From IMG/VR virus record IMGVR_UViG_3300032323_002909, positions 32,001-96,000 of that record: a stretch of DNA of 64,000 nt; one strand, 5' to 3'. Shown here in pieces: positions 1 to 64,000 of this stretch; positions within the stretch are counted from its first letter, which is position 1; each line of letters begins with the position of its first letter. The notes beneath the pieces were generated by a model. It searched no databases. It saw nothing but the letters and a program-made list of their open reading frames with translations, and was not told the origin of the DNA. A program made the position numbers and the translations under genes. The stretch is from a virus.

Positions 1-326
1 TTGCAAGAGATGGTAGACGAACTATTACAAATTCAGATACAAACAGGGCATATCACGCAGGTCCATCTATATTTAAAGGTAAAACAAATTTAAATAATTG
101 GTCTTTGGGTGTGGCATGGGAACGAGACACTTACAGTGAACCTTTATCCAATGCCGCTATTGAAAGTGCTTTGGAATATATTTTACCAAGAATGAAAAAA
201 TGGGGAATTACTCCTGACAATGTTACCGACCATAGAACAGTTGCTCCCAATCGAAAAGATGATTTGGCTCCCAAAGAATATGCGAAGTTTATGAAAATAC
301 TTCGTGAACGATGGGAAAAATATTAA
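1..326 (+). CDS. N-acetylmuramoyl-L-alanine amidase (Amidase_2), 5'-truncated by window edge
   Basis: Frame is open from nt 3: ARDGRRTITNSDTNRAYHAGPSIF..NNWSLGVAWE..DHRTVAPNRKDD. AYHAG, SLGV-x-E and H-R-x-V-APxRKxD are amidase_2 motifs. Confidence 0.8.
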   Translation, partial: ARDGRRTITNSDTNRAYHAGPSIFKGKTNLNNWSLGVAWERDTYSEPLSNAAIESALEYILPRMKKWGITPDNVTDHRTVAPNRKDDLAPKEYAKFMKILRERWEKY

Positions 327-628
327 TTTAATCGTTGTTTTATTTTTGATAGGGCTAAACGCACCGCATTATGTTCGGACGAGTCGCCCTCAAATTCTTT
401 TTCTACATCTGCAATGATTTCGAGAATATTTGATGGTTCTTCTTCTTGTTCACCATATACATGAGATGTTACCATGGGTGGTGCGACCCCTATAGTTTGT
501 TTATTATAAGAAAGTTTTGTCCCAGCACTTTGAGGAGTTTCTTGATTTTTTACTCTTTGTGGGGGATTGAAACCAGTTTGATATTCTAAAATTAAATCGG
601 AATATATGTTTTGTAAAAATTTATCCAT
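323..628 (-). CDS. hypothetical late protein
   Basis: 101-aa ORF preceded by TAAATA-ATATC-ATG. Confidence 0.6.
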   Translation of the reverse strand: MDKFLQNIYSDLILEYQTGFNPPQRVKNQETPQSAGTKLSYNKQTIGVAPPMVTSHVYGEQEEEPSNILEIIADVEKEFEGDSSEHNAVRLALSKIKQRLN

Positions 629-676
629 GATATTATTTAATTTGCAATTCTAAAAAAACATGTTATATAATATATT

Positions 677-1285
677 ATGAATGTTTTGTCCGATAAATAT
701 GCTACCAACGTTTCTTTAGACGATAACGAAGATGCTGAAATCGATACTAATTCAACGATTGAAATTATATCTAATAAAATTTTATTTTATGGAGACATTA
801 CCGAATCCAATATTCTTCAGCTTAACAAAAACCTTTTTATATTGGATTCTAAACTTCAACGCCTTAAACATTCGCTCGATGGTTATGAGCCTGTTATAGA
901 ATTACATTTAAATACTTTTGGTGGTTCGGTCTATGCAGCGTTGGCAACCGTTGATACCATCCGCAATTTGAAGACCAAGGTTCATACGTATGTTGATGGT
1001 AGTGTCGCTTCTGCTGGAACATTGATAAGCATAATAGGTGGAAAAAGATTTATGGGTAGCCATGCCCACTTATTGATACATCAATTGAGTGATGGTATGT
1101 ATGGCAAATTTCAAGAGATGGCTGATACAATGTATAATTGCACGAATCTCATGAACATGTTAAAAAATTATTATAAAAAATATACCAAAATCCCAATGAA
1201 AAAATTTGATGATTTAATTAAAAAGGACATTTGGTTATCCGCTGATGAATGTCTTCAGTATGGAATTATTGACGAAATTATTTGA
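677..1285 (+). CDS. clpP: ClpP-like serine protease
   Basis: LNTFGGSV, VASAGT (Ser), LLIHQLS (His) and KDIWLSADECLQYGIIDEI motifs. Confidence 0.85.
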   Translation: MNVLSDKYATNVSLDDNEDAEIDTNSTIEIISNKILFYGDITESNILQLNKNLFILDSKLQRLKHSLDGYEPVIELHLNTFGGSVYAALATVDTIRNLKTKVHTYVDGSVASAGTLISIIGGKRFMGSHAHLLIHQLSDGMYGKFQEMADTMYNCTNLMNMLKNYYKKYTKIPMKKFDDLIKKDIWLSADECLQYGIIDEII

Positions 1286-1390
1286 ATAATGTTCTTGCTT
1301 TCACAATCCACTATGCTAGTATTTAGCACATCGAGCAAGAAAAAATGAATACGATAAACATTATTTTCTGGGGCTAAATAATAGACGATC

Positions 1391-2365
1391 ATGAGTATTT
1401 ACGACGAACAAATTAGTAGAAAACCAAACAAATATCCTTGGACAGAACAATTCATTAAAGTTATGCATGACGGTTTTTGGACTGATAAAGAATTCAGTTT
1501 TAAAACCGATTTACACCAATTCAAAACTGCATTAAACGATAAAGAACGCGAAATTATTGTCAGAACTTTATCCGCTATTGGGCAAATTGAAGTTGCTGTC
1601 AAAACATTTTGGGCTAAACTAGGAGAGAATTTACCACACCCATCTCTATCCGATCTTGGTTATGTGATGGCGAATGTTGAAGTCATACACAACAATGCAT
1701 ACGAGCGTCTATTATCCGTATTGGATATGGAAGATATTTTCGAGGAGAATCTTAAATTGGAGTGGATACAAGGACGAGTGAAGTATCTCAAAAAGTATAC
1801 TCATCGTTTCTACAAAGATTCCAAGAAACAATATTTATATGCTCTCATTTTATTCACTCTTTTTGTAGAGAATGTTTCTTTATTTTCACAATTTTATATT
1901 ATCAATTGGTTTGCTAAGAATAAAAATGTTTTGAAGGACACTGATCAACAAGTTCGTTATACAAGAAACGAAGAAGCTATCCACGCTATGGTTGGCATGA
2001 AAATTATCAATACCATTCGCGAAGAGCATCCTGAATTATTCGATGAGGAATTAGAGGAGCGTATCGCACATGAATCAGAGCAAGCGTTTTTAGCAGAAAG
2101 CAAAATCATCGATTGGATGGTCAACGGTATTGACGAGAGTGGTTTGTCTGCACCTATTCTCAAAGAATTTATCAAAAATAGGATAAATGAATCGTTGGCG
2201 GGTATCGGATTTAAAAAAGTGTTTGATGTCGATCAGACTTTGTTAGATGAAACATTCTGGTTTGACGAGCAAGTTCTTGCTCCAAACATGACGGATTTTT
2301 TTAATTCTAGACCAGTGGAATACGCTAAAAATTCACAATCTTACGACGAAGACGAATTATTTTAA
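1391..2365 (+). CDS. nrdB: ribonucleotide reductase class I beta subunit (class Id/NrdBi-like)
   Basis: Ferritin-like ligands E67, E97-x-x-H100, E160, E195-x-x-H198, plus Y104 and K71. C-terminal DFF..RPVEY. Confidence 0.95.
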   Translation: MSIYDEQISRKPNKYPWTEQFIKVMHDGFWTDKEFSFKTDLHQFKTALNDKEREIIVRTLSAIGQIEVAVKTFWAKLGENLPHPSLSDLGYVMANVEVIHNNAYERLLSVLDMEDIFEENLKLEWIQGRVKYLKKYTHRFYKDSKKQYLYALILFTLFVENVSLFSQFYIINWFAKNKNVLKDTDQQVRYTRNEEAIHAMVGMKIINTIREEHPELFDEELEERIAHESEQAFLAESKIIDWMVNGIDESGLSAPILKEFIKNRINESLAGIGFKKVFDVDQTLLDETFWFDEQVLAPNMTDFFNSRPVEYAKNSQSYDEDELF

Positions 2366-2368
2366 TAT

Positions 2369-4021
2369 ATGACAAGAGACAAATACTATTGGTTAAATGA
2401 TGACTCCATTAAATTTTTGGAGAGGGGATATCTAGAAGAAGGACAAACACCTTTATCTAGAATTGAGAAGATCGCGTTAACAGCGCAAAATATTTTAGGT
2501 ATTGAGGGATTTGCTGATAAGTTTATAGATTATATGTCTAGAGGTTATTACAGTCTTGCAACGCCTGTATGGATGAATTTTGGTAACAAAAGAGGCAACC
2601 CAATCTCCTGTTTTAATAGCCATATTGGAGACAGCATAGAAGACTTCTTGATTAAACAGGCAGAGGTCGGTATGATGACAAAAGTTGGCGGCGGCACTTC
2701 TGGATACTTTGGCGATATTAGACCACGTGGTTCTAAAATTAGCACAGGTGGGACGGCAGAGGGAGCAGTGCGTTGTATGGAACTATTCGATACTGTTACT
2801 AGTATCGTGAGTCAAGGAAGTGCTAGACGTGGCAGTTTCGCAGCTTATCTACCAATTGATCATGGTGACTTCGATGAATTTATGAAGATTCGTTCTGAGG
2901 GACATCCTATCCAAGAAATGTCTATCGGTGTAACAATTCCTGAAGGATGGATGCAGTCGATGATTGACGGTGATAAAGAAAAACGCCGCCGATGGGCAGC
3001 AGTAATTAAAAAGCGTTCTGAGACAGGATACCCATATATTTTCTTCACTGATAATGCTAATAATAATAAACCACAAGTTTATAAAGATAAAGGTTATCAA
3101 CTCAATGCATCTAATTTGTGCTCCGAAATCTTTCTTCCATCTACAAAAGACGAATCGTTTGTTTGCTGCTTATCTTCGCTAAATTTACTATGGTGGGATG
3201 AAATCAAAGAAACAGATGCTATTGAAACTTTGGTCATGTTCTTGGATGCAGTGATGACAGAATTCATCGAGAAAACAAAAGATGATAGACTTATGGAAGC
3301 TGCTCATAAGTTCGCTAAGAACCACAGAGCATTGGGTATGGGCGTTTTGGGCTATCATAGTTATTTGCAATCCAAAATGATTCCATGGGAAAGCGTGGAC
3401 GCTCATTTTGAAAATATATCTATCTTTTCGACAATTAGTGTACGTGCTGATAAAGCTACTAAATTATTAGCTGAAAAATTTGGCGAACCTGAAGTTCTTA
3501 AAGGTTATGGTCGTAGAAATACTACAACTATTGCTATTGCACCCACCACATCGAGTAGCTTCATTCTAGGTCAAGTGAGTCCAAGTATTGAACCATTGAA
3601 TAGTAATTATTTTGTGAAGAATCTTGCTAAAGGAAACTTTACATATCGCAATCCAAAATTGGTTGAGGTCTTGAATGAGAAGGGTAAAGATAATAAAGAA
3701 GTTTGGAAAAGTATTTTGATCCATGGTGGTAGTGTTCAACATTTAGATTTCTTAAGCCAAGATGAAAAAGATGTCTTTAAAACATTCGCAGAGCTTTCGC
3801 AAAAAGAAGTAGTGATTCATGCTGCACAAAGGCAACCATTTATTGACCAAGGACAATCACTGAATGTGATGATTCCAGCAAATACCAAACCAAAAGAAAT
3901 CAATGAATTGATGATTTTCGCATGGGAAAATGGAATCAAATCTTTGTATTATCAAAGAAGCTCCAATCCGTCTCAAGATTTGGCTCGATCCATTCTGACA
4001 TGCAAATCATGTGAAGGATGA
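2369..4021 (+). CDS. nrdA: ribonucleotide reductase class I alpha subunit, no ATP cone
   Basis: PISCF, GGGTSG, SNLCSEI, APTTSSS, SLYY, C-terminal CKSCEG; 550 aa. Confidence 0.95.
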   Translation: MTRDKYYWLNDDSIKFLERGYLEEGQTPLSRIEKIALTAQNILGIEGFADKFIDYMSRGYYSLATPVWMNFGNKRGNPISCFNSHIGDSIEDFLIKQAEVGMMTKVGGGTSGYFGDIRPRGSKISTGGTAEGAVRCMELFDTVTSIVSQGSARRGSFAAYLPIDHGDFDEFMKIRSEGHPIQEMSIGVTIPEGWMQSMIDGDKEKRRRWAAVIKKRSETGYPYIFFTDNANNNKPQVYKDKGYQLNASNLCSEIFLPSTKDESFVCCLSSLNLLWWDEIKETDAIETLVMFLDAVMTEFIEKTKDDRLMEAAHKFAKNHRALGMGVLGYHSYLQSKMIPWESVDAHFENISIFSTISVRADKATKLLAEKFGEPEVLKGYGRRNTTTIAIAPTTSSSFILGQVSPSIEPLNSNYFVKNLAKGNFTYRNPKLVEVLNEKGKDNKEVWKSILIHGGSVQHLDFLSQDEKDVFKTFAELSQKEVVIHAAQRQPFIDQGQSLNVMIPANTKPKEINELMIFAWENGIKSLYYQRSSNPSQDLARSILTCKSCEG

Positions 4022-5794
4022 TTATGATTCTCTAGGATATTTCTTCTCATGAACTTGAGGATACGCAACGGCAACGGAATTATGTCTATTAATTCCGTTG
4101 TTTTGTGCCTCTTTTCTAACACCACTATTCGACTTAGTCAGGTTCAATGGTAAATTATTGAAATGATGTCCGTGCGGAGGAGACACAATAATATCGGGAA
4201 CAGGTAGAGCAAAGACGGGCCAAATACCTGCACTACTACCACTAGCAATGACACATTCACCAATCAACAATGTTCTAGGTGCTAAAGTATTAAATGTACT
4301 ATAAAGAATCGTGTCTTCTGTTTGTTGAACTTCCAGTGGTGCAGTAACGTGTTGTAGATACGTTTCACCTTCTACTGATAGCCCCCCACCCACAATTAAA
4401 TTATTTTTAACACCGAGGGAAGATTCAACATATACCTGTCTATCTGTGCGCAGTGTTATAGTTTTTAAAGACTGTATCTCAACACCTGCTTCCGAACCAA
4501 TATGAATACCATGGGAAGCGTTCATCATCAATTGTTTGAATCCGACTCTCATTATAGTGCCACCCATTTCCATGGAACCAGAAGTTTTTAAAGATATACC
4601 ACCAGAACCAACATTTCTCACATAAGAATTTCCAACTATTTTTACATCTTTACCACAGGGAAAATTAGATGCATTATCAATTTCTTCTAAAAGAGGAATA
4701 TAATCATGATTTTTATACGCGCCCGTATCAGAAACCAACATTTCAAATGGTTGGCTTCTACCTTTCTCATCAATTTTTACAGATGGGTAATCATTAAATA
4801 TCGCACCAATGGTTTCCAACTTATTCCGTTTCAAGACAACGTGTTCGTCTCCACCGTCTCCCATTTTGGATTCTATATCCGTAAGAATCGGTTGCATCTC
4901 TTTAACATAATCATCAATTTTTAAAGTATCTGGATCTGTTGCCCATTGTCCATTTTCTGTAGCTGCTGAAACTTGAGCACCGAATTCCATAACAGCAGGT
5001 GCTGCGGAACCATTTTCCCCAGCACTTTTCGATATATCATTTAAAGTTATTTTCTTAGCCGATGGCATTTCTCCTATTCTTTTGGAAATAGGAGCGTATG
5101 AATTAACATCATTAGTTAAAAATTTAACTGATGGTATTTTTTGATAACCACTAAAAATGCTTTCCACTGTATACGTTTCTGAGCCTATAACGGGGTTATC
5201 AGCGCGTTTACCATCCAGAGGTATAGTTTGACCATTTGGTATAGAAATGCCGCCACGCTTAATTTTAAATTTAGCATTACCTGCTGCAATAATAGCGAAA
5301 GCTTCTTTCCATTCGTCATATGCCCTAAGTTCGCTTTCGTCTTTAAAACCTTTAAAAATATATGACGTGCCACCAATTCTTTTATTATAATCACCTCCGA
5401 TATATTCACTACAATCGCCTTTGATTGTTTCGAATTTATCATTGACTACTAATGTTTGTTTGTTATTAGTAGCCAATTCAGAATTAACCAAATTATTAAT
5501 ATTAAAATTACTGCCTGATCTTTGAGATATTTGTATCCCTTCATTGTCAGAAGTATTGTTTATAGTAATAGATGCTCCTCTTTGATTTAAAATAAAACGA
5601 TTGCGATATTTTTTAGATATTTTAGGTGCTCTATTACTCTCAGATGTTTGTGTATCGTTGTTAGCTGTTTGGGTGTTGTCGGTAGATGTATCTACACATG
5701 GAATAATTATATTCGATAAATCAGAATTGCATTTGTTATCAAATCCTTTATTTTTTCCATTACTGGTATTTTGATTATATTTTTTTGTTGCCAT
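4022..5794 (-). CDS. gp5-like baseplate spike, C-terminal beta-helix part
   Basis: QRSGSNFNI and DKFETIKGDCSEYIGGDYNKRIGG beta-helix repeats; HGHH near the C-terminus; directly follows the gp5 OB-fold gene. Confidence 0.6.
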   Translation of the reverse strand: MATKKYNQNTSNGKNKGFDNKCNSDLSNIIIPCVDTSTDNTQTANNDTQTSESNRAPKISKKYRNRFILNQRGASITINNTSDNEGIQISQRSGSNFNINNLVNSELATNNKQTLVVNDKFETIKGDCSEYIGGDYNKRIGGTSYIFKGFKDESELRAYDEWKEAFAIIAAGNAKFKIKRGGISIPNGQTIPLDGKRADNPVIGSETYTVESIFSGYQKIPSVKFLTNDVNSYAPISKRIGEMPSAKKITLNDISKSAGENGSAAPAVMEFGAQVSAATENGQWATDPDTLKIDDYVKEMQPILTDIESKMGDGGDEHVVLKRNKLETIGAIFNDYPSVKIDEKGRSQPFEMLVSDTGAYKNHDYIPLLEEIDNASNFPCGKDVKIVGNSYVRNVGSGGISLKTSGSMEMGGTIMRVGFKQLMMNASHGIHIGSEAGVEIQSLKTITLRTDRQVYVESSLGVKNNLIVGGGLSVEGETYLQHVTAPLEVQQTEDTILYSTFNTLAPRTLLIGECVIASGSSAGIWPVFALPVPDIIVSPPHGHHFNNLPLNLTKSNSGVRKEAQNNGINRHNSVAVAYPQVHEKKYPRES

Positions 5795-5796
5795 AG

Positions 5797-7044
5797 TTAT
5801 TTGTTTTCGAAATCGTTTGGATAATAACTTGATGCTCCCGATTGATTATCTGTTCTATTTAGTACAGAAAGTCCCCGAAGATCTTGTGTAACGCCAAAGT
5901 AAACGGGAAAATTTAAATCTCCCATATAATGGAATACCCAAACTTTAGAACCAACTTCTGGTATTCCTATAGCTCCTTTCGGTTTATTGCTATGATTTTG
6001 AGGAGCAAAACCATGAGAATATGGATTAGCTTTCATACTGGAACTATCATTTGGTAGTCCAAACACATCACTTATTTTGGTTTTGATAAATTCATATATT
6101 TGAGCGGGTGCTTGGGACAACACCCCATCTCTAGTGATACCGTTTAATGATGGTGATTCCCATGTAGATGAACTATCGGTATTGACATCATTATCATCTA
6201 CTGGTGGTAACAATGATGGGGCATCTTCTATAGGTGGTTCGGATGGTAATTCACTTGTTGCTATTTTATCAGGCGGTGTTTCTTCTGGAATATCTGGAGA
6301 TTTGCCTAATTTTTGAAAAGATGTTATCTTACCACCCCAAGAATTATTTCCATTGTTTCTTCTGTAAACATCGATGGTGGGTGGTAAAGGTCCAGTTCTT
6401 TTGTCATAAGAAGGTACTGTATCACCGTATTGTAACACCAGTGTCCCTTTAGTCGTAGATATTCTAAACCAGTCGTTATGCTGTAAGCCTAGAGATGTTG
6501 CCAAACTTTTAGATATAGCAGCCGATTTTTCGTCAGTTAAACGATTGTTTCGATGACCTATACCGTTACTACTATAGGTATCAGGAGTTGAATCTGAGGC
6601 GTATCCATAATTCGATAATTTGATAGGAGGATCAAATTGTGTAACGCCACCAACATCTACCAAACTAAGATTTTCGGGATCTTCGACATAACCTTCAGCG
6701 TAATTACCATCGGACAGCGTTGCTGTGACATTGTCGCCTTCTCTAGCTGACCTAGATGATCCAGATTCGCCTACCAATGGATAACAAGGTTCTGCCCATG
6801 GTATATTTTCGGCAATTTTATCTACAATTGTGGGATCACTCCAACTATCAACACCAGGTGCCTTGATATTAATTTCATCTAAAGTTCCTAACCATTCTTC
6901 AAACGGTTGATTGGATAATTCTGGTATATAAACTTTGACCCTGTTTAATTTCAAAGGGTCGTCATTTTTAATAACGATGCCTCTATAAAATGATTCATCG
7001 ATTCTTTTTGACTCTGCACCTGAACCACCACCTCTATTAAACAT
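5797..7044 (-). CDS. gp5-like baseplate hub, N-terminal OB-fold with large insertion
   Basis: YRGIVIKNDDPLKLNRVKVYIP..PWAEP and IPEVGSKVWVF..GDLNFPVYFG are the two halves of the gp5/VgrG OB-fold. Confidence 0.75.
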   Translation of the reverse strand: MFNRGGGSGAESKRIDESFYRGIVIKNDDPLKLNRVKVYIPELSNQPFEEWLGTLDEINIKAPGVDSWSDPTIVDKIAENIPWAEPCYPLVGESGSSRSAREGDNVTATLSDGNYAEGYVEDPENLSLVDVGGVTQFDPPIKLSNYGYASDSTPDTYSSNGIGHRNNRLTDEKSAAISKSLATSLGLQHNDWFRISTTKGTLVLQYGDTVPSYDKRTGPLPPTIDVYRRNNGNNSWGGKITSFQKLGKSPDIPEETPPDKIATSELPSEPPIEDAPSLLPPVDDNDVNTDSSSTWESPSLNGITRDGVLSQAPAQIYEFIKTKISDVFGLPNDSSSMKANPYSHGFAPQNHSNKPKGAIGIPEVGSKVWVFHYMGDLNFPVYFGVTQDLRGLSVLNRTDNQSGASSYYPNDFENK

Positions 7045-7122
7045 ATAATACTATTTAATAGTAGAATAGATTATTCAACCATGTGTTATAGTATAAAAAT
7101 ATAGACAGAATGTGTCTATAAA

Positions 7123-7575
7123 TTAATATCCTAGTAATCTTTTTCTACGAGTTTCGGGAATTGATACCGAAATGGTTTCCGAAAATGCCGAAGTAGGAAT
7201 TGTCGTGACCGTGCTAAGGAAAGGAAACACCGAAAAGGTATTATCATTATTCACAATAGCCATCGTGGAATTGTGTAAAGAAGATGGAATACTGAACACC
7301 GAACCCAGAATATTAACCGTAATATTAGGAACATTGGTAAGGGAAAAACCTGATGCAGTATTAACAGTTGTTCCCATCGAAACTTCAATAGGAGTAAATG
7401 CTAAACCAATATCAGAAGTTGATAAAGATATTGTTCCGATTTGACGTGCTGATACGAGAACAGAATCACCCGAAAGATAGGTAACACCAGTAGCTGACAG
7501 AGCAGCATTTGTAATATTAGGAACGCCAGTCTTTTGCGCGGAGAGAATATTGGAAGAGAATGTGTAGATGCTCAT
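7123..7575 (-). CDS. putative virion structural protein (S/T-rich, beta-rich)
   Basis: Late-type TAAATA 7 nt before ATG; S/T-rich composition; lies between capsid and gp5 genes. Confidence 0.55.
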   Translation of the reverse strand: MSIYTFSSNILSAQKTGVPNITNAALSATGVTYLSGDSVLVSARQIGTISLSTSDIGLAFTPIEVSMGTTVNTASGFSLTNVPNITVNILGSVFSIPSSLHNSTMAIVNNDNTFSVFPFLSTVTTIPTSAFSETISVSIPETRRKRLLGY

Positions 7576-7671
7576 ATGATATTATTTAGTCGTTTTGATT
7601 ATTTTTTTACAGAATTATTATTCTACCCCTGATTCTGTTTGTGTTTATCTCGCTAGTTACTAAATAATAAC

Positions 7672-8475
7672 ATGAACATAAATATCAAAGAAAAGAGGTT
7701 GTATATAGTAAGAAACCTAATTAATGGGAAGGTTTATGGCGGCAAGCACTACTGGAGTCCTGATACCAAATATATGGGTTCTGGTTATGCGCTGAAAAAA
7801 GCTTTTGAAAAGTATGGTAAAGAAAATTTTAAAATTCGTTGGTTAAAATTGAAAATAAAATCTTCGGAACATTTAGATCAATTGGAAATACGAATGATTC
7901 GTTTATTAAAACACATTTTTAGAAACAGATGTTACAATATTCAAAAAGGTGGATGTGGTGGTTACTTTACTTATTACATGAGTGATATCGAAAAACAAAA
8001 AGTTTTTAGAAAAATTAGTGAGGGTAAGAAAAGGCAATATGCAAATGGGTTTACAGAAGAACAATTGTTGGGGCATAAAAAAGCCAATCAAAGTAAAAAA
8101 CATAGAATGGACAACGATCCAGATTATTATAATGCCGTTTATATTAAAGGTAATGAAAAAAGAGTGAACTCTTTAAAAGAACGTAGAAAAGCACTTGGTT
8201 TAACTCAAAAAGAAATTGATAGACATAAAGATTTGATAAAATATAGTCAGAAAATAACTACTTATAAAATATTATATCCAAATGGTTTTGAAGTTGTTGA
8301 GACTAAAACTATCACAGAATTCATGGAAACTTATAAAACTGAATATAATATTTTTATAGATGCTAGAAGAAATGGTAAATTCGTTTTTAAACGTAGAACT
8401 TCGATGACTAAACATCCTTTTCCACCAAATACTGAATTGTATATTATAAATGAAGTTCGAGGATGTGATATATAA
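7672..8475 (+). CDS. GIY-YIG (Seg-like) free-standing homing endonuclease
   Basis: LYIVRNLINGKVYGGKH..YMGSG..LKKAFEKYGKENF..E..YNI..GG; inserted in opposite orientation downstream of gp23. Confidence 0.85.
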   Translation: MNINIKEKRLYIVRNLINGKVYGGKHYWSPDTKYMGSGYALKKAFEKYGKENFKIRWLKLKIKSSEHLDQLEIRMIRLLKHIFRNRCYNIQKGGCGGYFTYYMSDIEKQKVFRKISEGKKRQYANGFTEEQLLGHKKANQSKKHRMDNDPDYYNAVYIKGNEKRVNSLKERRKALGLTQKEIDRHKDLIKYSQKITTYKILYPNGFEVVETKTITEFMETYKTEYNIFIDARRNGKFVFKRRTSMTKHPFPPNTELYIINEVRGCDI

Positions 8476-8482
8476 AAACGAG

Positions 8483-8514
8483 GAAACCGCGAGGTCTTCG
8501 GCACTCGCGGTTTC
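8483..8514. terminator. intrinsic terminator hairpin between convergent endonuclease and gp23 genes
   Basis: GAAACCGCGAG...CTCGCGGTTTC 11-bp stem, cTTCGg in the loop, T-rich flanks on both strands. Confidence 0.75.
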
Positions 8515-8562
8515 AAAATATTTTTGGTTGTAACTACTTGAGCTTCAACTATTTATAATTTA

Positions 8563-10068
8563 TTATAAATATGTCGAAACCGAACCAGGTGTAAACGCAG
8601 TACCGAGACCTTTAACGATGATCAAATGGTAGTAAAGATTAGCACCGAAAATGTTATTCACGATACCATAGCGGGTCATAAGACCAACGCGAGGCGCGAA
8701 ATCATTTGGGCCAATCGTTCTTTGCACCATAATGGGGATATATGGGCAGTAGATAATACCAGTGTCATAGTATTCAGAACCTTTGTAACCCAACAGAGCA
8801 TACTCAACACCATTTCCACCGTTAGGCGAATTCGTGTAGGAGTTATTGTTTCTGTAGAGAGTAGTGTTCTGAACTTCAGTCCGAGTATCACGATAAACCG
8901 TCCAGCGGCTACCAACAGTACCAACTTTCGACACACCTACGCCAGCCGTGGAAACGGTTCCACCAACTTCAAATACTTTGAAGTCAGGAAGCATTTCAAG
9001 GATGCTGCATACACGTGGGGTGGCGATAACAAAGTTAGCAGCACCTCTACGGTTACGAGCAGCCATACGACCACTTTCGATGAGCAAGCGTTGATAGAAG
9101 GTAAGATTTCTTTCAGCAGTCCAACGACCATCCGCACTAACAGGGCTCCAAATGGAGAAACCTGCGCCAGCCCCAGCATTGAAGGCTGTTTGGATCATGC
9201 GCATCACAACTTCACGGTCGATTTCGGCTTGGATCTCATACGACATAGCATTCGTAAGTTCACCATCGATATCGATACCGTTCATGTTTTTGATGTCTTG
9301 CTCCAATTCAACCGACCAACGAGTAGCCAATCTACGTGTTCCAGCAACAACAGCGGATTTGTCGAACTTCAACTCGATTTGAGGGATTTTGCCCGTCAAT
9401 TCGTAGTTATTCAGAAGTTCAGCAATACCACGGTCTTGATCTGCGAAGCTCCAATGTTCGGTATTACCCGAAAGGAAGTTCGAAGACGTGCCAGTAAAGC
9501 GTGTATCCAGAAGTTGATAACCAAGTTCGTCACTAGTGGAACTAGTGTCATTCAACGAGGGGAGTCCAGCAGCATCAGATCCAGTGTAGGCAGCTTTTAA
9601 TTGTTCTCCAAACGAAGAACCGTTACCACCACCAGAAGGCTTACCGTCGATACTACCATCGCTCAGAGTATCACCTTGGTAGGCGTAACGAAGAGCAAAA
9701 GCAAGACCAACAGGTCCACCCATAGGCTGAACACCAACGATTTCGTTGGAGATCAATTCAGGGAAAGTGCGTCGAATCATAGGAATCAGAATCTTTGGAA
9801 GACGAGCATCGCCAGTAGCATAGCTATCGCTGTTAGCGATGCCATTACCGACACTACCAGTCGCACCAAACACGCCACCAGAAGCAGCAATGTTAGATTC
9901 TTGAAAGCACCACTGTTCTTGGTTCTCCAAAAGCATAGCGGTCGTTTTGTAAACGTGCTCATTTTGGATAGCAGGAATCGAGTTCGAGCTATAGTCCAAA
10001 ACTTTGCGCCATTTATTAACGGCTTGTTGCATTTTTGAAGTGTTTATATCAGATTGTGGGATATTCAT
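8563..10068 (-). CDS. gp23: major capsid protein
   Basis: LLENQE, IRRTFPELISNEIVGVQPMGGPVGLAFALR, WSVELEQDIK, EIQAEIDRE, YCPYIP, TRYG. Confidence 0.97.
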   Translation of the reverse strand: MNIPQSDINTSKMQQAVNKWRKVLDYSSNSIPAIQNEHVYKTTAMLLENQEQWCFQESNIAASGGVFGATGSVGNGIANSDSYATGDARLPKILIPMIRRTFPELISNEIVGVQPMGGPVGLAFALRYAYQGDTLSDGSIDGKPSGGGNGSSFGEQLKAAYTGSDAAGLPSLNDTSSTSDELGYQLLDTRFTGTSSNFLSGNTEHWSFADQDRGIAELLNNYELTGKIPQIELKFDKSAVVAGTRRLATRWSVELEQDIKNMNGIDIDGELTNAMSYEIQAEIDREVVMRMIQTAFNAGAGAGFSIWSPVSADGRWTAERNLTFYQRLLIESGRMAARNRRGAANFVIATPRVCSILEMLPDFKVFEVGGTVSTAGVGVSKVGTVGSRWTVYRDTRTEVQNTTLYRNNNSYTNSPNGGNGVEYALLGYKGSEYYDTGIIYCPYIPIMVQRTIGPNDFAPRVGLMTRYGIVNNIFGANLYYHLIIVKGLGTAFTPGSVSTYL

Positions 10069-10127
10069 ATATATTTGACTTTCTATTCACATTGTTCAGG
10101 ATTTCTCCTCATAGTGCGGGTGAAAAA

Positions 10128-11012
10128 TTACTTTTTAAACGTCATCGATTCGAGAGCGCTTAAATAAGGATCGTTTTCCTCTACTTTATTACTTACTCTT
10201 TCCGTAATAATTTTTTGAGTTTTTACAAAATCAGGCTTGTGTTTGCGGTTTTGTAGAGCTTGCTCCTTAATGATTTCCAATTGCTTCTTCTCTTGATTTT
10301 CAAAAAGACGCACGGTGTAATCAAAGTTTTCTTTGATAAATTTAAGAGATTTATCAGAAAGTGCTTTTTGGACGAAGTTTTTCTTCGACTCAGGGAACTT
10401 AGAAGTTTTAGCTTCGAGGAAAAGTTTAACTTGTGCGTTGTTCTTTTCTTCGGTAAGCAAGTTCAGATTGTTTTTAAGTTCAGCATTTTCTTTGCGAAGT
10501 TGATCCATTTCAGTTTTACCTTCAATGATTGCACCAGACAAAGATTTGTCCATGAGTGCATAGTCAATCGAGAATACTTTACGAAGATTTTCCAGAACTT
10601 TGAAAGCGGTTTTATTTTTAACAGCCGTTTCTAAATCTTTTTTGGGAAAAGACTCAACCAAGAATGTGTCGAGATATTCACTAATAGATTCAGTAAGTTG
10701 TTTTTTGAACTTTACAAGATCACCTTGTTGTTCTCTTTCATACTTTTTAACAACTTTAACAAGTTTAGCAGTCTTGTCTCTATCAAAAGCTTCCATGAGT
10801 TTTTTCATTTTCACAGTGCGGTCGTTATCAAGCGTGACCATGAGAGTTTTCAATTTTTCAGCATAAACTTCATCCTGTTCTAAAAGTGCTGATTCTACTG
10901 CTAGATCAATTTTACTTTCTAACGACTCTTGGATGGCTTTGACCGATTCATCGCTCAGACCCAAATTTTTTTGAATTTCTTCAGAGAAAAGATTCTGTTT
11001 GTTTTTCTTCAT
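10128..11012 (-). CDS. gp22: prohead core scaffold protein
   Basis: Coiled-coil, E/K-rich, SEYLD, C-terminal DPYLSAL; directly upstream of gp23. Confidence 0.8.
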   Translation of the reverse strand: MKKNKQNLFSEEIQKNLGLSDESVKAIQESLESKIDLAVESALLEQDEVYAEKLKTLMVTLDNDRTVKMKKLMEAFDRDKTAKLVKVVKKYEREQQGDLVKFKKQLTESISEYLDTFLVESFPKKDLETAVKNKTAFKVLENLRKVFSIDYALMDKSLSGAIIEGKTEMDQLRKENAELKNNLNLLTEEKNNAQVKLFLEAKTSKFPESKKNFVQKALSDKSLKFIKENFDYTVRLFENQEKKQLEIIKEQALQNRKHKPDFVKTQKIITERVSNKVEENDPYLSALESMTFKK

Positions 11013-11017
11013 AATAT

Positions 11018-11025
11018 TATTTATA
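11018..11025 (-). promoter_or_regulatory. T4-type late promoter TATAAATA, 5 nt upstream of gp22 ATG
   Basis: Exact T4 gp55 consensus; gp55 is encoded in the window. Confidence 0.8.
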
Positions 11026-11047
11026 GATTTAATGATATTTTTTTGAT

Positions 11048-11374
11048 TTAGAATAAAGGTTTTTCAATTTCCTGAGAAATTAATTTTTGAAGTTTATTAT
11101 TGATAATATTTGAAAGATGTTTTTGAGCATCCGCATGATGTTCGCCCAAAATACATTCAACGAATTTAAAAATTTCTGAAGATTCTTTCACGCATTTTTT
11201 GCCTGTCTTTTCTTCATTATCCATATCAGCATCTTTCTTACGTGCATAAGAACCTTTACCTTTTTTTGGTTTTTCGACTTTGGTTGCAGGTGCGAATCTT
11301 TTACGCTCCTTTACTTTAGGAGCTTTGATAGTCACCTTTCCATCTTTTTTAAGATCTTTGAATTTTTTATTCAT
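11048..11374 (-). CDS. gp67-like prohead core protein with N-terminal basic ArfA-like segment
   Basis: Lies between gp21 and gp22; C-half FVECILGEHHADAQKHLSNIINNKLQKLI resembles the gp67 helix; N-half contains VEKPKKGKGSYARK. Confidence 0.55.
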   Translation of the reverse strand: MNKKFKDLKKDGKVTIKAPKVKERKRFAPATKVEKPKKGKGSYARKKDADMDNEEKTGKKCVKESSEIFKFVECILGEHHADAQKHLSNIINNKLQKLISQEIEKPLF

Positions 11375-11390
11375 AATATTATTTATCTTA

Positions 11391-12053
11391 TTAAATCGAA
11401 TTTATGAAATTGATGATTTGTTGACGCAAATAATTATCCATATCTTTTCTTGGAAGTTTGCTAATACCTTTTTCAAAATTCTCATATACCTCTTCAAAAG
11501 AACCATCATGCTCGATGACGAAAGTTTTAGATTCCAAAATGCCATTCACAAATGCTTTTGGATAAGATGGATCTGCTACTGCATCGATAGCTACTAAGTG
11601 CATATTTTGCACGAGATTATAATCTCTATTTTCAGATAATTGACCAAGTGCTCTTGTTGACATACCAATTTTAACACCGTCATTTATAAGAGATCTTAAA
11701 ATTTGACCAGTTGGTGTAGATAAGACACGGGCTTTGCCTACAAAATAATCATCCACTTCAGTTAATTCTGTCACCAAATGACAAGCTCTTTCGAGATTAA
11801 CATCGGCACTAGCAGGGTGATTCAACTCCCCCATAGCTCTACCTGGAACAACCATTTCATTAATATATCTCTGAACTTCGCTTCTAGTATCATCCAACTT
11901 ATACATCCTTTTATTTTTGTTTACGATATTGCAACCAATAAATGGTCCTTTGACGTAAAGATTGGATGCGCTGTTTCTATTCGATTCCTCGCGAATAATT
12001 TCAAAGTTATCGAAAACGTCAGGATTTTCTGCTATCAGCTTTAATTTTAACAT
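11391..12053 (-). CDS. gp21: prohead protease
   Basis: NKNKRMY, AMGELNHP, TPTGQI, GMSTRALG, DAVADPS. Confidence 0.95.
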   Translation of the reverse strand: MLKLKLIAENPDVFDNFEIIREESNRNSASNLYVKGPFIGCNIVNKNKRMYKLDDTRSEVQRYINEMVVPGRAMGELNHPASADVNLERACHLVTELTEVDDYFVGKARVLSTPTGQILRSLINDGVKIGMSTRALGQLSENRDYNLVQNMHLVAIDAVADPSYPKAFVNGILESKTFVIEHDGSFEEVYENFEKGISKLPRKDMDNYLRQQIINFINSI

Positions 12054-12086
12054 ATTATTATTTAAGGTTATGTATGAAAAAATTCA

Positions 12087-12551
12087 CTAATTTAATTCTT
12101 TTTCGGTTATTATAATAAAATCCATATCATTTTTTTTCGCAAATTCTTTAGCATACTTCCATTTATCACAATTATTTCTCCAAGCTACTTGCTCATAAAG
12201 AAGATTTGATTTCTTTTTACCACGTGTCGCCTTGGGTTCTTGCGTTTGTTTATATGGTTTTACTTCTATCAAATATTTTTTTATATTAGATCCCTCTTTT
12301 ATTTTAACGTAGGCATCTATGAAATATTTTCGATTTTTATTTTGAACCGAATCAAAATATGGAATAGCGATTTCCTCACTATTCCATTCCAAAACATTTG
12401 AGTTATTATCAGCCCATCTAAACAATTTTAATTCCAAACCAGAACGATAAATTATATTATCTAATTTACCCACGTATTTTTGTGGAAATTTTGGATTGTA
12501 ATATCCCTGATAGAATTTTTTATTTCTTTTAGATAATCCTAAATTACCCAT
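12087..12551 (-). CDS. gp4: head completion nuclease (TnsA-like)
   Basis: PQKYVG..IIYRSGLE..W.SEE..IPY..YFID..IEVKP..KW..A..F.IITEKEL. Confidence 0.9.
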   Translation of the reverse strand: MGNLGLSKRNKKFYQGYYNPKFPQKYVGKLDNIIYRSGLELKLFRWADNNSNVLEWNSEEIAIPYFDSVQNKNRKYFIDAYVKIKEGSNIKKYLIEVKPYKQTQEPKATRGKKKSNLLYEQVAWRNNCDKWKYAKEFAKKNDMDFIIITEKELN

Positions 12552-12927
12552 TATTCAGATTAGTTTCAGTATCTGTGATTAATTCTGGAACTGGCTCAAC
12601 AATCTGTGGCAGTAGATCCATAAGCTCTTCCTGTGTCAACTCTTGAACATCAGGAATCAATCCTTCTTCAATAGCAGCAAGTAGTCTTAATGACCACAAT
12701 GCTGTATATGCTTTTCTGCCATCAACAAGATCAGTCAGAGAAGCTGTTTCGGGGAATCTTAAAGCCCTTAATCTTGTATGCTCTGAGTCATCCCATCCAC
12801 ACGCTATAGTTGTTACTGTTAAAAGCCCATCTGTTGCTTCTTCACCATACTGCTCATTGAGTGTTGGTAATTGTTCTATTAGTGCTTCTGGAAAAGCAAA
12901 TGTTTTAAATTCTGTTGAGTATTTCAT
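12544..12927 (-). CDS. hypothetical protein, last gene of fibre cluster (possible assembly chaperone)
   Basis: Acidic 127-aa ORF directly after the paralogue array. Confidence 0.55.
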   Translation of the reverse strand: MKYSTEFKTFAFPEALIEQLPTLNEQYGEEATDGLLTVTTIACGWDDSEHTRLRALRFPETASLTDLVDGRKAYTALWSLRLLAAIEEGLIPDVQELTQEELMDLLPQIVEPVPELITDTETNLNNG

Positions 12928-12957
12928 AATATTATTTTAGTCTGTTGTTTGGATATG

Positions 12958-13746
12958 TCAATATACCCACTGAAAAGAATTATCTTCAAATAGCGTTTTT
13001 CTCAATAATGTCTCCAATGATTTATAATCTGCTTGTTGGAAAATATTGTTGTTTATATGTATTAAAAATGCATTCATACCACTATCCAGATATGTATAAC
13101 TAGAACTTGTTGTTAGTCCTGTGAGTGTCTGTGTTGTTGTGCCATAGTTTAATCCGATTGTGTTAGGGTTTGACACATAACCTGTTGTATTACCAACAGC
13201 ATTTCTAGAGAATCCTGTAAAGGCTACAAAATCTCTATTATTGTTACCGCCTATATTACCACGAAAAACAACTCCACCTTTTACAGTATCAAAATAGGTA
13301 AACCAATCAGTATTAGCTGATACTGTACCACCTAGCCATGATCCAGCGTCAGAAAAATGACCAATTAAACGCTGATTAACTCTAGTAAACAAGCCACCAA
13401 CACAACACATAGTACCTGTAAAATTATTTGGTACATATGTCAAACTTGTAAAATTTATACTAGTAGTTATACCATTTGGTGTCCACCTTGAAGCGTTTGA
13501 AACAGTACCATTAAAAATACCTAGTCCACCTAAGCTATAAACAGTTGTACCTGCCCCAGCATTATGAATGCTTCTCATGGGGTAACAAACCATAGAATTC
13601 CACAATCCTAATTTTTTAATACCAATTACAAACTTATTAATCTGTCTCAAGTTTTCAGGTAATATAGTCTTACCGCTACCAGCTTTAACCCTAGCAGCAT
13701 AAGCAAGTGTATCGTTATCTAATCCGTATGTTCTTGTTCTTGGCAT
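12958..13746 (-). CDS. putative fibre/receptor-binding protein, paralogue 5
   Basis: Shared N-module YGL..T..Y..INKFVIGIKKLGLWNSMVCYPMRSIHN; variable beta-rich middle. Confidence 0.65.
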   Translation of the reverse strand: MPRTRTYGLDNDTLAYAARVKAGSGKTILPENLRQINKFVIGIKKLGLWNSMVCYPMRSIHNAGAGTTVYSLGGLGIFNGTVSNASRWTPNGITTSINFTSLTYVPNNFTGTMCCVGGLFTRVNQRLIGHFSDAGSWLGGTVSANTDWFTYFDTVKGGVVFRGNIGGNNNRDFVAFTGFSRNAVGNTTGYVSNPNTIGLNYGTTTQTLTGLTTSSSYTYLDSGMNAFLIHINNNIFQQADYKSLETLLRKTLFEDNSFQWVY

Positions 13747-13747
13747 A

Positions 13748-14563
13748 TTATGGTAGGTTTAGATTTTTACCGACTGTTTCTTTAATTAGTTTGTTAATAG
13801 AGAATACTTGTGAAGCAGAAAATCTTTTCTTTGCTATGAAGCACACACTAGCTGTTCCTATGTATCCACCGTTTCTAGTAAAAGATAATGTTATAGTTGC
13901 TGAGTTATAAGGTATAGTTGCAGCATTCGTGTTAGATGTTGCTGCTGATACACCATTTCTATATATTATCGTTCTTTCTCCAAGTCTACCTGTGTATATC
14001 CATGAATTGAACCCTGATAATGTATTTTCAGATAATGTAGCAAATGAACCAGCAAATCCAAATTCACCACCAAACCCAGTTCTAGGAGCAAACCAAATTA
14101 AAGAGTTACTAGATGAACCATCGACTCTCACTCCTGTTGCTAATAACCAGCCACCAACGTTACCTCCAGTAGTTGGCATAGTACCTATAAATCCTGCTGA
14201 TATTTCTGTCAAATCTACAACAAATCGTGGACCTGTCATACCAGCACCTAAAGGAAATATACACCCAGTATCACCACCAGTCACTGTTGCTGTGAATGTA
14301 CTAATTTGTTGGTTGTATTCAAAGTTTAGAGTTTTAAGAGGTACTACACGACGATCTGCTATTGAATTGTATTTGTTGCTATACAACCAAATTATCATAT
14401 CATTCCATACCCCTAAATCCTTCAACCCGATTACAAAGTTATCAATATCAACAGCATCAGAATTAGATATATCAGAAAGACCACTAGCCAATCTGTATAT
14501 ATTAACGATATTAAGATACCGCTTTGTATCAACATCAAATGTATATTTTCTTTCTGTTGGCAT
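13748..14563 (-). CDS. putative fibre/receptor-binding protein, paralogue 4
   Basis: IDNFVIGLKDLGVW module; IYRNG LamG-like strand; ends KETVGKNLNLP. Confidence 0.65.
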   Translation of the reverse strand: MPTERKYTFDVDTKRYLNIVNIYRLASGLSDISNSDAVDIDNFVIGLKDLGVWNDMIIWLYSNKYNSIADRRVVPLKTLNFEYNQQISTFTATVTGGDTGCIFPLGAGMTGPRFVVDLTEISAGFIGTMPTTGGNVGGWLLATGVRVDGSSSNSLIWFAPRTGFGGEFGFAGSFATLSENTLSGFNSWIYTGRLGERTIIYRNGVSAATSNTNAATIPYNSATITLSFTRNGGYIGTASVCFIAKKRFSASQVFSINKLIKETVGKNLNLP

Positions 14564-14564
14564 A

Positions 14565-15392
14565 TTATGGTAATCCTAATCCTTTACCGATTGTTGTTTT
14601 TAGTAAATTATATAATGCTGAATCTTGACTATCTGTAACTAAACTGTTTGATAAAAATACAAAGGAAGCTGTCAAGTTTAAAGCGACACCGTAACCACCA
14701 AATCTTACAAATCTAGGGTTAGAGCTATTCCAATCGCTTCCTGATGATGATTGATTTACTTGATTGGTATTAAGTGTAAATCTAGCTGTTGAGCCAGATG
14801 TGGGTCTTATAGAAAAGTAATGCCGACCAGTTCTAGTGACAGGCGTAGACGCACCCCCACCAGTGTTTGTAGAACTAAATGAGCTAACGCCAGGGGGCCA
14901 TAAATTTACATAAGTATTTATATTTTGTGCGCCAGTGCCACCTGAATTACCTATAGAAAATTGTCTACCACTTACATTAATTCCAGCAGTAAACCAATAC
15001 CCAGCGTTATTTCCTAAATCTGTAGCATTTTTTAACACTGCTCCGTAAGCAACTGGAGCTACACCGATATCTCTTATAGCTGTACTAAAAAGGTTACCAG
15101 AAGATGTAACCCTGGTAATACCTTCCGTACTCCATGTAGCAGAATCCAGTAAAGTAGCATCTGCTACCTGCCCACCACCCAAACTTAAAACTGTAGAGCT
15201 TCTCCCAATATTATGAATAGATCTCATAGGATAGCATACCATATTTTGCCATAGATTTAACTGCTTCAATCCCTTTACAAAATTATCTATATCTGCTACA
15301 TCAGTAGGAGCTAATTCTCTACCATAAGCATATAATCTTCTTAGATATTGCCTTGTCTCGTTTTGTAAGCCGTATGATTTTGATTGTATCAT
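14565..15392 (-). CDS. putative fibre/receptor-binding protein, paralogue 3
   Basis: IDNFVKGLKQLNLWQNMVCYPMRSIHN; ends KTTIGKGLGLP. Confidence 0.65.
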   Translation of the reverse strand: MIQSKSYGLQNETRQYLRRLYAYGRELAPTDVADIDNFVKGLKQLNLWQNMVCYPMRSIHNIGRSSTVLSLGGGQVADATLLDSATWSTEGITRVTSSGNLFSTAIRDIGVAPVAYGAVLKNATDLGNNAGYWFTAGINVSGRQFSIGNSGGTGAQNINTYVNLWPPGVSSFSSTNTGGGASTPVTRTGRHYFSIRPTSGSTARFTLNTNQVNQSSSGSDWNSSNPRFVRFGGYGVALNLTASFVFLSNSLVTDSQDSALYNLLKTTIGKGLGLP

Positions 15393-16228
15393 AAATTAAA
15401 TCTACTTCTCAAAAGGTTATAACTTGTTGTAAGTTCTGCTTGTGTTAATGCTCTATTATAAACTTTTAAGTTGTGTAGCCTCATAGATTGACTTGTCCCA
15501 TTTAGAATCCCGTTAAAACTTAGGTTAGAATTTGTAATAGGTGGTATGTAAGTCCTTCCTGTTTGACTTACCGACAAAACTCCATTGAGATGAACTGACG
15601 CTGTGTTTGTTGTTGTGTTATATGAGATTGTTAAGTTAACTGGTGATCCGTATGTTATTGAGTTTGTAGGAGTATTTAAACCAAAAACATTAGCAGTACC
15701 ACCTGGCACACTTTCACCATTCCAAAATGCAATGCTTCTATTTGATGGTGTAAATCCACATCTAAACCCTCGTGTTAGATACGCTTCATTGAAAAATAAC
15801 GAACTAGAAAATGGACCAGTTCCACTTAGTATAGTAACCCAACTATCAATAGTGAATGCTCCTGTTATACCATTGCTATTCCATGCTACTCCACCAGATT
15901 GACTGTTATTTAAAAAAATTGAACCACCATTGGAGTTATCATATTGAAGAGTTGATGGAAGAACAGCATTAAACGAACGATTTATTAAATTTTGGAAAGT
16001 TGTAGATACAAGTGGAAAGCTAGCAGGTATTGAAGCATCCATCCATATACTAGGTAAGAGTGAATATTCGATAAGCTGTGTTGGTGTCATCGACCAGTTG
16101 AAATTTTTTTGAGTTATGCAAAAATTATTAACTGTCTGAATAGGTACTGTTGGTGTAATACCTCTCACCTCACAAGCCTTCAGATATTCTTTCGTCTCTT
16201 TCTCTAAATTGTAATATCTTTTTGCCAT
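15389..16228 (-). CDS. LamG/concanavalin A-like lectin-domain virion protein, paralogue 2
   Basis: WMDAS.PASF, FTIDSWV, VHLNG, LKVYNRALTQAEL..YN..RSRF is a typical phage LamG domain; N-terminus YYNLEKETKEYL is shared with neighbours. Confidence 0.75.
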   Translation of the reverse strand: MAKRYYNLEKETKEYLKACEVRGITPTVPIQTVNNFCITQKNFNWSMTPTQLIEYSLLPSIWMDASIPASFPLVSTTFQNLINRSFNAVLPSTLQYDNSNGGSIFLNNSQSGGVAWNSNGITGAFTIDSWVTILSGTGPFSSSLFFNEAYLTRGFRCGFTPSNRSIAFWNGESVPGGTANVFGLNTPTNSITYGSPVNLTISYNTTTNTASVHLNGVLSVSQTGRTYIPPITNSNLSFNGILNGTSQSMRLHNLKVYNRALTQAELTTSYNLLRSRFNL

Positions 16229-16231
16229 ATA

Positions 16232-17194
16232 TTAGGGTAGTCCGAGGTTTGAGCCGAGGGTTGATTTTACTAAATTGTTTAAACTTGATATTTGAACGGC
16301 ATTGAGTGCTATATTGTTAAAGCAAGCACCAAAGCCTACATAGCCTTTTGAATGACCAAAACTATCTTGCACCCCATCATCCATAAACGTAAATCCTTGA
16401 TCAGATAGAATTGCAGGAGAACCAAAGGTGGAATTGCTATTTGCAAAAGATCCATTTTTGTATGCTAATAAAGCACCACTATTAAACACTAAAGCATGAG
16501 TATGGTATTTGTTATATTCAAGTAATGAATTGGTTTGGGACCATGTGGTAGTGCTAGAAGGATTTGTATCACCACACTCACTTTGATATTCAAACCCCCC
16601 AAACCCCATACCTCTAAAAGTACCAAATTGACCAAAACGAGTAGGTGCATTCCATGTTGTTATAAAGTGTCCGCGTTCTACAACAACAGATCCTGGCTCT
16701 GTTAAACCAGCTACAAATAATGTTTTTTGCCTGTAATTAGTTTGTGCTAAGTTACTTACAATCATTCTAGGTCTTGCTACACTGCCAGAAAAATATAATC
16801 CAGATATATCCCATGTTGGACTGTTTTGAGCGGTACCGTTAAATATCCCTAAGCCGCCCATACTGTAAACCGTGGTGCCAGTGCTAGCATTTTGATAATT
16901 TCTCATCGCCCAAGCTACCATATTCTGCCAAAGACCTAATGCCTTCACACCTCTTGTAAACCAAAGCACTTCACATCTACCTAAAGGATTAGTGACTCCT
17001 GCTCTAGCAAGATAAGCATCACCATCAGTATCATTAAATCCTAGACTAAATCTAGACCAATCGCCAGATCTCTTCAAGCTCTCAACTCTATCATTGATAG
17101 TTTTTACAGTAGACGGAGATACAATAATGCCATTCTCAGCCTGAAGGCGGTTGATATATGCTTTGACTTCATTTTGTATCCCATAGTATTTCAT
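16232..17194 (-). CDS. putative fibre/receptor-binding protein, paralogue 1 (duplicated N-module)
   Basis: ATG at 17194 overlaps the upstream TGA; YYGIQNEVKAY..; FTRGVKALGLWQNMVAWAMR; AYKNG; ends KSTLGSNLGLP. Confidence 0.65.
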   Translation of the reverse strand: MKYYGIQNEVKAYINRLQAENGIIVSPSTVKTINDRVESLKRSGDWSRFSLGFNDTDGDAYLARAGVTNPLGRCEVLWFTRGVKALGLWQNMVAWAMRNYQNASTGTTVYSMGGLGIFNGTAQNSPTWDISGLYFSGSVARPRMIVSNLAQTNYRQKTLFVAGLTEPGSVVVERGHFITTWNAPTRFGQFGTFRGMGFGGFEYQSECGDTNPSSTTTWSQTNSLLEYNKYHTHALVFNSGALLAYKNGSFANSNSTFGSPAILSDQGFTFMDDGVQDSFGHSKGYVGFGACFNNIALNAVQISSLNNLVKSTLGSNLGLP

Positions 17195-17934
17195 CAAACA
17201 CCTTCCCAAAAAATGTATTGTCCTGATAGTCCAGATAATGTATTAACTGAAACATCCCCCTTGTATCTATCATCAGAAAACTTCTCTCCTCTGCCATCAT
17301 ATGCTGCTGTTCCTGGATATAACATAAAGTTAAATGAGTTCTGGTTGCATCCTAGACCATATTTAACATATAGTGGTTGTGTTCCTAGATTTTGTCCGAA
17401 TAGTGTAATTCTATTTGAGTTAGCTGATAGCACCTGTGTACCTACACCTGTAAGAGCAGTACCTAGTGTTGCTCCAGTTAGGAAGTTGGAAACAGAACCA
17501 TAACCAATATCAAATGTAGTCACACTATCAATATCTTTATCCAAGTCTCCTTGTAGTGCCATCGCTCCTCCTGTCTGAGCATCAATAGTAATAAAGGCAT
17601 TTGTACCTGTTAAAGCAGGGACAGCAGATATAGAAGTGATAGGAGAGTATGATGTAGCATCAAAGTATCTTGCATAAACTGGTGCTGTTAAGTCATCAAC
17701 AAATATCTGAAGTCTATCTGTACTCAACATTGAAGTTGTTGTAGCACTCAGTGTAAGAACATTACCAGTTAAAAATCCACCTCTAGTTGGATCTGCAAAG
17801 TTATAAATTATAGAATTCCGTGTTACATTGGTGATCAATAGAATTTGATCCAGTGTAATATTTGGATAACTGGTAATCTGCACTCTACCTACAGGTGATG
17901 CAGAAAAGGAATATGATGTTGTTAAGGTCTTCAT
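17194..17934 (-). CDS. fibre-associated virion protein
   Basis: ILLITNVTRNSIIYNFADP and DRLQIFVD motifs typical of phage fibre proteins; late promoter. Confidence 0.6.
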   Translation of the reverse strand: MKTLTTSYSFSASPVGRVQITSYPNITLDQILLITNVTRNSIIYNFADPTRGGFLTGNVLTLSATTTSMLSTDRLQIFVDDLTAPVYARYFDATSYSPITSISAVPALTGTNAFITIDAQTGGAMALQGDLDKDIDSVTTFDIGYGSVSNFLTGATLGTALTGVGTQVLSANSNRITLFGQNLGTQPLYVKYGLGCNQNSFNFMLYPGTAAYDGRGEKFSDDRYKGDVSVNTLSGLSGQYIFWEGV

Positions 17935-17958
17935 TATCTTTTATTATTTAATTCGAAA

Positions 17959-18426
17959 TTATCCTACTGCAATAGCCATTGCTATAGCAAATGTTTCTGT
18001 TGATAGTTTTGATCCACTTGCAAATGCATCACCTGATGCACTTAAATTGCCTGATACTGTTAGGCGTTCATTAGGAGCGGACGTTCCGATACCAACATTG
18101 CCAATATTGTTAACTGCTATTCTAGTTGCTCCTGAAGTATTAAAAAAGATAGTACCACTATTAAAAATAATACCTGTTGTAGTATCCAGAGTATACAGGA
18201 GTCTATTTCCCCATATATCTCCAACAACATGAAGTGCAACAGATGGAGAAGCTGTACCTATACCAACTCTATTATTAACACTATCCACAACCAGTGTATT
18301 TGTATCAACTGTTAAATTGCCTGATACACTTACTGATTTGGTAAATGCAATACTAGCACCAGCATTCAGATTATTGAGTGCTGCATTAGCTGCTAGTGAG
18401 TTATTTGTGATTCTTGTTGTTGGCAT
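17959..18426 (-). CDS. short fibre protein
   Basis: NRVGIGTASPSVALHVVG and GNVGIGTSAPNERLTVSG fibre repeats; C-terminal FAIAMAIAVG. Confidence 0.7.
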   Translation of the reverse strand: MPTTRITNNSLAANAALNNLNAGASIAFTKSVSVSGNLTVDTNTLVVDSVNNRVGIGTASPSVALHVVGDIWGNRLLYTLDTTTGIIFNSGTIFFNTSGATRIAVNNIGNVGIGTSAPNERLTVSGNLSASGDAFASGSKLSTETFAIAMAIAVG

Positions 18427-18430
18427 AAAA

Positions 18431-21400
18431 TTATCCTATTATTTCAGTTTCAATATAACTACCTGCTAAACAAGTAACAGTTCCAGTTCCCGCATACGCA
18501 TTCCAGTTAAAATTTGTTGTGCCATTAACTAGAGGTTTTAAAATCATTTCGACTTCTATTGTTTGGTTTTGATTAGCTGCAGTATTTGCTATCCCTAGTA
18601 CGCTGAAAGGATTGGCTGATACTAGAATATTGTTAGCAATAATACCACCACTTCTCTTTAACAAAAGCAAACCAAATTCACTATTCACACCGCCAATGCC
18701 AGCAGCTACTTGAGCACCACCAGCACCCACCACTTGTACAAATAACTTGATTCTATATATATTTCCTGTTAAGAGCGGAAGTGTTAATACAGGGTCAATT
18801 TGCCCAGCAAGAGTAGGCGTAGATCCAACAGCACGAACTAAATCTACTGTTCTTATTGCCCGTTGAATGCCAGCTAATGATAGAAATGTATATCCTGTGC
18901 AGTCACTCAGCACACCATTATTAATAGTTGGATTTGTCAACGTTAAATTCGGAGCCAACTTAGCACTCGTTACACTACCATCACTTGGAATCAACTCCCC
19001 GACTTGTAGCGTATTTGTTGGTGCTATTACTACTGCTTTTGCTCCACTTGCTAATGGATCGGTGAATATGATATTTCCAGCACTTAAAGTATAGTCAACG
19101 CTTGGTTCTTGTAATGCACCATCAATAGCAACAATAAGTGCTGATGGATTGGTTAAGCTACCAGCACCAGAAAGTGGAAATGATGAAAGAACACCATTAC
19201 CAGTAATAGTTGTTCGTGTAGGTGTAACTACAGTAGCAACTCTATTGCCATTTGAATAGATATCACCAGCAGACAAGTTTCCAGCACTGACTGTTCCATT
19301 GATAGTAACATCGCCAGTTACATTAAAACCTGATAGTTCGTATTGTTTGATATCAATTACTGTGATATTAGCAGAGAGAGCATCGAGATGGTTAGTAAAG
19401 ATTCTATCAGCAGAAAGTGAACTAACCGAGAGTGTTTTAGTATTACGCCAGACACCACTTAGAGCATCGTATGATAAAACATCACCACCAGATAAGTTAG
19501 TAATTCTTACATTGTGAAGTTCATCGATCTCATAACCATTATCAACCTTAACAAAGATCTTACCTTCGTTTTGATGAGCATATACAACAAAACCAACAAC
19601 TACTGTATGATTAGGTGCTTGTGGTTTGATATTAGTGAGTCTACCAGCAGTGAATGGTGATAGGAATAATACATCACCATCGATCCATGTTTCACCTTGA
19701 AGGCTACCAGTAGTGTTAATTTTACGAACAAGACCGCTTGTTGTAACGAAGCCTTCTTCATTTCTTACAATAGTTTCTGTTACCAGTCCAAGTGTATCAA
19801 CACTATTCGGGTCATTATTTGCTTGTGCTAATACAACTGCTAGTCTCTGACCTTGAGCACCTCCTTCAGCAGTAGATCTAATTCTTACTACACTATACTG
19901 TGATTCTAGTAAATCAGAAGCAGTTTTATTAACAACTCTAGCAATAGACTCCTGACCGAGTTGAAGCGTAACATTTCCACCCTTTAATCCAAGATCAAGA
20001 GTACCATCCGTATCATTCCATGTAAGTCTACCAGGTCTTGATGATAGTGCTGTATTGGTAGTGAACTGGATACTTTCAACATTTAAGTCGCCACCTGAAA
20101 CTCTACCACCACTTAAAGCTGTGATTGAGCCATTAACAATCAAGTTGCCGTTCATGGTTCCTCCATCTTGGTATTGAGTAGCGTTTGTTCCACCGCCACT
20201 AGCATATACCGCAACGTATCGTCTTAAATCCGTTTTATAATTTTCAAATTTATCATGGATTTTTTTATTCCATTCTTTTTCAATAGCATCCCAATCTTTT
20301 ACAATTTTTTCTTTATTTTTAGATTCTATTATATATTCAACAGGTTTTTCATTTTTAAGCTGTCGAATTTCTGCTAATAAATTATCTCTACTTTCTTGAA
20401 ATAAATTTTGAAAATATGAACGTGCTTCGTCGGTAATATCTAAAGTTTCTTCTTTGATATTTTGTATTTTATCATCGAAATAGCCAATTACTTCTTGCTC
20501 GGTTTCAGCAATTTTCTTTTCTAAATTTTCATTTATTTCGATAATTTTCTTATCTACATTACCAACTCTAGATAGAGCTTTTTGAACACCTTTATTAATG
20601 GTGTTGTTCAATTCTATATTAGAATCTCTAATAGTATCAATTTCTCTATTGACTTGCTCAAGTAAAGATATATCAGCTTTTTTATCTAATTTTTTATTTA
20701 AATTTTTATCAATTGTTGATACTTTATCAACAACATCAGATGCAATACTACCAAGTTTTTCTTCTAACTTGTGGGTTATATTCTTTTCGTAAAGTTCTTT
20801 TACTAATTTTTTAATCGTAGTATCAAATAATTTGGAAGAATCCTCAAAATTATTTTTTAATGATTCTCTTAAAGAATTACTAATATCTTGAATTTTGAGA
20901 TCGATTCCATCACGAATCTCTTTAAATCTATCATCATTTTCAAAAATAATATCTTTTTTAATTTTATTTGAAATCTTGATAAATTCTTCAACTAAATTTT
21001 CACGAGATTCACTTAATACTTTTTGAAGCGCTTTCTGTCGTCTGACACTTTCATTTTTAATATCTTGAATTTTTTTTAATTTATTCTTTTCTAAAATTTC
21101 TAAAGACTTCTTAGTAGCGTCTTTTTTAATTTTATTAATCTCTTCGATGATTTGTTGTTTTTTATTATCTACTACATCATCATTTTTTATTGAAAATGAT
21201 TCTTCGATTGTAGTGATTATTTCATCCTCCTCTACATTTTCTTCAATTTTGTCTAAAATGGAAGAGGGATCGGAACTCGGATTAAAATATATTTCTTGTT
21301 TCCCTTTTATAAGGACAAAGGGATGTTCAGCAGAAAGATCATCGTTTTCAACGATAATAGAAACAATCGGGTTTCCATTGTCTTCGGAAACCTTCTCTGC

Positions 21401-21529
21401 TACATATTTTCTACCGTTTATCTCGACCTCATAAACACCGAAGAAAATTTCATCAAAATTTTCAACTTGTAAGATGTTGAGAGGGGAGTTAGACGAGGTA
21501 TAATTGACCTCTTCGCTAAACAATCTCAT
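18431..21529 (-). CDS. long coiled-coil plus fibre protein (fibritin/whisker- or tail fibre-like)
   Basis: About 440 aa E/K-rich coiled coil, a GGGT hinge, then beta-fibre domains (WNDTDGTL, ELHNV, VAIDGALQEP..DYT). Confidence 0.65.
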   Translation of the reverse strand: MRLFSEEVNYTSSNSPLNILQVENFDEIFFGVYEVEINGRKYVAEKVSEDNGNPIVSIIVENDDLSAEHPFVLIKGKQEIYFNPSSDPSSILDKIEENVEEDEIITTIEESFSIKNDDVVDNKKQQIIEEINKIKKDATKKSLEILEKNKLKKIQDIKNESVRRQKALQKVLSESRENLVEEFIKISNKIKKDIIFENDDRFKEIRDGIDLKIQDISNSLRESLKNNFEDSSKLFDTTIKKLVKELYEKNITHKLEEKLGSIASDVVDKVSTIDKNLNKKLDKKADISLLEQVNREIDTIRDSNIELNNTINKGVQKALSRVGNVDKKIIEINENLEKKIAETEQEVIGYFDDKIQNIKEETLDITDEARSYFQNLFQESRDNLLAEIRQLKNEKPVEYIIESKNKEKIVKDWDAIEKEWNKKIHDKFENYKTDLRRYVAVYASGGGTNATQYQDGGTMNGNLIVNGSITALSGGRVSGGDLNVESIQFTTNTALSSRPGRLTWNDTDGTLDLGLKGGNVTLQLGQESIARVVNKTASDLLESQYSVVRIRSTAEGGAQGQRLAVVLAQANNDPNSVDTLGLVTETIVRNEEGFVTTSGLVRKINTTGSLQGETWIDGDVLFLSPFTAGRLTNIKPQAPNHTVVVGFVVYAHQNEGKIFVKVDNGYEIDELHNVRITNLSGGDVLSYDALSGVWRNTKTLSVSSLSADRIFTNHLDALSANITVIDIKQYELSGFNVTGDVTINGTVSAGNLSAGDIYSNGNRVATVVTPTRTTITGNGVLSSFPLSGAGSLTNPSALIVAIDGALQEPSVDYTLSAGNIIFTDPLASGAKAVVIAPTNTLQVGELIPSDGSVTSAKLAPNLTLTNPTINNGVLSDCTGYTFLSLAGIQRAIRTVDLVRAVGSTPTLAGQIDPVLTLPLLTGNIYRIKLFVQVVGAGGAQVAAGIGGVNSEFGLLLLKRSGGIIANNILVSANPFSVLGIANTAANQNQTIEVEMILKPLVNGTTNFNWNAYAGTGTVTCLAGSYIETEIIG

Positions 21530-21567
21530 CTGTAATATTTAGTAAAATGATACGAATGTCAAGTAAT

Positions 21568-22530
21568 TTATCTTTTCATATCGGTATATTCTTTTCGACT
21601 CAACGGTATATATTCTATAACATCACCATGTTTGAAACAATGTTTACTATTCGACTGTCTTTTTGTCGTATGGGTATATACTTTTTTTAGTTTATATAAA
21701 AACAAAGATGATGCGTTAGTTTTATTTATGAACTCTGATTCATTTAAATAAATATCATAAAATATTCCATTAACAAGCAGTTTGAAGGGTTTTGATATAG
21801 GATATATGTAATCATCTCCTTTAATATCTTTCAATTTTTTATTTTTTCGTGGATGTTGATAATCCTTTGAATATATTTCATTAAATTTTTTACCTTTTCT
21901 AGGGTCAACATAGTTTGGATTGTTGGTTCTTTCTTGTATAGTTTTTCCTTTTTGTTTCTCGGATTGTCTCGCGAACGATGCAAGTTCTTTTTCGGTAAAT
22001 CCGATGGTGACAATTCGTTCGCGTTTATTCGCCGCTCTATTAAGTTCTTTATCGGTGAATAACCTCATCTTCAACCTATTTCTAAAGTTGTCTTTGCCTT
22101 TTTTTCTATTTTCGGGAGTATTCATAGCGGCAACACCTTTAATCCTCGCTATTTTTTCAGCATCGGATAGCCCATATTTAGCAATTCTTTCTTTTATAGA
22201 ATTTGCGCGTTTTATTTTAGCAGTATGTGTTCTAAATCTAGAAGTATCTATATTAGCATCTTCGATTATTAAATTCGCAAACTCGTCAGATTCCACAATA
22301 TTCCACATGGTCGAATACTTTTTACCCTCTTCTGATATCACCATTCTATCGTCCGATTCTTTCAATATTATCGTGTGAATATTTTTACCATATTTAGCAA
22401 TATGTTTTTTCCAAAGTAATCCCGATCCATTATATTTAAAACAAGACAACTTTTCGCCAAAATGATAGCACAGGTATTTCAAACCAGTAATTTCATGCTG
22501 TTTTAATAACAAATAGTGTTTTTTACTCAT
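21568..22530 (-). CDS. putative homing endonuclease (divergent GIY-YIG)
   Basis: HYLLLKQHEITGLKYL..YNGSG..WKKHIAKYG..WNIVES.EFANL; basic repeat C-terminus similar to that of 7672..8475. Confidence 0.75.
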   Translation of the reverse strand: MSKKHYLLLKQHEITGLKYLCYHFGEKLSCFKYNGSGLLWKKHIAKYGKNIHTIILKESDDRMVISEEGKKYSTMWNIVESDEFANLIIEDANIDTSRFRTHTAKIKRANSIKERIAKYGLSDAEKIARIKGVAAMNTPENRKKGKDNFRNRLKMRLFTDKELNRAANKRERIVTIGFTEKELASFARQSEKQKGKTIQERTNNPNYVDPRKGKKFNEIYSKDYQHPRKNKKLKDIKGDDYIYPISKPFKLLVNGIFYDIYLNESEFINKTNASSLFLYKLKKVYTHTTKRQSNSKHCFKHGDVIEYIPLSRKEYTDMKR

Positions 22531-22568
22531 TTATATATTTAATGAGTAAAGGTGAATTTGAAAATTAC

Positions 22569-23711
22569 TCAACTTACTAACATAAGCGGTGGATCATAGT
22601 CACCGAAGCCACCATCCATCAACAATTCTTCCAAAGTCTTTTTCTCCTCGATACCCTCAGACAATATCGTTTCACCATTTAAAGTGCCTCCACCTGGTAA
22701 AGATACCCCTGTAATTTTAGTGAGAATACGACCCCACATTACCTTTGACAGTGCGGTGGCGTATTCCAAAACCCATTTTTCTTTGATCAAATCTCTCAAT
22801 GGTTTTTCAACATAACATGTCAAGAGACCATAGAATTGCGTATTTCTTGGTTGAGGAATCAAGCGTAAATATTGCGTTCTCGAATCAAAATAAATATCCC
22901 TACGAGTAGCAAACATTTTTTCTCTCGTATCGATCCAATCTTTTACTGTGTGCCAAGACAGAATATCAAAACCATAATTACCCAGAGAATAAGCATGGAA
23001 AGATTGTTGTGCCATTGTTTGTTCTACGGAGAATAGAGTGTTGACACCAGTTGTTGAACCTTCTTCAAACGCGATAACATCGATTACTTTACGATAATCC
23101 ATAACATCATAATCAAACATATTATTGAATGCTGTGACATCTTCTTGCGGCTCACACTGCACTGTAAAAGGTTTTTGATAAGATTCTTTGAAATAAACAC
23201 TCAAAGATGGGTTGAAATCAATTAATAAATCATAGGTTGTTTTGTCTATGATTTCCATTGTTGTTATACCTTCTGATGGCACAACCGAACTCAACGAAGA
23301 CGAAGCACTAAAATAAGAATTGGGTATCGTGGACAGAGAAATATACAACGATTCAGGTCTTTTGATTTCAAAATCTGGTTGTGGTCCTTGTCTTTTATTT
23401 TGTAATTTTTCAGATGGAGTGTAACCAGAATTTGCTACCGTGAATAATGTGTCTAATCTGATGCCTCCGTTTTTATCATAAATTCTACTATCAAAAATCA
23501 AATATTCTTTTGAATAACCAGCATATTTGGTATACATATCTAGAGCCATCGATATAGCTTCGTGCAATTGGTCGTAGTGCAACTCAACATTAATCATTGG
23601 ATGTCCCAACATTCTAAGGATTCTTTCACCCAATCTCTGATAACATTCTATTTTAGAATTCAGATTGGTTGACATGAAAGCTGAAATTGGCTCTATTTGG
23701 CATAAACTCAT
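22569..23711 (-). CDS. gp13: neck protein
   Basis: ILRMLGHPMINVEL..Q, WVLEYATALSKVMWGRILTK..LPGGGTLNG; start moved to ATG 23711, after TAAATA. Confidence 0.9.
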   Translation of the reverse strand: MSLCQIEPISAFMSTNLNSKIECYQRLGERILRMLGHPMINVELHYDQLHEAISMALDMYTKYAGYSKEYLIFDSRIYDKNGGIRLDTLFTVANSGYTPSEKLQNKRQGPQPDFEIKRPESLYISLSTIPNSYFSASSSLSSVVPSEGITTMEIIDKTTYDLLIDFNPSLSVYFKESYQKPFTVQCEPQEDVTAFNNMFDYDVMDYRKVIDVIAFEEGSTTGVNTLFSVEQTMAQQSFHAYSLGNYGFDILSWHTVKDWIDTREKMFATRRDIYFDSRTQYLRLIPQPRNTQFYGLLTCYVEKPLRDLIKEKWVLEYATALSKVMWGRILTKITGVSLPGGGTLNGETILSEGIEEKKTLEELLMDGGFGDYDPPLMLVS

Positions 23712-23752
23712 ACCATTATTTAGTGAAAATATCAAAATGGATAAATAATAGT

Positions 23753-24049
23753 ATGTCTTTTGAATCTAATAACGGCACAACTTATTTGAAATTATCTTGT
23801 GGTATTCCCTCTGAGGTAGGTTGGAGTTTGTCCGCGAATAACGGAACAAAATATTTATATCTTTCGGCGAATGATTTTATTCTTTGGGGTCAAAGCACTG
23901 TGTTTATTCATCCATCATCAAATAATACCAATAATTATTATTTTTTAGTTTGTCAAAGACCCACTGATACTACTTGGTCGCCGTTATCCAATAACAGTAC
24001 AAAATTTTATTACAATTCTGCTTATAATTGTATTACTTTCTGTGCTTAA
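23753..24049 (+). CDS. small late protein with internal NN(G/S/T)T-type repeats
   Basis: GATAAATA-ATAGT-ATG start; SNNGTTY, ANNGTKY, SNNTNNY, SNNSTKF. Confidence 0.65.
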   Translation: MSFESNNGTTYLKLSCGIPSEVGWSLSANNGTKYLYLSANDFILWGQSTVFIHPSSNNTNNYYFLVCQRPTDTTWSPLSNNSTKFYYNSAYNCITFCA

Positions 24050-24053
24050 ATTT

Positions 24054-24061
24054 TATAAATA
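24054..24061 (+). promoter_or_regulatory. T4-type late promoter TATAAATA
   Basis: Exact consensus 5 nt before ATG 24067. Confidence 0.75.
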
Positions 24062-24066
24062 ATAAC

Positions 24067-24741
24067 ATGAGTTTTTGGAAATTAATAACAGAAAATATTG
24101 AAGCAGTTGCAGGTATTTTCGGGGTCATAACCAGCATTATGGTATTTTTGATTAAAGGTAAAAAATATATTATCGAAAAATATAAAAAACATAAAGAATA
24201 TTCCAAATCCAAATATTTGATTCCTGAAACTCTACAAGAAATAAAACAGTGTGTCATCAGTCTAGATGATCGTGTTAAGAGAGTAGAATACGAAATTTCT
24301 CCGAATAGTGGTGGTTCCATGAAGGATTCCATGAATATTGTAAAGGCTGAAATTGAAGCTATGTTCTGGTTGAATCCAAAACCGTCATTTCGTACAACAT
24401 CTAAAGGAATGAATATTCAAGTAAATGAATCATATTGTCATTTATGCTCAACGTCTTCCGAAGAACTGTTGAAGCAAAATTGGAAAAATTTTATAGAAGA
24501 TGAAGAACAATTGGATGACTTCATGAGACGGTGGGAATATTCTTCAAACAGCATGTCTCAATATTCTGGTAAATTAAAATTTAAAAATTTTAGAAATGAA
24601 AGCTTGGGCGAATGGATTATAAAAATTAGACCATTGGGACCAATAGAAGGCGGTAAAGATTATCTATGGCATGGTTCAATATTACCATCCGACGATACCG
24701 CTAAAGAGTATGCTAAAAGCTACAATATACCGTATCATTAA
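24067..24741 (+). CDS. membrane-anchored PAS-domain protein
   Basis: N-terminal TM (AVAGIFGVITSIMVFLI), coiled coil ending PNSGGSMKD, then PAS-like G..IQVNESYCHL....EELL.QNW.NFI. Confidence 0.65.
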   Translation: MSFWKLITENIEAVAGIFGVITSIMVFLIKGKKYIIEKYKKHKEYSKSKYLIPETLQEIKQCVISLDDRVKRVEYEISPNSGGSMKDSMNIVKAEIEAMFWLNPKPSFRTTSKGMNIQVNESYCHLCSTSSEELLKQNWKNFIEDEEQLDDFMRRWEYSSNSMSQYSGKLKFKNFRNESLGEWIIKIRPLGPIEGGKDYLWHGSILPSDDTAKEYAKSYNIPYH

Positions 24742-26562
24742 TTATCCAGGAGCGGTTTCACCAGCAGGTGCTTCGGGCGTTTCAGCGGGTTCTGTTTCAG
24801 CACCAACATCAGTACCTTCTTCACCACCAAGTGTAGCACCAGAGCCACTAAAATCAGGAGGCATTCCACCGCCACCCATGCTGCCACCCATTTCGCCTCC
24901 ACCCATTTCACCGCCACTTTCAGCGGATTGAGCAAGCATTTCTTTCCAATTCGGACCGCTAGATTTAATCTGTTCGATTTCGAACATGAATTCGGCTTCG
25001 TTTCGTAAAAAGTGACGATTTGCCAAGATATCAGAATCTTTCCAATCTAGATATTTTTTCATGGCAAATGTGGTCGATACTAATTCGTTGTTTGATATAT
25101 TATTAAATGTGTCTATTTTGAGATTAAGCTTTTGACTTTCTCTCATATCATAGAAATTAGTAGGAACATTGAATTCTATTCTAAGATTATCATCGAATAG
25201 ATCATTTTCATCAAACATTTCTTTGAATTTTAAATGAGTAATAAATGCTCGTTTAATACCTTGAGCAAATCTTTGTTGTTGACGAATAATCATTTTCGCA
25301 AATTTTAATTCTTCACGAAGCATTTCTGTGCCGTCACTATAACCTGTCTCATTGTTCAAACGAGAAGTTGGAGTTTTCAAAGAACGATAAAGCTTTTTAA
25401 TAAACCAATCTAAAACATCAAGATTTCCATCTGATGGTTGACCACCAAATGTTTCGACTGATGTTCCTTCCTGTCCTTGCCTTTTAGCAAACCAAAAGGA
25501 ATCCAAGGTGGATTGTGGTGCATATTTCTTAACAATGTCTCCTTGGTCGATATCAAAAGTCTTAGTTGACCAATATTGGGATTGTAGCTTGCGTAGGTAT
25601 GCTTCTGCCTGTGGGACTGGCAACTTACCCACATCCACGTTAAATAAGAAACGCAACGGCGCATGTACCATTCTATGGATAACCACAGAATCTTCGATCA
25701 TCGATAATTGCCTGTATGCTCGTCGGCAATTCTCGACAAATGGAATTATAAAATCTTTGGTCTCATTATATTGACCACTGTTGATATAGAGAATCTGATT
25801 CTTTTCGAAAGGAATATATTCATATTTTTCAACTTTTCTATTATCAACAGCTGAAAATATTGGCTTTTTATAAATAAAAGCTTTGACCAACATAGTTTGA
25901 ATGTTGTCATATACTGGGTCGAATTGATCAGCGGGTAGATTTTTGACAGCAACTACGCCTTGTTTGATATAATCATCTTTCAGAATCAACTCGAAAAATA
26001 ATTCACCTTCAATTAAAAATTGTCGAAAATAATGCCACCCATTATCTTCCAGTTCCAACATCGCCACAAATTTGGAAAATTCTTTTTGTAGCTCTTCTTT
26101 TTTCTCCGAATCTAATTCAGCGTTTTTAAACTTAAGTGTTACAATTTCACCATTTTCATCGACATTAATAGTTTCGTCACAGATTTCATCTAATGCATCA
26201 GAAACTTCCGAGAACGCTGCGATCATTCTATAATCTCTCAAGCGACCAGGTTTTTCCTCTGATGCTTGGGAATACATCAAGTCAGTAAAAGTTTTATCCT
26301 GATAAATCGCAGAAAACGCAGTGTTGTTCCAATCATTATTAAGCGCTACAGAGTTTCTTGCTATAGCTTCGGGTTTACGCATCCCGATTTTTTGGAAATG
26401 CTTATATTTAGCATTTTTAGTTTCGTCTATATTTTGTTCAGCATAACCATTACGATTTTTCAAATAAGACTGAACATTTCTGTCGAATGTAGATCCCCGT
26501 CCATCACTTCCGACGAATGATCTATTTTGAGATTGTGTAGATGAACTATCTGCTCCAGCCAT
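24742..26562 (-). CDS. gp20: portal vertex protein
   Basis: YRMIA..EVSDALDEI, QLSMIEDSVVIHR..AP.R..F.VDVG.LP..AEAYL, FWFAKR, LYRSLK.P.SRL, REELKFAK. Confidence 0.95.
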   Translation of the reverse strand: MAGADSSSTQSQNRSFVGSDGRGSTFDRNVQSYLKNRNGYAEQNIDETKNAKYKHFQKIGMRKPEAIARNSVALNNDWNNTAFSAIYQDKTFTDLMYSQASEEKPGRLRDYRMIAAFSEVSDALDEICDETINVDENGEIVTLKFKNAELDSEKKEELQKEFSKFVAMLELEDNGWHYFRQFLIEGELFFELILKDDYIKQGVVAVKNLPADQFDPVYDNIQTMLVKAFIYKKPIFSAVDNRKVEKYEYIPFEKNQILYINSGQYNETKDFIIPFVENCRRAYRQLSMIEDSVVIHRMVHAPLRFLFNVDVGKLPVPQAEAYLRKLQSQYWSTKTFDIDQGDIVKKYAPQSTLDSFWFAKRQGQEGTSVETFGGQPSDGNLDVLDWFIKKLYRSLKTPTSRLNNETGYSDGTEMLREELKFAKMIIRQQQRFAQGIKRAFITHLKFKEMFDENDLFDDNLRIEFNVPTNFYDMRESQKLNLKIDTFNNISNNELVSTTFAMKKYLDWKDSDILANRHFLRNEAEFMFEIEQIKSSGPNWKEMLAQSAESGGEMGGGEMGGSMGGGGMPPDFSGSGATLGGEEGTDVGAETEPAETPEAPAGETAPG

Positions 26563-26592
26563 ATTTATTATTTAAGGACAATTACTAATATT

Positions 26593-27675
26593 TCAATAAG
26601 AACTTACCCATGCAACTTCATTCGCAGTGATAAATACAGCATTTCCATTAAAATTGTTAAAATAGTCAGCACTGAGTGATATGGATGCCACATTATTATC
26701 TATTGTAGTGATCACATTATCAGGTAATTTGTAAGCAGATATGGTAGGGGACTTCACAGTATCGATTTCAACATAATTTAATTCAGGTATTGACGTGTTA
26801 GCACTCAGATACCATGTATTATTATAATTTAGATTTTTACCATAAAATGTAAAAAATTTATCATTCAAATCTGAAACCACTAATGGACTTTCCCGAGGAT
26901 TACCATTTATAAAATAATTAGTTAAATCTGGATAAGCACCCACTGAAAGTGATTCAGTCTGAACACCGATTGCGCTGATAGAATCAAATAGATTATAATC
27001 ACAAAATCTGTCACTGACTGGAAGTGCATGAAAGTCTGCATTTATTTTATAAATCGGAGATTGTTTAGGATTATCATAGTTTTTGAATAACCAACCCTTG
27101 ATAGTAAAGTTTGTTTCGGCAGAAATTCTCCATTTTACATCTGGTGATAGATCTTTTGGATTATTGTAACTTATATTACCAGACCATTGAATTTCAGAAC
27201 GGATTTCGTCTAAAAATGGTAAATTAAATTTTTCGGGGAATTTCCAAGATACTATAATATACGGATTACAATTTACCACGAAATTTTGAATAATTTGATC
27301 TAGATCTTCTTTGAAATAACAAATTATATTAACGTTCAATTCTAAATTAACTGGTATGGGAGTCGGTATTTTCACTAACCCATTATTAACATCTAGTTGT
27401 TTTCGATATAAAAATTGATCTTTGTTTTGTATACGATTTGCGTCTCTACTGAGACTTGTTTGTTCTATAGTAACAACAGGAAGTGATAGAGTTTTGGCTC
27501 TATCACTCAAGTCTTGAAGCACTCTATGCTTCGGTCCGTGGACGTATCTTACCTCTATTTTTTCTTTTTCAACTCTAGTTCTCGCATCATATCGATACAG
27601 AAAAGCATCATCAAAAGCAGATACGAAGAGATTAAGGAGTTGAGAGTTTTCAAAAAAGTATGAGTAATCGTTCAC
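26593..27675 (-). CDS. gp15: tail terminator/sheath stabiliser with C-terminal extension
   Basis: F.SAFDD, V.Y..GPK, LSLP, P.PVNL..N..I, QIIQN, FTIKGWLF. Confidence 0.8.
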   Translation of the reverse strand: MNDYSYFFENSQLLNLFVSAFDDAFLYRYDARTRVEKEKIEVRYVHGPKHRVLQDLSDRAKTLSLPVVTIEQTSLSRDANRIQNKDQFLYRKQLDVNNGLVKIPTPIPVNLELNVNIICYFKEDLDQIIQNFVVNCNPYIIVSWKFPEKFNLPFLDEIRSEIQWSGNISYNNPKDLSPDVKWRISAETNFTIKGWLFKNYDNPKQSPIYKINADFHALPVSDRFCDYNLFDSISAIGVQTESLSVGAYPDLTNYFINGNPRESPLVVSDLNDKFFTFYGKNLNYNNTWYLSANTSIPELNYVEIDTVKSPTISAYKLPDNVITTIDNNVASISLSADYFNNFNGNAVFITANEVAWVSSY

Positions 27676-27698
27676 ATAACTATTTAGTCGTATGTTGA

Positions 27699-28847
27699 TT
27701 AGAAGAATCCAATTTTACGCTCTTCAAATGAGTTAGCAACGCTGGTCACTTTTTGGTGATTGAATAATTCAGCCAATGTCATTTCATTATCAACTTCGAT
27801 GTCTAGATTACAGTGGTCTGCCAATCGTTGACACTCTGATATACTAAGTTTATCAAATTTGTATTCCATGAATAATCTTCCTTTGCGAAGGAGTGCTGGA
27901 TCAATTTTTGTCAATTCACAATTAAACGTGCAGATGACTTTCATTTTCATCGAATCTTTCAAAAATCCATCGGTAATACCGAGTATATTCTGAGTACCAG
28001 AATTTCTATCAACTGATAAAATTTCTTCAGCATCTTCAATCAATAATACACTACCTTGATTGTCTAGCATAAATGAGATGAACGATGGTTGTGAAATCAC
28101 AGAAACCATAGAAGGTGGAATATAAATAACATCATACTTGCATTTGGTAATCAAATTTTTAATAAAATTAGATTTTCCAGTGCCTGGTAAACCGTGTAAT
28201 AACAGCAGATTTTCAGTATCATCTAATGTGACAAAGTTCAACATTTTATCATATGGAAACTTATCACCATAATACAAATCATATCTATCATCTAGAATTG
28301 GAATATCGTTGAATGATGTTTTTAATTTAGTCAACCCTTGGCTATTTTGCGAGATCATATAAAACTCTTTTTGAGTAGAATATTCAAATATAATATCCAA
28401 ATTCAAAAATTCATTCAAGAAATTTAAAATTTTCTCTTTATTTTCCAATAGTGGAGTAAAGACAATAAGTATACCTTCCGAGTCACGAGGAGTCTCAAAT
28501 TCAAAAGGTATAATGAGATTATCAGGAACAGGAGAAGGATTGATAGATATTGATATCAACATCGAAAAATCATCATTGAAATAATGTCCAAGTTCATATT
28601 CATGAATGTTATATTGTCTAACAGTATTGAACGCATGCTTTTTAAGAAACTCATGCAATTTATGAATATATTTTTCAGATATCGAATAATTTTTTATGTG
28701 TATCGATGTCGATGATAAATTACCATATTTTTGCTCAAACAATGATGGATATTCCGATTGAAGAGTAAATGGTTTCACAACATCGACCCAATAAATGTTA
28801 TCGAGACATTTTAGTATTTCTTGTATATTATTAATCATATTTTTCAA
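27699..28847 (-). CDS. AAA+ ATPase
   Basis: Walker A GLPGTGKS, Walker B LLIEDAE, CTFN, IDPALLRKGRL. Confidence 0.9.
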   Translation of the reverse strand: MKNMINNIQEILKCLDNIYWVDVVKPFTLQSEYPSLFEQKYGNLSSTSIHIKNYSISEKYIHKLHEFLKKHAFNTVRQYNIHEYELGHYFNDDFSMLISISINPSPVPDNLIIPFEFETPRDSEGILIVFTPLLENKEKILNFLNEFLNLDIIFEYSTQKEFYMISQNSQGLTKLKTSFNDIPILDDRYDLYYGDKFPYDKMLNFVTLDDTENLLLLHGLPGTGKSNFIKNLITKCKYDVIYIPPSMVSVISQPSFISFMLDNQGSVLLIEDAEEILSVDRNSGTQNILGITDGFLKDSMKMKVICTFNCELTKIDPALLRKGRLFMEYKFDKLSISECQRLADHCNLDIEVDNEMTLAELFNHQKVTSVANSFEERKIGFF

Positions 28848-30469
28848 TTAAATCTTTCAGTAAAGAATTTAGGAAGTTTATTACTGTTTCTAACCATAGC
28901 ATCATAAATGCTACCGTCAAGTATATATGTATCACAATAATCATTTTCATTTCTCACGCTTCGTCCACACGCTTGAACGAGTGTCTTGAACATCGCATTA
29001 GAATACCAATCCTTATCAAGTTTCATCAGTTTTTCAACACGAACATCCTTAACAGGGGGCCACGGAGCTTTCAGTATAATTTGGAATCTAGATAGATCAT
29101 CTTTCAAATCTACCCCATATGTCATTGATGGTGATACTAAAACAGTTGGGTGATCACTATCTTCATGCATTTCCAATAGTTGTTCATTGTTAACACCTGT
29201 TTCCCTAACAAGCAATCTATCAGATTTTATATTTTCTCTGATATAATCAGTCAAATATTGGGTGTGGGTATGTATAATACCCTTTTCATTTGGGTGATTG
29301 TCTAGAATGCCACGAATTTGTTTCATCAATTTGGGCAACATATCCTTGAGATTTTTATTATTCAATTTTTGAGCCGCCATAATATAAATTGGCGATTTCT
29401 CAGGATTAAAATCAGATGGTATATGGATGTATTCGTAATCGGTAATACCTAAAGATTTGCAGTAAGCAACAACATCAATGATGGTCGCAGAAAGTATTAC
29501 AACTTTCTCAGCGTGTCTAAACAAATGTTTAGATAAAACATCGACTTTGAGTGGAATAAATCGAATTTTAGAATCTAATCTTTCTATAATATATTCACTA
29601 TCATAAAATGTTTCATGTAAAAGACCTAGAGAATTTTGAAGATTTGTCAATTTAGTATATTCACTCTTTTTCTTATTAAAGGTAATTATATCTTTTTTGA
29701 AATCATTTTCAGAAAACCATGATTTATAATTCTCGACAGATTTGGTAACATTCACCAACAAATTCTCGATCCACGAAAGGATTTTAATTTTATTACCAGT
29801 ATCATTTGGCAATGATGACACCAAAGTCTGTGTTTTCATCAAAAATGTGATGTCAATTTCGGCAGTAAATTGAGATACCAATTGCTCTTCTAATTCAGAT
29901 CCTTCATCACAAACCATAATTTCTCGTCTTTTCAAATGATTTGGTAAAGAAAAGAACATACTGTAATTCAGTGTTGAAAATTTTGAAGTCAACATTTTAT
30001 TACGTTCGTTATAATATGGGCAACGATTAACCGCCCAACATTCATCACGCTGTCTTGGACTATGTATACAAGGCGCGACATCAACAGATAATGTATCGTC
30101 GATACCACATTGATAATTACTTTTACCTTTCAACAAACCACTATCATCGAATGTGTTGTGATATTGGTCTTGAAGTGATTTCGTAATCGTAAGTGCGTAG
30201 CATCCAAACGATTTAAAATTTGACATCAATTGCTCGCCATTTTCTCCAAATATTGTGTATCTGTTCACATAAGATGCAAAATCTTCAGGAATTTCTCTAG
30301 ATGCATTGCCTAGAGTTTTGGCGATATGTGTTTTCCCTGCGCCTGTGTCCGCATGGACAATTACAAATTTTTTACCATTATTGAATGCCTTTTCAATTTC
30401 ATTCAATGCATGTGATTGTTTATCTCTTGGTTGGTATCCCTCTGGAAATTTAAATATTAAATTGTTCAT
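28844..30469 (-). CDS. DinG/XPD-family SF2 helicase
   Basis: ADTGAGKT, Fe-S-type Cys (C..C..C..CPY), DEGS, LSAT, GVD, QACGRSVR..D. Confidence 0.85.
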   Translation of the reverse strand: MNNLIFKFPEGYQPRDKQSHALNEIEKAFNNGKKFVIVHADTGAGKTHIAKTLGNASREIPEDFASYVNRYTIFGENGEQLMSNFKSFGCYALTITKSLQDQYHNTFDDSGLLKGKSNYQCGIDDTLSVDVAPCIHSPRQRDECWAVNRCPYYNERNKMLTSKFSTLNYSMFFSLPNHLKRREIMVCDEGSELEEQLVSQFTAEIDITFLMKTQTLVSSLPNDTGNKIKILSWIENLLVNVTKSVENYKSWFSENDFKKDIITFNKKKSEYTKLTNLQNSLGLLHETFYDSEYIIERLDSKIRFIPLKVDVLSKHLFRHAEKVVILSATIIDVVAYCKSLGITDYEYIHIPSDFNPEKSPIYIMAAQKLNNKNLKDMLPKLMKQIRGILDNHPNEKGIIHTHTQYLTDYIRENIKSDRLLVRETGVNNEQLLEMHEDSDHPTVLVSPSMTYGVDLKDDLSRFQIILKAPWPPVKDVRVEKLMKLDKDWYSNAMFKTLVQACGRSVRNENDYCDTYILDGSIYDAMVRNSNKLPKFFTERFN

Positions 30470-30523
30470 AGTTTCTGCATCGCGGCAATACTTTGCTGCT
30501 GAACAGAAGCATATAACAATATT

Positions 30524-30853
30524 TCAAGATGTCAACACAAATAAATAATTGTTGAAAAATTTTGAAGAGTCGTTTTTTTTCATAGTCATCATTTTCCAGT
30601 AAGATTCTTCAGTTCTAGGGCAAAACGCGCTCAATGAATAATCAAAAATATAACCATCATTTGTACTTTTCACATTGTATGGATAAGAAATTTCCCATTC
30701 TTTAACTTCATCATCCATTTCTATTTTAAATTTGATGAAATTTTGTTTTACGTTAAACATATGTATTTTACCATGTTTTATCGTTTTGTCGTTTAGAACA
30801 AAAGATATTTCACGGAAAATCATATTTTTTAAATATTTTTCTATCCTATCCAT
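30524..30853 (-). CDS. hypothetical protein
   Basis: Overlapping ORF in operon. Confidence 0.6.
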   Translation of the reverse strand: MDRIEKYLKNMIFREISFVLNDKTIKHGKIHMFNVKQNFIKFKIEMDDEVKEWEISYPYNVKSTNDGYIFDYSLSAFCPRTEESYWKMMTMKKNDSSKFFNNYLFVLTS

Positions 30854-31257
30854 GTGTCAATTACGTTATCTAAATCCATATACCTCATTTTTTCTTGTGG
30901 GCTAAGCGTCATTATAGATTCGTTGAAATATTCCCAGAACCTATCATCAGCAGGTATTTTTTGCATCAAATAGCATTCATCCATATTCACGTTACGATAA
31001 TCTTGCATCATGATGTCCCAAGTAACTAATAAATTATGTTTTCGATCATCAATTTTCTTAGGTACAAAAGAACCACGGTAATTTAATACTCTCAAACCGT
31101 TTTCAGACCTGAGAATCTCCGTACTATTAGTACAGAGCATCTGCCGTAATAGTGGTCTATTAGGGGCTCGTTCTGGTCGTCTACGAACTATCAATATATC
31201 ACATACGTTTCTATTGAGCATCCGTAGGAGACCCAATCTAGTTATCTTTTGAAGCAT
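30841..31257 (-). CDS. WYL-like/SH3-fold conserved phage protein
   Basis: R.MLCT....TWDI..QDYRNV pattern. Confidence 0.5.
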   Translation of the reverse strand: MLQKITRLGLLRMLNRNVCDILIVRRRPERAPNRPLLRQMLCTNSTEILRSENGLRVLNYRGSFVPKKIDDRKHNLLVTWDIMMQDYRNVNMDECYLMQKIPADDRFWEYFNESIMTLSPQEKMRYMDLDNVIDTWIG

Positions 31258-31657
31258 TTACTTCACAAACGCCAAACATGCGCTGCTCGTTCAAGAACAA
31301 ACCGTTCTTAATTTTACCGTGTCCCTTTACATGTAAGTTAGTAATAGGGATACCCATGTTATTCGGAAATACTACGATGTCGCCGATTTCTGTATACCGA
31401 ACACTTGGTCCTTTTAGAATGACTTTACCCTTACGCCATGCATTATGAATTTGAGATACAGGCACTGCAATTCCACCTCTTAAAATATAATCACCGCCTT
31501 CGCCGCCAGTATGCAGGTCGCAATATTCGACCAATACTGCATCGTCATACAACTTGGACAATACATAATCATCTAAGCCGAAGTCACTTGGAAGTGAACT
31601 GTCGCTAAGATCAATATGCGATTTTTGAGGAGCTAATACATCAATAGATATAGACAT
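31238..31657 (-). CDS. GroES-like co-chaperonin (gp31-type)
   Basis: LYDDAVLVE, GGIAVP, GKVILKGP.V....GDIVVFP, LNEQRMFG. Confidence 0.75.
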   Translation of the reverse strand: MSISIDVLAPQKSHIDLSDSSLPSDFGLDDYVLSKLYDDAVLVEYCDLHTGGEGGDYILRGGIAVPVSQIHNAWRKGKVILKGPSVRYTEIGDIVVFPNNMGIPITNLHVKGHGKIKNGLFLNEQRMFGVCEVNASKDN

Positions 31658-31692
31658 GTTAATATTTATTGATATAATCTATATGTCAATAG

Positions 31693-31950
31693 TTATTTTT
31701 TCTTTTTAGAAATATATTTGATGTTTTTCTTTTTTAATTTGGGTATTATATTCCTATAAAATAAAAATTTATCATCATCATTATCAAATATTTGAGTATA
31801 CTTATTCAAAGTATTATTAGCATAATGCAATAGCTCGGGACTATAAAAACTCAAATAACGAGTTGTCATATAAGGTGAAAATTCATCCAATAATTCACTG
31901 GTGATTTCTTTTTTGTCTTCGTATAATAAATTGTTGATGGTATCAAACAT
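31693..31950 (-). CDS. gp62: clamp loader small subunit-like (short)
   Basis: FD.IN.L..K, FSPYM..RYLS, AN..N, F.FY...IPK.K...KY. Confidence 0.6.
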   Translation of the reverse strand: MFDTINNLLYEDKKEITSELLDEFSPYMTTRYLSFYSPELLHYANNTLNKYTQIFDNDDDKFLFYRNIIPKLKKKNIKYISKKKK

Positions 31951-32716
31951 AAAAAATATTCATGTCATTACGATATATATCTTGATAATACCGCAATGGT
32001 AGATCAGCAAACCACACAGATGGGAAATAACATTCTTTTTTACCTATCAAAGATGCCCACCATGAAAATGTGGAGTTGCTGCCTATGATAATATCACACA
32101 TGCTCATGCGTGTCAACTCTTCAATATCAGTGTTTAGAGAAATTATTTCGAAATTGTATTCTGGGAATTCTTCTCTGACTGCTTGTTTACTATCAGTAAA
32201 CACTTTAATATCACAATCTTTATATTTTTCAAAAAAATATCTAAAATATTCGGTATTACAGACATGTAATCTCTCAGGATATTTCATATAATCGCCTCGT
32301 CTAATGTGTATACCAACTTCAACTTTGCTAAAATTTTTATTATTTAATGTGATATTTGGTAGACATAGTTGTTCTATAAAGTCATCTTTATATTCTTCAA
32401 AATACTTCATTGTTTGGAAGTATCCATTTAAATTAATATTACCTTTAAATTCTGGAATTTCATCATATCCAAATCTTTTTTCAAGATAAATTGGCGTATC
32501 ATAAGATGCTAGACCATATTTAAAATTTTTAAATATCCCATCCATATATGTCAATGGGTGGTTTCCTTGTTCTGCTTTCCATCTAGAAACATTTAAAACT
32601 AAATCTTTATTATATTTTTTGGAATATGCGTATCCAACAGCAGATTGAAAGATTTGATTAGCAACACCGCCCATCAAATCAATATAACATTTTTCATTTT
32701 TAATCGTATTCATCAT
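31943..32716 (-). CDS. GT11 alpha-1,2-fucosyltransferase-like
   Basis: GGVANQIFQ, GYFQ, HIRRGDY, SNSTFSWWA. Confidence 0.9.
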   Translation of the reverse strand: MMNTIKNEKCYIDLMGGVANQIFQSAVGYAYSKKYNKDLVLNVSRWKAEQGNHPLTYMDGIFKNFKYGLASYDTPIYLEKRFGYDEIPEFKGNINLNGYFQTMKYFEEYKDDFIEQLCLPNITLNNKNFSKVEVGIHIRRGDYMKYPERLHVCNTEYFRYFFEKYKDCDIKVFTDSKQAVREEFPEYNFEIISLNTDIEELTRMSMCDIIIGSNSTFSWWASLIGKKECYFPSVWFADLPLRYYQDIYRNDMNIFYV

Positions 32717-33456
32717 TATAATGTTGATATAATTGTCATGTCGGGTCTATATATATCCGAACAATCACGTCCAATTAACCACACGTCAGGGACGATAATT
32801 TCTTTCTTTTTCGGACCAAGTAAACTTGCCCACCATGAAAATGACGAATTACTACAAATAATTTTATCGTATTGTGATATCAGAGCAAGATCTTCCAATT
32901 CTGTATTACCAGTTACAATGTTTAACTCGCGATGCTCAAATTCATTTCGAACATAATCGGGCGAATCTGTAAACACGTCAACATATTTTGATTTAAAACA
33001 CTTAAATTGTTTTTCGAAATATGCTGTATTACAAACATAATGTATATGGTCATTAATCAAATAATCACCTCTTCTAATATGGAAAGCAACTTTATCCATA
33101 ACTGGTGTTATTTTCGGAAGTTCTAATAAATTTATGAATTCTTCCTTACAATCTTCAAAATATTTTAATGATTGAAAATAACCAACCAACACGACATCGC
33201 CATCCACATATGGCAATTCGTCGTAATCATCTCGTTTTTCATGAATAATAGTCGGAGTCGATTCAATTTCGCCAAATTCAAAATTTTTAAAAATCGTGCA
33301 TTTATATGTCGAAGGGTGATTTCCCTGCGCAGCACCCCAATTCGAATCGTTAATAATCAATTTTTTTCCATGCCGTTTAGCATATGCATATCCAGCAGCA
33401 ATCATAAAAATTTGATTACCTAAACCACCTGCAACGTTTACATAACAATTATTCAT
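32716..33456 (-). CDS. GT11 alpha-1,2-fucosyltransferase-like
   Basis: GGLGNQIF, GYFQS, HIRRGDY, SNSSFSWWA. Confidence 0.9.
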   Translation of the reverse strand: MNNCYVNVAGGLGNQIFMIAAGYAYAKRHGKKLIINDSNWGAAQGNHPSTYKCTIFKNFEFGEIESTPTIIHEKRDDYDELPYVDGDVVLVGYFQSLKYFEDCKEEFINLLELPKITPVMDKVAFHIRRGDYLINDHIHYVCNTAYFEKQFKCFKSKYVDVFTDSPDYVRNEFEHRELNIVTGNTELEDLALISQYDKIICSNSSFSWWASLLGPKKKEIIVPDVWLIGRDCSDIYRPDMTIISTL

Positions 33457-34268
33457 AATAATTTATCTACAATATCAGTCATATTATTTTTTATTTTAAA
33501 TCCCATATTTTTTATTTTAGATGTATCCAAATACATAGATTCCACTTGAACTATTTTATGGAAATCTGTAGGCTCCATATTTCCAATCTCACTGGAAGAA
33601 TTAAGTGCTTTATATGCGTAATCTATAATATCTCTGAATAAAATTGGTTTGCCCCCTGACAAATTATAGATTTCACCATTCTCTCCTTTATCCATCAAAA
33701 AATCGATACCTGATACTACATCATCTATATGAATGTAATCCCTATAAAAATTGCCGTTGTTGTAGAGATTAATCGGACGATTTTCTTTCATTTCATTTAT
33801 TAAATATTGTAGAGCATTTTTCTTCTTTGAAATTTTAGAATCAGAGTTTCCAACAACATTACCTAATCTAATTATCTTATAATTGATTCCAAAAGTTTTA
33901 CAATAAGAATGGATCAATAATTCTGCTGCATATTTTGTTATCGAATAGAATCCTCTTGGATTGCAAATCGAATCTTCTTTAGCTGGTAAAGTTGTATCAC
34001 CATACACAAACCAAGAACTTATGAAGGTAAATTCGATGTTTTTTATCTTTTTACATTCATCTAACACATTCATCAAATGGATAAGATTAGTGTTTATATC
34101 TATTTTCGAATCTGTTAATACGTTATAATTATCAACAGTGCTTATCAGATATAGAACTTTTTCACTGAGAGGGGTAAAAGAATTTCTATCTATAATTATG
34201 ACATCGGACTCTTTTTTATTACAAAAAGCCTGACCCACAAAACCTCTACCCCCAAATACTGATATCAT
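33453..34268 (-). CDS. NAD-dependent sugar epimerase/dehydratase/reductase
   Basis: GGRGFVG, SSWFVYG, YSITK, RDYIHIDD. Confidence 0.85.
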   Translation of the reverse strand: MISVFGGRGFVGQAFCNKKESDVIIIDRNSFTPLSEKVLYLISTVDNYNVLTDSKIDINTNLIHLMNVLDECKKIKNIEFTFISSWFVYGDTTLPAKEDSICNPRGFYSITKYAAELLIHSYCKTFGINYKIIRLGNVVGNSDSKISKKKNALQYLINEMKENRPINLYNNGNFYRDYIHIDDVVSGIDFLMDKGENGEIYNLSGGKPILFRDIIDYAYKALNSSSEIGNMEPTDFHKIVQVESMYLDTSKIKNMGFKIKNNMTDIVDKLL

Positions 34269-35551
34269 TGGAATTTTGAAATTACGTTTTCGATATAATC
34301 AAACACTGGCTGTGTGTAATGCGGTGCAGCCCCGACAAAAAATACAGAATTCAACACTTTGTTAGCTTCGGGATATTTTTTATAATCATCTAAGTGTTTA
34401 TATCCAGGATGTAATAGAATATTTCCAGCAAAATAATTTCTTGTTTGAATTTTGTTATCTTCCAAATATTTCACAAGTCTATGCTTAACCCCAATATCTT
34501 CACAGATAAAAGGTGTGCCAAACCAACAAGGATCTGCTTTTTCTAAAACTTTCGGACTTCTAATATTAGCAATATGTTTGTTGAAAATTTCGGATATTTT
34601 ATTATTCGAGTTTCTCCTATTAGATTCGATTCCATCTAATTTTTCAAGCTGAATCAATCCAATAGCACCTTGCAAATCCAAGGGTTTTAAATTATACCCC
34701 ATCTCAGAGAAAACATATTTATGGTCTATAACACCGTCAAAATTCTCTAGCCAATTATCAAATCTATTACCACATGTTCCACAGGGGAGTAAATTTGCAG
34801 AGCCAACGCAATAACAATCTCTACCCCACCAACTCAAACTAACAAACAATTTTTTAAGTTCGATATCATTCGAACAAACCATACCACCTTCTCCTGTTGA
34901 GATGTGGTGAGCAGGATAAAAAGAATTAGAATACGCTACATAATATTCATTGAGGTATTTACCATCCCACTTACTTCCTAAACTATCACAATTATCTCCC
35001 ACCAAAAGAATACCATATTTTTCACTAATTGCTGTCAACTTATCCATGTCTGGTGGATTTCCCAAAACAGGGGAAACAAAAATAGCTTTCGTTTTATTTG
35101 TTATTTTTGATTCAATTTGATCAATATCAAAGTTTAATGTATCCCATTCGATATCAACAAATACAGGAGTTAATTTATTTTGATAAATAACAGAAACAGT
35201 AGTGGCAAACCCAACAGGCGACACAATTATCTCATCACCATCTTGCCAATCGAATCGTCGTTTCAATGCTGCTATCAAAATGAGATTCGCTGAACTTCCA
35301 GAATTTACCATGTGTCCATATTTGGTATTGAATCTTTTAGAAAATTGACTTTCGAATTTATGAACCTTTTCTCCAGCAGTGATCCATTTACCATTTAAAA
35401 ATGAATCTAATGCTGCTTCAGTTTCTCTATTATCCCAGTATGGTCCAGAATAATATATTGGCGTTTTACCAGCTTTAAATTCATTTGCATTGTAGATATA
35501 CGGCGAAACATGATTACCCACTAATGTTTTAATATCTTCTTTTAAAATCAT
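34265..35551 (-). CDS. rfbH: NDP-4-keto-6-deoxyglucose 3-dehydrase (RfbH/DdhC-like, DegT family)
   Basis: VNSGSSANL, DNCDSLGS, SFYPAHHISTGEGG (His in place of Schiff-base Lys), WGRDCYC..CGTC Fe-S motif, DHKY. Confidence 0.85.
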   Translation of the reverse strand: MILKEDIKTLVGNHVSPYIYNANEFKAGKTPIYYSGPYWDNRETEAALDSFLNGKWITAGEKVHKFESQFSKRFNTKYGHMVNSGSSANLILIAALKRRFDWQDGDEIIVSPVGFATTVSVIYQNKLTPVFVDIEWDTLNFDIDQIESKITNKTKAIFVSPVLGNPPDMDKLTAISEKYGILLVGDNCDSLGSKWDGKYLNEYYVAYSNSFYPAHHISTGEGGMVCSNDIELKKLFVSLSWWGRDCYCVGSANLLPCGTCGNRFDNWLENFDGVIDHKYVFSEMGYNLKPLDLQGAIGLIQLEKLDGIESNRRNSNNKISEIFNKHIANIRSPKVLEKADPCWFGTPFICEDIGVKHRLVKYLEDNKIQTRNYFAGNILLHPGYKHLDDYKKYPEANKVLNSVFFVGAAPHYTQPVFDYIENVISKFQ

Positions 35552-35558
35552 ACTATAT

Positions 35559-35586
35559 AATTTAACATATTTTTCTAATATGTCAA
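35559..35586 (-). promoter_or_regulatory. sigma70-type promoter TTGACA-N16-(TGn)TAAATT
   Basis: -10 ends 7 nt before the rfbH ATG. Confidence 0.65.
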
Positions 35587-35590
35587 TTTA

Positions 35591-36268
35591 TTAAACGGTT
35601 AAATATTTGGGATTAAAAATGTAACATTCCAATCTTTCAATAATCCATGGTGTAACTTCTTCTACTAATAAGAATTCTACAATTTTTTTATAAAATTCTT
35701 TACTTCTAATTTTAACATGCTCTTTTGTTATTCCAAAATGTCCACCAGGAATAAATTCGTAACGATCTGGAGGGGTTGATTTGAAGAATAAATTCCAATA
35801 TTTATCAATATCAATTAATGGATTGGTGTCTTGCGGCATACCATCACTATTACAATATAATATATTACCATCATCTCCATGATGAGTGGATGGATACAAT
35901 TTCCACATAATACCACCATTTGAAGAGTGTGTTTGGATAGTATTCCAATGATACCCATAATAACCTCCTATTTTCAATTGTTCATGTTGTGGAGTGGGAA
36001 CATCATTTATGATTTCGATTATATTTTCCCAATGATCAAAAGGATAATCTTGCGCAAAATATGTTATATCAGAAAGGTTATCGTAATTTTGAAAAATATG
36101 ATTAAAGAATGTATGGACGCATCTTCCTTTATTGTTTTCTATATAGATTTCATTTACATCATCACTTTTGTTTCCTTTTCGATATATAGTTTTTTTCACA
36201 TTAGAATTTAATTTATTCAACCAATTCAAATTTTTATCATAAGCAGCTATTACTATTTCTTTTTTCAT
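35591..36268 (-). CDS. DUF3431-like putative glycosyltransferase
   Basis: IVIAAY...WL, NKGR..HTFFNHI..NYDNL...TYF.Q..PFDH, PGG.F, ERL. Confidence 0.7.
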   Translation of the reverse strand: MKKEIVIAAYDKNLNWLNKLNSNVKKTIYRKGNKSDDVNEIYIENNKGRCVHTFFNHIFQNYDNLSDITYFAQDYPFDHWENIIEIINDVPTPQHEQLKIGGYYGYHWNTIQTHSSNGGIMWKLYPSTHHGDDGNILYCNSDGMPQDTNPLIDIDKYWNLFFKSTPPDRYEFIPGGHFGITKEHVKIRSKEFYKKIVEFLLVEEVTPWIIERLECYIFNPKYLTV

Positions 36269-36306
36269 TTAAAAATATGTATGTTTTTTATTTAAAACTA
36301 ATAAGA

Positions 36307-37092
36307 TTAATTGGCAAAATATTTTTCTAGGTTTTTTTTATTTTTAATAATGTATTCAGGCAATCCTGTTTCATCTATTCTATAACCATTTTTTCTCATC
36401 TCCATATAATTCTCGTGATAAACGGGGTGTGAAAAATCTGCTATTTTTTTATCTACTCCCCCCAGTGCATTGAAATGCCATCCCCCATTTTCAATAAAAA
36501 TATATTTATGATCCATAAATCTACGAGTTCTTAAATGATTCAAACATTCATTTTTGATATTTTTATACTTGGTTACGATTGGTCCTGTAAAATAAGTCCA
36601 ATTTTCATTTGTTCTCACATTTAAATATTCGATATAACAATTATTGATCATGGGCTTATATACACCATCTTGAATATCGATATTTAAATCATAATTCCAT
36701 ATTTCATCGACATCACAAACATAACAAATATCATTATCATTCAAATCAACTAATGCTTTTTTAATACATTCTTTTTGATAAAATTCTATCAACCAACAAT
36801 AATGTTCTCTTGTAACATTAGGACTGTTCAATGCCATGTCAAAATATTCTTTGTCGCATCCATTGCTATCTTCAAATGTTTTTGGTGATTTATCTATTTT
36901 ATAATGAATAATTTTATCATGAAATTTTTCAAATTGTTTTTTATTTTCTTCGTAATAAAAAGGTTTATCCACGCCACTAAATGTTGTATTCGCTTCCACT
37001 AACACAAATTTATCAACATGTGGATCGAGAATATTCAATCTCAGTTCCAGCATGTCGAGTTCGTTATTAAAGCTAAAAATATCGTAAATCAT
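36307..37092 (-). CDS. GT17 (MGAT3-like) N-acetylglucosaminyltransferase
   Basis: IYD.F.FNNELDMLELRL, FVLVEAN.TFSG..KP, DVDEI, GGWHF. Confidence 0.85.
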   Translation of the reverse strand: MIYDIFSFNNELDMLELRLNILDPHVDKFVLVEANTTFSGVDKPFYYEENKKQFEKFHDKIIHYKIDKSPKTFEDSNGCDKEYFDMALNSPNVTREHYCWLIEFYQKECIKKALVDLNDNDICYVCDVDEIWNYDLNIDIQDGVYKPMINNCYIEYLNVRTNENWTYFTGPIVTKYKNIKNECLNHLRTRRFMDHKYIFIENGGWHFNALGGVDKKIADFSHPVYHENYMEMRKNGYRIDETGLPEYIIKNKKNLEKYFAN

Positions 37093-37826
37093 TTTGCGTA
37101 GTTAATATTTCTTCCCCACGTCGATGCGAAGTCTTGATTCAATGTTTCTAGATATGTGTTTAACTTTTCGTAATCTTTTTCTATTTCTTCAGCCCATCCT
37201 TCCTTGGATGCGCCTACTCCTGACCTACCTTCAGTATAGGTAGTATCATGATTATTCCCTGTTAAATCGTGTCTATCATGTTGTATACTAATCTCTCCAA
37301 CATTATGCAATAATCCCAATCTCTTACTCAAGATGTCAATCCATGAATCGGCTGCTTGAACATATGACAATCTACCTGTCAGATCGAACCATTTACGTGG
37401 TATTATAGGAAACAATACCCCCTGCGTGTTCCAGTAACGTTCCATATTACTAACTTTAGGACTTATTACACAAAATTTTTCATGTTCCTTGATTATAATA
37501 TCATCCCACCTACTACTCTCCATGATAGCATCATCATTCCACAAAAATAAAGAATTTCCAATCGATTTTTCCGACAGATCGTTATAATAATTGTTAAGAT
37601 TTAAATAATGATGTCTTTCACATACAAATAACCGTATATTATTTTTAGATTTGATATATTCTTCCGTATCACGAACGGTTTCTATATCATCATTATCCAT
37701 TGCAAGTAATATCTCAAAATTATTTACATCATTAGAAGTATCTAATAGTGATTGCACGGATTTTTTAAATGCCGCAAATCTACCCCTTGTTGGTAACAAC
37801 ACACTGATTTTAATTCCGTTATTCAT
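37089..37826 (-). CDS. GT2/GT-A glycosyltransferase
   Basis: ISVLLPTRGR, D.DD, WNDD. Confidence 0.8.
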   Translation of the reverse strand: MNNGIKISVLLPTRGRFAAFKKSVQSLLDTSNDVNNFEILLAMDNDDIETVRDTEEYIKSKNNIRLFVCERHHYLNLNNYYNDLSEKSIGNSLFLWNDDAIMESSRWDDIIIKEHEKFCVISPKVSNMERYWNTQGVLFPIIPRKWFDLTGRLSYVQAADSWIDILSKRLGLLHNVGEISIQHDRHDLTGNNHDTTYTEGRSGVGASKEGWAEEIEKDYEKLNTYLETLNQDFASTWGRNINYAK

Positions 37827-37827
37827 T

Positions 37828-39042
37828 TTAAATTATTTCAAATTTGGGACACGGCACAATAAATTTGCCACCTTTATTAACAAATTCTTTTTCCCTTTCG
37901 ACAAATTCGTTTATAAAATGCCAAGGTAATACTAATAAGAAATCTGGATTCGCTTTTCTCATTTCGTCTTCGGAATATATGGGAATGTTTGTTCCTACGG
38001 TATATAATCCCCACTTATCACGATTTCTTTCAGCAATTCCATCGATCATTGTATAGTCAAGTCCGAAATATTGTAATAAGGTATTACCTTTAGTGGACGC
38101 ACCATATCCCCATATAGTCTTACCCTTGGCTTTCTGTTCCGTAATAAATGAAACAGTTTTCATTTTTAATTCATTTATACGTTTGAAAAAATTAATCCAG
38201 ATGTCAACTTTATCCAACTCTAAAGATTTTTCATAAGCTAATATAGAATTCACCCTATATTTGGCAACATCTCTATACGGTTGAGTGCCAAAGGCTCTCA
38301 AGTCGGCATCATCTTTCATCGCATAAATTCTGAAAGATCCTCCATTGACATCGTTTAATTGACAATCAACTACTTGAAATCCATTTTTCTCTAAAATATT
38401 CTTGATATTGAACAGTGAGTAGTAATGCATATGTTCGTGACATATATTATCAAAAGCTAATTGTTCAATCATTAATGGGGTGTAACTCATCTGTAACACC
38501 CACAGACCGTTATCTTCTATTATATCATAAACATCTTTGATGAAAGGTGTTGGATTTTCCAAATCGTAAAACATTGCGATAGTGGTCACAACTTTAGCCT
38601 TCAAATGTCCAAATTTACTTTTCTTGAGTAATGATGCGTTGAAGTAATCTTGTATAATCAAATCTGCATGTTTTTCAGATTCTTGTTTATACGAATCATC
38701 TACTGGATCAATACCAATCCTAATTAAATTTTTAGGTAGATAACTGAGCAATGTTCCATCATTACATGCAATATCAACCCACATATCATTTTCTTTAAGT
38801 TTTATGACATCATGTATAGAGTTCACAATTCCCTCCAACTCTTTTTTCATCGTATGATTTATACCCGAACGATACCAATACTTGCCAAACATATCGCCTA
38901 ATGGCGTTTGTTTCTGTAATCTAACCGCGCCAGTCTCTTCATCTAGCATCATTTTTAATTCTACCTTTCCACCTCTAGATTCCTCTCCCTTGATTAAAAA
39001 ATCTGAAACGTATAGTTCACCTAATGTAAATAATTCTTTCAT
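37828..39042 (-). CDS. NDP-hexose C-methyltransferase
   Basis: YWYRSG, DIACNDGTLL, FDNICHEH..YYS, NGGSFR, YGASTKGNTLL, LPWHF. Confidence 0.88.
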   Translation of the reverse strand: MKELFTLGELYVSDFLIKGEESRGGKVELKMMLDEETGAVRLQKQTPLGDMFGKYWYRSGINHTMKKELEGIVNSIHDVIKLKENDMWVDIACNDGTLLSYLPKNLIRIGIDPVDDSYKQESEKHADLIIQDYFNASLLKKSKFGHLKAKVVTTIAMFYDLENPTPFIKDVYDIIEDNGLWVLQMSYTPLMIEQLAFDNICHEHMHYYSLFNIKNILEKNGFQVVDCQLNDVNGGSFRIYAMKDDADLRAFGTQPYRDVAKYRVNSILAYEKSLELDKVDIWINFFKRINELKMKTVSFITEQKAKGKTIWGYGASTKGNTLLQYFGLDYTMIDGIAERNRDKWGLYTVGTNIPIYSEDEMRKANPDFLLVLPWHFINEFVEREKEFVNKGGKFIVPCPKFEII

Positions 39043-39941
39043 AATCTAATTGTATCGTAATTTTTAATAAAATGCTTTATGGTTTCTTCCAAACCAACTC
39101 GTAATGTCGTGAATTCGTAATCTCCTATTATAGATTTTAAATATGAATTGTCAGATGGTTTCCTGAATTGCCCATCGGGTTTAGATGTGTCGAATATTAC
39201 GTCATTTTTGAAATCCATAATATCGCATATCATATCCACAACCTCTCTGATAGAAACTTCATTGGAAGTTGATAATATAATTGGAGATGTTCCGTCATAT
39301 TTATCCATCAATAATTTTATTATATTTGCAACGTCTTTTGCATAAATAAATTCTCTTAAAGCATTACCACTTCCCCAAACATGTAAATTGGTATTATTTA
39401 GTTTAGCCAAATAAACCTTATGTATTAAAGCAGGTATGACATGAGTATTTTCTAAATTATAATTATCATTAAGCCCATACATATTACATGGTATAACGGC
39501 AAAATATTTCGTGCCATATTGTTGATTATATGCTCGAAGTTGCACATCTACCATTCTCTTAGAGTAACCATATCCATAATTAGTTTCATGCGGTGGACCT
39601 AGATGGATCTTATCTTCTGTTAATGGATATTCAACGTCTGCGGGGAACACGCATGTAGAGAGAAACACTACCAGTTTTTCGACATTATTTATTCTACAAG
39701 ACTCAATAATGTTAGTATTGATCATCAAATTATCGTAGAAATATTCTCCCATAGCTGACATATTCCCACCTATACCGCCAACTTTAGCAGCACAATGTAT
39801 AACATGTGTTGGCTTATAAGTTTCAATCAACCTATTCGATTCTACAGGTATTCTTAAATCAAATTCTCTACCAACTTTAACATCGGCTTCTATCACAGAC
39901 CCTACTAATCCATGTCCTCCAGTAACTAATACTTTATCCAT
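39039..39941 (-). CDS. fcl: GDP-L-fucose synthase-like (Fcl/WcaG/ColC)
   Basis: VTGGHGLVG, AAKVGGI, LSTCVFP, YGYSKR, HVIPAL, WGSG..LREF, KPDGQ; start at ATG 39941. Confidence 0.9.
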   Translation of the reverse strand: MDKVLVTGGHGLVGSVIEADVKVGREFDLRIPVESNRLIETYKPTHVIHCAAKVGGIGGNMSAMGEYFYDNLMINTNIIESCRINNVEKLVVFLSTCVFPADVEYPLTEDKIHLGPPHETNYGYGYSKRMVDVQLRAYNQQYGTKYFAVIPCNMYGLNDNYNLENTHVIPALIHKVYLAKLNNTNLHVWGSGNALREFIYAKDVANIIKLLMDKYDGTSPIILSTSNEVSIREVVDMICDIMDFKNDVIFDTSKPDGQFRKPSDNSYLKSIIGDYEFTTLRVGLEETIKHFIKNYDTIRL

Positions 39942-40824
39942 AAATCCCTGTTCTTTTTTTGTATTCATCGTGTTCGGCGACACACTCTTCCCATGAGAAT
40001 AAGTTACCATCTCGATCTAAATAATTGTGATTTCTGAAAATATTATACCCGCATGACCAATAACCATTAGATATATTGTAACGACCCCAATATTTAGGGG
40101 CTAAAATATACTTCACGGTATCACTTAGTAAAGTGGCGAAATACGGGAAACTAGAATTTGATAAAATCAAATAATGGGCATTTTTAATAATGGTAAAATC
40201 AGTTGCAATGTCGAAATGTTTCACTTCGAAATCGGGAAATTGTCTACTTGCTCTTTCTACATCATCAGTAATAACTACAAATTTAAAATCTGGATTAATT
40301 TTTCGCATTCTAGTAATCGCGTCATCCCAATACTTCCCATTTAAATGAAAATGTATAACACCTGCATATTCACCACCGCGATAATTGATAATACAAATAT
40401 TCGGATCGGAATAATCGTAGCAATCTTTTTCTGGTTTAATTTTTAACCATTGTCTAATTTCATCTTTACGATGAATAATTCGATCTTCTGATTGAAATAA
40501 TCCGTCAAGTTTGGTATTATCTTGAATCAATTCTAAATTTGGATCATCAATTGTTACATTTGAACCATTAGGAAGATACCACCACTTTTCTTTAAAATAA
40601 TTTTCAATTCCATTGGGAAGCGTGTGTGGCGGACCACCTTCTGGACCAGAACCCCCTTCGACAGGTAATCCAAAATCTAAATCCATAAAATCTAAGCATT
40701 TGAATTTATGAGGATTCATAATCCCAAAATCAAATCCTTTATCCTTAGCAACTACTCTCGTTGTCACATAACAAGCTAATTGATTGCCTAATCCCTGTCC
40801 ATTGTAAATTTCAGTTATTATCAT
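39934..40824 (-). CDS. GT11-like glycosyltransferase
   Basis: GQGLGNQL, FQSE, YRGGEY, TDD, SNSSF. Confidence 0.8.
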   Translation of the reverse strand: MIITEIYNGQGLGNQLACYVTTRVVAKDKGFDFGIMNPHKFKCLDFMDLDFGLPVEGGSGPEGGPPHTLPNGIENYFKEKWWYLPNGSNVTIDDPNLELIQDNTKLDGLFQSEDRIIHRKDEIRQWLKIKPEKDCYDYSDPNICIINYRGGEYAGVIHFHLNGKYWDDAITRMRKINPDFKFVVITDDVERASRQFPDFEVKHFDIATDFTIIKNAHYLILSNSSFPYFATLLSDTVKYILAPKYWGRYNISNGYWSCGYNIFRNHNYLDRDGNLFSWEECVAEHDEYKKRTGIYG

Positions 40825-40874
40825 ATTTTTCTTTGTGAATTTTATTTATCAATCCAATATTTTTTTTCAAATTT

Positions 40875-41582
40875 TTATAATGATTTATTATATTTTGATT
40901 TGATGTAAAGATGTTCGTTGTCAATCATACTACTGGTGGTTGCTTGAGTTGTTTGACCATCCCAAGTTCTTACCACACCCAAAGGATTATCACATGCTAG
41001 GATAGTCGGTTGCCCATATTTTTCGACCATTCTATGATAGAATTCCGTATCCATCATGTATGAAAGTTTCTCATCGAAAAAATTATCATCATTAATAAAA
41101 TATATAACACTTGGTGGTCCTAAAGAGTTAATTCCATCAATAAAATTATTATTACTATATGGAGTTCTTTGGTTATAGTATGTATTTGAATCACCATTTA
41201 AATGCGTATATTCGTAAGCATACCAAGGATCAACTAAATTATTTAAAATATGTTTCAATGATTTTGAATAATAAAAAAGATCATCTTGAAACAACGGTTT
41301 GATATATTTCCCAGAACTATGTTTAATACAGTTATTTAAATTTGCAGACATTGATCCACGCCCATATGAATTTTTCAAAAATTTAATATTAAGATCTTTA
41401 AAATTATTACAACATTTTTCAATTTCATCATCAAAAGAATGGTCCGACACTATAATTTCAACATTGGATAAATCACATTCCTGTGATCTTATAATCGATA
41501 ATGATTCGCTTAAATATTTCGCTCCGATTCCGCTCATTTCATAGCAAGGAACACATAATGATATTTCTGGTTTAGTCGTCAT
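40875..41582 (-). CDS. GT2 glycosyltransferase
   Basis: SLCVPCYEM, IVSDHS, N.NN.I, LFQDD, D.EFY. Confidence 0.85.
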   Translation of the reverse strand: MTTKPEISLCVPCYEMSGIGAKYLSESLSIIRSQECDLSNVEIIVSDHSFDDEIEKCCNNFKDLNIKFLKNSYGRGSMSANLNNCIKHSSGKYIKPLFQDDLFYYSKSLKHILNNLVDPWYAYEYTHLNGDSNTYYNQRTPYSNNNFIDGINSLGPPSVIYFINDDNFFDEKLSYMMDTEFYHRMVEKYGQPTILACDNPLGVVRTWDGQTTQATTSSMIDNEHLYIKSKYNKSL

Positions 41583-41598
41583 ATTTTTTTGTTTTATG

Positions 41599-42216
41599 TT
41601 ACTTTAACCAAGTATAGTCACATTCAGATTCGTCAATATCACTGTAATCTTCTTTTTGCCAAGTGATAGATTTATCACCATTTTTCATCACATAAGATGG
41701 AAAAAGCCTATGCAAATGTGCATAATATATATCAATGGGGGATTTGGGATCTTTGATAAATTCTAATATTGTGGGTATAATTTCTGCTTTTAACCCATAA
41801 GCGTGGGTAGCCAAAGAACTTATCATTCGATAAATGTTATTGTTAATTTTTGATAAACCATTAAGATGATTACCACCCAGATACAAAAATTTCCAATCAT
41901 TTGGAACATCGTCAATGTTATTAGCAAAAAACTTATTCAATCCATTTTCAAAAACTACATCATCTTCAAGAATCAAAATTTTTTCGTATTTATTATTGAT
42001 AGCATCGGTCATCACAGCACGATGGCTTGACATGCAAGCTAGTTGACCGCTGGTAATCGCGCCATTGTCACCGATATCATTTTTATCAATAGCAGCAAAT
42101 CGTTGCACGTCTAATCCTTCTCTAGCAAACAGATTAGCACAATGCTTCCATCTATCAGGTCGTCGATCCAAATTTATACAATAAATTTTATCAAAATATT
42201 CATTCAATTTCCCCAT
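41599..42216 (-). CDS. GT25 glycosyltransferase
   Basis: YCINLDRRPDRW, AC..SH, LILEDD, LYLGG, THAY. Confidence 0.88.
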   Translation of the reverse strand: MGKLNEYFDKIYCINLDRRPDRWKHCANLFAREGLDVQRFAAIDKNDIGDNGAITSGQLACMSSHRAVMTDAINNKYEKILILEDDVVFENGLNKFFANNIDDVPNDWKFLYLGGNHLNGLSKINNNIYRMISSLATHAYGLKAEIIPTILEFIKDPKSPIDIYYAHLHRLFPSYVMKNGDKSITWQKEDYSDIDESECDYTWLK

Positions 42217-42929
42217 AAATCAGTAGTATCCCTATCGTATTGTTCTTTTATTTGTAACCCATATTTATATAATGCATGATTGTTATGTGTCCCTCCAACA
42301 TCAATATTGGTATCGACATCATTTGGATTATACTTCTGCACTCTCCATGACATACCTTCGTAATGTTTGAAATATTTATTTTCCGCATTGAAATTTGCAA
42401 CCAACAAATTTGCATTTAAAACGTCCTCGAACATTGTAGAACCGACATCATAAACTCTACTAGTATTTCGACTATTTACGGTTCTCTCCTCATCAAAGAA
42501 TTTTATATCATTGCCCATAAGGTGTCGCCTATTAATAAAGCAAAACCAAGGATCAACTCTCGGATGCAACGCTTTACCACCTCGATCACCACTCACATTT
42601 CCCAGTAAAGTGAAATTACCTTCTTTAAATTTTTGATATATGGGCGCAATATCTTTATAAAAAATTACGTCAGAATCGATTAACAAGATATGATCGTTTT
42701 CAATCAAATTCAATGCGTGATTGACGGCTTTACCATGTGAATAATTTGGAAGATCTTCTATGATCACACCATCTGGTAAATGATGCCATAGTTGACCACT
42801 CTTGGGTGACGTGTCCATCACGTAATAATAATCAATAAGTAAAGACGAACTTCTATTTAAAGATCTCAACATGTTTGTCGTAATCACGGGAGTATCGTAA
42901 TTACAGGTCAATATTGACAATCCACTCAT
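42204..42929 (-). CDS. GT-A/GT2-like glycosyltransferase
   Basis: HG.AVN, LLIDSDV, DVGS, HY.G.SW. Confidence 0.75.
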   Translation of the reverse strand: MSGLSILTCNYDTPVITTNMLRSLNRSSSLLIDYYYVMDTSPKSGQLWHHLPDGVIIEDLPNYSHGKAVNHALNLIENDHILLIDSDVIFYKDIAPIYQKFKEGNFTLLGNVSGDRGGKALHPRVDPWFCFINRRHLMGNDIKFFDEERTVNSRNTSRVYDVGSTMFEDVLNANLLVANFNAENKYFKHYEGMSWRVQKYNPNDVDTNIDVGGTHNNHALYKYGLQIKEQYDRDTTDLWGN

Positions 42930-43723
42930 ACCACTTCGACGTTGGATTTCAATCTCTTCAGGGATTGTATCACAGTATTATAATCTGATTGCGGTATTTG
43001 TAGTGGTAACATACCGTGCTTCACAATAAATACAGTGTCTGCTCTATTAACAATTTCACTATGTTTCGGTGATGATGAAATAGTGGATTGGCTTATACTC
43101 CAATCTTCATCGCCTAAATATTCCCAAGAATTCGCAATATCTGCAAAATTCCAAAAAGGTGGGTGCATATCGGACTTGATTATACGATACGTATGTTCAA
43201 CATGTTCACATGCATTGTAGAAATCTTCATCCAAAAGACCAACAGTTTCTAAACATTTTTTAGAATAATATGAAAAAGCACCTACGCAATGTTGATATAA
43301 ACTAATTCCAACATCGTCATATTGAATGGTTATTTTTGGATTAGCTTCTCTAGTATGGTAATTTTTATTCATTATACCATGTTGAGAATAGTTGAAGTGT
43401 TGAATACCACTCTTTTTCGATGCCTTGATATAAGCATTAAAAACATTTTTATCTTTAATGAAGATATCATCTTCGATCAAAAAAATATGCTCACAACCTG
43501 AATCTAAAAGATGTTTCAAAGCGATATTTTTCGAAACACCTACACCAACATTACGTTCATTTTTAATAACATATGTGTTCCACCCGTCTACATCGACTTC
43601 ATCACCATCATTAACAACGATTAATTTAGACCAATCACAATCACCAACGCTGTCTAACAATTTTTTTAGTTGCTTTGGTCTATTATAGGTAACAATACCT
43701 ATTCCAATTTTACCCTCTTTCAT
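42926..43723 (-). CDS. GT2 glycosyltransferase
   Basis: GIVTYNRP, VVNDG, KN.AL, FLIEDD, VG.LDE, EH.E. Confidence 0.88.
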   Translation of the reverse strand: MKEGKIGIGIVTYNRPKQLKKLLDSVGDCDWSKLIVVNDGDEVDVDGWNTYVIKNERNVGVGVSKNIALKHLLDSGCEHIFLIEDDIFIKDKNVFNAYIKASKKSGIQHFNYSQHGIMNKNYHTREANPKITIQYDDVGISLYQHCVGAFSYYSKKCLETVGLLDEDFYNACEHVEHTYRIIKSDMHPPFWNFADIANSWEYLGDEDWSISQSTISSSPKHSEIVNRADTVFIVKHGMLPLQIPQSDYNTVIQSLKRLKSNVEVV

Positions 43724-43725
43724 TT

Positions 43726-44463
43726 TCAGTATTTTAAATTTTTAATATCGTTAGTAATTTTTTTAAATTCATTGTCTTTCTCGCTCCATTGTCCTTGTTC
43801 TTTAAGCATTTGCTCCATAAGTTCCAAGTTTTTGGGATCTAGAACACTACTCTCAGTTTCAATTAAATTACCATTTCGGTCAATAAATTCTCCAATCCAA
43901 GCAATTCTATCATCAATAGATGGGATATTTTCAATTGGAACAATCGCAGGACAATTATCAGGAATAAAAAATGGTGTATTTTCCAAATGATTGGAGTATT
44001 GATCATATAATCCAGCAAAAATATCATCAATTTCTCGAATATAATTTAAATTAGCATCACGCAACCCATCATCTACAATTTTAATTGATGGATCATATTT
44101 GATCCAGAATATAATATCCAAATTTTTTAAAGAACGACGAACAACATCCACGGTAACACCCAAAACATCTTCACTAATCAAATCTTTTTCGGCGGCATGT
44201 AATGTATATGCCATATTATCCAATGGACAACGATCATAGATAACATATTTTTCATCTTTATTGGTTTCCATTACTTGGGTCATCCAATCCAAGATTGTAA
44301 GTTGCGTTTCAGCATTTGTTTTGGATGAATGTTGTAGTCCCTTTTCCTTGAGAATATCACGATAAGTGATCTGAGGTGTTTTATACATCGACCACTTACG
44401 CAAAAAAGATTTCAACAATGTTGATTTTCCAGTACAACTCGCCCCACTAAAACTTATTTTCAT
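43726..44463 (-). CDS. P-loop nucleotide kinase-like protein (AAA_28)
   Basis: FSGASCTGKSTL, DRCPLD..AY, DDGLR. Confidence 0.75.
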   Translation of the reverse strand: MKISFSGASCTGKSTLLKSFLRKWSMYKTPQITYRDILKEKGLQHSSKTNAETQLTILDWMTQVMETNKDEKYVIYDRCPLDNMAYTLHAAEKDLISEDVLGVTVDVVRRSLKNLDIIFWIKYDPSIKIVDDGLRDANLNYIREIDDIFAGLYDQYSNHLENTPFFIPDNCPAIVPIENIPSIDDRIAWIGEFIDRNGNLIETESSVLDPKNLELMEQMLKEQGQWSEKDNEFKKITNDIKNLKY

Positions 44464-45324
44464 ATTAATATTAACTTACCATCTTTTATCAAATTGTCAA
44501 TATCATCTTGATTTAATTTATCATAATCATATTCTGAAAATACTTTAAACTGATATCCTCTTTTATTACACCAAATTTTAGCAGATTCCCATTTAGCGAT
44601 ATTTTGCAGATTCGAGTGTAGAGATTTTGGTTTAATTTCAAAAAAAAATATTATCGGATACGAAATCGCAGAAATAATTTCTCTGCCTACCTTCATACAT
44701 ATAAGGTATCGCATATTTTCTAATCTCGCCATTTTCAAATTTTATATTATTGGGTTCAAGATATTTTATGATAAATGATACCTCCATCAAGGATCTGAAA
44801 AAAATACCATTATAATAACCTTTGGTTCCTTTACCTGATAATTTGTGCGCTGGTTTACCCCATTGGGGGTTGTCATTTCCGAATTTAGGTTTGAAATGAC
44901 ACTTGTTTCTATGATTTTCACGCATTTTATCAGCTTTTTCTTTTCCGTATCTCTCATCCCATTTTAAATTAATTCGTTCTTGTAATCTTTCATGTGATTT
45001 ATTTTTAATAGCATTTTCTCTGTGTTTATTTTTGATAATGTTAGCTTTTTCTCCACCATACTTTTCATCGAGAGACATCCCTTTACTTTTCTTATTTCTT
45101 GTTGACATTATGTAAGAGCTGGCACATTTATGACATAGGTAATTTGGATGTGGTGATTTAAGCCTGTTTGTTACATGACCGCTATAGTTGGTTTCTTTTA
45201 TATTTTCACATTCAGAACATTTTACTAAAATATTTTGTTTTTGTTTAATTTTACCCTTTCCTTTATATTTTGAATTAACCAACAATTTCGATATTATTTC
45301 TGATCCATTATAGTCATATGCCAT
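44460..45324 (-). pseudogene. homing-type endonuclease (Zn finger/NUMOD repeats + TnsA-like PD-(D/E)XK), interrupted by a frameshift
   Basis: FRSLME..YFCDF in ORF 44638..45324 continues as EIKPK..KWESAK in the frame of 44460..44738; one extra T in a T9 run (44640-44648) creates TGA. Confidence 0.75.
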
Positions 45325-45370
45325 GTAATTATTTAATTAAGCGGAACTTTATATACAGTATTAAAAATAA

Positions 45371-45406
45371 AAACCCACTTGATTTTTTAAAAAATCAAGT
45401 GGGTTT
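45371..45406 (-). terminator. perfect 36-bp palindrome, likely terminator after phoH
   Basis: AAACCCACTTGATTTTTT/AAAAAATCAAGTGGGTTT, followed by a T-tract on the minus strand. Confidence 0.75.
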
Positions 45407-45428
45407 GTTGTTAAAAATCAAGTAATAA

Positions 45429-46175
45429 TTATTGTAAGTTCTTAAATTTCTTAACAATAAATTTCAAAATTTCAGATCTGACAATATCGCTTTCATCAAA
45501 TTCAAACGTTACTATACCATTATCGATAGATTCTTGATCATTGAAGATATTGTAAACTCCTTCAAATCCACTGAATTTAATATCTGGTTGCATACGGTCT
45601 CCAGCAAGTATCAATTTGCTATTTTCGCCGATTCGACTCATTACCGTCAAAATTTCTTTAGTTTCCATTTGTTGCGTTTCATCAACTAATACAAACATGT
45701 TGTCCCACGTGTGTCCACGTGCGTGGTTGACAGGCATAGTATCGACAATTCCAGCTTTTTTAATTTTTGGTAGGTCAGACTCCTCAACTATTTTATTGAT
45801 CAATTCGTAAGCTACAGCATTAAAAGGTTGACTCTTTTCAGCCTCAGAACCTGGTAAATAACCCATTGATCTAGAAGCACTTTCAACCATTGCTCTAACG
45901 TAGAGTAATTTATCATACAGTTTATCTTTAATCATGCTCAACCCGCAATATACAGATGTCCATGATTTACCAGTTCCTGCTGGTCCTTGTATGATGATTA
46001 CTTTAACATTTGGGTCTTTTATAATAGAGACCAACTTTTGTTGTTTATCGGTTAACTTGAAACCTCTTTTTTTGAATTTAAAATCTAGCTTATTATAATT
46101 ATTGATTATAGCTTCTTCGATTTCAGGGATTCTGGCTTCCTTACGCTTTTCTTTCGAAATTTTTCTAATCGCCAT
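45429..46175 (-). CDS. phoH: PhoH-family ATPase
   Basis: GPAGTGKS, MGYLPG, RGHTW, DETQQ, SRIGENSK, GD..Q.D, DIVRS; start at ATG 46175. Confidence 0.93.
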   Translation of the reverse strand: MAIRKISKEKRKEARIPEIEEAIINNYNKLDFKFKKRGFKLTDKQQKLVSIIKDPNVKVIIIQGPAGTGKSWTSVYCGLSMIKDKLYDKLLYVRAMVESASRSMGYLPGSEAEKSQPFNAVAYELINKIVEESDLPKIKKAGIVDTMPVNHARGHTWDNMFVLVDETQQMETKEILTVMSRIGENSKLILAGDRMQPDIKFSGFEGVYNIFNDQESIDNGIVTFEFDESDIVRSEILKFIVKKFKNLQ

Positions 46176-46244
46176 GTTAATATTACTTAGTCGAAAATTA
46201 ACATTTTGCAATCGTATTCTTAATAATTAAGCGTTCTATGGTGT

Positions 46245-46448
46245 TCAATCAAACCATGGATGACTTTTAAAATTTTCTAAAATTGGTTCGTATTTATCGA
46301 CAACAATTTCTTCGGGAGGTGCAATTAATGCTACGGTTTCACCAATTGATTCTTGGTCTTCGTCTGTAACAAATTTAAAAAATTCGTCTTCTCTTACTAA
46401 AATTTCAATTTCCATATCTCGATTTAATAATAAGTTGTTTAATGTCAA
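46245..46448 (-). CDS. hypothetical protein
   Basis: Short acidic ORF abutting the upstream gene. Confidence 0.45.
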   Translation of the reverse strand: MTLNNLLLNRDMEIEILVREDEFFKFVTDEDQESIGETVALIAPPEEIVVDKYEPILENFKSHPWFD

Positions 46449-47036
46449 TCATGGAGTTCGTCTAGCAGTTTTTTTAGCAGTTTTTCTAGCAGTTTTTCTA
46501 GCAGTTTTTTTGGCAGTTTTACTTGCGGCAGGTGTTGCGGTAGTAGCTGATCCATCAGCTGGTAGATAAATACCGCTATCATCATCAACATCATACATTC
46601 TTCTTCTATCTGGTCTTAAAACAAATTTAATTTGTTTTTCCACATCATCATATTGCACAATTGCTCTTGGCTCATTGAATCTTCTAATAATTATAGGTTC
46701 ACCATCATCATTAACCCCTTTTACACCAACATCTAACGCCCAGTGTGTTTTACCGCCGCCGAAATTTCTAATTTTTTTAGGTTTAGAGTTTTTGGTTGGA
46801 ATAAAACCCATTTCATCGATCCAATCAAGAATAATTTCTTCCGTTGTCTTACCCGCTTGTTTTATTGCACCGCTGGCAAGTTTAATATTTTTTCTAATAT
46901 TACTAACGTTTTGGTAGGTTTGAGGTAAAGCTACTTTGGTCAATTCTACAGCACCTTGTAATGCTTGTTTCCCAGTCTTCTTAAATGAATCCCAAAATCC
47001 TTCATCAAGTAATTCTTTTTGTGTGTGTTTATGCAT
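46449..47036 (-). CDS. hypothetical protein with histone H1-like basic tail
   Basis: N-terminal LLDEGFWD; C-terminal KTAKKTARKTARKTAKKTARR. Confidence 0.65.
   Translation of the reverse strand: MHKHTQKELLDEGFWDSFKKTGKQALQGAVELTKVALPQTYQNVSNIRKNIKLASGAIKQAGKTTEEIILDWIDEMGFIPTKNSKPKKIRNFGGGKTHWALDVGVKGVNDDGEPIIIRRFNEPRAIVQYDDVEKQIKFVLRPDRRRMYDVDDDSGIYLPADGSATTATPAASKTAKKTARKTARKTAKKTARRTP
46461..46520. repeat. 12-bp tandem repeat (about 5 copies) encoding KTA(K/R)
   Basis: TAGCAGTTTTT(C/T) units. Confidence 0.85.
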
Positions 47037-47487
47037 TGGCTTGTAAATTTTGGTCTGCTACATTATTCAATGCTACATCGATAAGAGCATTGAGTTCATC
47101 TTTGATGAAACTTTTTCCTATTAAAACCTTATGATCGTTGGTGGCACGATTCCCAATTGAAAACGGAACACTGTTAAATTTTTTACCGCCGATCATACAA
47201 TCAAAAAGACACACAGGTCTTTCTACAGTATTACCTTCGCCGATATTTATGGTAATGGTATCTTCAACATCTTTTTCTAAACGAATAGAATTCACTGTTG
47301 TGAATCTTACTATTTTTTGGTGTGTGTTTTTATCTTCGCCCATTTCTAAATCTTCTCCATGTAAAACGTTATGCGCTCCATTACCTGTATCTAATTTAGC
47401 TGGAATATTACCGACACCATCGATGTTAATATCCTCGACTAATCCTAGAATATTTTTTTCAACGAAAAATTGTTTGAAACTTATCAT
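47029..47487 (-). CDS. retropepsin-like aspartic protease (RimK-associated/ATP-dependent Zn protease family)
   Basis: G..E.I, AKLDTGN, E.RP, F....R....VLIG..F. Confidence 0.8.
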   Translation of the reverse strand: MISFKQFFVEKNILGLVEDINIDGVGNIPAKLDTGNGAHNVLHGEDLEMGEDKNTHQKIVRFTTVNSIRLEKDVEDTITINIGEGNTVERPVCLFDCMIGGKKFNSVPFSIGNRATNDHKVLIGKSFIKDELNALIDVALNNVADQNLQANA

Positions 47488-47490
47488 CCA

Positions 47491-47946
47491 TTAACTAAGA
47501 GGGTTAAAATCGTCCGATTGTTCAAATCCAGTATTGGCAAAATCTGCTTTAGCATCTAAACGATGCCAAACATCCGACATGTATGTAGATGCTACTGTAA
47601 TTGCTGAGACCATCCAATCATCAAATTCGGTGTTGGAACATATGTCATAAAGTCTGTTAGAATATTCTGCTAACTTTTTCAATTCAGATACAAGAACTTC
47701 ATTAACTTCAAAATTATCCACTGACCCCATTGGCTCAACTTCCATTACAATATTTTGCATGGATTTAGATTCTGGTTCTAAATCATCATCGTATTCGGAT
47801 TCAAAATCATCATCGTCTTCAAAATCACCGCCAAGATCATCCATATCATCGTCTTCCAACATGTCATCGAGTCTTTCGTTCAAGACTTTTTTATTGCCAC
47901 GAAATGATTCCCAAATTAATGTGTTTTCTTCTCCTTTGAATTTCAT
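47491..47946 (-). CDS. acidic hypothetical late protein
   Basis: TAAATA-ATAAT-ATG; D/E-rich; DDWMVSAITVA..Y. Confidence 0.65.
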   Translation of the reverse strand: MKFKGEENTLIWESFRGNKKVLNERLDDMLEDDDMDDLGGDFEDDDDFESEYDDDLEPESKSMQNIVMEVEPMGSVDNFEVNEVLVSELKKLAEYSNRLYDICSNTEFDDWMVSAITVASTYMSDVWHRLDAKADFANTGFEQSDDFNPLS

Positions 47947-47954
47947 ATTATTAT

Positions 47955-48365
47955 TTAGCTCATTTGATCAGAAATATCTCTAACTTCTTGTCCTTGTTGT
48001 TCGCGACGAATAATTGGAAGAATTTTATTTTGATATAAATCTTTAGCCGTTTCACCAGAACCTTGAATTCTATCAATAGCATCAGGCTTTTTAAGCAGGT
48101 CTAAAAGGTTTTCCAAAGCAATCCTATCATTACCCGTAGGTCTTGGTTCCATCAATGCGGCGAGAACCACGTCCTCGATATACCGAATTTCGCCCTGAGA
48201 ACTTAAGGGAATAGTATCTTGTTCTGGTTCTGGTGCATCTGCCGCCATGTCAGCTTCGGGATTGGCTTGCGAAGGATCATCTTGCTCAGGTGGCAACATA
48301 TCTTGCTCATCTTGTTCTACCAATCTCTGGTAATGATTCAATAATTGTAAAGTTTTAAATTTCAT
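47955..48365 (-). CDS. hypothetical protein
   Basis: ORF in late operon with acidic linker. Confidence 0.6.
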   Translation of the reverse strand: MKFKTLQLLNHYQRLVEQDEQDMLPPEQDDPSQANPEADMAADAPEPEQDTIPLSSQGEIRYIEDVVLAALMEPRPTGNDRIALENLLDLLKKPDAIDRIQGSGETAKDLYQNKILPIIRREQQGQEVRDISDQMS

Positions 48366-48369
48366 ATGA

Positions 48370-48783
48370 TTATCGGGAAATCGTAGCTTTCAAATTTTGG
48401 CTTGCTTGGTCAATAGCTTTCGCCGCTTCGACGTTACGTTTTTTCATATATTCAGTGAGTTTAGGTACTATTTTCCTATCACCTTCCTCTTTAGCTTTTT
48501 TAAGAGCTCCTTTAGGTCTATTAGTTTTAGTCAGTTTAGCAATTGGTGACAATTGGTCATAACCATCAATAGTCTCACCCGCCAATTGATCAGGATTTAA
48601 TTTGTAAGGTTTGACTGCTTCTAAAGCAATTGCAGTATCATCGATATTCAATATGATTTTCTTACCATCGCTAGTGAATGGTATTTTTTTCTCATTCAGA
48701 AAAATTTTTACTTTCAACAAAGCATCAATTTTATCTATATTTGCAGGGTCATATTCTTCGAGGACATCTAAAAACTTACTCAT
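48370..48783 (-). CDS. hypothetical late protein
   Basis: TAAATA-ATCAT-ATG at 48783. Confidence 0.6.
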   Translation of the reverse strand: MSKFLDVLEEYDPANIDKIDALLKVKIFLNEKKIPFTSDGKKIILNIDDTAIALEAVKPYKLNPDQLAGETIDGYDQLSPIAKLTKTNRPKGALKKAKEEGDRKIVPKLTEYMKKRNVEAAKAIDQASQNLKATISR

Positions 48784-48797
48784 ATGATTATTTATCA

Positions 48798-49340
48798 TTA
48801 ATGATTGAAAATTACCATTTTGTTGGTGATGTTTTGAAAATACGATTCATTCAAAAAGGTTAATCCCTCTTTCTCCAAATACTTAGATATTTTCTTAAAG
48901 GATGGTGTTTTATTGGATTGGGATATGAGCTCCAATCCTGATAATATTTTAGCATCCTTGGTGTTTATTCTCTTACAAAACTCAGCGTAATCGTAATTTT
49001 CTGTCCATACATTAACTTTAAAAATACGTTTTACTTTGGATAAAAGTTGATTTCTGAACTTATCCTTCGTTAGATTATTTGAAAAAAATACAATGTTCAA
49101 ATGATTTCTCGATTTCAAGAACTCGCAAAATGTCTTGATAAATTCATGAGTGTAGAGCTTTTTGTTGTTTTTGTTAGAAAAATTAAAATCCACCAATAGC
49201 CCCATTTGTTCTAACAATAATGCAAAATTTCGATTAGTTTCCATAAAAACTGTATCGATATCGATCACTAAATCATCACATTGCTCAATCATTGTTTGTT
49301 TTGTCTGAACCATTGATACCACACGGAACAAATTTGTCAA
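48798..49340 (-). CDS. hypothetical protein (start uncertain)
   Basis: 180-aa ORF following the endonuclease gene. Confidence 0.55.
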   Translation of the reverse strand: MTNLFRVVSMVQTKQTMIEQCDDLVIDIDTVFMETNRNFALLLEQMGLLVDFNFSNKNNKKLYTHEFIKTFCEFLKSRNHLNIVFFSNNLTKDKFRNQLLSKVKRIFKVNVWTENYDYAEFCKRINTKDAKILSGLELISQSNKTPSFKKISKYLEKEGLTFLNESYFQNITNKMVIFNH

Positions 49341-49341
49341 C

Positions 49342-49785
49342 TCACATTGAATACTTTGAACTCAAATCAACATTCTTCGGTGGGTTATTCAAGCGAACAT
49401 TGATGATCTCGTTGTAGTAGTCATCCCGAAAAATGACATTCTCTTTCATTTGGTAGTAAAGCTCAGCATAAGCAACTTCCCACTTACTGCCACAGATTGC
49501 CAGTATTTGCCTCGTAAAGCTCTGTTTGCCGTATTTCTCGATATCCTCCTTGAGTTTGTTGGAAGAGCCGTAGTAGGTCTCGTAATCGCTCTTAACGTGG
49601 TCGATACGGTTCCGTTTCTTACCCTTGAGCGGTTTACGTTTGATTCTAGACCAGAACTGCTTCTTGCCGATATACTTCTTCCCTGTAGCGGTGTTGGTTA
49701 TCAGGTAGACGAAAGCGTAATGGCTCTCCTTGTCAAGATTCTCTGGAAGATTTTGCCACGGTGGATCGATACTGGTGTCACTCAT
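49342..49785 (-). CDS. GIY-YIG endonuclease (T4 EndoII/DenA-like)
   Basis: FVYLITN..TGKKYIGKKQF, YYGSS..L..DI.KYG..F.R.IL, YYN. Confidence 0.85.
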   Translation of the reverse strand: MSDTSIDPPWQNLPENLDKESHYAFVYLITNTATGKKYIGKKQFWSRIKRKPLKGKKRNRIDHVKSDYETYYGSSNKLKEDIEKYGKQSFTRQILAICGSKWEVAYAELYYQMKENVIFRDDYYNEIINVRLNNPPKNVDLSSKYSM

Positions 49786-50063
49786 TTGCGGTTACTTAGC
49801 TGGTGGATGCTAGAAAATCCATTTTTTTGCGATTTTTGCTTGCTTTTTCAATTTTTGCATTTATATTTAATTATAATTAACTACAACATAATCTATAAAC
49901 TATAACTTATATCATATAATATTAATAAAATAATAATATAATATTAATGAAAAATGCATTGTTTTTATATATTTGTTCTGTTGTTATATTTTATTATGTT
50001 AACAACTATTAATTATAACAATATCTAATTTATATAAAATAATAAGAAAATTAATTATTGCTA

Positions 50064-50091
50064 TTGACAAATCGAAAATCTATGTTAAATT
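50064..50091 (+). promoter_or_regulatory. sigma70-type promoter TTGACA-N16-(TGn)TAAATT with no downstream ORF
   Basis: Lies in an extremely AT-rich intergenic region; followed by GGGTGGGGGGTGGG. Confidence 0.6.
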
Positions 50092-50156
50092 ATGGGTGGG
50101 GGGTGGGAATAGATTATTAATATATAGTTAAATTTAAACGCGAAAAAATGAAAAAG

Positions 50157-50405
50157 TCAACCAATCGATCCGTCCCAAGTAGACAATTTTCTCCTTTTAC
50201 CAGATTTCTTACCAGTCTTTTTACCAGTTTTCAACCCACCTTTTCGAGTCGTGATACCAAGACCATATGGATTTTGCATATTTCCAGTTGCATATGAATC
50301 TTTATTTTCGATTCCTACTGCCGTGGGGATATCACCGTATACGCCACCCGCAGTCATCTCCTCATAAATTTTCACAATTTCAATTTCGTCACTTGACTTT
50401 CTCAT
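50157..50405 (-). CDS. hypothetical late protein with basic tail
   Basis: TAAATA-CTATT-ATG; IYEEMTAGGVYG..D.YA.G; KKTGKK tail. Confidence 0.6.
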   Translation of the reverse strand: MRKSSDEIEIVKIYEEMTAGGVYGDIPTAVGIENKDSYATGNMQNPYGLGITTRKGGLKTGKKTGKKSGKRRKLSTWDGSIG

Positions 50406-50431
50406 AATAGTATTTATCATAATAAGACAGT

Positions 50432-50827
50432 ATGGAACAGCTTAAAAAGTATCAACAACAGTATCAAGAGTTTTGCAACATTGATGATTTTAATCTCGAA
50501 GATAGAGCCAAGCGTGTTCCAGCTGAAAAACATTTTTGGGTGTGTCGATTGATTGATGCTAAAATTGAGATGGATAATCTTCACAAAATGAAAGCATCAC
50601 ATCGAACAACTCTTAAACAAAAAATCCTTACTGAATCGCCTATAGTATTGAACGAGCAAGTTCTGAATACACAGGTGGATAAATCACCTTCGATGGACAA
50701 TATCAATCAAAAAATTAAAGAACATGCGTTCATGATTGAGTATTTGGAGAAATTGGTAAATCAAATCACCTTTATCGGCAATGATATCAAAAACATAATA
50801 AGCGTCAAAGCTCTACAAGAACAATGA
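50432..50827 (+). CDS. uvsY: recombination mediator
   Basis: ID..NL......P....W, helical, EYLEK....I......IKNII; upstream of uvsW. Confidence 0.75.
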   Translation: MEQLKKYQQQYQEFCNIDDFNLEDRAKRVPAEKHFWVCRLIDAKIEMDNLHKMKASHRTTLKQKILTESPIVLNEQVLNTQVDKSPSMDNINQKIKEHAFMIEYLEKLVNQITFIGNDIKNIISVKALQEQ

Positions 50828-52233
50828 TAACATTGGATTACAAAACTTCTCGACGTATGGGTCAAGTTATTGCTGATAGTGATACTCTTGGTCTGATACG
50901 TAATCATTTTTCGGTTAAAAATGAAGGTGCAGTATTTGCCAAACGTAAGGGTCAGAGATTTGTAAAAGACAGGAAGTATGTAATAACACCAACTGGACTT
51001 TTTGATTTTGGTTTTTATGGTGAAATTATGAAATACCTTAGAGACCATCAGATAAGTGACATTCAAATGACAGATGACTTTAAAAAAAGATTAATCTGTG
51101 GAAAGAAAGTCCAATTTTGGGATGAACTTAAATACAATGCTCGATACTATCAAAAAGATTCTATTTTAGATGGTCTGAAAAGAGGGTATGGTATTTTTTT
51201 ACTCGCTACAGGTGCTGGAAAATCGTTAGCACAAGCACTCTTAATTGAAAATTACTTAAGAAATTTTGATCGTCCCAACTTTAAATGTTTGGTAATTGTG
51301 CCAGGTTTATCATTGGTGGAACAATTGCAAAAAGACTTTAAAGAATATGGTGTAACATTTACGTATTCTGGATGGACAGGCGACAACCCTTTGCAAGATA
51401 CACAAGTTGTTATTTGCAATACACAGAATTTAAATAGTAAATTTTTGGAAAATGATTGGTTGATCAATGTTGATCTTTTACTTACGGATGAAGCACACGG
51501 TGTTAATAGTGATTCCAATCTTTCTAAAATTATTAACAAAATTCATACCCCAAACAAATTTGGATTTACGGGTACTTTATCCGATAAACTGATAGATAAA
51601 TGGAAAACTATAGGTATATTTGGACCTGTTATTTATGAAAAATCCTCCAAGGAGTTAAGAGATGAGAAATTTTTATCAAATGTTGAGGTTAATGTTATTA
51701 AATTGATACACCAAACATCTTATAAATTTAAATATAAGCAAGAATTAGAATATTTGTATGAAAGCGAAAAACGTAATAACCTTATTGCCAAACTGGTTGA
51801 TAAACTGGATAATAACATCCTTATCATGGTTAATCATCTCGACCATGGTGATAACATACTATCTGTTCTATCTGATAGATTTTGTGGACGTGTATTTTTT
51901 GTCAAAGGTGAAATGGCGGTCGAAGAAAGACTAAAAATCATACAGATGATGGAAGATAGAAATGATATAATTTGTATCGCAATGTCTTCTATATTTTCTA
52001 CGGGTATCAACATTAAAAATCTCCCCAATATTTTATTTGTGGGACTTGGCAAAAGTTATATCAGAGTAGTGCAATCAATAGGTAGAGGTCTTCGATTGCA
52101 TGAAAATAAACATAAACTTAGAATTTTTGATGTTTGTGACAATACCAAATACTCAACATCTCATGCTGAATATCGTCAAAATATTTACAATGATGAAGAA
52201 ATCCAATGGAAAGAAAAGACAATTAATTTATGA
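50824..52233 (+). CDS. uvsW: SF2 DNA helicase
   Basis: RYYQ, ATGAGKS, DEAH, GFTGT, FSTGINIKNL, QSIGRGLR. Confidence 0.93.
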   Translation: MITLDYKTSRRMGQVIADSDTLGLIRNHFSVKNEGAVFAKRKGQRFVKDRKYVITPTGLFDFGFYGEIMKYLRDHQISDIQMTDDFKKRLICGKKVQFWDELKYNARYYQKDSILDGLKRGYGIFLLATGAGKSLAQALLIENYLRNFDRPNFKCLVIVPGLSLVEQLQKDFKEYGVTFTYSGWTGDNPLQDTQVVICNTQNLNSKFLENDWLINVDLLLTDEAHGVNSDSNLSKIINKIHTPNKFGFTGTLSDKLIDKWKTIGIFGPVIYEKSSKELRDEKFLSNVEVNVIKLIHQTSYKFKYKQELEYLYESEKRNNLIAKLVDKLDNNILIMVNHLDHGDNILSVLSDRFCGRVFFVKGEMAVEERLKIIQMMEDRNDIICIAMSSIFSTGINIKNLPNILFVGLGKSYIRVVQSIGRGLRLHENKHKLRIFDVCDNTKYSTSHAEYRQNIYNDEEIQWKEKTINL

Positions 52234-52676
52234 ATAAAGAATTGAAAGAGCGTTATTATGTGAACTCCAAAGAGTTTCGAAGACTATTAACTGAGTATTA
52301 CGGTAATAATAAAATGACAAACGAATTAGCGATGAATATCGTCAAAATCGCTGAAGGTTTATCGTATAATCATCGTTTTATTAGATATTCTAAAAGTTGG
52401 AAAGAAGAAATGGTTGGTGATGCAATAGTTAAAATGTATCATGCTTTAGAGAAAAAGTTATATAATATCGAATCCGATTTCAACCCATTCTCATATTTTA
52501 ATAGAATAGCATGGAACGCATTCACTAATAGAATCAACAAAGAGAAAGGTCAGCATGAAGGTTTGAATGAATATAGGGACATAGTTTACATGGAAAACAT
52601 GTCTGGTCCCGATTCTATGGGTCATGTTTATGTCAAACCAGTAGTGGAGGGTGATGAATATGACGATGAATTTTGA
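52230..52676 (+). CDS. gp55: late transcription sigma factor
   Basis: YVNSKEF, KIAEGLSY..RF..YS..EEMVGDA, NPFSYF..IAWNAF..RI.KEK. Confidence 0.92.
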   Translation: MNKELKERYYVNSKEFRRLLTEYYGNNKMTNELAMNIVKIAEGLSYNHRFIRYSKSWKEEMVGDAIVKMYHALEKKLYNIESDFNPFSYFNRIAWNAFTNRINKEKGQHEGLNEYRDIVYMENMSGPDSMGHVYVKPVVEGDEYDDEF

Positions 52677-52821
52677 GCATATAGTAATTTCTATAGCAGC
52701 GGTATTGTATTTTACAGTTGGTGTGGTATACTGCCTCAAACAACAATGGGCATGGGGACTCACATGGTTCTGTTATGCGTTCGCCAATGTTGGTTTAATC
52801 TTAGCATCTAAGCACATTTAA
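52666..52821 (+). CDS. small two-TM membrane protein (51 aa, absent from ORF track)
   Basis: Translated by hand: MNFEHIVISIAAVLYFTVGVVYCLKQQWAWGLTWFCYAFANVGLILASKHI; fills the gp55-gp47 gap. Confidence 0.7.
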   Translation: MNFEHIVISIAAVLYFTVGVVYCLKQQWAWGLTWFCYAFANVGLILASKHI

Positions 52822-52864
52822 TTGAATGTGCTAAAACAATAAAATGTAAATCTTCGCATAACAC

Positions 52865-53884
52865 ATGATAAAAAAAACAAATATTGCAATATTCTCAGAC
52901 CTTCATCTAGGACTGTATGGTAACTCCTCTGATTGGCACACGGTTGCACTTGATTGGGCAGACTGGATTGTATCCGATTTGAAAAAAAGAAAAATACAAG
53001 ATATATTTTTTCTTGGTGACTTTTTCCACAATCGAAGCGAAATCTCGGTTCAAACTATTCATGTTGCATCCGAATTAATTTTGAAATTTAAAGATTTCAA
53101 TATGTTTATGATTGTGGGCAATCACGATGCATATTACAAAAATCGTTCTGATGTGCATAGTTTAGGTTTTCTAAAAGGACATGACAACATCACAATCGTT
53201 GATCAAAATCTGACAGTCGATGCATTTGGTAAAAAATTATTGTTTGTTCCTTGGAATCACGAATTACCAGATGGTAAATTTGATTATATTTTTGGGCATT
53301 TTGAAATTCAAACATTTAAAATGAATAATTTCAAAGTATGTGATCACGGTTTGCAAGTTATAGATTTATTAGGTGCTAGAACCAATACTGTATTTTCGGG
53401 ACACTTTCATCTTAAAAGCACTAAGAAATATAATGAGGGTTGTATTCATTATGTAGGTAATACATTTCATCATGATTTCAATGATTCTGGTGATGCCAAA
53501 GGGTATCATGTTTTAAACTTAGAGTCTGGTGATTTAGAATTTGTCGAGAACACTATATCCCCACGGTTTGTCAAAATCTTATTATCTAAAATTAAAAATT
53601 GCAAAGCCGAAGATGTCAAAGGCAACATTGTCAAACTAATCATTGACAAAGATGTTGATGATGATAAAGTAAACAAATTCAAAATTTATCTAAGCAATTT
53701 TGCACCGTTTCGCCTAACTGTCGAATACAACGTGACGACGAAAACAATTGGTGATGTTGAACATATTGATTCTATCGATATTATTGGAATGTTTGATGAA
53801 TTTTACGAACAGCTATCACTCGATGCTGATAAATTAGAGAGAGTTAAAAAAATAAACGACGAACTATACGAAAAGTGTAAATGA
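52865..53884 (+). CDS. gp47: recombination endonuclease subunit (Mre11/SbcD-like)
   Basis: SDLHLG, LGDFF, VGNHD, GHFE, SGHFH. Confidence 0.93.
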   Translation: MIKKTNIAIFSDLHLGLYGNSSDWHTVALDWADWIVSDLKKRKIQDIFFLGDFFHNRSEISVQTIHVASELILKFKDFNMFMIVGNHDAYYKNRSDVHSLGFLKGHDNITIVDQNLTVDAFGKKLLFVPWNHELPDGKFDYIFGHFEIQTFKMNNFKVCDHGLQVIDLLGARTNTVFSGHFHLKSTKKYNEGCIHYVGNTFHHDFNDSGDAKGYHVLNLESGDLEFVENTISPRFVKILLSKIKNCKAEDVKGNIVKLIIDKDVDDDKVNKFKIYLSNFAPFRLTVEYNVTTKTIGDVEHIDSIDIIGMFDEFYEQLSLDADKLERVKKINDELYEKCK

Positions 53885-55668
53885 AAAGTATTAATTTTAA
53901 AACATTAAAAGGTCAGAATTTCCTCAGTATCGGTAACGATCAAATTAATATTGATTTCCAATCAGGATTTAATCTGATTACTGGTAAAAATATCGATAAT
54001 CCTGATAGAGTTAACGGTATTGGAAAATCTAGTATAGCTGAATTGTTTTACTATGCTCTGTTTGGCAAAACAATCCGTGAATTAAAAAAAGAATTTATTA
54101 TTAATAATGTCACTAAAGGTAAAGGTGCTATAGAACTCACGTTTGATGTAAAAACTGAAAACGATGTTCAATCATATACTATAAAACGTCAGGTAAAACC
54201 TAGTTCAGTGACCTTGCTACAAGGTGACGTAGACATTACAAAAGATTCTATCACCAACACTGATAAGTTCATATGTGATTTAATAGACTCTAATGCTATC
54301 ATTTCCCGTAGTTGCGATATATTATCACTATCCGATAACATTCCTTTCATGGCTAAAAAACCAGAGGAGAAGAGAAAATTTATCAATGATATTTTCTCTC
54401 TGGAAATCTTTGGTAAAATGAGTAATGAACTTAAAAATCTTATACGAGACAATAAGAATGATACCAATGTTTCTAGTGCCAAATTGGAGGAAATCAACAA
54501 TACATTGGATACTCTAAATGATCAACAAGCAGATTATGAGAAAAAATTAGCTGAAAGAGAACAACTTCTTGAACAAAAAAGAAATGATATTACTGATAAA
54601 ATTAAAGATATCACGAAATCTATTTCTGCTATAGAAATTTTAGATGTTTCTGAGATATCAATCGAACAAGACAAATATCACGAAGCATGGGTAAAATTAG
54701 ATGGTAAAATTGGACAAGTTAATCACGAGTTATCCACTAAAGAGACGTTACGCCGTTTAAAAATCAATCAAATAAATTCTGTATCATCTGTCGATACTAC
54801 TGTTCAATGTGACAAGTGTTTACAGGATGTGCCTCATACACATATTGATCATTTGGAAAAACTTAAAGCTCAATATATCGAAGAACGAGATGCTATAGAT
54901 AAAGAAATTGAACGGTTGAATAATGAGAAGCAACAATATCATGATAAAAAGAGACGTATTCAAAATAAAGTCGCCGAATTGCAAGAACAAATCAATACTT
55001 CTAAGTTGAATCGTCAAAAATTGGAAGCTTTTCAAAGACAAATAGAACAATATCAAGAGTCATTGGATAATTTAAAATTGGAAGAATTACCTAAGCCAAA
55101 TTTTGAAGAAAGTATTAATAATACTGAAAAACGTAAACTGGTAGAGAGTGAAAATCTTAAATTATTGAAGCAAAAAGCTCAGGATTATGATGTTTGTAAA
55201 TTTGTTCTTAGTGAAGAAGGTGTGAGAAGTTTTGTCGTTAAGCGTTTATTATCGATGATGAACGCTAGTATTCAACAATATATAAATGATTTGGGTATGA
55301 GCATTCGTTGTAAATTCAATGAATACTTCGATGAACAATTGTCAAACGATAAAGGAATCGAGATATCATATTGGAATCTAAGTGGTGGTGAAAGACGAAC
55401 TGTCGATCTGGCATGTGCTTGGGCATTCAAAGATTTGAAGCGTAAAATTTCTGGTGTAACATCAAATGTTGAATTTTTTGATGAATATCTCGACTCAACA
55501 CTCGATTCTACTGGTATAGATAAATTAATCGAGCAAATTAAGTGTCGAATCGACAAATATAACTTGTCAGTATATGTCATATCACACCGTGTGGAGACTA
55601 ACAAACACGTCACAGGAGAAGTGGTCGAATTAATTAAAGAAAATGGTATAACCAAACGAGTATCTTGA
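53881..55668 (+). CDS. gp46: recombination ATPase subunit (Rad50/SbcC-like)
   Basis: NFLSIGN, NGIGKS, CDKC zinc hook, LSGGE, FDE, ISH. Confidence 0.93.
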   Translation: MKSINFKTLKGQNFLSIGNDQINIDFQSGFNLITGKNIDNPDRVNGIGKSSIAELFYYALFGKTIRELKKEFIINNVTKGKGAIELTFDVKTENDVQSYTIKRQVKPSSVTLLQGDVDITKDSITNTDKFICDLIDSNAIISRSCDILSLSDNIPFMAKKPEEKRKFINDIFSLEIFGKMSNELKNLIRDNKNDTNVSSAKLEEINNTLDTLNDQQADYEKKLAEREQLLEQKRNDITDKIKDITKSISAIEILDVSEISIEQDKYHEAWVKLDGKIGQVNHELSTKETLRRLKINQINSVSSVDTTVQCDKCLQDVPHTHIDHLEKLKAQYIEERDAIDKEIERLNNEKQQYHDKKRRIQNKVAELQEQINTSKLNRQKLEAFQRQIEQYQESLDNLKLEELPKPNFEESINNTEKRKLVESENLKLLKQKAQDYDVCKFVLSEEGVRSFVVKRLLSMMNASIQQYINDLGMSIRCKFNEYFDEQLSNDKGIEISYWNLSGGERRTVDLACAWAFKDLKRKISGVTSNVEFFDEYLDSTLDSTGIDKLIEQIKCRIDKYNLSVYVISHRVETNKHVTGEVVELIKENGITKRVS

Positions 55669-55697
55669 CAAAATAGATTGTGGAAATAGATAATATC

Positions 55698-56903
55698 ATG
55701 TTTCCACAATCTCCCTTTGCTGCATCTCCGTTTGTATCGCCCTTTCCTCAAAATATAATGATAGGTAAACCACCTGTTGAAAAAATTGAGAAACGCCATT
55801 CTTATTTAAATTTTTTAGCTGATCGACAAGGATGTGGACAATGGCGAATTGGGTGGGCAGAGAACCATATTAATATGTCAAATATGGGTGAATCAACATC
55901 CGTGACGAAAATGATTTTTGATAAAGGTTGGTATCGTGACATCACAACCGTTAAATTACAACGTCAAGCATCGACAATGCAAAAAGAATTTTTTCAATTT
56001 CTTAAAAGCATCCAAGAAGAAATGGGTTTCAAAATAATCTACGAAGTTGACGATGTTGTTTTTTATGAAGAAATTCCCGATTATAATATCTTCAAAGAAT
56101 CATTTGCTAATGACGAGATAAGACAAAATTGCGTGGATATGGTTAGAATGGCTGATGAGGTCACTGTTACATGCAAATATATGCGAGACCTGTTTATCGA
56201 GAAAACAGGACAGTTTAACATTTCAGCGGTTCCGAATTTCCCACCTGAGTGGTGGATAGGTCATCAATATGATTATAATCAGATTATTCATAATCATACT
56301 AAGCATAAAAATCGTCCAAGAATTTTGTATTCTGGTTCAGGTGCTCATTTTGATGTTAAAAATAATACAAATCAACAAGATGATTTTTCCCATGTGTTGA
56401 AATTTATAATAGATAATCGATACAAATATCAATTTATTTTCATTGGTTCTTACCCACCACCATTACATAAATATATTGAAAATAAAGAAATTGAATTTTA
56501 TCAGTGGCAAACTTTAATGAATTACCCTAAATTTATTTCATCTTTGAATGTTCAAATGTTATTAGCACCTTTAATGGATATACCATTCAACAGATCAAAA
56601 TCTGATATCAAATATATTGAAGGAGCATGTCTCGGTATTCCTTGTATGTGTCAAGACATGGTAACATATCAAGATACTCCAGATTTCCTTAAATTTAAGG
56701 ATTTTGAAGACTTGGCAATAAAGACTGAATATCTTTTAAATTGGAAGAATGATAAAAAATATTATCAACTTGTGAAACAATTAAGAAAATTAGGAGAAAC
56801 TAGATTTTTAGAAAGACCTGAAAATATAGGAGCTTTTATTGAAGCAATGAATACACCATTTGGCGACCCTAGTAGAAAATATTTGAGACCTTGGAATGAT
56901 TAA
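55698..56903 (+). CDS. GT-B fold glycosyltransferase
   Basis: GCG.WR, LQRQ, YEVDD, D.VTV, VPN, LAPL...FN.SKS.IK..E; start at ATG 55698. Confidence 0.8.
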   Translation: MFPQSPFAASPFVSPFPQNIMIGKPPVEKIEKRHSYLNFLADRQGCGQWRIGWAENHINMSNMGESTSVTKMIFDKGWYRDITTVKLQRQASTMQKEFFQFLKSIQEEMGFKIIYEVDDVVFYEEIPDYNIFKESFANDEIRQNCVDMVRMADEVTVTCKYMRDLFIEKTGQFNISAVPNFPPEWWIGHQYDYNQIIHNHTKHKNRPRILYSGSGAHFDVKNNTNQQDDFSHVLKFIIDNRYKYQFIFIGSYPPPLHKYIENKEIEFYQWQTLMNYPKFISSLNVQMLLAPLMDIPFNRSKSDIKYIEGACLGIPCMCQDMVTYQDTPDFLKFKDFEDLAIKTEYLLNWKNDKKYYQLVKQLRKLGETRFLERPENIGAFIEAMNTPFGDPSRKYLRPWND

Positions 56904-57190
56904 TCTTTAGTATCTCTAGTGAACTCGGAATATTGAGCTAGAGTTGGTCGAAGGCGTTCAAACATAGCTTTTAAATTGTCATACGGTGTCTTATTCGAAG
57001 GATTATTGAAAAATCTCTCTCTGTTGTTTTGATAATAAGCTATTGTCCCTTTTAAATATGTTTCAATAGCTGCTGAAATTTTATGCATTTCAGCTATCAT
57101 CCCTTCGGTCAAAGCGTCATAATTATCATATGATGATTGAAAATCTAAACTTTCATAAATCTTGCTCAAGTCTTCAAAATACTTATCCAT
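56900..57190 (-). CDS. hypothetical late protein
   Basis: TAAATA-ATATC-ATG. Confidence 0.6.
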   Translation of the reverse strand: MDKYFEDLSKIYESLDFQSSYDNYDALTEGMIAEMHKISAAIETYLKGTIAYYQNNRERFFNNPSNKTPYDNLKAMFERLRPTLAQYSEFTRDTKD

Positions 57191-57258
57191 GATATTATTT
57201 ATCTTACATGATGACTTTTAAATAAAAATGATTTCTATTAAATACTAAATATATATAA

Positions 57259-57903
57259 ATGAGAAGTAGCGATTATTTTTTAGAAATTTCAAATATTTAT
57301 TCGAGGATCATAAATGAATCCCCTGATAATATTACAATTATTGACGATAATGGTGATCATAAAAATATATCGTATTATAACACACCAGATGCCTACACTG
57401 GTCTTATCGGTAGTGATGGTGAATATGTCTTGTCGAAAGATATTATAGGTCATAGTAATTTAATCGATCATATTTTACATCATGGAGAAGATATTATTCA
57501 AAAGTTAATAACCAATCTTGATGATATATATGATTTGCAAAGATTGGTTAGAGAAAGAATAAAAATAAGAATTTGGAAAAATCAAAAAGTTTTTAGTATG
57601 TGGGATTATTACAAGCCTTCATACGAAACTGCCATCAAAAATTCCTTAAAAGCTATAGGTCAAAATTATAAACAATATAGATATGATAATGAATACAAAG
57701 ATTATAATGACATGCCTTTATACGATACTTTTTTCGTAAATAGTTTAACGGATGAACAAAAAGAAGAGAACACGATGGCAGCAATGAAAAAAATTGAAGC
57801 AGAAAGAGCTTTAATGGATAAAATAGCTGGCGCTAGACAAAGACCATCGAATGGTGAAACGCCTTACAGAAAACCTTCTTGGATGAATAGAGAAGGGGAT
57901 TAA
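57259..57903 (+). CDS. hypothetical late protein
   Basis: TAAATA upstream; IINESPD N-terminus; RIW..K..S.W. Confidence 0.65.
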   Translation: MRSSDYFLEISNIYSRIINESPDNITIIDDNGDHKNISYYNTPDAYTGLIGSDGEYVLSKDIIGHSNLIDHILHHGEDIIQKLITNLDDIYDLQRLVRERIKIRIWKNQKVFSMWDYYKPSYETAIKNSLKAIGQNYKQYRYDNEYKDYNDMPLYDTFFVNSLTDEQKEENTMAAMKKIEAERALMDKIAGARQRPSNGETPYRKPSWMNREGD

Positions 57904-57962
57904 TATTAGCAATCTTTGTGTTTATAGCTTGCTATTTGAAATAAGGGTGATAAATAAACAAC

Positions 57963-58244
57963 ATGTCTAATAATATCCAAAACAACGATAAGCACATCCA
58001 CGGTGATGTGCAAGCCACTAATGTAACAGAAGCGACTACGCCGTTGGATGATGCGTCTTGTTGTGCTTCGGATTTTCAAGCTAGAAAGGATGCTGTATGC
58101 CGAGAATTGGTCGAACATCTAAGAAACATTCCGAGACAACAACCAGTAGGTGAAGAAATCCAAACCGTCTGGACACCATTTGTGGAGAAATTCAAAGAAA
58201 TAGGGAAACGATTCGATGAATCATTCAGAGGAATCTCCCAATGA
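57963..58244 (+). CDS. hypothetical protein whose N-terminus reads through attC-like site A
   Basis: TAAATA-AACAAC-ATG; 93 aa. Confidence 0.5.
   Translation: MSNNIQNNDKHIHGDVQATNVTEATTPLDDASCCASDFQARKDAVCRELVEHLRNIPRQQPVGEEIQTVWTPFVEKFKEIGKRFDESFRGISQ
57980..58066 (-). repeat. 87-bp attC-like site, copy A
   Basis: Minus strand: GCACAAC-AAGAC-GCATCATC...GATGTGC-TTATC-GTTGTTT; direct repeat of 58439..58525. Confidence 0.7.
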
Positions 58245-58376
58245 CATCGACAATTCCAATATAATTTCTTCAATTTTTTGTTTGATCTTCTCCTTAATAT
58301 GATCAGGAACTTCCGCACTATTCAACTTTTCGGTTAAAGTATCGATTTGTTTGATTGTTCTTTCGTAATTTGCCAT
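58221..58376 (-). CDS. 51-aa helical protein inside putative gene cassette (absent from ORF track)
   Basis: Translated by hand: MANYERTIKQIDTLTEKLNSAEVPDHIKEKIKQKIEEIILELSMSLGDSSE. Confidence 0.55.
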   Translation of the reverse strand: MANYERTIKQIDTLTEKLNSAEVPDHIKEKIKQKIEEIILELSMSLGDSSE

Positions 58377-58438
58377 ACGCTTGTTATTTGCGCTCGCGAT
58401 GATAAATCATAACGGAGGAGTGTCTAGGGGATTATTTG

Positions 58439-58525
58439 GCACAACGATAAGCACATCCACGGTGATGTGCAAGACCCAAATGTGACAGAAGCGACTACAC
58501 CGTTGGATGATGCGGCTTGTTGACA
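58439..58525 (-). repeat. 87-bp attC-like site, copy B
   Basis: Minus strand: TGTCAAC-AAGCC-GCATCATC...GATGTGC-TTATC-GTTGTGC; 6 mismatches to copy A over the internal 82 nt. Confidence 0.7.
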
Positions 58526-58547
58526 TTCATGATGTTTGTGTTATACT
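58520..58547 (+). promoter_or_regulatory. sigma70-type promoter TTGACA-N16-(TGn)TATACT of DNA polymerase
   Basis: Near-consensus boxes; ATG follows at 58554. Confidence 0.75.
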
Positions 58548-58553
58548 CGATCC

Positions 58554-61082
58554 ATGTCTTATAGAAATTGTGTGTATAACAACCGTGAACAAAAGATTTT
58601 TTTATGGACTTGGAATGATAATGGTGAGAGGGTTAAAGAGGAATGGGATTTCAAGCCATACATTCTACTAGAAGATAAAAATGGTGATGAAAAATCTATT
58701 TACGGCACCAAATTAAAGAAAAAAGAATTCAATAGTGGGTATGATCGTAATCAATTTATAAAAGATAGTAATATCAAAAGAATTTACGAGAACCTACCAC
58801 CTTACCAACAATTCTTAATTGACAATTATTGGTTTGTGTGCGAAAACGACGAATTTTCACAACATCCATTAAAAGTTGCTTATTTAGACTTGGAAAACCC
58901 GAAGGCAGATGGGTTCCCTGATCCTGTATTGGCAGATTCGGTTATCAACTTGATAACTTGCTACGATTCCTTCAGCAAAATATATCATGTATTCGGTTTG
59001 AAAAATTTCCATACGACGAGAGATGATGTGAAATATTATTGGTGTAAATCCGAACACGATTTGTTGAAATCTTTTATTAAATTCTTTAGAAAAGAAGAGT
59101 TTGATGTCATCACATCATGGAACGGTGCAGCATACGATATACCCACGTTAGTGAATCGTGTTACGTTTGAATTGGGTAAAGAATGGGCTGATAAATTATC
59201 CCCAATTGGAAGGATTTATGAGAAGACTAATCCCACTGGTAAATTTGGTATGCCCACCAAAGAATATGTCATCGAGGGTATTTCATCATTGGACTACTAT
59301 GTGATATATCAAAAATTTAATTTGGAAAAACAAGAGTCATATAAACTCGATCATATCGGAGAGGTAGAACTCGGCATTAACAAAATCCAACACGAAGGTA
59401 ATTTGTGGGAACTTTCCAAAAACGATTGGTATACTTACACCAACTACAACATACGAGATGTTGAAATTTTGGTAAAACTAGAAGAGAAAAAGGGTTATAT
59501 TTCACTATTGCGTTTCCTCGCATACACAGGATTGTGTGATTTGGAAAATGCTATCAAGACTGTCCCTCCTATGAATGGAGCTATCGCCATACGTGCGCGT
59601 ATGCGTGGAGAGTATATTCCCACTTTCATACGTCCAGTCACTGACTACAAAGCACCAGGTGGATACGTAGCAGATCCACGTATTGGATTTGCTGAAGATA
59701 TTGTATCATTCGATGCCAATTCGCTATACCCATCTGTAATGATATCTTTGAATTTATCACCAGAGACTAAAATAGGTAGGGTTGAAAAAATTAATGATAT
59801 CATCAAAATCCATCATGTATCGGGTCGAATTTTTGAGATGTCTTCGGATAATTTTAAGAAATATATCACCGAAGAAAAAGCATCATTGACAAAAGCTGGT
59901 TTCTTATTCTCGCAGAAAAAAGTTGGATTGGTTCCCGAATTCTTGGACAACCTTTACACCAAACGTAAAGAAATGAAGGGTAAAATGTTGGATTGTAGAA
60001 AAAAAGGCGATAAAGAGGGCGAACAAAAATTCGATACTATCCAGTATGCCTATAAAATTCACCTTAATTCTTTATATGGTTACATGTTAAACAAATATGC
60101 CCCCATGGGTGATGAAGACATAGGAACATCTGTTACTCTAACTGGTCAAGCTGTAATCAAAAAGAGTAATGAATTATTTTTGGATTACATGACACAGAGA
60201 CTCAACACTACTGTCGATATTGAAAAATCATTGATATACAACGATACTGACGCATTATATGTCTCGTTGAGCATGTTGAAAGCTAAAGGTTTGGTGTTGA
60301 AAGATGGTGATAAGGTATCGACAGAATTTTACAAAGAGTGTCAGGATATTGAAAATCACATCAATAGCGGTATTAACAAATGGGCTATCAAGAGTTTGAG
60401 AAGTAATGACCCTAGATTTGTATTCAAACGTGAATCCATTTGTGACCGTGGTATCTTCATTGGTAAGAAATATTATGTCCTACACACTCTCGACGAAGAA
60501 GGTGTCGTTACTGATAAATTCAAATATAAAGGCGTTGATGTTGTTAAAACTACTATGCCTAAAAAGGTCAAACCATATGTCAAGAAAGTCATTGAGCATA
60601 TGATCCTATCAAAATCGTTGAAAGAAACCAACGATATTTTCAATGAAGCATACGAAGCATTTAAAAATTTATCAATTGAGGAAATATCCAAAATATCTGG
60701 CATGAATAATTATGCAGAATATTCTGCAAGATGTAATGGTATGACAACCTGTAAAGGTATGCCATCTCATTTAAAAGCCGCATATTATCATGATTTAATT
60801 TTAGACCAAGTTGGATTGGTATCGAAATATGATAAATTTAAAACTGGTGATAAGGTTCGAATCGTATACGTGAAAAAACCCAATCGTTATGATATTGATA
60901 TGATAGGATTCAAAGACCGATGGATACCAGAATATGATAATATTTTCAAGGTGGATTATGAAAAAATGTTTGGTAAAATATTCTATGCTGCCATCGAAAG
61001 ATTTTATAATGCCGTAAGGTGGACATTACGAAAACCAACTGAAAACTTAGTCGTTGAAATTGAGGATATTTTTGGAGAATAA
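58554..61082 (+). CDS. gp43: family B DNA polymerase
   Basis: Exo DLE, WNGAAYDIP, YNIRDV; pol SFDANSLYPS, KIHLNSLYG, YNDTDA, KKYY; start at ATG 58554. Confidence 0.96.
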   Translation: MSYRNCVYNNREQKIFLWTWNDNGERVKEEWDFKPYILLEDKNGDEKSIYGTKLKKKEFNSGYDRNQFIKDSNIKRIYENLPPYQQFLIDNYWFVCENDEFSQHPLKVAYLDLENPKADGFPDPVLADSVINLITCYDSFSKIYHVFGLKNFHTTRDDVKYYWCKSEHDLLKSFIKFFRKEEFDVITSWNGAAYDIPTLVNRVTFELGKEWADKLSPIGRIYEKTNPTGKFGMPTKEYVIEGISSLDYYVIYQKFNLEKQESYKLDHIGEVELGINKIQHEGNLWELSKNDWYTYTNYNIRDVEILVKLEEKKGYISLLRFLAYTGLCDLENAIKTVPPMNGAIAIRARMRGEYIPTFIRPVTDYKAPGGYVADPRIGFAEDIVSFDANSLYPSVMISLNLSPETKIGRVEKINDIIKIHHVSGRIFEMSSDNFKKYITEEKASLTKAGFLFSQKKVGLVPEFLDNLYTKRKEMKGKMLDCRKKGDKEGEQKFDTIQYAYKIHLNSLYGYMLNKYAPMGDEDIGTSVTLTGQAVIKKSNELFLDYMTQRLNTTVDIEKSLIYNDTDALYVSLSMLKAKGLVLKDGDKVSTEFYKECQDIENHINSGINKWAIKSLRSNDPRFVFKRESICDRGIFIGKKYYVLHTLDEEGVVTDKFKYKGVDVVKTTMPKKVKPYVKKVIEHMILSKSLKETNDIFNEAYEAFKNLSIEEISKISGMNNYAEYSARCNGMTTCKGMPSHLKAAYYHDLILDQVGLVSKYDKFKTGDKVRIVYVKKPNRYDIDMIGFKDRWIPEYDNIFKVDYEKMFGKIFYAAIERFYNAVRWTLRKPTENLVVEIEDIFGE

Positions 61083-61104
61083 TAAAACTGTGATAAATAG
61101 TTGT

Positions 61105-61470
61105 ATGGAATTTACAAATTTATTTGAAAAACTTATGACAAAACTTACGGATACTATGTTCCCTACTTTTGTCAAAAAAAGAGCAGAGGGTGCTAAAAAA
61201 ATAGAAGATACCGCTAGAAGTAAAGGGATGTATGCTATCCTCACAGCATATCATTTTGCAGGTAAAGTCAAACCTTATGCCGATGCTTTGAAGAAAGCTG
61301 CTAATGAAGATAAAGAATCTCACTTTAAAGAAAAGTATAAGGAAGCTTATGACAAACTTAAAGATTTAGATTCTCTTTCGCAAAAAGATTTTCAAATGAT
61401 TACAGGAACTTTGGAAGCATATGGTGAAGTCTACATTCAAGTAAAGAAACCGAAAGATTATTCAAAATAA
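61105..61470 (+). CDS. hypothetical late protein
   Basis: TAAATA-GTTGT-ATG at 61105. Confidence 0.6.
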   Translation: MEFTNLFEKLMTKLTDTMFPTFVKKRAEGAKKIEDTARSKGMYAILTAYHFAGKVKPYADALKKAANEDKESHFKEKYKEAYDKLKDLDSLSQKDFQMITGTLEAYGEVYIQVKKPKDYSK

Positions 61471-61540
61471 TTCTTGCTTTGTATTTGAAACATGATAAAT
61501 ACTCTTGTCAGGCACAACACCCTGACATTACACAAACACA

Positions 61541-61777
61541 ATGAACAACAAAAATGCATACGAGATAAGGCTCGATATATTGAGCATAGCACATGGTGAT
61601 CTAATGACAGTTTTTCAAGAAAAGCTGCATAACGCCAAAAAGAGAATGGTCGGTGATCAAGACGATTGTTGGGTAGAGGATAAAATTGATGACAAGGTTA
61701 TCGGTGATTTGCTTCCAACTTCAGCAGAAATTATTAAACGCGCTAAAGAATTATACGCATTTGTGGAAAATGCATAA
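61541..61777 (+). CDS. conserved T4-like hypothetical protein
   Basis: KNAYEIRLDIL..A...P...EII..A..LY.FV pattern. Confidence 0.65.
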   Translation: MNNKNAYEIRLDILSIAHGDLMTVFQEKLHNAKKRMVGDQDDCWVEDKIDDKVIGDLLPTSAEIIKRAKELYAFVENA

Positions 61778-61785
61778 AGATGGCT

Positions 61786-61853
61786 GATAGGTCGCTCCTA
61801 TCTGATCTGGAATACGCAGGAGGAAGTCCAGTGAGAATGTATATAAACCCTGC
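61786..61853 (+). ncRNA. candidate structured RNA (hairpin plus H-type pseudoknot)
   Basis: GATAGG/CCTATC hairpin; crossing stems CTGGA/TCCAG and GCAGG/CCTGC; GC-rich intergenic island. Confidence 0.35.
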
Positions 61854-61862
61854 ACAATTTTT

Positions 61863-62078
61863 ATGATTTTGCAACTAAATCCCGCCATACCTATGGATAC
61901 CCCCAAAGGTAAAGGATATGCTCATTTTCTTATAGATTATTCACAAGAACATGATTTATTTTGGGTTGTTTTCATAAATGACACAAAAGAATGCTGGACT
62001 TTTAAAAATTCTGTGATAAAAATAGAGAACAACGCGACATTGACAAATAATTATGACAATACAAGAGGCATACAATAA
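61863..62078 (+). CDS. conserved phage hypothetical protein
   Basis: QLNP.IP..TPKG.G.A..LIDY..EHDL.WVV..ECWT pattern. Confidence 0.65.
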   Translation: MILQLNPAIPMDTPKGKGYAHFLIDYSQEHDLFWVVFINDTKECWTFKNSVIKIENNATLTNNYDNTRGIQ

Positions 62079-62304
62079 AGGTTTGAACGATGCGGAAAAT
62101 AATGTTATTAATAACTTTATCAATATTTTAAATGATAAAGAATTTGATATTGCTTTTCCTAATCCTAAATTGGAAATCGTTCGAAAAGTAATTAAGGAGA
62201 GATCCGATTATTACTTTAAGATGGCTGAAGGATCTCATGGCATAGCCAGAGGTTTTCAGAAAAAAATAGAAACCCACAAATTAGAGCTTGAAAAAGCCAA
62301 ATAA
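62053..62304 (+). CDS. hypothetical protein
   Basis: Overlapping ORF in operon. Confidence 0.55.
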   Translation: MTIQEAYNKGLNDAENNVINNFINILNDKEFDIAFPNPKLEIVRKVIKERSDYYFKMAEGSHGIARGFQKKIETHKLELEKAK

Positions 62305-62329
62305 TATACTAAATTGAGATATAACAAAT

Positions 62330-62671
62330 ATGAAAAGTACATACGTAGCATTAATTGATCAGGTTGGACGGAATATCATCGGCACACTTGTTTCGCAAAC
62401 GGAAACAAGTATCACCCTATATAATCCAGTAATTCTTTACACCCAACCGACACAGAACAAACAACTTCAAGTTCAGAGTTTTCCAGTATTCTTTTTTGAA
62501 TTCATTTCGAAAGAGCATCGCGATCAAAACAATTGGACTTATCCTAAATCCTCTGTGGTGATTAGTGATGTGGTACTGGATGATAACATTATCAAACAAT
62601 ACCTCACTATTAACACCCCATCAATGCCTGAGCCTGAAAAAGGTAAAATCGTGAGTATCGAAGATCTATAA
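62330..62671 (+). CDS. hypothetical protein (possible Sm-like fold)
   Basis: G..IIG.L......ITL.NP pattern. Confidence 0.55.
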   Translation: MKSTYVALIDQVGRNIIGTLVSQTETSITLYNPVILYTQPTQNKQLQVQSFPVFFFEFISKEHRDQNNWTYPKSSVVISDVVLDDNIIKQYLTINTPSMPEPEKGKIVSIEDL

Positions 62672-62672
62672 T

Positions 62673-63779
62673 ATGGATAAAGAAATTGCATCAATTTTGG
62701 ACAGCTTAAATGATGTTGTCCCATATTCAGCCTACCTTTCAGAATCAACCCTTTCATCTGTAGATGATTGGATTGATACTGGAAGCATGGTTTTGAATGC
62801 GCTTATTTCTGGTTCATTGTATGGTGGCGTTCCAAAAGGTCGCATCACCCAATTTGCAGGTCCTTCTCAGAGTTTTAAATCTGGTATTGTCCTTAACATC
62901 TTGGCAAATGCTCAGAAAAAAGGCATGATTCCAGTGATTTTTGATACCGAAGGCGCAATTGACCCTGAATCAGCTGCAAAATTCGGTTTAGATATTGCTA
63001 AAGTAAAATATGTAGGTTGTGAATCGGTTGAACAAACTCGAAACGCCATCTACAAATTTCTTAAAAATGTTCGAGATAAGAAACAATTTGGTAAGTTTAT
63101 TATCGCAATTGATTCCTTGGCGAATTTGAATTCTGAAATGGAATTAACACGCATGGACAAAGATTCTATGTCTGCTGATATGGGAACATTTGCCAAGTCT
63201 GTAAAGAGTCTTTTGAAGACATGCACAAACATGTCTACTTTGACTAAAACTCCTATCATTATTACAAATCATGTTTATGATGATCCTAGTGCAATGTATC
63301 CATCTTTAGAGAAGAATATGCCAGGCGGTAAAGCGGCGGTTTATCTTCCTTCTGTGACAGTTCAACTGGCTCGTAAACTTGTTAAAGATGGTGAATTGAA
63401 ACAGGTTAATGATAAGCTTTCGGCATCACAAAAGAATTATTCTGGTGTTGTCATTAGAATGCTTACTGTTAAAAATAGATTCGTTAAACAATACCTTGAA
63501 GGTGAAATGTATTTATCTTTCAGTAAAGGTTTGAATAAATATTATGGATTGGTTGACATTATGAAAGGTATGGGAGTTATTACCAACTCTGGTTCAGCTT
63601 ATTCTGATTGGGAGGGTAATAAACTTGGATATCTTAAGGTTTGGTCGAAAGACATTGACTTATGGGAAAACAAATTGCTCCCAGAACTCGAAAAACGTGT
63701 TAAAATTCACTGGGCATATGGTTCATCTCCCGATGAAGACGATTTGACTTCTCTGGAAGATGATGATGGTGAAGAATAA
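62673..63779 (+). CDS. uvsX: RecA-like recombinase
   Basis: IDTGS..LNALISGSLYGG.P, AGPSQSFKS, FDTEGA, IDSL, TNHVY, GG. Confidence 0.93.
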   Translation: MDKEIASILDSLNDVVPYSAYLSESTLSSVDDWIDTGSMVLNALISGSLYGGVPKGRITQFAGPSQSFKSGIVLNILANAQKKGMIPVIFDTEGAIDPESAAKFGLDIAKVKYVGCESVEQTRNAIYKFLKNVRDKKQFGKFIIAIDSLANLNSEMELTRMDKDSMSADMGTFAKSVKSLLKTCTNMSTLTKTPIIITNHVYDDPSAMYPSLEKNMPGGKAAVYLPSVTVQLARKLVKDGELKQVNDKLSASQKNYSGVVIRMLTVKNRFVKQYLEGEMYLSFSKGLNKYYGLVDIMKGMGVITNSGSAYSDWEGNKLGYLKVWSKDIDLWENKLLPELEKRVKIHWAYGSSPDEDDLTSLEDDDGEE

Positions 63780-64000
63780 ATGAAAGTCCGCGAAGGAATA
63801 CATTTGTTTAATGGTGATTGCTTGGAAGTTCTAAAAAAGCTTCCAAGCGATTCTATTGATTTGATTTTGGCAGATCCCCCATATGAACAAAATATTCGTC
63901 TTAAATGGGATAAAATGATCGACTTTGAAACTCTTTGGGTCGAGCTTGGTAGAATAGCTAAAGACAAAAGCCCAATAGTTTTAATGGGTAATCAACCATT
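63780..64000 (+). CDS. N6-adenine/N4-cytosine DNA methyltransferase (beta class), 3'-truncated by window edge
   Basis: Translated by hand: MKVREGIHLFNGDCLEVLKKLPSDSIDLILADPPY..KWDK. Confidence 0.85.
   Translation, partial: MKVREGIHLFNGDCLEVLKKLPSDSIDLILADPPYEQNIRLKWDKMIDFETLWVELGRIAKDKSPIVLMGNQP

Follow-up and report, generated by a model that had tools for sequence, protein, structure and literature searches.

Does the virion module of this phage encode its own acceptor motif for sugars? The window, a stretch of 64,000 nucleotides, derives from an uncultured T4-like phage whose portal protein is less than 30% identical to that of any deposited phage. A preliminary description, based on counting by eye, had proposed that the tripeptide class [LIVF]-[ST]-[AG] is concentrated in exposed virion proteins and that, together with an island of glycosyltransferase genes, it may constitute a phage-encoded virion glycosylation system with its own Ser/Thr acceptor. 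The features concerned are listed in Table 1.

Table 1. Carrier genes of the virion module and genes of the sugar island (positions in the window)
Position	Strand	Feature	Family or profile match
7123..7575	-	150-aa Ser/Thr-rich protein, directly downstream of the major head protein gene	
17194..17934	-	246-aa virion-module protein, densest carrier of the broad class	
17959..18426	-	155-aa fibre-like protein	tail-fibre PHROGs phrog_5906, 3269, 9942
18431..21529	-	1032-aa whisker-like neck fibre: N-terminal coiled coil of ~450 residues and C-terminal fibre half	
19040..19495	-	fibre residues 679-830, run of degenerate units	
22569..23735	-	gp13-like neck protein (head-tail adaptor) with extra sequence	phrog_211, E 3e-26
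23687..24049	+	small conserved gene among the neck genes (start previously placed at 23753)	
26593..27675	-	gp15-like tail terminator (residues 13-217) with clade-specific C-terminal extension	PF16724, E 1.2e-11
26596..27000	-	gp15 extension, residues 226-360; 270-360 modelled as a beta-sandwich	
31943..33456	-	two tandem GT11-like fucosyltransferase-family genes, adjoining the packaging module	PF01531, E 1e-14 and 5e-17
33453..43723	-	rest of the island: two SDR epimerase/dehydratases, DegT-type aminotransferase, DUF3431, GT17-like, C-methyltransferase, third GT11-like, three GT2, GT25	Pfam
42926..43723	-	GT2 glycosyltransferase common to the sister clade	PF00535
43726-44463		P-loop AAA_28 protein adjoining this GT2, common to the sister clade	

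The broad tripeptide class

A scripted recount reproduced all of the tallies made by eye, with the expected numbers for the class taken from shuffles of each protein. When all of the ORFs of the region 7123-27675 are pooled there are 76 occurrences against 37.6 expected after composition correction (z 6.5), and 58 against 31.8 (z 4.9) without the fibre gene 18431-21529; the enrichment is therefore not abolished by this correction, the check that the preliminary description had itself suggested. Its further statement that the class is sparse in enzymes is borne out by the non-structural proteins (1.02-fold).

Genome-wide, however, the class reaches just 1.37-fold, its Ile/Val/Phe and Thr members standing near unity, and it is equally enriched in the structural loci of unrelated phages (1.46-fold). 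T4 Hoc has 8 matches for 2.5 expected (3-fold), and we know of no report that Hoc is glycosylated. The proposed sequon was thus drawn too wide, with most of its members being generic beta-structure; what lies outside the narrower unit described below is mostly ordinary beta-strand or turn sequence. It is accordingly very unlikely that the whole class, with either Ser or Thr, serves as the acceptor of the 13-gene island at 31943-43723: although the class exceeds the shuffles in three proteins as well as region-wide, one column of the 246-aa protein holds LTG, LSG, ITG or VSA interchangeably and the island itself is real, this proposal has to contend with the near-unity of so many members, with the equal enrichment in unrelated phages and with an island that is not conserved together with the motif.

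An ordered Leu-Ser-(Ala/Gly) unit

The exceptional unit is ordered Leu-Ser-(Ala/Gly) and, to a lesser degree, Leu-Ser-Ser. It occurs at about five times expectation on the outward-facing neck, fibre and tail proteins; over the whole genome LSA is at 3.0-fold, LSG at 2.0-fold and LSS at 1.7-fold. Leu is preferred to Ile, Val or Phe, and Ser to Thr, and L-S-[AG] makes up 34% of the broad class (16% expected). The corresponding share in unrelated phages is 12.5% against 13.9% expected, and their Leu-Ser-(Ala/Gly) excess is weak (1.2-1.4-fold); in the T4 virion proteins L-S-[AG] is at 1.28-fold, and the best tripeptide has p 9e-5.

Could such an excess be spurious, arising from amino-acid composition, from low G+C, from a DNA-level word or from the post-hoc choice of a pattern? 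The motif was picked by eye, and one contrast drawn from it did prove to be a composition effect: the neck fibre has 18 matches to the class (5.9 expected, z 5.1), 17 of them after residue 469 and one in its first 450 residues, as had been counted, but this contrast is uninformative because the single coiled-coil match is what composition predicts (0.79). Nevertheless, the artefact explanation was tested and found unsupported, and we regard it as extremely improbable. When all 8000 tripeptides of the two structural modules are ranked without preselection, LSA comes first (28 against 5.6 expected, in 15 proteins), with a p of 1e-11 that is far under any multiple-test threshold; the runner-up has p 4e-6. 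After correction for dipeptide frequencies LSA remains at 2.3-fold in structural versus 0.87-fold in non-structural proteins. Residue order matters, with LSA occurring 41 times and each of the other five orderings 15-20 times; these 41 copies represent 30 distinct 9-mers, with serine codons of both the TCN and AGY types. Low-GC phage loci surrounding distant GT11 genes have LSA at 1.0-fold.

The earlier statement that the carriers are unrelated holds at the profile level, no homology between their families being detectable by hhalign (all probabilities <2%), and ten motif-bearing proteins gave no match at E up to 0.1 to any repeat family of Pfam, the beta-solenoid and fibre types (pentapeptide, hexapeptide, Phage_fiber) included. 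The usual site context is L-S-[AG]-[N/G/D]-x-[I/V], a strand-turn-strand pattern, and the L-S-[AG] sites of unrelated phages are without its +3 and +5 positions. At homologous sites L and S are fixed and A, G and S interchange, with Asn replacing Ser at some of them (LSG/FNG, LSA/LNY, FSN/FNN). The excess runs through a whole clade of uncultured T4-like phages and is specific to it; it operates at the protein level, on carriers between which no homology can be detected.

The carrier proteins

With respect to location, the unit sits at strand ends and turns of outward-facing, beta-rich parts of the virion: the neck fibre, small neck and head-module proteins, the gp15 extension, outer domains of the sheath and the tail fibres. 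The excess on the neck fibre, gp15 extension and outer sheath domains agrees with the original claim of a concentration in exposed proteins. All five sheath sites lie within residues 112-392, outside the conserved C-terminal part (563-766).

Among the small carriers, the 150-aa protein has four matches to the class (NILSAQ, ALSAT, YLSGD, VSAR; 1.8 expected), three being L-S-[AG] and one VSA, all within residues 1-45. Its L-S-[AGS] count is 3 against 0.57 expected and 6.1-fold across nine orthologues, the LSA at residue 11 being present in 5 of 5 distinct sequences; searches of PHROG and Pfam found no family match. The 246-aa protein has 11 matches against 2.5 expected from shuffles (z 5.5), namely four LTG, two LSA, two LSG and one each of ISA, FSA and LTA; its orthologues are at 5.8-fold for L-S-[AGS], with S/T, L/I/V and A/G interchanging in homologous columns. 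Its N-terminal 85 residues are a module common to many unrelated phages (phrog_5838), and in the usable part of its structure model (residues 1-80) LTG and LSA fall inside strands. The neighbouring 155-aa protein has sites in VSGNLTV and VSGNLSASGD, and the small gene on the opposite strand encodes SLSAN and YLSAN, with L-S-[AGS] at 5.2-fold over 16 orthologues (median identity 67%). The gp13-like protein has four class matches for 1.6 expected, and its orthologues are at 2.5-fold for L-S-[AGS].

The gp15-like terminator, whose model matches the fold of T4 gp15 (Foldseek, 4HUH, E 1.8e-7), has 130 extra C-terminal residues. Five of its seven class matches (1.0 expected, z 6.4) lie after residue 230, and L-S-[AGS] is at 7.8-fold in the orthologues. 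The modelled beta-sandwich (pLDDT 70-85) has ISA, LSA, ISA, LSA and ITA; LSA 290-292, LSA 334-336 and ITA 349-351 are placed at the C-terminal ends of strands, and ISA 312-314 at a strand start. Site 290 is LSG, LSA or LSS in 29 of 31 relatives; the remaining sites vary by subclade, the number per protein staying at about three.

The neck fibre gene adjoins the gp13-like and putative gp14 genes and has a tail-fibre PHROG match at residues 778-859; its orthologues are at 4.1-fold. The fibre half has 17 class matches for 6.0 expected and nine L-S-[AG] for 0.98 (z 8.3), eight of the latter falling within residues 660-830 (0.37 expected, z 12.8) with the first six spaced by 11, 15, 13, 14 and 20. 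Residues 679-830 form units of 11-15 residues (one of 20), each starting L-S-[AG]-x-[D/N/R]-[I/V].

Such regularity raises the possibility of a purely structural role, which is nearly as likely as a sugar tag; the context and spacing of the sites fit a strand-turn unit and an acceptor site about equally well. Under the structural explanation L-S-[A/G]-[N/G/D]-x-[I/V] would be the strand-end and tight-turn "rung" of this clade's fibre shafts and add-on beta-sandwiches, Leu and the +5 Ile/Val packing inward, Ser and the small or turn-forming residues making the turn, and the serine remaining bare; its copies would derive from the duplication of repeats inside fibres and from modules exchanged among fibre and decoration genes. 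The eight spaced units of the fibre, the strand-end sites of the gp15 model and the residues at +3 and +5 all agree with this, and the exchange of Ser for Asn fits a turn-capping role. Descent accounts for some copies, since a 17-residue repeat protein has four LSA with identical Leu and Ser codons (CTC TCT); moreover, the broad class is enriched in unrelated structural loci and in Hoc, and some unrelated fibres reach about 5-fold. Against it, structure seldom fixes one tripeptide, and the strand-favouring Ile, Val and Thr are not enriched; the T4 virion proteins offer no comparable outlier, the carrier families share neither detectable homology nor a known repeat family, the sites of unrelated phages miss the +3/+5 context, and the region without the fibre still gives 17 against 5.5.

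The sugar island and its distribution

The glycosyltransferase island of the preliminary description is real: the Pfam scan of 31943-43723 identified three GT11, a GT17-like, a GT25, four GT2 and sugar-nucleotide enzymes. The tandem GT11-like pair has an invariant H-x-R-R-G-D-Y (H126, R128, R129, G130, D131, Y132; 12 sequences) and a weak profile match to the alpha-1,6-fucosyltransferase FUT8 (6TKV); by its PF01531 matches and H-x-R-R-x-D nucleotide-sugar motif it belongs, on sequence criteria, to the GT11/fucosyltransferase superfamily. Neither this record nor two complete relatives yielded a gene of the ThyA/dCMP-hydroxymethylase family, and therefore T4-style DNA glucosylation is an unlikely role for the island enzymes.

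The motif excess recurs in the same orthologue groups of 55 relatives, whose portal, protease, scaffold and core proteins show no enrichment, and also in the sister clade; in the complete relative G004 the structural homologues are at 3.0-fold and the rest at 0.78-fold. In the present phage the non-virion proteins, at 1.24-fold, lack the excess; they show no avoidance of the motif either, which counts against a tag. Glycosyltransferases are present in every motif-bearing genome, and, where the flank is long enough, most clade members have at least one GT11-like copy at the 31943-33456 position, among them members at 58-63% portal identity. Nevertheless, the proposed coupling of motif and island is weak. 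The composition of the island varies among relatives, again counting against a tag; only some of the genes in the rest of the island have homologues in G004, and the complete sister-clade genome G012 keeps the excess without a GT11-like gene and most of the island genes.

Should the motif be a tag, the best candidate for a conserved enzyme is the GT2 at 42926-43723, by virtue of its homologues in G012 (E 6e-49) and G004 (E 9e-63). Among 50 other phage contigs its orthologues are confined to G012 and G009, both of which have the excess, an association that is confounded because of kinship. Some fibres of unrelated phages that have no GT2 orthologue are moderately enriched (e.g. L134, L100-L102).

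So loose a link between motif and sugar genes leaves room for a different kind of tag. The serine might be modified in some other way (phosphorylation, acylation, nucleotidylation), or the motif might be bound by an assembly chaperone or a protease. This would draw on the same sequence specificity as a sugar tag, and the AAA_28 protein beside the conserved GT2 is likewise found in the sister clade. We consider it unlikely: no kinase, acyltransferase or protease has been singled out, among the modifying enzymes seen only glycosyltransferases are abundant, and cleavage is improbable for proteins that have 3 to 12 sites each.

Comparison with known glycosylation systems

The general O-glycosylation sequon of the Bacteroidetes, said to have been described by Fletcher et al. 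in 2009, is reportedly D-[ST]-[AILVMT]. Bacteroidetes O-glycosylation takes place in the periplasm, and phage particles are assembled in the cytoplasm. The present unit resembles that sequon in having three residues, of which a small or hydrophobic one follows the Ser/Thr acceptor; the sequon itself is not enriched here (1.09-fold in both structural and non-structural proteins), nor is the N-glycosylation sequon N-x-[ST] (1.06-fold and 0.93-fold, respectively).

In giant viruses, virus-encoded clusters of sugar-nucleotide enzymes and glycosyltransferases make rare sugars that decorate outer virion proteins. To our knowledge no Leu-Ser-small acceptor has been described for them. The large sugar and transferase cluster is a shared feature, although these viruses are eukaryotic; Mimivirus and the chloroviruses have glycosylated fibrils or capsids, the subject of a review (PMC9614988).

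Mycobacteriophages encode glycosyltransferases that, in the account given in PMC12619734 (Freeman et al. 2023, Cell Host Microbe 31:1216), are proposed to place glycans on exposed virion proteins, with the glycans reported at the C-termini of the capsid and tail-tube subunits. Phage-encoded glycosyltransferases are likewise found here, at 31943-43723, and a glycan shield on exposed proteins is proposed in that account as it is here. Unlike the acceptors reported there, ours would be an internal tripeptide on neck, fibre, sheath and terminator add-ons, in a different host and phage lineage. Acceptors of the mycobacteriophage type are not evident, as the major head protein (8563-10068) is not enriched: its single L-S-[AGS] (residue 199) compares with an expectation of 0.8, which also counts against a tag.

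A further resemblance, one of sequence only, is to the autotransporter heptosyltransferases TibC/AAH acting on TibA/AIDA-I. The cytoplasmic heptosyltransferase TibC modifies many Ser, not Thr, before small residues (QN-S-GG, NT-S-AA, with Ser-313 and Ser-322 of TibA as the comparison sites), and the TibA passenger domain is repeat-rich and described as a beta-helix (eLife 2014;3:e03714, PMC4358343). The common features are Ser in preference to Thr, a following A, G or S, and repeated beta structure, with units of 11-15 residues in the fibre here. However, no preceding Leu is reported for the TibC sites, the present targets are virion proteins of a phage and have several different folds, and the Pfam scan of the island revealed no heptosyltransferase-type (GT9) or BAHT family member.

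Interpretation

In view of these results, part of the virion-glycosylation proposal stands, namely an ordered excess, a real island and an outward location, while the sequon is too wide as proposed and its link to this particular island is weak. The leading reading, which we hold tentatively, is that Leu-Ser-(Ala/Gly) is a serine tag, most plausibly for O-glycosylation by a phage glycosyltransferase. The serine would be read in the infected cell by a conserved phage enzyme, the candidates being the clade-wide GT2 and the GT11-like pair, and the variable island enzymes may then extend the glycan on the tagged serines. The outcome would be a sugar coat over the exposed parts of the virion.

The phage and its structural genes

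The source record (IMG/VR; 150,461 bp, estimated completeness 73%), of which the window covers bases 32001-96000, comes from a T4-like myovirus of low GC content (about 33%). No deposited phage has a portal as much as 30% identical to its own, and the phage is therefore without a cultured relative. A homing endonuclease gene lies on the opposite strand, between the genes of the major head protein and the 150-aa protein. Four paralogues and a 325-aa gene, none with a family match, lie in the stretch from the prohead-core genes to the neck fibre; these genes match one another's orthologues (25-45% identity) and show no L-S-[AGS] enrichment. Two conserved plus-strand genes, with 16 (120 aa) and 37 (237 aa) orthologues, lie between the portal gene and the gp13-like gene, both of which are on the minus strand; the 237-aa product has no family match.

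Features of the window and its flanks. Coordinates are those of the window unless stated; broad class, [LIVF]-[ST]-[AG] sites found vs expected from shuffles, with z; L-S-[AGS], ratio in the orthologue group (these groups pool related sequences, and the samples are not independent)
Feature	Coordinates	Strand	Match or remark	Broad class	L-S-[AGS]
496-aa ORF	genome 3386-4876	-	before the window start		
150-aa protein	7123-7575			4 vs 1.8, z 1.8	6.1x
Homing endonuclease	7672-8475	+	phrog_314, E 8e-20		
Major head protein	8563-10068	-	phrog_138		
Four paralogues	12958-16228	-	about 270 aa each		
325-aa gene	16232-17209	-			
246-aa protein	17194-17934	-		11 vs 2.5, z 5.5	5.8x
Neck fibre	18431-21529			18 vs 5.9, z 5.1	4.1x
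gp13-like neck protein	22569-23735	-			2.5x
120-aa protein	23687-24049	+			5.2x
120- and 237-aa gene pair	23687-24741	+			
Portal	24742-26562	-	phrog_213		0.28x
gp15-like tail terminator	26593-27675	-	PF16724; fold match to T4 gp15, 4HUH	7 vs 1.0, z 6.4	7.8x
Sugar island	31943-43723	-			
GT11-like pair	31943-33456	-	in the sugar island		
GT2	42926-43723	-	shared with G004 and G012, E 6e-49		
GT2 and AAA_28 protein	42926-44463	-			
888-aa protein	94083-96749 (genome 126083-128749)	+	runs past the window end		
Tail sheath			outside the window		

An excess of one tripeptide in the structural proteins

The preliminary description had proposed the broad class [LIVF]-[ST]-[AG] as an O-glycosylation acceptor concentrated in exposed virion proteins. 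All of its motif counts were reproduced on recounting, and the excess persists after correction for composition, contrary to the refuting outcome named there, with 76 sites vs 37.6 expected over all ORFs of 7123-27675 (z 6.5; 58 vs 31.8 with the fibre left out). The contrast drawn with the coiled coil of the fibre disappears, the single site there comparing with 0.79 expected, so that the low count is a composition effect only. The breadth of the motif also has to be given up: genome-wide, the broad class is just 1.37x, because the members with Ile, Val, Phe or Thr are at about 1x. An acceptor as broad as this, which has the excess over shuffles in its favor and the level of most of its members against it, seems to us quite improbable.

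When all 8000 tripeptides were scanned, each protein being corrected for its own composition, LSA ranked third genome-wide behind SNF and PNT, each of which owes its excess to a tandem repeat in one protein. In the 888-aa protein a unit of exactly 17 residues, SNF[FL]G.NAG..ATNA.N, two of whose positions are hypervariable, is repeated in tandem 36 times; from its sequence, the protein looks like a regular beta-solenoid. The coupling of L and S at its two variable positions (Fisher p 2.5e-4) is explained by descent, because the four LSA copies all share the codons CTC TCT. The 496-aa ORF is made up mostly of four-residue PNT[ITSA]-type repeats, with 35 PNT.

In the two structural modules (window coordinates 4.0-30.5 kb and 79-107.5 kb) LSA ranks first, with 28 occurrences in 15 proteins vs 5.6 expected (p 1e-11); LSG is at 21 vs 7.3 and LSS at 23 vs 9.8. 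The best unrelated tripeptide after this group has p 4e-6. The motif is at 1.2x in the non-structural proteins, and the sugar island has 1 site vs 3.0 expected. LSA occurs 41 times, and each other order of the same three residues 15-20 times; the LSA occurrences are spread over 30 different 9-mers, use both serine codon families and have the background mix of serine codons. Even with a dipeptide-corrected expectation, 2.3x is left in the structural proteins, vs 0.87x elsewhere. These order, codon and dipeptide controls support an effect at the tripeptide level. A DNA-level word is ruled out as the cause by the diversity of the 9-mers and the background-like codon mix, and low G+C by the LSA ratio of 1.0x in low-GC loci around distant GT11 genes; that the signal is some artefact is hardly credible.

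The carrier proteins

L-S-[AGS] is enriched in six orthologue groups, those of the 150-aa, 246-aa, neck-fibre, gp13-like, 120-aa and gp15-like proteins, and enrichment is absent in the groups of the portal, protease, scaffold and core proteins. The structural-module homologues of G004, a complete relative, reach 3.0x, vs 0.78x for its remaining proteins. At profile level the carriers are unrelated to one another, as had been supposed: a common domain is ruled out by an all-against-all hhalign comparison of nine orthologue alignments (probabilities <2%), and Pfam and PDB sequence searches found neither known repeat families nor solved relatives for them. In the sheath, 5/5 sites fall within residues 112-392 and none in the conserved C-terminal part (563-766). 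Residues 1-85 of the 246-aa protein form a module common to very diverse phages (44-67% identity, 134 IMG/VR loci), which occurs in jumbo phages and, at 43-48% identity, in Arthrobacter phages; the C-terminal domain of the protein is clade-specific.

Comparison with other phages

Motif ratios in related and unrelated phages
Sample	LSA	LSG	L-S-[AG]	Broad class
Portal relatives (55 loci, 58-93% identity)	3.2x	2.2x	2.65x	1.53x
Sister-clade loci (portal about 42%)			2.4-4.6x; L073 1.24x	
Unrelated phages with only the N-terminal module of the 246-aa protein in common	1.2x	1.4x	1.32x	1.46x
Low-GC loci around distant GT11 genes	1.0x	0.86x		1.07x
T4 virion proteins (n=32)	1.4x	1.17x	1.28x	1.04x

Among the portal relatives, the LSA ratio rises to 5x in the subgroup of 58-63% identity. 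The best p of any tripeptide in the T4 virion proteins is 9e-5, and T4 Hoc alone has 8 broad-class sites vs 2.5 expected. The cross-phage ratios and Hoc thus mark the broad class as, for the most part, a general property of beta-rich virion proteins. L-S-[AG] makes up 34% of its sites here, vs 16% expected, and 12.5% vs 13.9% in the unrelated phages; the preference for Leu and Ser inside the broad class is specific to this clade. Three clade loci, L068-L070, lack the L-S-[AG] excess (0.8-1.0x; the contig behind L068 is a fragment, 23% complete). Their orthologue of the 246-aa protein carries an insertion, measures 275 aa and no longer has either LSA site (LNY/FNY, VSG).

Context and structure of the sites

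The sites in this phage favor N/G/D at +3 (1.8x) and I/V at +5 (2.7x, p 4e-5), a context absent from the sites of unrelated phages. Residues 660-830 of the fibre hold eight units, each starting L-S-[AG]-x-[D/N/R]-[I/V], the first six at intervals of 11, 15, 13, 14 and 20 residues. In the model of the C-terminal extension of the gp15-like protein, residues 270-360 form a beta-sandwich (pLDDT 70-85) with LSA 290, LSA 334 and ITA 349 at the C-terminal ends of strands; the model of the 246-aa protein (mean pLDDT 43.6) is too poor past residue 80 for site mapping. Homologous columns keep L and S unchanged, with A, G and S interchanging at the third position (at gp15 residue 290, LSG 15, LSA 10, LSS 10). 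Other homologous sites turn over (ISA/LSA, FSN/LSA/FNN, LSG/FNG), and two gp15 subclades each keep about three sites, at partly different positions.

The extended context, the fibre spacing, the strand-end positions and the Ser/Asn exchanges all fit a structural strand-turn unit, a reading that we consider a serious possibility, if a little short of the one we prefer; a further point against a serine tag is that the motif is not avoided by cytoplasmic proteins. In favor of a sequence-specific reader, a five-fold outlier of a single tripeptide appears in non-homologous proteins of different folds, in the outward-facing parts and in one clade, and general rules of structure seldom do this. We lean, tentatively, towards a serine tag, probably O-glycosylation, on Leu-Ser-small sites.

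The sugar genes and their loose tie to the motif

The glycosyltransferase island is real. The invariant fucosyltransferase motif H-x-R-R-x-D is present in its GT11-like pair, which keeps its position beside the packaging genes throughout the clade; the other sugar-island genes vary among relatives. The GT11-like gene is absent from the complete sister-clade genome G012, where LSA is at 2.0x genome-wide and LSS at 1.9x, carried by large fibre-like proteins and the gp15 homologue, and from the complete genome behind L134, a locus with an L-S-[AG] ratio of 3.97x. Outside the clade it occurs in four scanned contigs, with L-S-[AG] ratios of 3.06, 2.52, 1.21 and 1.11.

Common to this genome, G004 and G012 are the GT2 gene, the adjoining AAA_28 protein and, weakly, a GT25. 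A search of 50 other contigs found the GT2 orthologue in G012 and the further contig G009 only, both enriched; G009 also has GT11-like genes, with an excess of 3.06x. As these two are probably kin, the GT2-motif association is confounded by kinship and not independent. The GT2 and the AAA_28 P-loop protein are core genes kept together in this clade; their homologues sit apart in a sister-clade genome without most of the sugar island.

T4-style DNA glucosylation is, on gene content, an unlikely use of these enzymes, because a ThyA/dCMP-hydroxymethylase family gene is absent from this record and two complete relatives. The loose tie to any single sugar gene tells against a serine tag, and a tag with another kind of reader is improbable. 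For the serine tag that we favor, a sequence-specific enzyme would read the serine of the motif. The autotransporter serine heptosyltransferases TibC/AAH, cytoplasmic enzymes that modify serines before small residues in a beta-helical, repeat-rich protein (eLife 2014;3:e03714), provide a precedent for cytoplasmic serine modification. A fuller proposition is more doubtful than the tag itself: that Leu-Ser-(Ala/Gly/Ser) at exposed strand ends serves uncultured aquatic T4-like phages of a large clade as a linear acceptor motif, through which a glycosyltransferase conserved among them would attach O-glycans to proteins of the neck, sheath, baseplate and fibres.

Were O-glycosylation to be the answer, no sequon for the glycosylation of phage virions would, as far as we found, have been defined earlier, and the tail of a myovirus would bear a glycan coat. 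Should the serines be modified, phage virion glycosylation would have a readable sequence signature, allowing glycosylated virion proteins to be predicted from metagenomes and a target to be assigned to the many islands of sugar genes that aquatic T4-like phages carry; the effect of a glycan coat on adsorption, particle stability and recognition by host defences would become testable. If the motif is structural, it would be an undescribed strand-turn unit diagnostic of the outer domains of this clade, helping to annotate many unnamed tail proteins. Under either reading, the motif statistic tells this clade's outer virion proteins from the inner ones with no recourse to homology.

Follow-up and report, generated by a model that had tools for sequence, protein, structure and literature searches.

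An ArfA-tail module in a putative prohead-core protein of a T4-like virus

Results

Gene order at the locus

The DNA analysed here (the window, 64,000 nucleotides at its full length) belongs to a 150-kb virus record of 34% G+C, which is about 73% complete. On the minus strand, an open reading frame of 108 amino acids, named X in the following, is found at 11048-11374. According to the ORF list and the sequence it contains RKRFAPATKVEKPKKGKGSYARKK, and it is closed by the stop codon TAA. The features of X and of its neighbours are listed below; in the cleavage motifs the slash marks the presumed cut.

8563..10068, minus strand: gp23 major capsid protein (Pfam Gp23, E 1.4e-82), with the putative maturation site WCFQE/S
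10128..11012, minus strand: candidate gp22-like scaffold protein of 294 aa, judged by its position between X and gp23 and by its composition
11048..11374, minus strand: X, ORF of 108 aa, proposed head-core carrier with an ArfA-tail arm; stop codon at 11048-11050
11051..11182, minus strand: predicted helical hairpin, residues 65-108, ending in PLF; putative core-anchoring (carrier) domain
11180..11194, minus strand: putative gp21-type cleavage site C61-V62-K63-E64/S65 at the arm/helix border
11183..11374, minus strand: N-terminal arm, residues 1-64, predicted to be disordered, strongly basic (24 K+R, 10 D+E), ending at the Glu of the putative cut site
11231..11284, minus strand: ArfA-tail module TKVEKPKKGKGSYARKKD, residues 31-48, aligned to ArfA Q27-K44
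11380..11385, minus strand: T4-late-type promoter-like TAAATA, 5 nt before the ATG of X, within the 16 nt between the gp21 stop and X
11391..12053, minus strand: gp21-type prohead protease (Peptidase_S77, Pfam E 5.7e-28; PHROG 207 head maturation protease, E 1.7e-52)

The order gp21-X-gp22-gp23 was constant across all relatives examined, X adjoining gp21 in the head cluster and being placed between gp21 and gp22 in every case. The gp21-type protease is the presumed processing enzyme for the 108-aa protein. The 294-aa gene was named gp22-like because of its position and composition; its product gave no family match in Pfam or PHROG, and its relatives keep both the length (284-295 aa) and the sequence. 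The identity of gp23 to the nearest cultured T4-like phages is about 32%.

The sequence 5' of X reads ...GATAAATAATATT and continues directly with ATG. The gp22 gene is preceded by TATAAATAATATT, again immediately followed by ATG, and gp21 shows the same late-promoter arrangement, with TAAATA standing 5 nt before the start codon of each of the three genes. The conserved slot and the own TAAATA support the view, expressed already in the earlier note, that X is a late head gene situated between gp21 and gp22.

Homologues of the 108-aa protein were found in 47 clusters (90% identity), and an exhaustive profile search extended these to 682 representative clusters at E<=0.001. Tblastn and blastn searches of 50,697 phage records yielded no cultured relative of either the gene or the head cluster. 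The lone match in the phage record search was arfA on a Salmonella contig.

Basic arm, putative cleavage site and helical hairpin

The AlphaFold2 model, calculated with a 42-sequence alignment, was without secondary structure over residues 1-65 (pLDDT 45-72) and contained two helices, 66-76 and 80-104, with pLDDT values around 90. The C-terminal F108 is invariant in the family, and P106 and L107 are nearly so. No entry of BFVD matched the model below E 2.6 in a fold search, which is expected for a disordered arm joined to a two-helix hairpin. Two blocks are conserved in the arm, GPxVKxRKxFAP and the ArfA tail, and the former is conserved even better than the latter. Three orthologues have lost KGKGSY while they keep GPxVKxRKxFAP and the hairpin. 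Since GPxVKxRKxFAP persists in these KGKGSY-less members, the arm has a function which is independent of the ArfA tail.

The prohead protease gp21 of T4 cuts after L/I-x-E (PMC9026906). A VKE/SS sequence resembling such a site had been pointed out before, and it is indeed present as C61-V62-K63-E64/S65, directly in front of the predicted helices. Despite differing flanks, a hydrophobic-x-E/S (or N) sequence is found at the arm/helix border of most orthologues, in the forms CVKE/S, LTE/S, FDE/S, LKE/S, LDE/S, LNE/S and VEE/S. The word C-h-x-E-S (h, hydrophobic) recurs in gp23 (WCFQE/S, conserved in the relatives) and in two leaders resembling a capsid targeting sequence (CTS-like leaders, YYCLRE/S), which read M..F.KYYCLRE/S and carry the word at the leader end. 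In gp23, Glu57 belongs to the sole hydrophobic-x-Glu site, and no further Glu lies between it and the conserved PMIRR core, which follows at a T4-like distance; the placement of the site relative to T4 LTE/A by MAFFT is uncertain in this low-similarity stretch, and the position of Glu57 was relied on instead. We infer that WCFQE/S is the gp23 maturation site of this phage. Words of the C-h-x-E-[SAGT] type number seven in the genome, which is unremarkable by a rough estimate. The weight of the word comes from its positions only, namely the gp23 propeptide border, two N-terminal leaders and the arm/helix border. A gp21-type cleavage after Glu64 appears well motivated by this pattern. V21-K-E23/R was considered as a second cut site and was rejected as not general, the Glu being replaced by Asp or Gln in several orthologues.

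The ArfA-like segment

ArfA (YhdL) is the alternative ribosome-rescue factor A, represented by Pfam family PF03889 and by the structures PDB 5H5U, 5U4I, 5MGP and 5MDV. The earlier note had recognised an ArfA-like motif in the N-half of X and had suggested an HMM comparison with the ArfA family and the conservation of the motif among orthologues as checks. The Pfam ArfA model matched residues 31-47 of the 108-aa protein with 26.6 bits (cut-off 25.5, E 4e-6), the alignment reaching only model positions 25-41 of 44. When the whole 150-kb record was searched in six frames with PF03889, the same single match was obtained (27.9 bits), and among 14 control genomes treated in the same manner only E. 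coli came above the cut-off.

We built an ArfA HMM of our own on 30 diverse ArfAs of Pseudomonadota, which came from a sample of 401 genomes of this phylum, 37 of them with an ArfA. A phylum-wide family search was used to collect the ArfAs instead of Salmonella ArfA as the query, which led to Enterobacteriaceae only. Our HMM scored the 108-aa protein at 27.2 bits, and the maximum among 20,000 composition-preserving shuffles of the basic N-half was 9.5 bits. The profile-profile comparison (hhalign) of the phage family with the ArfA alignment gave 95.9% probability and E 5.7e-9 over 18 columns, in which T31-D48 corresponded to ArfA Q27-K44.

The motif was found to be kept in the family: 39 of the 42 orthologues matched Pfam ArfA, and the ArfA-like segment is among the best-conserved parts of the phage family. 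The loop K38-G-K-G-S-Y-A-R45 is present in X, and its positions are invariant or nearly invariant in the orthologues retaining the loop (39 of 42), with both Y and F allowed. In a column comparison, the sequences of which had been selected for having the core motif, bacterial ArfA and the head-core family shared a fixed K-G-K-G-S-[YF]-x-R with x free, as well as V-E four and five residues upstream of the K-G-K-G-S loop. T31-K-V-E34 aligns to the ArfA strand Q27-E30 (QRVE), its V and E being conserved at 54% and 85% in the phage family. A generic DNA-binding arm would accept exchanges between K and R and would have no need for G, S and Y/F. These comparisons support a real similarity to ArfA, of homology grade, that goes beyond a basic stretch.

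With 17-18 residues the match is short, its surroundings are K-rich and the Pfam cut-off was exceeded by just 1.1 bits, which could be taken for a chance resemblance in a low-complexity Lys-rich region, or even for an ORF that is not a gene. Such an origin is very improbable and is already contradicted by the controls, that is, by the gap between the best shuffle and the observed score, by the profile-profile E-value together with the 39 matching orthologues, and by the six-frame searches, in which E. coli alone of the control genomes exceeded the cut-off. The own late promoter, the conserved synteny and the hundreds of homologues argue for a genuine gene.

Parts of ArfA present and missing in X

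In ArfA, residues 1-14 and helix 15-24 (with A18) activate RF2, F25 accounts for the RF2 specificity, Q27-E30 form a strand added to the RF2 beta-sheet, and the basic loop that follows obstructs the empty mRNA entry channel (PMC8012679). The KH motif binds a pocket of this channel, while the loop-rRNA contacts rely on redundant positive charges (PMC8012679). Residues 31-48 of the phage protein resemble Q27-K44, i.e. the RF2-pairing strand and the mRNA-channel loop, whereas the protein has no counterpart of the N-terminus (1-14), of helix 15-24 with A18, of F25 or of the KH motif. Neither the Pfam model nor our own HMM aligned any part of the protein upstream of T31, and when the alignment was extended without gaps, K, E and R of the phage protein stood where ArfA has the hydrophobic helix 15-24, A18 and F25. 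The alignments of the true ArfAs (37 of 401 Pseudomonadota genomes) ran from model positions 1-13 through 41-44 with 34-93 bits. After the loop, bacterial ArfA has K77/H67, in contrast to A/T and F/V followed by an acidic run in the head-core family.

As only the strand and the loop match and KH is replaced by an acidic run, the protein does not qualify as an ArfA; judged from these alignments, the segment is an ArfA-tail module and not a complete ArfA. Ribosome rescue, as the earlier note had put it, could not be upheld in that form, since nothing in the match corresponds to ArfA residues 1-26, which comprise the N-terminus, helix 15-24 (with A18) and F25, or to KH. There are further differences. 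The phage protein has 108 residues and a normal stop codon, in contrast to the 55-72-aa ArfA, which is the product of a non-stop mRNA, and its ArfA tail forms part of a late head-cluster protein, in which a putative protease site and a helical hairpin follow it. The head-core family occurs in T4-like phages, whereas ArfA is all but confined to the Beta- and Gammaproteobacteria (PMC11633108).

A circularly permuted ArfA was also considered (...EIEKPLF of X against ...LLHDPLF of ArfA). It was rejected, the score with our own HMM being -0.8 bits, inside the shuffle range. An ending in aromatic or hydrophobic residues is seen in gp67-like helices too, and the PLF likeness to ArfA was taken as chance.

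ArfA-like modules in other viral contigs

A scan of IMG/VR for the back-translated PKKGKGSY gave at least 116 stretches. Among the matches listed, 80 loci were read; about seven of these belonged to the head-core family, about 50 encoded free-standing proteins of 33-70 aa (…NP[IV]AK.L..P.[FY]K.KVVKPKKGKGSY.RK, mini-ArfA in the following), and in about 17 the module was fused to a conserved Gly/Lys-rich C-terminal domain. ArfA-like modules are frequent in viral contigs, where they stand alone as mini-proteins or form part of other fusions. The mini-ArfA loci examined were located among non-structural genes or beside the small terminase subunit, some of the stand-alone genes adjoining methyltransferase and oxygenase genes.

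The mini-ArfA alignment matched bacterial ArfA over D13-K44 in the profile-profile comparison (98.2% probability, E 3.7e-14). The head-core family matched mini-ArfA with 96.6% probability and E 6.3e-10 over 29 ungapped columns, although the confidence per column was low upstream of T31. This alignment runs back to the invariant P19, the spacing being the same as that of the NP of mini-ArfA. The tail ...V-x-K-P-K-K-G-K-G-S-Y-x-R-K is found in both. Mini-ArfA keeps NP[IV]AK..L..P.[FY], which is homologous to ArfA D13-F25, whereas the head-core form has only the tail and the strand; and the former is a free-standing protein, while the latter is joined to a putative core-anchoring hairpin. The stand-alone phage mini-ArfAs are a likely source of the head-core module.

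Free-standing phage proteins have been annotated as ArfA, namely g10 of Citromicrobium phage RXM (PMC8953757) and gp30 of pelagiphage HTVC027P, which is expressed both early and late (PMC12753301). The hosts of RXM and HTVC027P are Alphaproteobacteria. The literature searched contained no report of a virion-loaded ribosome-binding peptide, only these annotation-level entries (PMC8953757, PMC12753301).

Comparison with gp67 and the T4 internal proteins

The gene order in T4 is 20-67-68-21-22. T4 gp67 consists of a helix and an acidic tail, cyanophage DUF7216 has the same build, and T4 gp68 carries a long basic tail. Pfam GP67 (PF17634) and DUF7216 (PF23853) gave no match at E<=10 with either the C-terminal 45 aa or the whole protein, and no other gp67 or DUF7216 gene was detected in the record with these two models. 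With hhalign, the hairpin aligned in the expected register to DUF7216 residues 3-38 (E 9.7e-4, 22% probability, 36 columns) and to T4 gp67 residues 3-32 (E 0.012, 3.6% probability); cyanophage DUF7216 itself is matched only weakly by Pfam GP67 (E 0.023). A likeness between the arm and the basic tail of T4 gp68 (RERNAF against KERKRF) was also considered and was discarded, since hhalign gave E 0.52 and aligned a different region.

All three are small head-cluster proteins beside gp21, and all of them have hydrophobic-x-Glu sites. An N-capped amphipathic helix of the pattern FIEAI..N.A.A.K.L seems to recur in them, aligned in the same register by hhalign at the low probabilities given above. T4 gp67 is cleaved by gp21 (PMC9026906). 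However, the helix is C-terminal in the phage protein and N-terminal in gp67, the appended part is basic and not poly-acidic as in gp67 and DUF7216, and the gene follows gp21, whereas gene 67 precedes it in T4. The 108-aa protein seems to be gp67-like in place, size and helix pattern, which weakly supports a relationship but does not make it a demonstrated family member. The gp67-like helix claimed in the earlier note was weakly supported by the register of the hhalign alignments (E 0.012 and E 1e-3).

The internal proteins IPI-III and Alt of T4, which carry a CTS, offer a second comparison. In T4, gp21 cuts at h-x-E and frees a basic cargo which can be ejected with the DNA (PMC9026906, PMC9958956); the internal proteins are basic (PMC9026906) and are ejected with the DNA (PMC9958956, PMC9026906). 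A core-binding targeting element, an h-x-E site and a basic cargo are proposed here for X as well. The presumed targeting element of X is, however, a C-terminal hairpin of 44 residues in place of the 10-residue N-terminal CTS, and the cargo would be a disordered 64-residue peptide, not a folded protein. CTS-like leaders occur on other genes of the genome, e.g. MKSFKNFYTE and MLTFQKYYCLRE/S. The N-terminus of X, MNKKFKDLKK (consensus MGKTYKDLKK), is reminiscent of the first half of a CTS, and h-x-E does not occur within the first 20 residues; a complete N-terminal M-K-x-[FY]-x-x-F-h-x-E leader was not found in the 108-aa protein.

The hairpin with other arms

Many of the homologues from the profile search retain the cut site and the hairpin (…KFI.AI..KNYA.A.KYL…PLF), joined to other arms or to hardly any arm. 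In one form (67 aa) the arm is reduced to a few basic residues; others contain DUF3008-like, KDYDGDGK or CWxGY…VPNC modules, several of which are combined in some arms. Every alternative arm found on the hairpin carrier was Lys/Arg-rich. Two arm variants were looked up, and both lie in the slot Peptidase_S77 - X - ~290 aa; where the contig is long enough to show it, this runs on into Gp23. These architectures support the hairpin as a carrier, sitting in a fixed slot, the N-terminal arms of which are exchangeable.

Discussion

The homology of the tail, the degree to which it is conserved, the arrangement of the domains, the fixed slot and the retention of a cut-site motif are shown by the sequences; the steps from entry into the core through cleavage and retention or ejection to the binding of ribosomes are inferred. 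The best reading, to which we would give a probability of about one half, is that X combines a prohead-core carrier with an ArfA-tail cargo that is freed by gp21 and docks on ribosomes. The C-terminal hairpin (residues 65-108) would anchor the protein in the prohead scaffolding core, like T4 gp67 or the CTS. Cleavage by the gp21-type protease after Glu64 (C-V-K-E/S) would then produce a disordered peptide of 64 residues with a net charge of about +14, in which residues 31-48 would serve as a copy of the RF2-pairing strand (Q27-E30) and mRNA-channel loop (K31-K44) of ArfA. The freed peptide may stay with the packaged DNA and be ejected into the next host, or it may leak into the infected cell at head maturation. 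In either case it would dock on ribosomes with an empty channel, be they vacant or in the non-stop state that results from mRNA/tRNA cleavage. Because the RF2-activating N-terminal region is missing, the peptide would more likely occupy or mark such ribosomes, in competition with tmRNA-SmpB, mRNA and host factors, than bring about a rescue of the ArfA type.

The retention and ejection steps are uncertain, since the fragments of T4 gp67 and gp68 are thought mostly to escape from the prohead (PMC9958956). T4 gp67 is present in about 340 copies per prohead (PMC9958956); by analogy, a dose of this size would be negligible for E. coli and may be plausible for oligotrophic hosts with few ribosomes. 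In a wider reading, which we regard as tentative and rather doubtful, the C-terminal hairpin would serve in a T4-like clade as a swappable carrier loading disordered cargo peptides, one of them being an ArfA-derived plug of the 30S mRNA entry channel, a few hundred copies of which would travel with the DNA and seize vacant or non-stop ribosomes at the start of infection; in slow-growing aquatic hosts poor in ribosomes, such a number might be a meaningful dose.

Since all the alternative arms are basic too, the chemistry of the arm also fits a generic electrostatic role, i.e. binding of DNA or scaffold. The arm might be purely structural, neutralising or condensing the packaged DNA or binding the acidic scaffold, with the loop as a reused motif for binding nucleic-acid backbones. 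This is possible, though on balance we lean against it. The Lys/Arg-rich nature of the other arms on the carrier agrees with it, T4 offers parallels in the long basic tail of gp68 and in the basic internal proteins (PMC9026906), the three orthologues without KGKGSY retain GPxVKxRKxFAP and the hairpin, and the loop of ArfA itself contacts rRNA through redundant positive charges (PMC8012679). It would not account for the non-basic G, G, S and Y/F and the upstream V-E, which are preserved as in bacterial ArfA. Nor does it apply to the stand-alone modules, which are found in non-structural contexts and, in HTVC027P, are expressed early (PMC12753301), where condensing of DNA in a capsid is inapplicable.

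At the other extreme, the peptide could be a complete RF2-dependent rescue factor, in which GPxVKxRKxFAP replaces the N-terminal activator of ArfA and non-stop ribosomes are freed for phage mRNAs. The conserved TKVE corresponds to the RF2-recruiting strand QRVE (ArfA Q27-E30) (PMC8012679), the ungapped 29-column alignment with mini-ArfA extends to the invariant P19 with an equal NP spacing, and BrfA and ArfT activate release factors with dissimilar sequences (PMC8012679). Yet K, E and R stand in the place of the ArfA helix 15-24, A18 and F25, the per-column confidence of that alignment is low upstream of T31, and both the Pfam model and our HMM align only from about model position 25 onward; moreover, ArfA is nearly absent beyond the Beta- and Gammaproteobacteria (PMC11633108) and is RF2-specific via F25 (PMC8012679). 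We consider full rescue activity improbable, and docking and occupation by a peptide freed from its core carrier remain the preferred reading.

tRNAs, tmRNA-like genes, ribosomal protein S21 and peptide deformylase are known contributions of phages. Provided that the arm is packaged and does bind the mRNA channel, it would represent a new class of ejected effector, acting on the translation machinery before phage gene expression. The ArfA tail would in that case be a portable ribosome-docking module, occurring well beyond the ArfA-bearing lineages, and the head-core hairpin a natural exchangeable capsid-targeting domain. Should the reading as a plug be true, the peptide would be the bacterial-virus counterpart of viral proteins blocking the mRNA channel, and it would counteract mRNA/tRNA-cleaving host defences. 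Even if the arm only binds DNA, it would still clearly exemplify the capture of a module of a translation factor by a virion protein.

The CWxGY module of the alternative arms was also met behind a T4-type CTS leader (MKTFKQF…E), e.g. in gp34 of Paraglaciecola Antarctic GD virus 1, a cultured T4-like phage, an arrangement that fits the internal-protein type of cargo.

ArfA-like modules and the internal-protein cargo

Viral contigs are rich in ArfA-like modules, as seen among the listed IMG/VR matches to back-translated PKKGKGSY (80 loci, L123-L202; for example L123, L144, L165 at 9257-9610 and L183 at 3790-4449). About 50 of these 80 encode free-standing mini-ArfAs of 33-70 aa with the pattern …NP[IV]AK.L..P.[FY]K.KVVKPKKGKGSY.RK, one of which matched Pfam DUF7230 weakly. 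At about 17 of the 80 the module is fused to a conserved C-terminal domain (…NEAGNYTKP.MRK.LF.RIKAGGKGG.PGQWSARKAQ…), for which no match was found in Pfam, while a third type reads IPWNTG.R.H.PKKGKGSY.

In alignment A1 of the window protein's orthologues, KGKGSY was lost or degraded in P0047, P0041 and P0046 (…EKSKKAYDRKK…, …SPKSGKGSYKR… and …KKGKCSKVPKK…). The GPxVKERKxF block, the putative cut site and the hairpin are still present in these three proteins, which serve as natural 'tail-minus' controls.

In most orthologues a CWxGY…K.KGGK.VPNC module separates the ArfA tail from the putative cut site; the window protein itself lacks it. Since tandem copies of this module also follow T4-type capsid targeting sequence (CTS) leaders (MKTFKQF..E) in other proteins, it is suggested to be a widespread internal-protein cargo module. 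Proteins P0142 and P0171 contain the module, and the following gene, from a cultured phage, has it behind a CTS leader:

MW805361.1 21163-21630 (L242), gp34 of Paraglaciecola Antarctic GD virus 1

T4-CTS-like leaders also open several genes of the phage's own genome:

G000:C1 20993-21364, CTS-like leader, ahead of the window
G000:C1 21369-21794, the same
G000:C1 21809-22960, the same
G000:C1 25110-26624, the same
G000:C1 27516-27740, the same
Window 47029-47487 (-), CTS-like leader

The leaders read MLTFQKYYCLRE|S, MISFEKYYCLRE|S, MLPNFKRYFELYCE|S, MKSFKNFYTE, MKKFDKFFDE and MISFKQFFVE, the bar marking a putative cut. Because several genes carry such leaders, mostly with the late-promoter-like word TAAATA immediately 5', a sizeable set of packaged, possibly ejected, proteins is indicated in this phage.

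Other ORFs in or beside the head cluster

Window 7672-8475 (+), 267-aa ORF just past gp23, on the opposite strand
Window 12087-12551 (-), 154-aa ORF directly upstream of gp21

The N-terminus of the former looks GIY-YIG-like (…YIVRNLINGKVYGGKH…). In T4, the segD homing endonuclease adjoins gene 23, and this putative GIY-YIG-like ORF beside gp23 is reminiscent of it. For the latter, related contigs have a counterpart of the same length that is recorded as Tn7_TnsA-like_N (PF08722); the ORF keeps its place upstream of gp21 in the relatives L001, L003, L005 and L239. Judged by that record, a putative endonuclease-like gene would be fixed within the head cluster, which is unusual.

Follow-up and report, generated by a model that had tools for sequence, protein, structure and literature searches.

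Results

A pair of direct repeats upstream of a phage DNA polymerase gene

The DNA analyzed here, called the window throughout, is a stretch of 64,000 nucleotides (positions 32,001 to 96,000) of the 150-kb IMG/VR virus record IMGVR_UViG_3300032323_002909. An ORF starting at 58554 encodes a family B DNA polymerase of a T4-like phage, and the hyperplastic gap upstream of this gene contains two direct repeats of 82 nt (57982-58063 and 58441-58522) that are 93% identical and lie 459 bp apart from start to start. With the adjoining R boxes included, each becomes an 87-nt site, as described in the initial annotation of this DNA. A 20-nt core word of the repeat occurs twice in the window where shuffled sequences predict no occurrence. 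The locus is not an assembly artefact, since 6,282 bp spanning the repeats recur without any difference in an independent 192,659-bp scaffold in ENA (ERZ28594331, scaffold_22). The features of the region are the following.

57919-57979, left of attC A: remnant of a type A cassette 5' region
57963-58244, plus strand: forward ORF of 93 aa (possible gene), beginning left of attC A and reading through the site
57980-58066, plus strand (read as bottom strand): attC site A, assigned from sequence, fold, model scores and the geometry rules of PMC5027507
57980-57986: R' of site A, AAACAAC, with inferred crossover between A57985 and C57986
57987-57991: spacer of site A, GATAA
57992-58005: 5' arm of site A
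58006-58038: variable loop of site A
58039-58054: 3' arm of site A, with bulged T58044 (position 23) and bulged A58051 (position 16)
58055-58059: spacer of site A, GTCTT
58060-58066: R'' of site A, GTTGTGC
57986-58444, minus strand: putative gene cassette of 459 bp, bounded by AA/C crossovers (the slash marks the cut)
58221-58376, minus strand: cassette ORF of 51 aa (from the ORF list), an ORFan reading towards attC A
58377-58438: conserved cassette 5' region ("ext"), with predicted promoter function
58439-58525, plus strand: attC site B, the resident site beside the polymerase gene, assigned from sequence and model scores
58439-58445: R' of site B, GCACAAC, of which the cassette owns the first six bases
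58503 and 58510: bulged T and bulged A of site B
58519-58525: R'' of site B, GTTGACA
58520-58547, plus strand: sigma70-like DNA polymerase promoter (promoter scan, 11/12)

The predicted polymerase promoter consists of TTGACA, a 16-nt spacing and a TG-extended TATACT. The -35 hexamer shares bases with the R'' box of site B, and the ATG of the polymerase gene (58554) is found 6 nt past the -10 hexamer. At the other edge of the locus, the remnant left of site A is 88-92% identical to two stretches (3342-3491 and 3826-3969) of L004, a contig from a related phage. This sequence also precedes other attC sites in L004 and in L047; here, no reverse ORF follows it.

The repeats have the geometry of attC sites

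On the plus strand, both repeats present the same succession of elements: AAC, a 5-nt spacer, 3 bp, a bulge at position 16, 6 bp, a bulged T at position 23, at least 3 further bp, the loop, a second 5-nt spacer and GTT. The AAC triplets occupy 57984-57986 and 58443-58445 and the GTT triplets 58060-58062 and 58519-58521; GCACAAC and GTTGTGC each agree with the consensus (RYYYAAC and GTTRRRY) at 6 of 7 positions. The minimum-energy fold of the plus strand of site A is the attC hairpin itself, in which CAAC and GTTG form the closing stem, the pairing of an 8-nt with a 7-nt box leaves one base unpaired, and a second bulge follows 6 bp further on. Both sites have the 5-6 unpaired nucleotides per arm expected of attC spacers (GATAA and GGCTT in site B). 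They also have the two extrahelical bases expected on the L'' arm (positions 16 and 23/24): a stem of 6 bp lies between them, and the base at the distal position is a T. Position 16 is occupied by A in place of the usual G, which was found only in the type 3 sites of a related phage (G002) and in one type 2 site. The terminal loop measures about 33 nt, and the total of 87 nt falls within the 57-141 nt range of attC lengths. The sites thus match the bottom-strand rules, including the spacer rule, of PMC5027507, and their layout also agrees with PMC7439510. The initial annotation had read the attC architecture from the minus strand. All the elements it listed are present, but it is the plus strand that folds with G-T wobbles and corresponds to the attC bottom strand, the minus strand being the top one.

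Covariance models and compensatory changes lend further weight to this assignment. Model R1 gave 108 bits for site A and 104 bits for site B. Model R2, a lineage-specific attC model made from 97 verrucomicrobial sites and from no phage site, scored 71.1 and 71.4 bits, respectively (E about 1e-15), on the plus strand only. A scan with this lineage-specific attC model, a form of one of the checks proposed in the initial annotation, recovers both sites of the record. In the type 2 and type 3 sites of related phages, four to five stem pairs are altered with compensation while both bulges stay put; between types 1 and 2, four stem pairs are fully compensated. Among the 97 bacterial sites, the paired fraction of cells is 97.9%, and compensatory changes affect 13 of the 14 stem pairs. 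No meaningful match to the repeat was found in Rfam.

The unit between the crossover points is organized as a cassette

Read on its top (minus) strand, the 459-bp unit consists of the remainder of R', a promoter-bearing 5' region, the 51-aa ORF and attC A, a layout that recurs at ten related loci. The unit's own R'' (GTTGTGC, 58060-58066) is complementary at 7/7 positions to the R' at the opposite end of the unit (GCACAAC, 58439-58445), compared with only 5/7 for the R' that lies beside site A. The exact complementarity noted at the outset, between GTTGTGC at the left edge of site B and GCACAAC at the right edge of site A (both on the minus strand), is therefore real. The GC content of the cassette is 0.40, against 0.336 for the window. 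Its ORF, found where and in the direction initially annotated, is oriented like the cassette ORFs of the bacterial array. The predicted 51-aa product belongs to no Pfam or PHROG family and matches only itself among 5.8 billion proteins; likewise, nothing in Pfam, PHROG or PADLOC matched any of 12 cassette ORFs. The ext region contains a sigma70-like promoter on the minus strand (TAGACA, 58426-58421; 16 nt; TATCAT, 58404-58399; 10/12 in the promoter scan), which would serve the 51-aa ORF. A weaker promoter can be discerned by eye on the plus strand of the same region (TTGTTA, 17 nt, TAAATC). The ext sequence is conserved at 88-94% in the same place in cassettes of L037, L038, L045, L046, L047, L049 and L055. 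All known copies of the window cassette are identical and come from the same locus.

The sites belong to an attC family of Verrucomicrobiota

Matches to a degenerate 3'-arm pattern were found in more than 120 bacterial stretches, and Verrucomicrobiota account for 74 of 80 among the matches listed. It was only through this pattern that the bacterial link emerged. In one such genome (G007, locus L205), an array of about 10 kb holds 14 sites at E <=1e-5 and 17 at E <=0.01, all on one strand. An integron integrase gene (TIGR02249, 325.7 bits for a cut-off of 265) lies 1.8 kb past the last array site, on the predicted side and strand, and a second integrase of this genome (L206, 341 aa, 3048-4073) reaches 387 bits. 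Of the 13 pairs of neighbouring sites in the array, 9 obey the R''/R' crossover rule, and the boxes GCACAAC and GTTGTGC are also present beside this IntI. The window sites thus likely belong to the attC family of Verrucomicrobiota chromosomal integrons, a kinship that points to this phylum as the probable host. The reading of the repeats as attC sites bounding a cassette, already advanced in the initial annotation, is borne out by the published geometry, by covariation, by arrays beside a TIGR02249 integrase and by the R2 scores.

Crossover signature and cassette turnover in related phages

In three phage arrays, the R'' of one site pairs at 7/7 positions with the R' of the next, each time with different boxes: GTTGTGC with GCACAAC in the window, GTTAGCT with AGCTAAC in L004, and GTTCGGC with GCCGAAC in G002. 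The G002 pair is nested within a resident pair, ACACAAC and GTTGTGT. The G/TT crossover signature proposed at first for this locus therefore recurs with other boxes, in related phages as well as in the bacterial integron.

The terminal site of L004 (3884-3976) is the orthologue of site B, with identical R'' and downstream sequence. In this contig, whose polymerase is 96% identical, three different cassettes lie at the same terminal site. One cassette is approximately 99-100% identical in L004, L047, L053 and L054, where it is found in four neighbour contexts and in reversed order. In L037, model R2 recognizes two long-loop attC sites (10542-10673 and 10923-11051) in a GC-rich stretch that is 78-83% identical to verrucomicrobial loci. 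We rejected the idea that L037 and L038 carry solitary units at non-attC sites, since R2 revealed further long-loop attC sites adjoining them.

Other observations complicate the picture. A simple single insertion predicts that the leftmost R' (AAACAAC) should pair with the terminal R'' (GTTGACA); they do not pair, which counts against an event of this kind. Homology between copies often extends some 60 nt past the crossover point, over the promoter region, and a 5-nt microhomology deletion forms one of the junctions of L054, indicating that general recombination also acts. Comparison with relatives gave a divided answer to the original prediction of cassette presence or absence with G/TT breakpoints: turnover takes place at the same site, but the relatives without sites are set apart by replacements of larger blocks, and none of them provided an AA/C-precise empty site. 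At the G002 locus, the site-less relatives differ by a 1.9-kb block with duplications, and relatives matching the L045 flank are too distant to give an empty site. Near and distant BLAST searches of the locus against GenBank phages gave no match. Exact type 1 core patterns, searched in IMG/VR, metagenome contigs and bacterial genomes, retrieved only the L004 contig and two chance matches (L036 and L044); an exact type 2 pattern had no match in IMG/VR.

No integrase gene found in the phage records searched

A CALIN (cluster of attC sites lacking an integrase) is defined (PMC4889954) by two or more attC sites that share a strand and lie within 4 kb, with no intI nearby. The locus corresponds to this description, with two plus-strand sites 459 bp apart. 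As initially annotated, no integrase is encoded in the window. The search for further repeat copies and a tyrosine recombinase, extended to the 150-kb record (73% complete), turned up neither: the record contains just these two copies, and PF00589 had no match at E <=1. Five related phage records, two of them complete, likewise yielded no integrase. The locus is therefore distinct from a complete integron, with intI, attI and Pc beside the array. The early suggestion of a CALIN-like system dependent on a host or distal IntI fits these results.

Discussion

Integrons are generally viewed as bacterial devices, and their arrays have recently been portrayed as libraries of genes for defence against phages. 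In the present case, a T4-like phage lineage of virulent type carries cassettes with the attC family of its probable host phylum. We are confident, if short of certain, that the repeats are genuine attC sites of the Verrucomicrobiota integron family, that 57986-58444 is one integrated cassette and that the locus is a two-site CALIN. As the phage records searched yielded no tyrosine recombinase gene, the phage probably relies on a host integrase. One could envision that, in the course of infection, the attC hairpin forms on single-stranded DNA of the plus strand and is bound at the R and L boxes by a host integron integrase, guided by the bulged bases. Cleavage would occur between A and C of the AAC triplet, and cassettes might be excised or inserted as circles, either at the resident site on the polymerase side or at other attC sites of the phage. 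Because each phage cassette has its own promoter region, expression would not need the Pc promoter of an integron. Further shuffling would probably result from phage homologous recombination between near-identical sites.

A less active role for the sites should also be considered. The phage might have acquired a piece of a host array once, as an inert relic that has since been reshuffled solely by general recombination, with no integrase acting on it. The lack of intI in all the phage records searched, the presence of only two sites in this genome, the block replacements that set site-less relatives apart, the mosaicism of the sites and the microhomology junction would all be accounted for in this way. 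We nonetheless think this unlikely. The R'/R'' signature, which only a cut at AA/C can yield, is intact in three phage arrays with differing boxes, including the nested insertion of G002. Moreover, cassette order varies between phages, with one cassette in four contexts, and the cassettes are AT-shifted and carry promoters. The short-loop type 1 site has no exact match in bacterial genomes, which argues for long residence and turnover in phages.

Considerably less probable still is that the attC likeness is coincidental and that the repeats are composite terminator/promoter elements akin to the PeSLs of T4-type phages, the ORFs being shuffled by homologous recombination alone. Swapped ORFs are known to be bordered by PeSLs, which also form mini-circles (PMC4122927), and the location of the repeats in a hyperplastic region between conserved genes, the sigma70-like promoter of the cassette 5' region and a minus-strand local hairpin that scores as terminator-like with its T-rich tail are all reminiscent of them. 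However, the repeat is an 87-nt bulged hairpin homologous to sites beside bacterial integron integrases and not a short GC stem, no Shine-Dalgarno element is present, and the promoter occupies a separate segment outside the repeat. The complementarity of R boxes across the cassette would have no role if homology were all that mattered.

Hard to reconcile with the data, and in our estimation the least credible of the three alternatives, is a coding or RNA function of the plus strand. The repeat would then encode the first 33 amino acids of a family of small leaderless early proteins, or else form a structured 5' RNA element. Twelve database ORFs do begin just upstream and read through the site; an in-frame ATG is present in most independent left flanks and in several cases follows a TTGACT-type promoter, and several differences between copies fall at third codon positions. 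However, the hairpin is kept where the frame is not: type 2 sites have in-frame stops and no such forward frame, the terminal copy of L004 is interrupted by a stop, and site B lacks a start codon. The C-termini of the twelve ORFs are unrelated and all that they have in common is the attC-encoded stretch (residues ~8-36 in the 93-aa ORF of the window), so that we rejected this ORF as a protein family. In addition, the bacterial homologues sit in integron arrays, and no Rfam family matches. An IS200/IS605-type element was also rejected, as the record contains no PF01797 (Y1 transposase) match and the hairpin occurs at one cassette end only, and DGR, CRISPR and intron readings were dismissed on anatomy.

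Returning to the attC interpretation, it is tempting to extend it to a whole clade. T4-like phages of Verrucomicrobiota might keep their own pool of promoter-bearing cassettes with phage-adapted attC sites and hijack the host IntI during lytic infection to swap cassettes among phage loci, with co-infecting phages and with the host array. We offer this proposal tentatively and would place it slightly short of an even bet. If true, the turnover of accessory genes in virulent phages would be driven by an engine based on integrons, and the cassettes could be counter-defence genes directed against the defence cassettes stored in bacterial integrons.

Several implications can be drawn from the locus. 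The sequence record captures turnover at the level of cassettes, both between divergent phages and between loci. The locus supplies a concrete, site-specific mechanism by which some of the plasticity long noted in T4-type hyperplastic regions could arise. It also yields a prediction of host phylum for a group of uncultured phages. The three attC types, the resident docking site at the polymerase promoter and the named cassettes constitute a defined set of substrates with which to ask whether host IntI acts on phage DNA while the phage grows lytically, and whether gene transfer between phage and host arrays runs in both directions. A warning is also in order: by translating through an attC site, gene callers can create a false "protein family".

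Comparison with known systems

Among the closest counterparts are the sedentary chromosomal integrons of Verrucomicrobiota, in which homogeneous attC sites form cassette arrays beside intI. The phage sites share their attC family (71 bits with R2, and arms identical to those of some bacterial sites over 18-20 nt), their strand logic, their R boxes (GCACAAC and GTTGTGC, GCCGAAC and GTTCGGC) and their crossover signature; cassette sizes are similar (0.3-1.2 kb). In contrast, the phage has no intI, attI or Pc. The GC content of its cassette is 0.40 as opposed to approximately 0.5-0.6 in the bacterial array, and a conserved promoter-bearing region of about 65 nt separates R' from the ORF start, an interval of 5-12 nt in bacterial cassettes. 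The loop of the phage type 1 site is short; its arms also occur in bacterial sites, but these measure about 133 nt.

CALINs in virulent phages have been known since 2023, when Qi et al. (PMC9892861) reported 17 of them in 10,705 genomes. These were predictions with generic models in isolated phages; some sites were tested with IntI1, and most are dissimilar to each other. The authors proposed that cassettes are exchanged between phages and bacterial integrons through bacterial IntI. The present case, which likewise combines at least two attC sites with the absence of an integrase in probably non-temperate phages, is an unusually well-supported further example. It differs from these CALINs in that the sites make up one homogeneous family, linked to a single host phylum, that they occupy several loci in a clade of uncultured T4-like phages and that comparative data reveal cassette turnover; it is known from sequence alone.

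The PeSLs of T4-type phages (Arbiol 2010; Comeau 2014, PMC4122927) are compact motifs that combine a sigma70-like promoter (-35/-10), a short stem-loop, a Shine-Dalgarno sequence and a start codon, and they have no known site-specific enzyme. Like the repeats described here, they flank small ORFans in hyperplastic regions, with a promoter adjoining a hairpin, and mini-circles are the route by which they were proposed to move ORFs. They differ from the present sites, which are attC hairpins with bulged bases, a defined AA/C crossover and homologues in bacterial integrons.

Finally, the phage sites resemble the VCRs of the Vibrio cholerae superintegron in forming a highly homogeneous attC family with bulged bases that bounds small cassettes. 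VCRs have a long loop, and the small cassettes that they delimit number in the hundreds, are of unknown function and in some cases carry promoters of their own. Unlike the phage sites, which represent another sequence family from another host phylum, VCRs are always linked to a chromosomal intI.

Two probable attC sites and a gene cassette upstream of the polymerase

Two direct repeats (57982-58063 and 58441-58522; 82 nt each, 93% identical, 459 bp apart) and the unit between them very probably represent attC sites and a gene cassette. They lie in a gap bounded by a conserved reverse ORF (56900-57190) and the family B DNA polymerase gene (ATG at 58554). The 20-nt core word of the repeats occurs twice in the window and never in 100 shuffles. 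The source record (150,461 bp, the window covering its bases 32001-96000) contains no further copy of the repeats. Across the locus, 6,282 bp agree fully with a separately assembled ENA scaffold (192,659 bp), and all sequence details listed for the unit in the initial annotation were confirmed. The GC content is 0.336 in the window, 0.40 in the cassette and 0.48-0.50 in the sites. A search of 5.8 billion proteins turned up no relative of the cassette's 51-aa ORF, and neither Pfam nor PHROG has a matching family.

Features of site A
57980-57986, plus strand: R', AAACAAC
plus strand: spacer after R', GATAA
plus strand: 5' arm, GCA-CATCCA-CGG-TG
plus strand: loop, ~33 nt
plus strand: 3' arm, CG-CCG, T, TGGATG, A, TGC in order
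plus strand: spacer before R'', GTCTT
58060-58066, plus strand: R'', GTTGTGC

Site B has the same layout except for its R' (GCACAAC) and R'' (GTTGACA). Numbering from the R'' 3' end places the unpaired A at position 16 and the unpaired T at position 23, and a 6-bp stem separates them. In attC sites, whose recombined bottom strand was defined by Nivina et al. 2016 (PMC5027507), the AAC within R' (RYYYAAC) pairs with R'' (GTTRRRY), spacers measure 5-6 nt and the total length 57-141 nt, the extrahelical base at position 16 within L'' is usually G, an extrahelical T is conserved at position 23 or 24, and a 6-bp stem between the two extrahelical bases is required. Nivina et al. 2020 (PMC7439510) confirmed the latter rule and put the bulges at distances of 9 and 16 nt from the R box. 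The window sites conform to every one of these rules except that position 16 is occupied by A and not by G; this bottom-strand geometry, with bulges at 16 and 23, 5-nt spacers and AAC/GTT boxes, supports the attC architecture originally proposed. Whether modelled as DNA or as RNA, the plus strand has the attC-like hairpin as its minimum-energy fold, with only a modest energy gain over shuffled sequence (z-scores -1.2 to -2.5).

Related loci and conservation of structure

A search of IMG/VR with the polymerase N-terminus yielded 32 related loci. In L004 (polymerase 96% identical), four site copies upstream of the polymerase bound three different ~0.5-kb units; L003 (97% identical) lacks the site altogether and has a 467-aa reverse ORF there instead. 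The gap upstream of the polymerase is therefore a hyperplastic region. It spans 57223-58559 in the window, 1912-3419 in L003 and 2363-4001 in L004, its left border being a conserved 96-aa reverse ORF; the window version contains a 214-aa ORF and one cassette, that of L004 three cassettes and that of L003 the 467-aa ORF. At locus L008, a homologue of the 214-aa ORF is located elsewhere, between a gp46-like gene and a glycosyltransferase. A 187,848-bp T4-like contig with portal, gp15 and baseplate genes carries three sites (L037, L045, L046), and the site of L047 adjoins gp25.

A forward ORF reads through site A and, used as a protein query, it retrieved 12 ORFs. These have in common only a stretch of ~33 residues that the site encodes, and their C-termini are unrelated; the shared stretch is therefore the signature of a DNA repeat, and the protein-family reading was rejected. 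The corresponding pseudo-family of 78-121-aa "hypothetical proteins" (P0001-P0012) is a gene-caller product, its sole common stretch, NDKHIHGDVQ..TTPLDDAACCAS, being the attC site translated. The contigs of the 12 ORFs provided further site-bearing loci (the above L037, L045, L046 and L047, and also L038, L049, L053, L054 and L055). The layout common to all of them is a site, then 0.35-1.1 kb of variable DNA with 1-3 reverse ORFs, then a ~70-nt conserved region terminating in GGCACAAC. At the contig end of L055 (763-802), another attC starts after this motif (AACGAATAGGCCATCCACGGCG), a further arm variant that is incomplete there.

Comparison of site types indicates that structure, not sequence, is what is conserved. 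The second type, carried by L045, L046, L047 and L037, differs from type 1 of the window by fully compensated changes (CATCCA/TGGATG to CACATA/TATGTG; CGG/CCG to CGC/GCG), with both bulges unmoved. A third type, detected in the 154-kb relative G002 by R1, a covariance model built from phage sites, has GCT/AGC for GCA/TGC, different loops and the canonical G at position 16. For 20 phage sites taken together, 96.8% of the main stem is paired, with four pairs showing two-sided compensation; sliding the structure by 1-3 columns lowers pairing to 17-61%. Coding cannot explain this conservation, because the type 1 reading frame is lost in types 2 and 3, an internal stop interrupts the terminal L004 copy and site B lacks a start codon.

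A bacterial family of related sites

Among 185,579 bacterial species genomes, none gave a match to the exact type 1 pattern. When the pattern was relaxed to fit types 1 and 3, more than 120 bacterial stretches matched and, among the titles listed, 74 of 80 were from Verrucomicrobiota (Luteolibacter, Akkermansiaceae, Verrucomicrobiaceae, Terrimicrobiaceae, Chthoniobacter). On these loci R1 gave 97 full-length matches in 60 loci, often in same-strand arrays with 0.3-1.2 kb spacing. Compensatory changes affect 13 of 14 stem pairs, a count biased in favor of the structure, since the alignment is model-fitted. In the verrucomicrobial MAG G007, one array (L205, 1741-11508, ~10 kb on one contig) has 14 sites at E ≤1e-5 (17 at E ≤0.01), all on the plus strand. 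A 478-aa plus-strand ORF 1.8 kb past the last site scores 325.7 bits against NCBIfam TIGR02249 "integron integrase" (cut-off 265) and contains PF13495 and PF00589; a second G007 locus encodes a 341-aa integrase (387 bits). The layout is that predicted if plus is the bottom strand: cassette ORFs lie on the other strand, starting 5-12 nt from R', and intI is divergent from them. Integrons had already been recorded in Verrucomicrobia by Cury et al. 2016 (PMC4889954).

Different G007 contigs (C49, C25, C59, C64, C45, C63) carry at least 5-6 tyrosine recombinases, all within a few kb of attC sites and with Pfam scores that are almost equal. Two of them score above the TIGR02249 cut-off as integron integrases, and one at L207 falls below it. 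It would be unusual for one genome to contain several integrons, and MAG binning may be a factor.

A second covariance model (R2), trained on the 97 bacterial sites and nothing else, scores sites A and B at 71.1 and 71.4 bits (E ~1e-15), both on the plus strand; no other position in the whole record gives a hit. R2 also scores all other phage sites and found additional long-loop sites in L037, L038 and L053; a reading of the phage units as solitary was dropped once these adjacent sites were revealed.

Crossover signature and cassette turnover

Once a cassette is integrated, the six bases after the R' cut belong to its neighbor. The expected partner of R'' is therefore the R' at the opposite end of its own cassette, and not the adjacent one. 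In the bacterial array, 9 of 13 neighboring pairs match 7/7 across the cassette, as against an average of 5.1/7 for adjacent "own" pairs; the three widest gaps are among the four exceptions, in which sites were probably missed. Phage arrays obey the same rule in the same orientation.

Cross-cassette pairs in phage arrays
Window: GTTGTGC/GCACAAC
L004: GTTAGCT/AGCTAAC
G002: GTTCGGC/GCCGAAC, nested within the resident pair ACACAAC/GTTGTGT

With four free positions per pair, each case has a chance of ~1/256. The nested G002 pairs are the expected outcome of one circle integrating into a lone attC. The complementarity between R'' of site A and R' of site B, read at the outset as the mark of an integrated cassette, thus recurs in L004, G002 and the nine bacterial pairs, a pattern not predicted by homologous recombination between repeats.

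Cassettes have also changed places. One, with a forward ORF of 79-85 aa and a reverse ORF of 83 aa, has a variable part ~99-100% identical in L004, L047, L053 and L054. It lies upstream of the polymerase in L004 and beside gp25 in L047, a phage whose conserved genes are merely ~65-70% identical. The adjoining sites and left flanks differ among the four copies, and in L054 this cassette follows the one it precedes in L004. In L037, R2 calls two long-loop sites (10542-10673 and 10923-11051) in a GC-rich stretch 78-83% identical to verrucomicrobial loci, which looks like recently acquired host cassette DNA. This stretch (10542-11051) has a GC content of ~0.5 versus ~0.35 around it and includes a 116-aa forward ORF; the parts coinciding with the two sites match L173 (83% over 119 nt) and L116 (78% over 133 nt).

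General recombination also operates on these loci. Sites are mosaic between phage genomes. At L054 149-153 (compared with L037 10262 and L004 3483), a shared TTGTG (5 nt) links one cassette's variable part directly to another's R'' box, with deletion of one attC site; this looks like a microhomology deletion and not a site-specific event. The G002 array lies inside a 1.9-kb block with duplicated gene fragments, and no empty site precise to AA|C was obtained among related phage loci. Close relatives of G002 lack the entire block. Beside the two type 3 sites (L058 of G002, region 944-1968, minus strand), a 106-aa ORF combines a diverged second copy of residues 1 to ~90 of the 308-aa gene downstream with a fused copy of the C-terminal tail of the helicase-like gene upstream.

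As the initial annotation had noted, the window shows no integrase; no tyrosine recombinase was found at E ≤1 there, in the whole record (73% complete) or in any of five phage relatives, among them two complete genomes and the site-bearing G002. The recombining enzyme is therefore likely to be a host IntI. No Y1 transposase was found in the record. The attC family and the host-like cassette DNA point to Verrucomicrobiota as the probable host phylum.

Predicted transcription signals

In phage cassettes, a ~65-nt conserved region separates R' from the reverse ORF. In the window this region has a predicted sigma70-like promoter on the minus strand (TAGACA-16 nt-TATCAT, 10/12 matches), and an attC-internal hairpin with a T-rich tail on the same strand has a terminator-like score; with these two elements, each phage cassette looks like a self-contained transcription unit. 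Site B feeds into the predicted polymerase promoter (within 58520-58556), a near-consensus sigma70-type element (TTGACA, 16 nt, TATACT, TG extension) whose TTGACA (58520-58525) overlaps R''. Since the -10 hexamer ends 6 nt before the ATG, the polymerase mRNA would be leaderless or nearly so and would have no Shine-Dalgarno element. Several attC-adjoining forward ORFs in related loci have a similar arrangement (TTGACT, 16-17 nt, TAAATA-like, 5-7 nt, ATG).

Relation to known systems

A CALIN is defined as two or more attC sites without intI (PMC4889954). With two attC sites and no intI found in the record, the window locus is a CALIN by definition, and the "CALIN-like" label first given to it was apt. 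CALINs are already on record from virulent phages, and some of their sites have been assayed with IntI1 (Qi et al. 2023, PMC9892861), so the kind is known. The nearest phage-specific analogue in role is provided by the promoter-early stem-loop (PeSL) cassettes of T4-type phages (PMC4122927), but the window locus does not qualify as one. What is new is a homogeneous attC family common to phages and one host phylum, present at several loci across a clade of uncultured T4-like phages, with cassettes that have their own predicted promoters and clear comparative evidence for cassette turnover.
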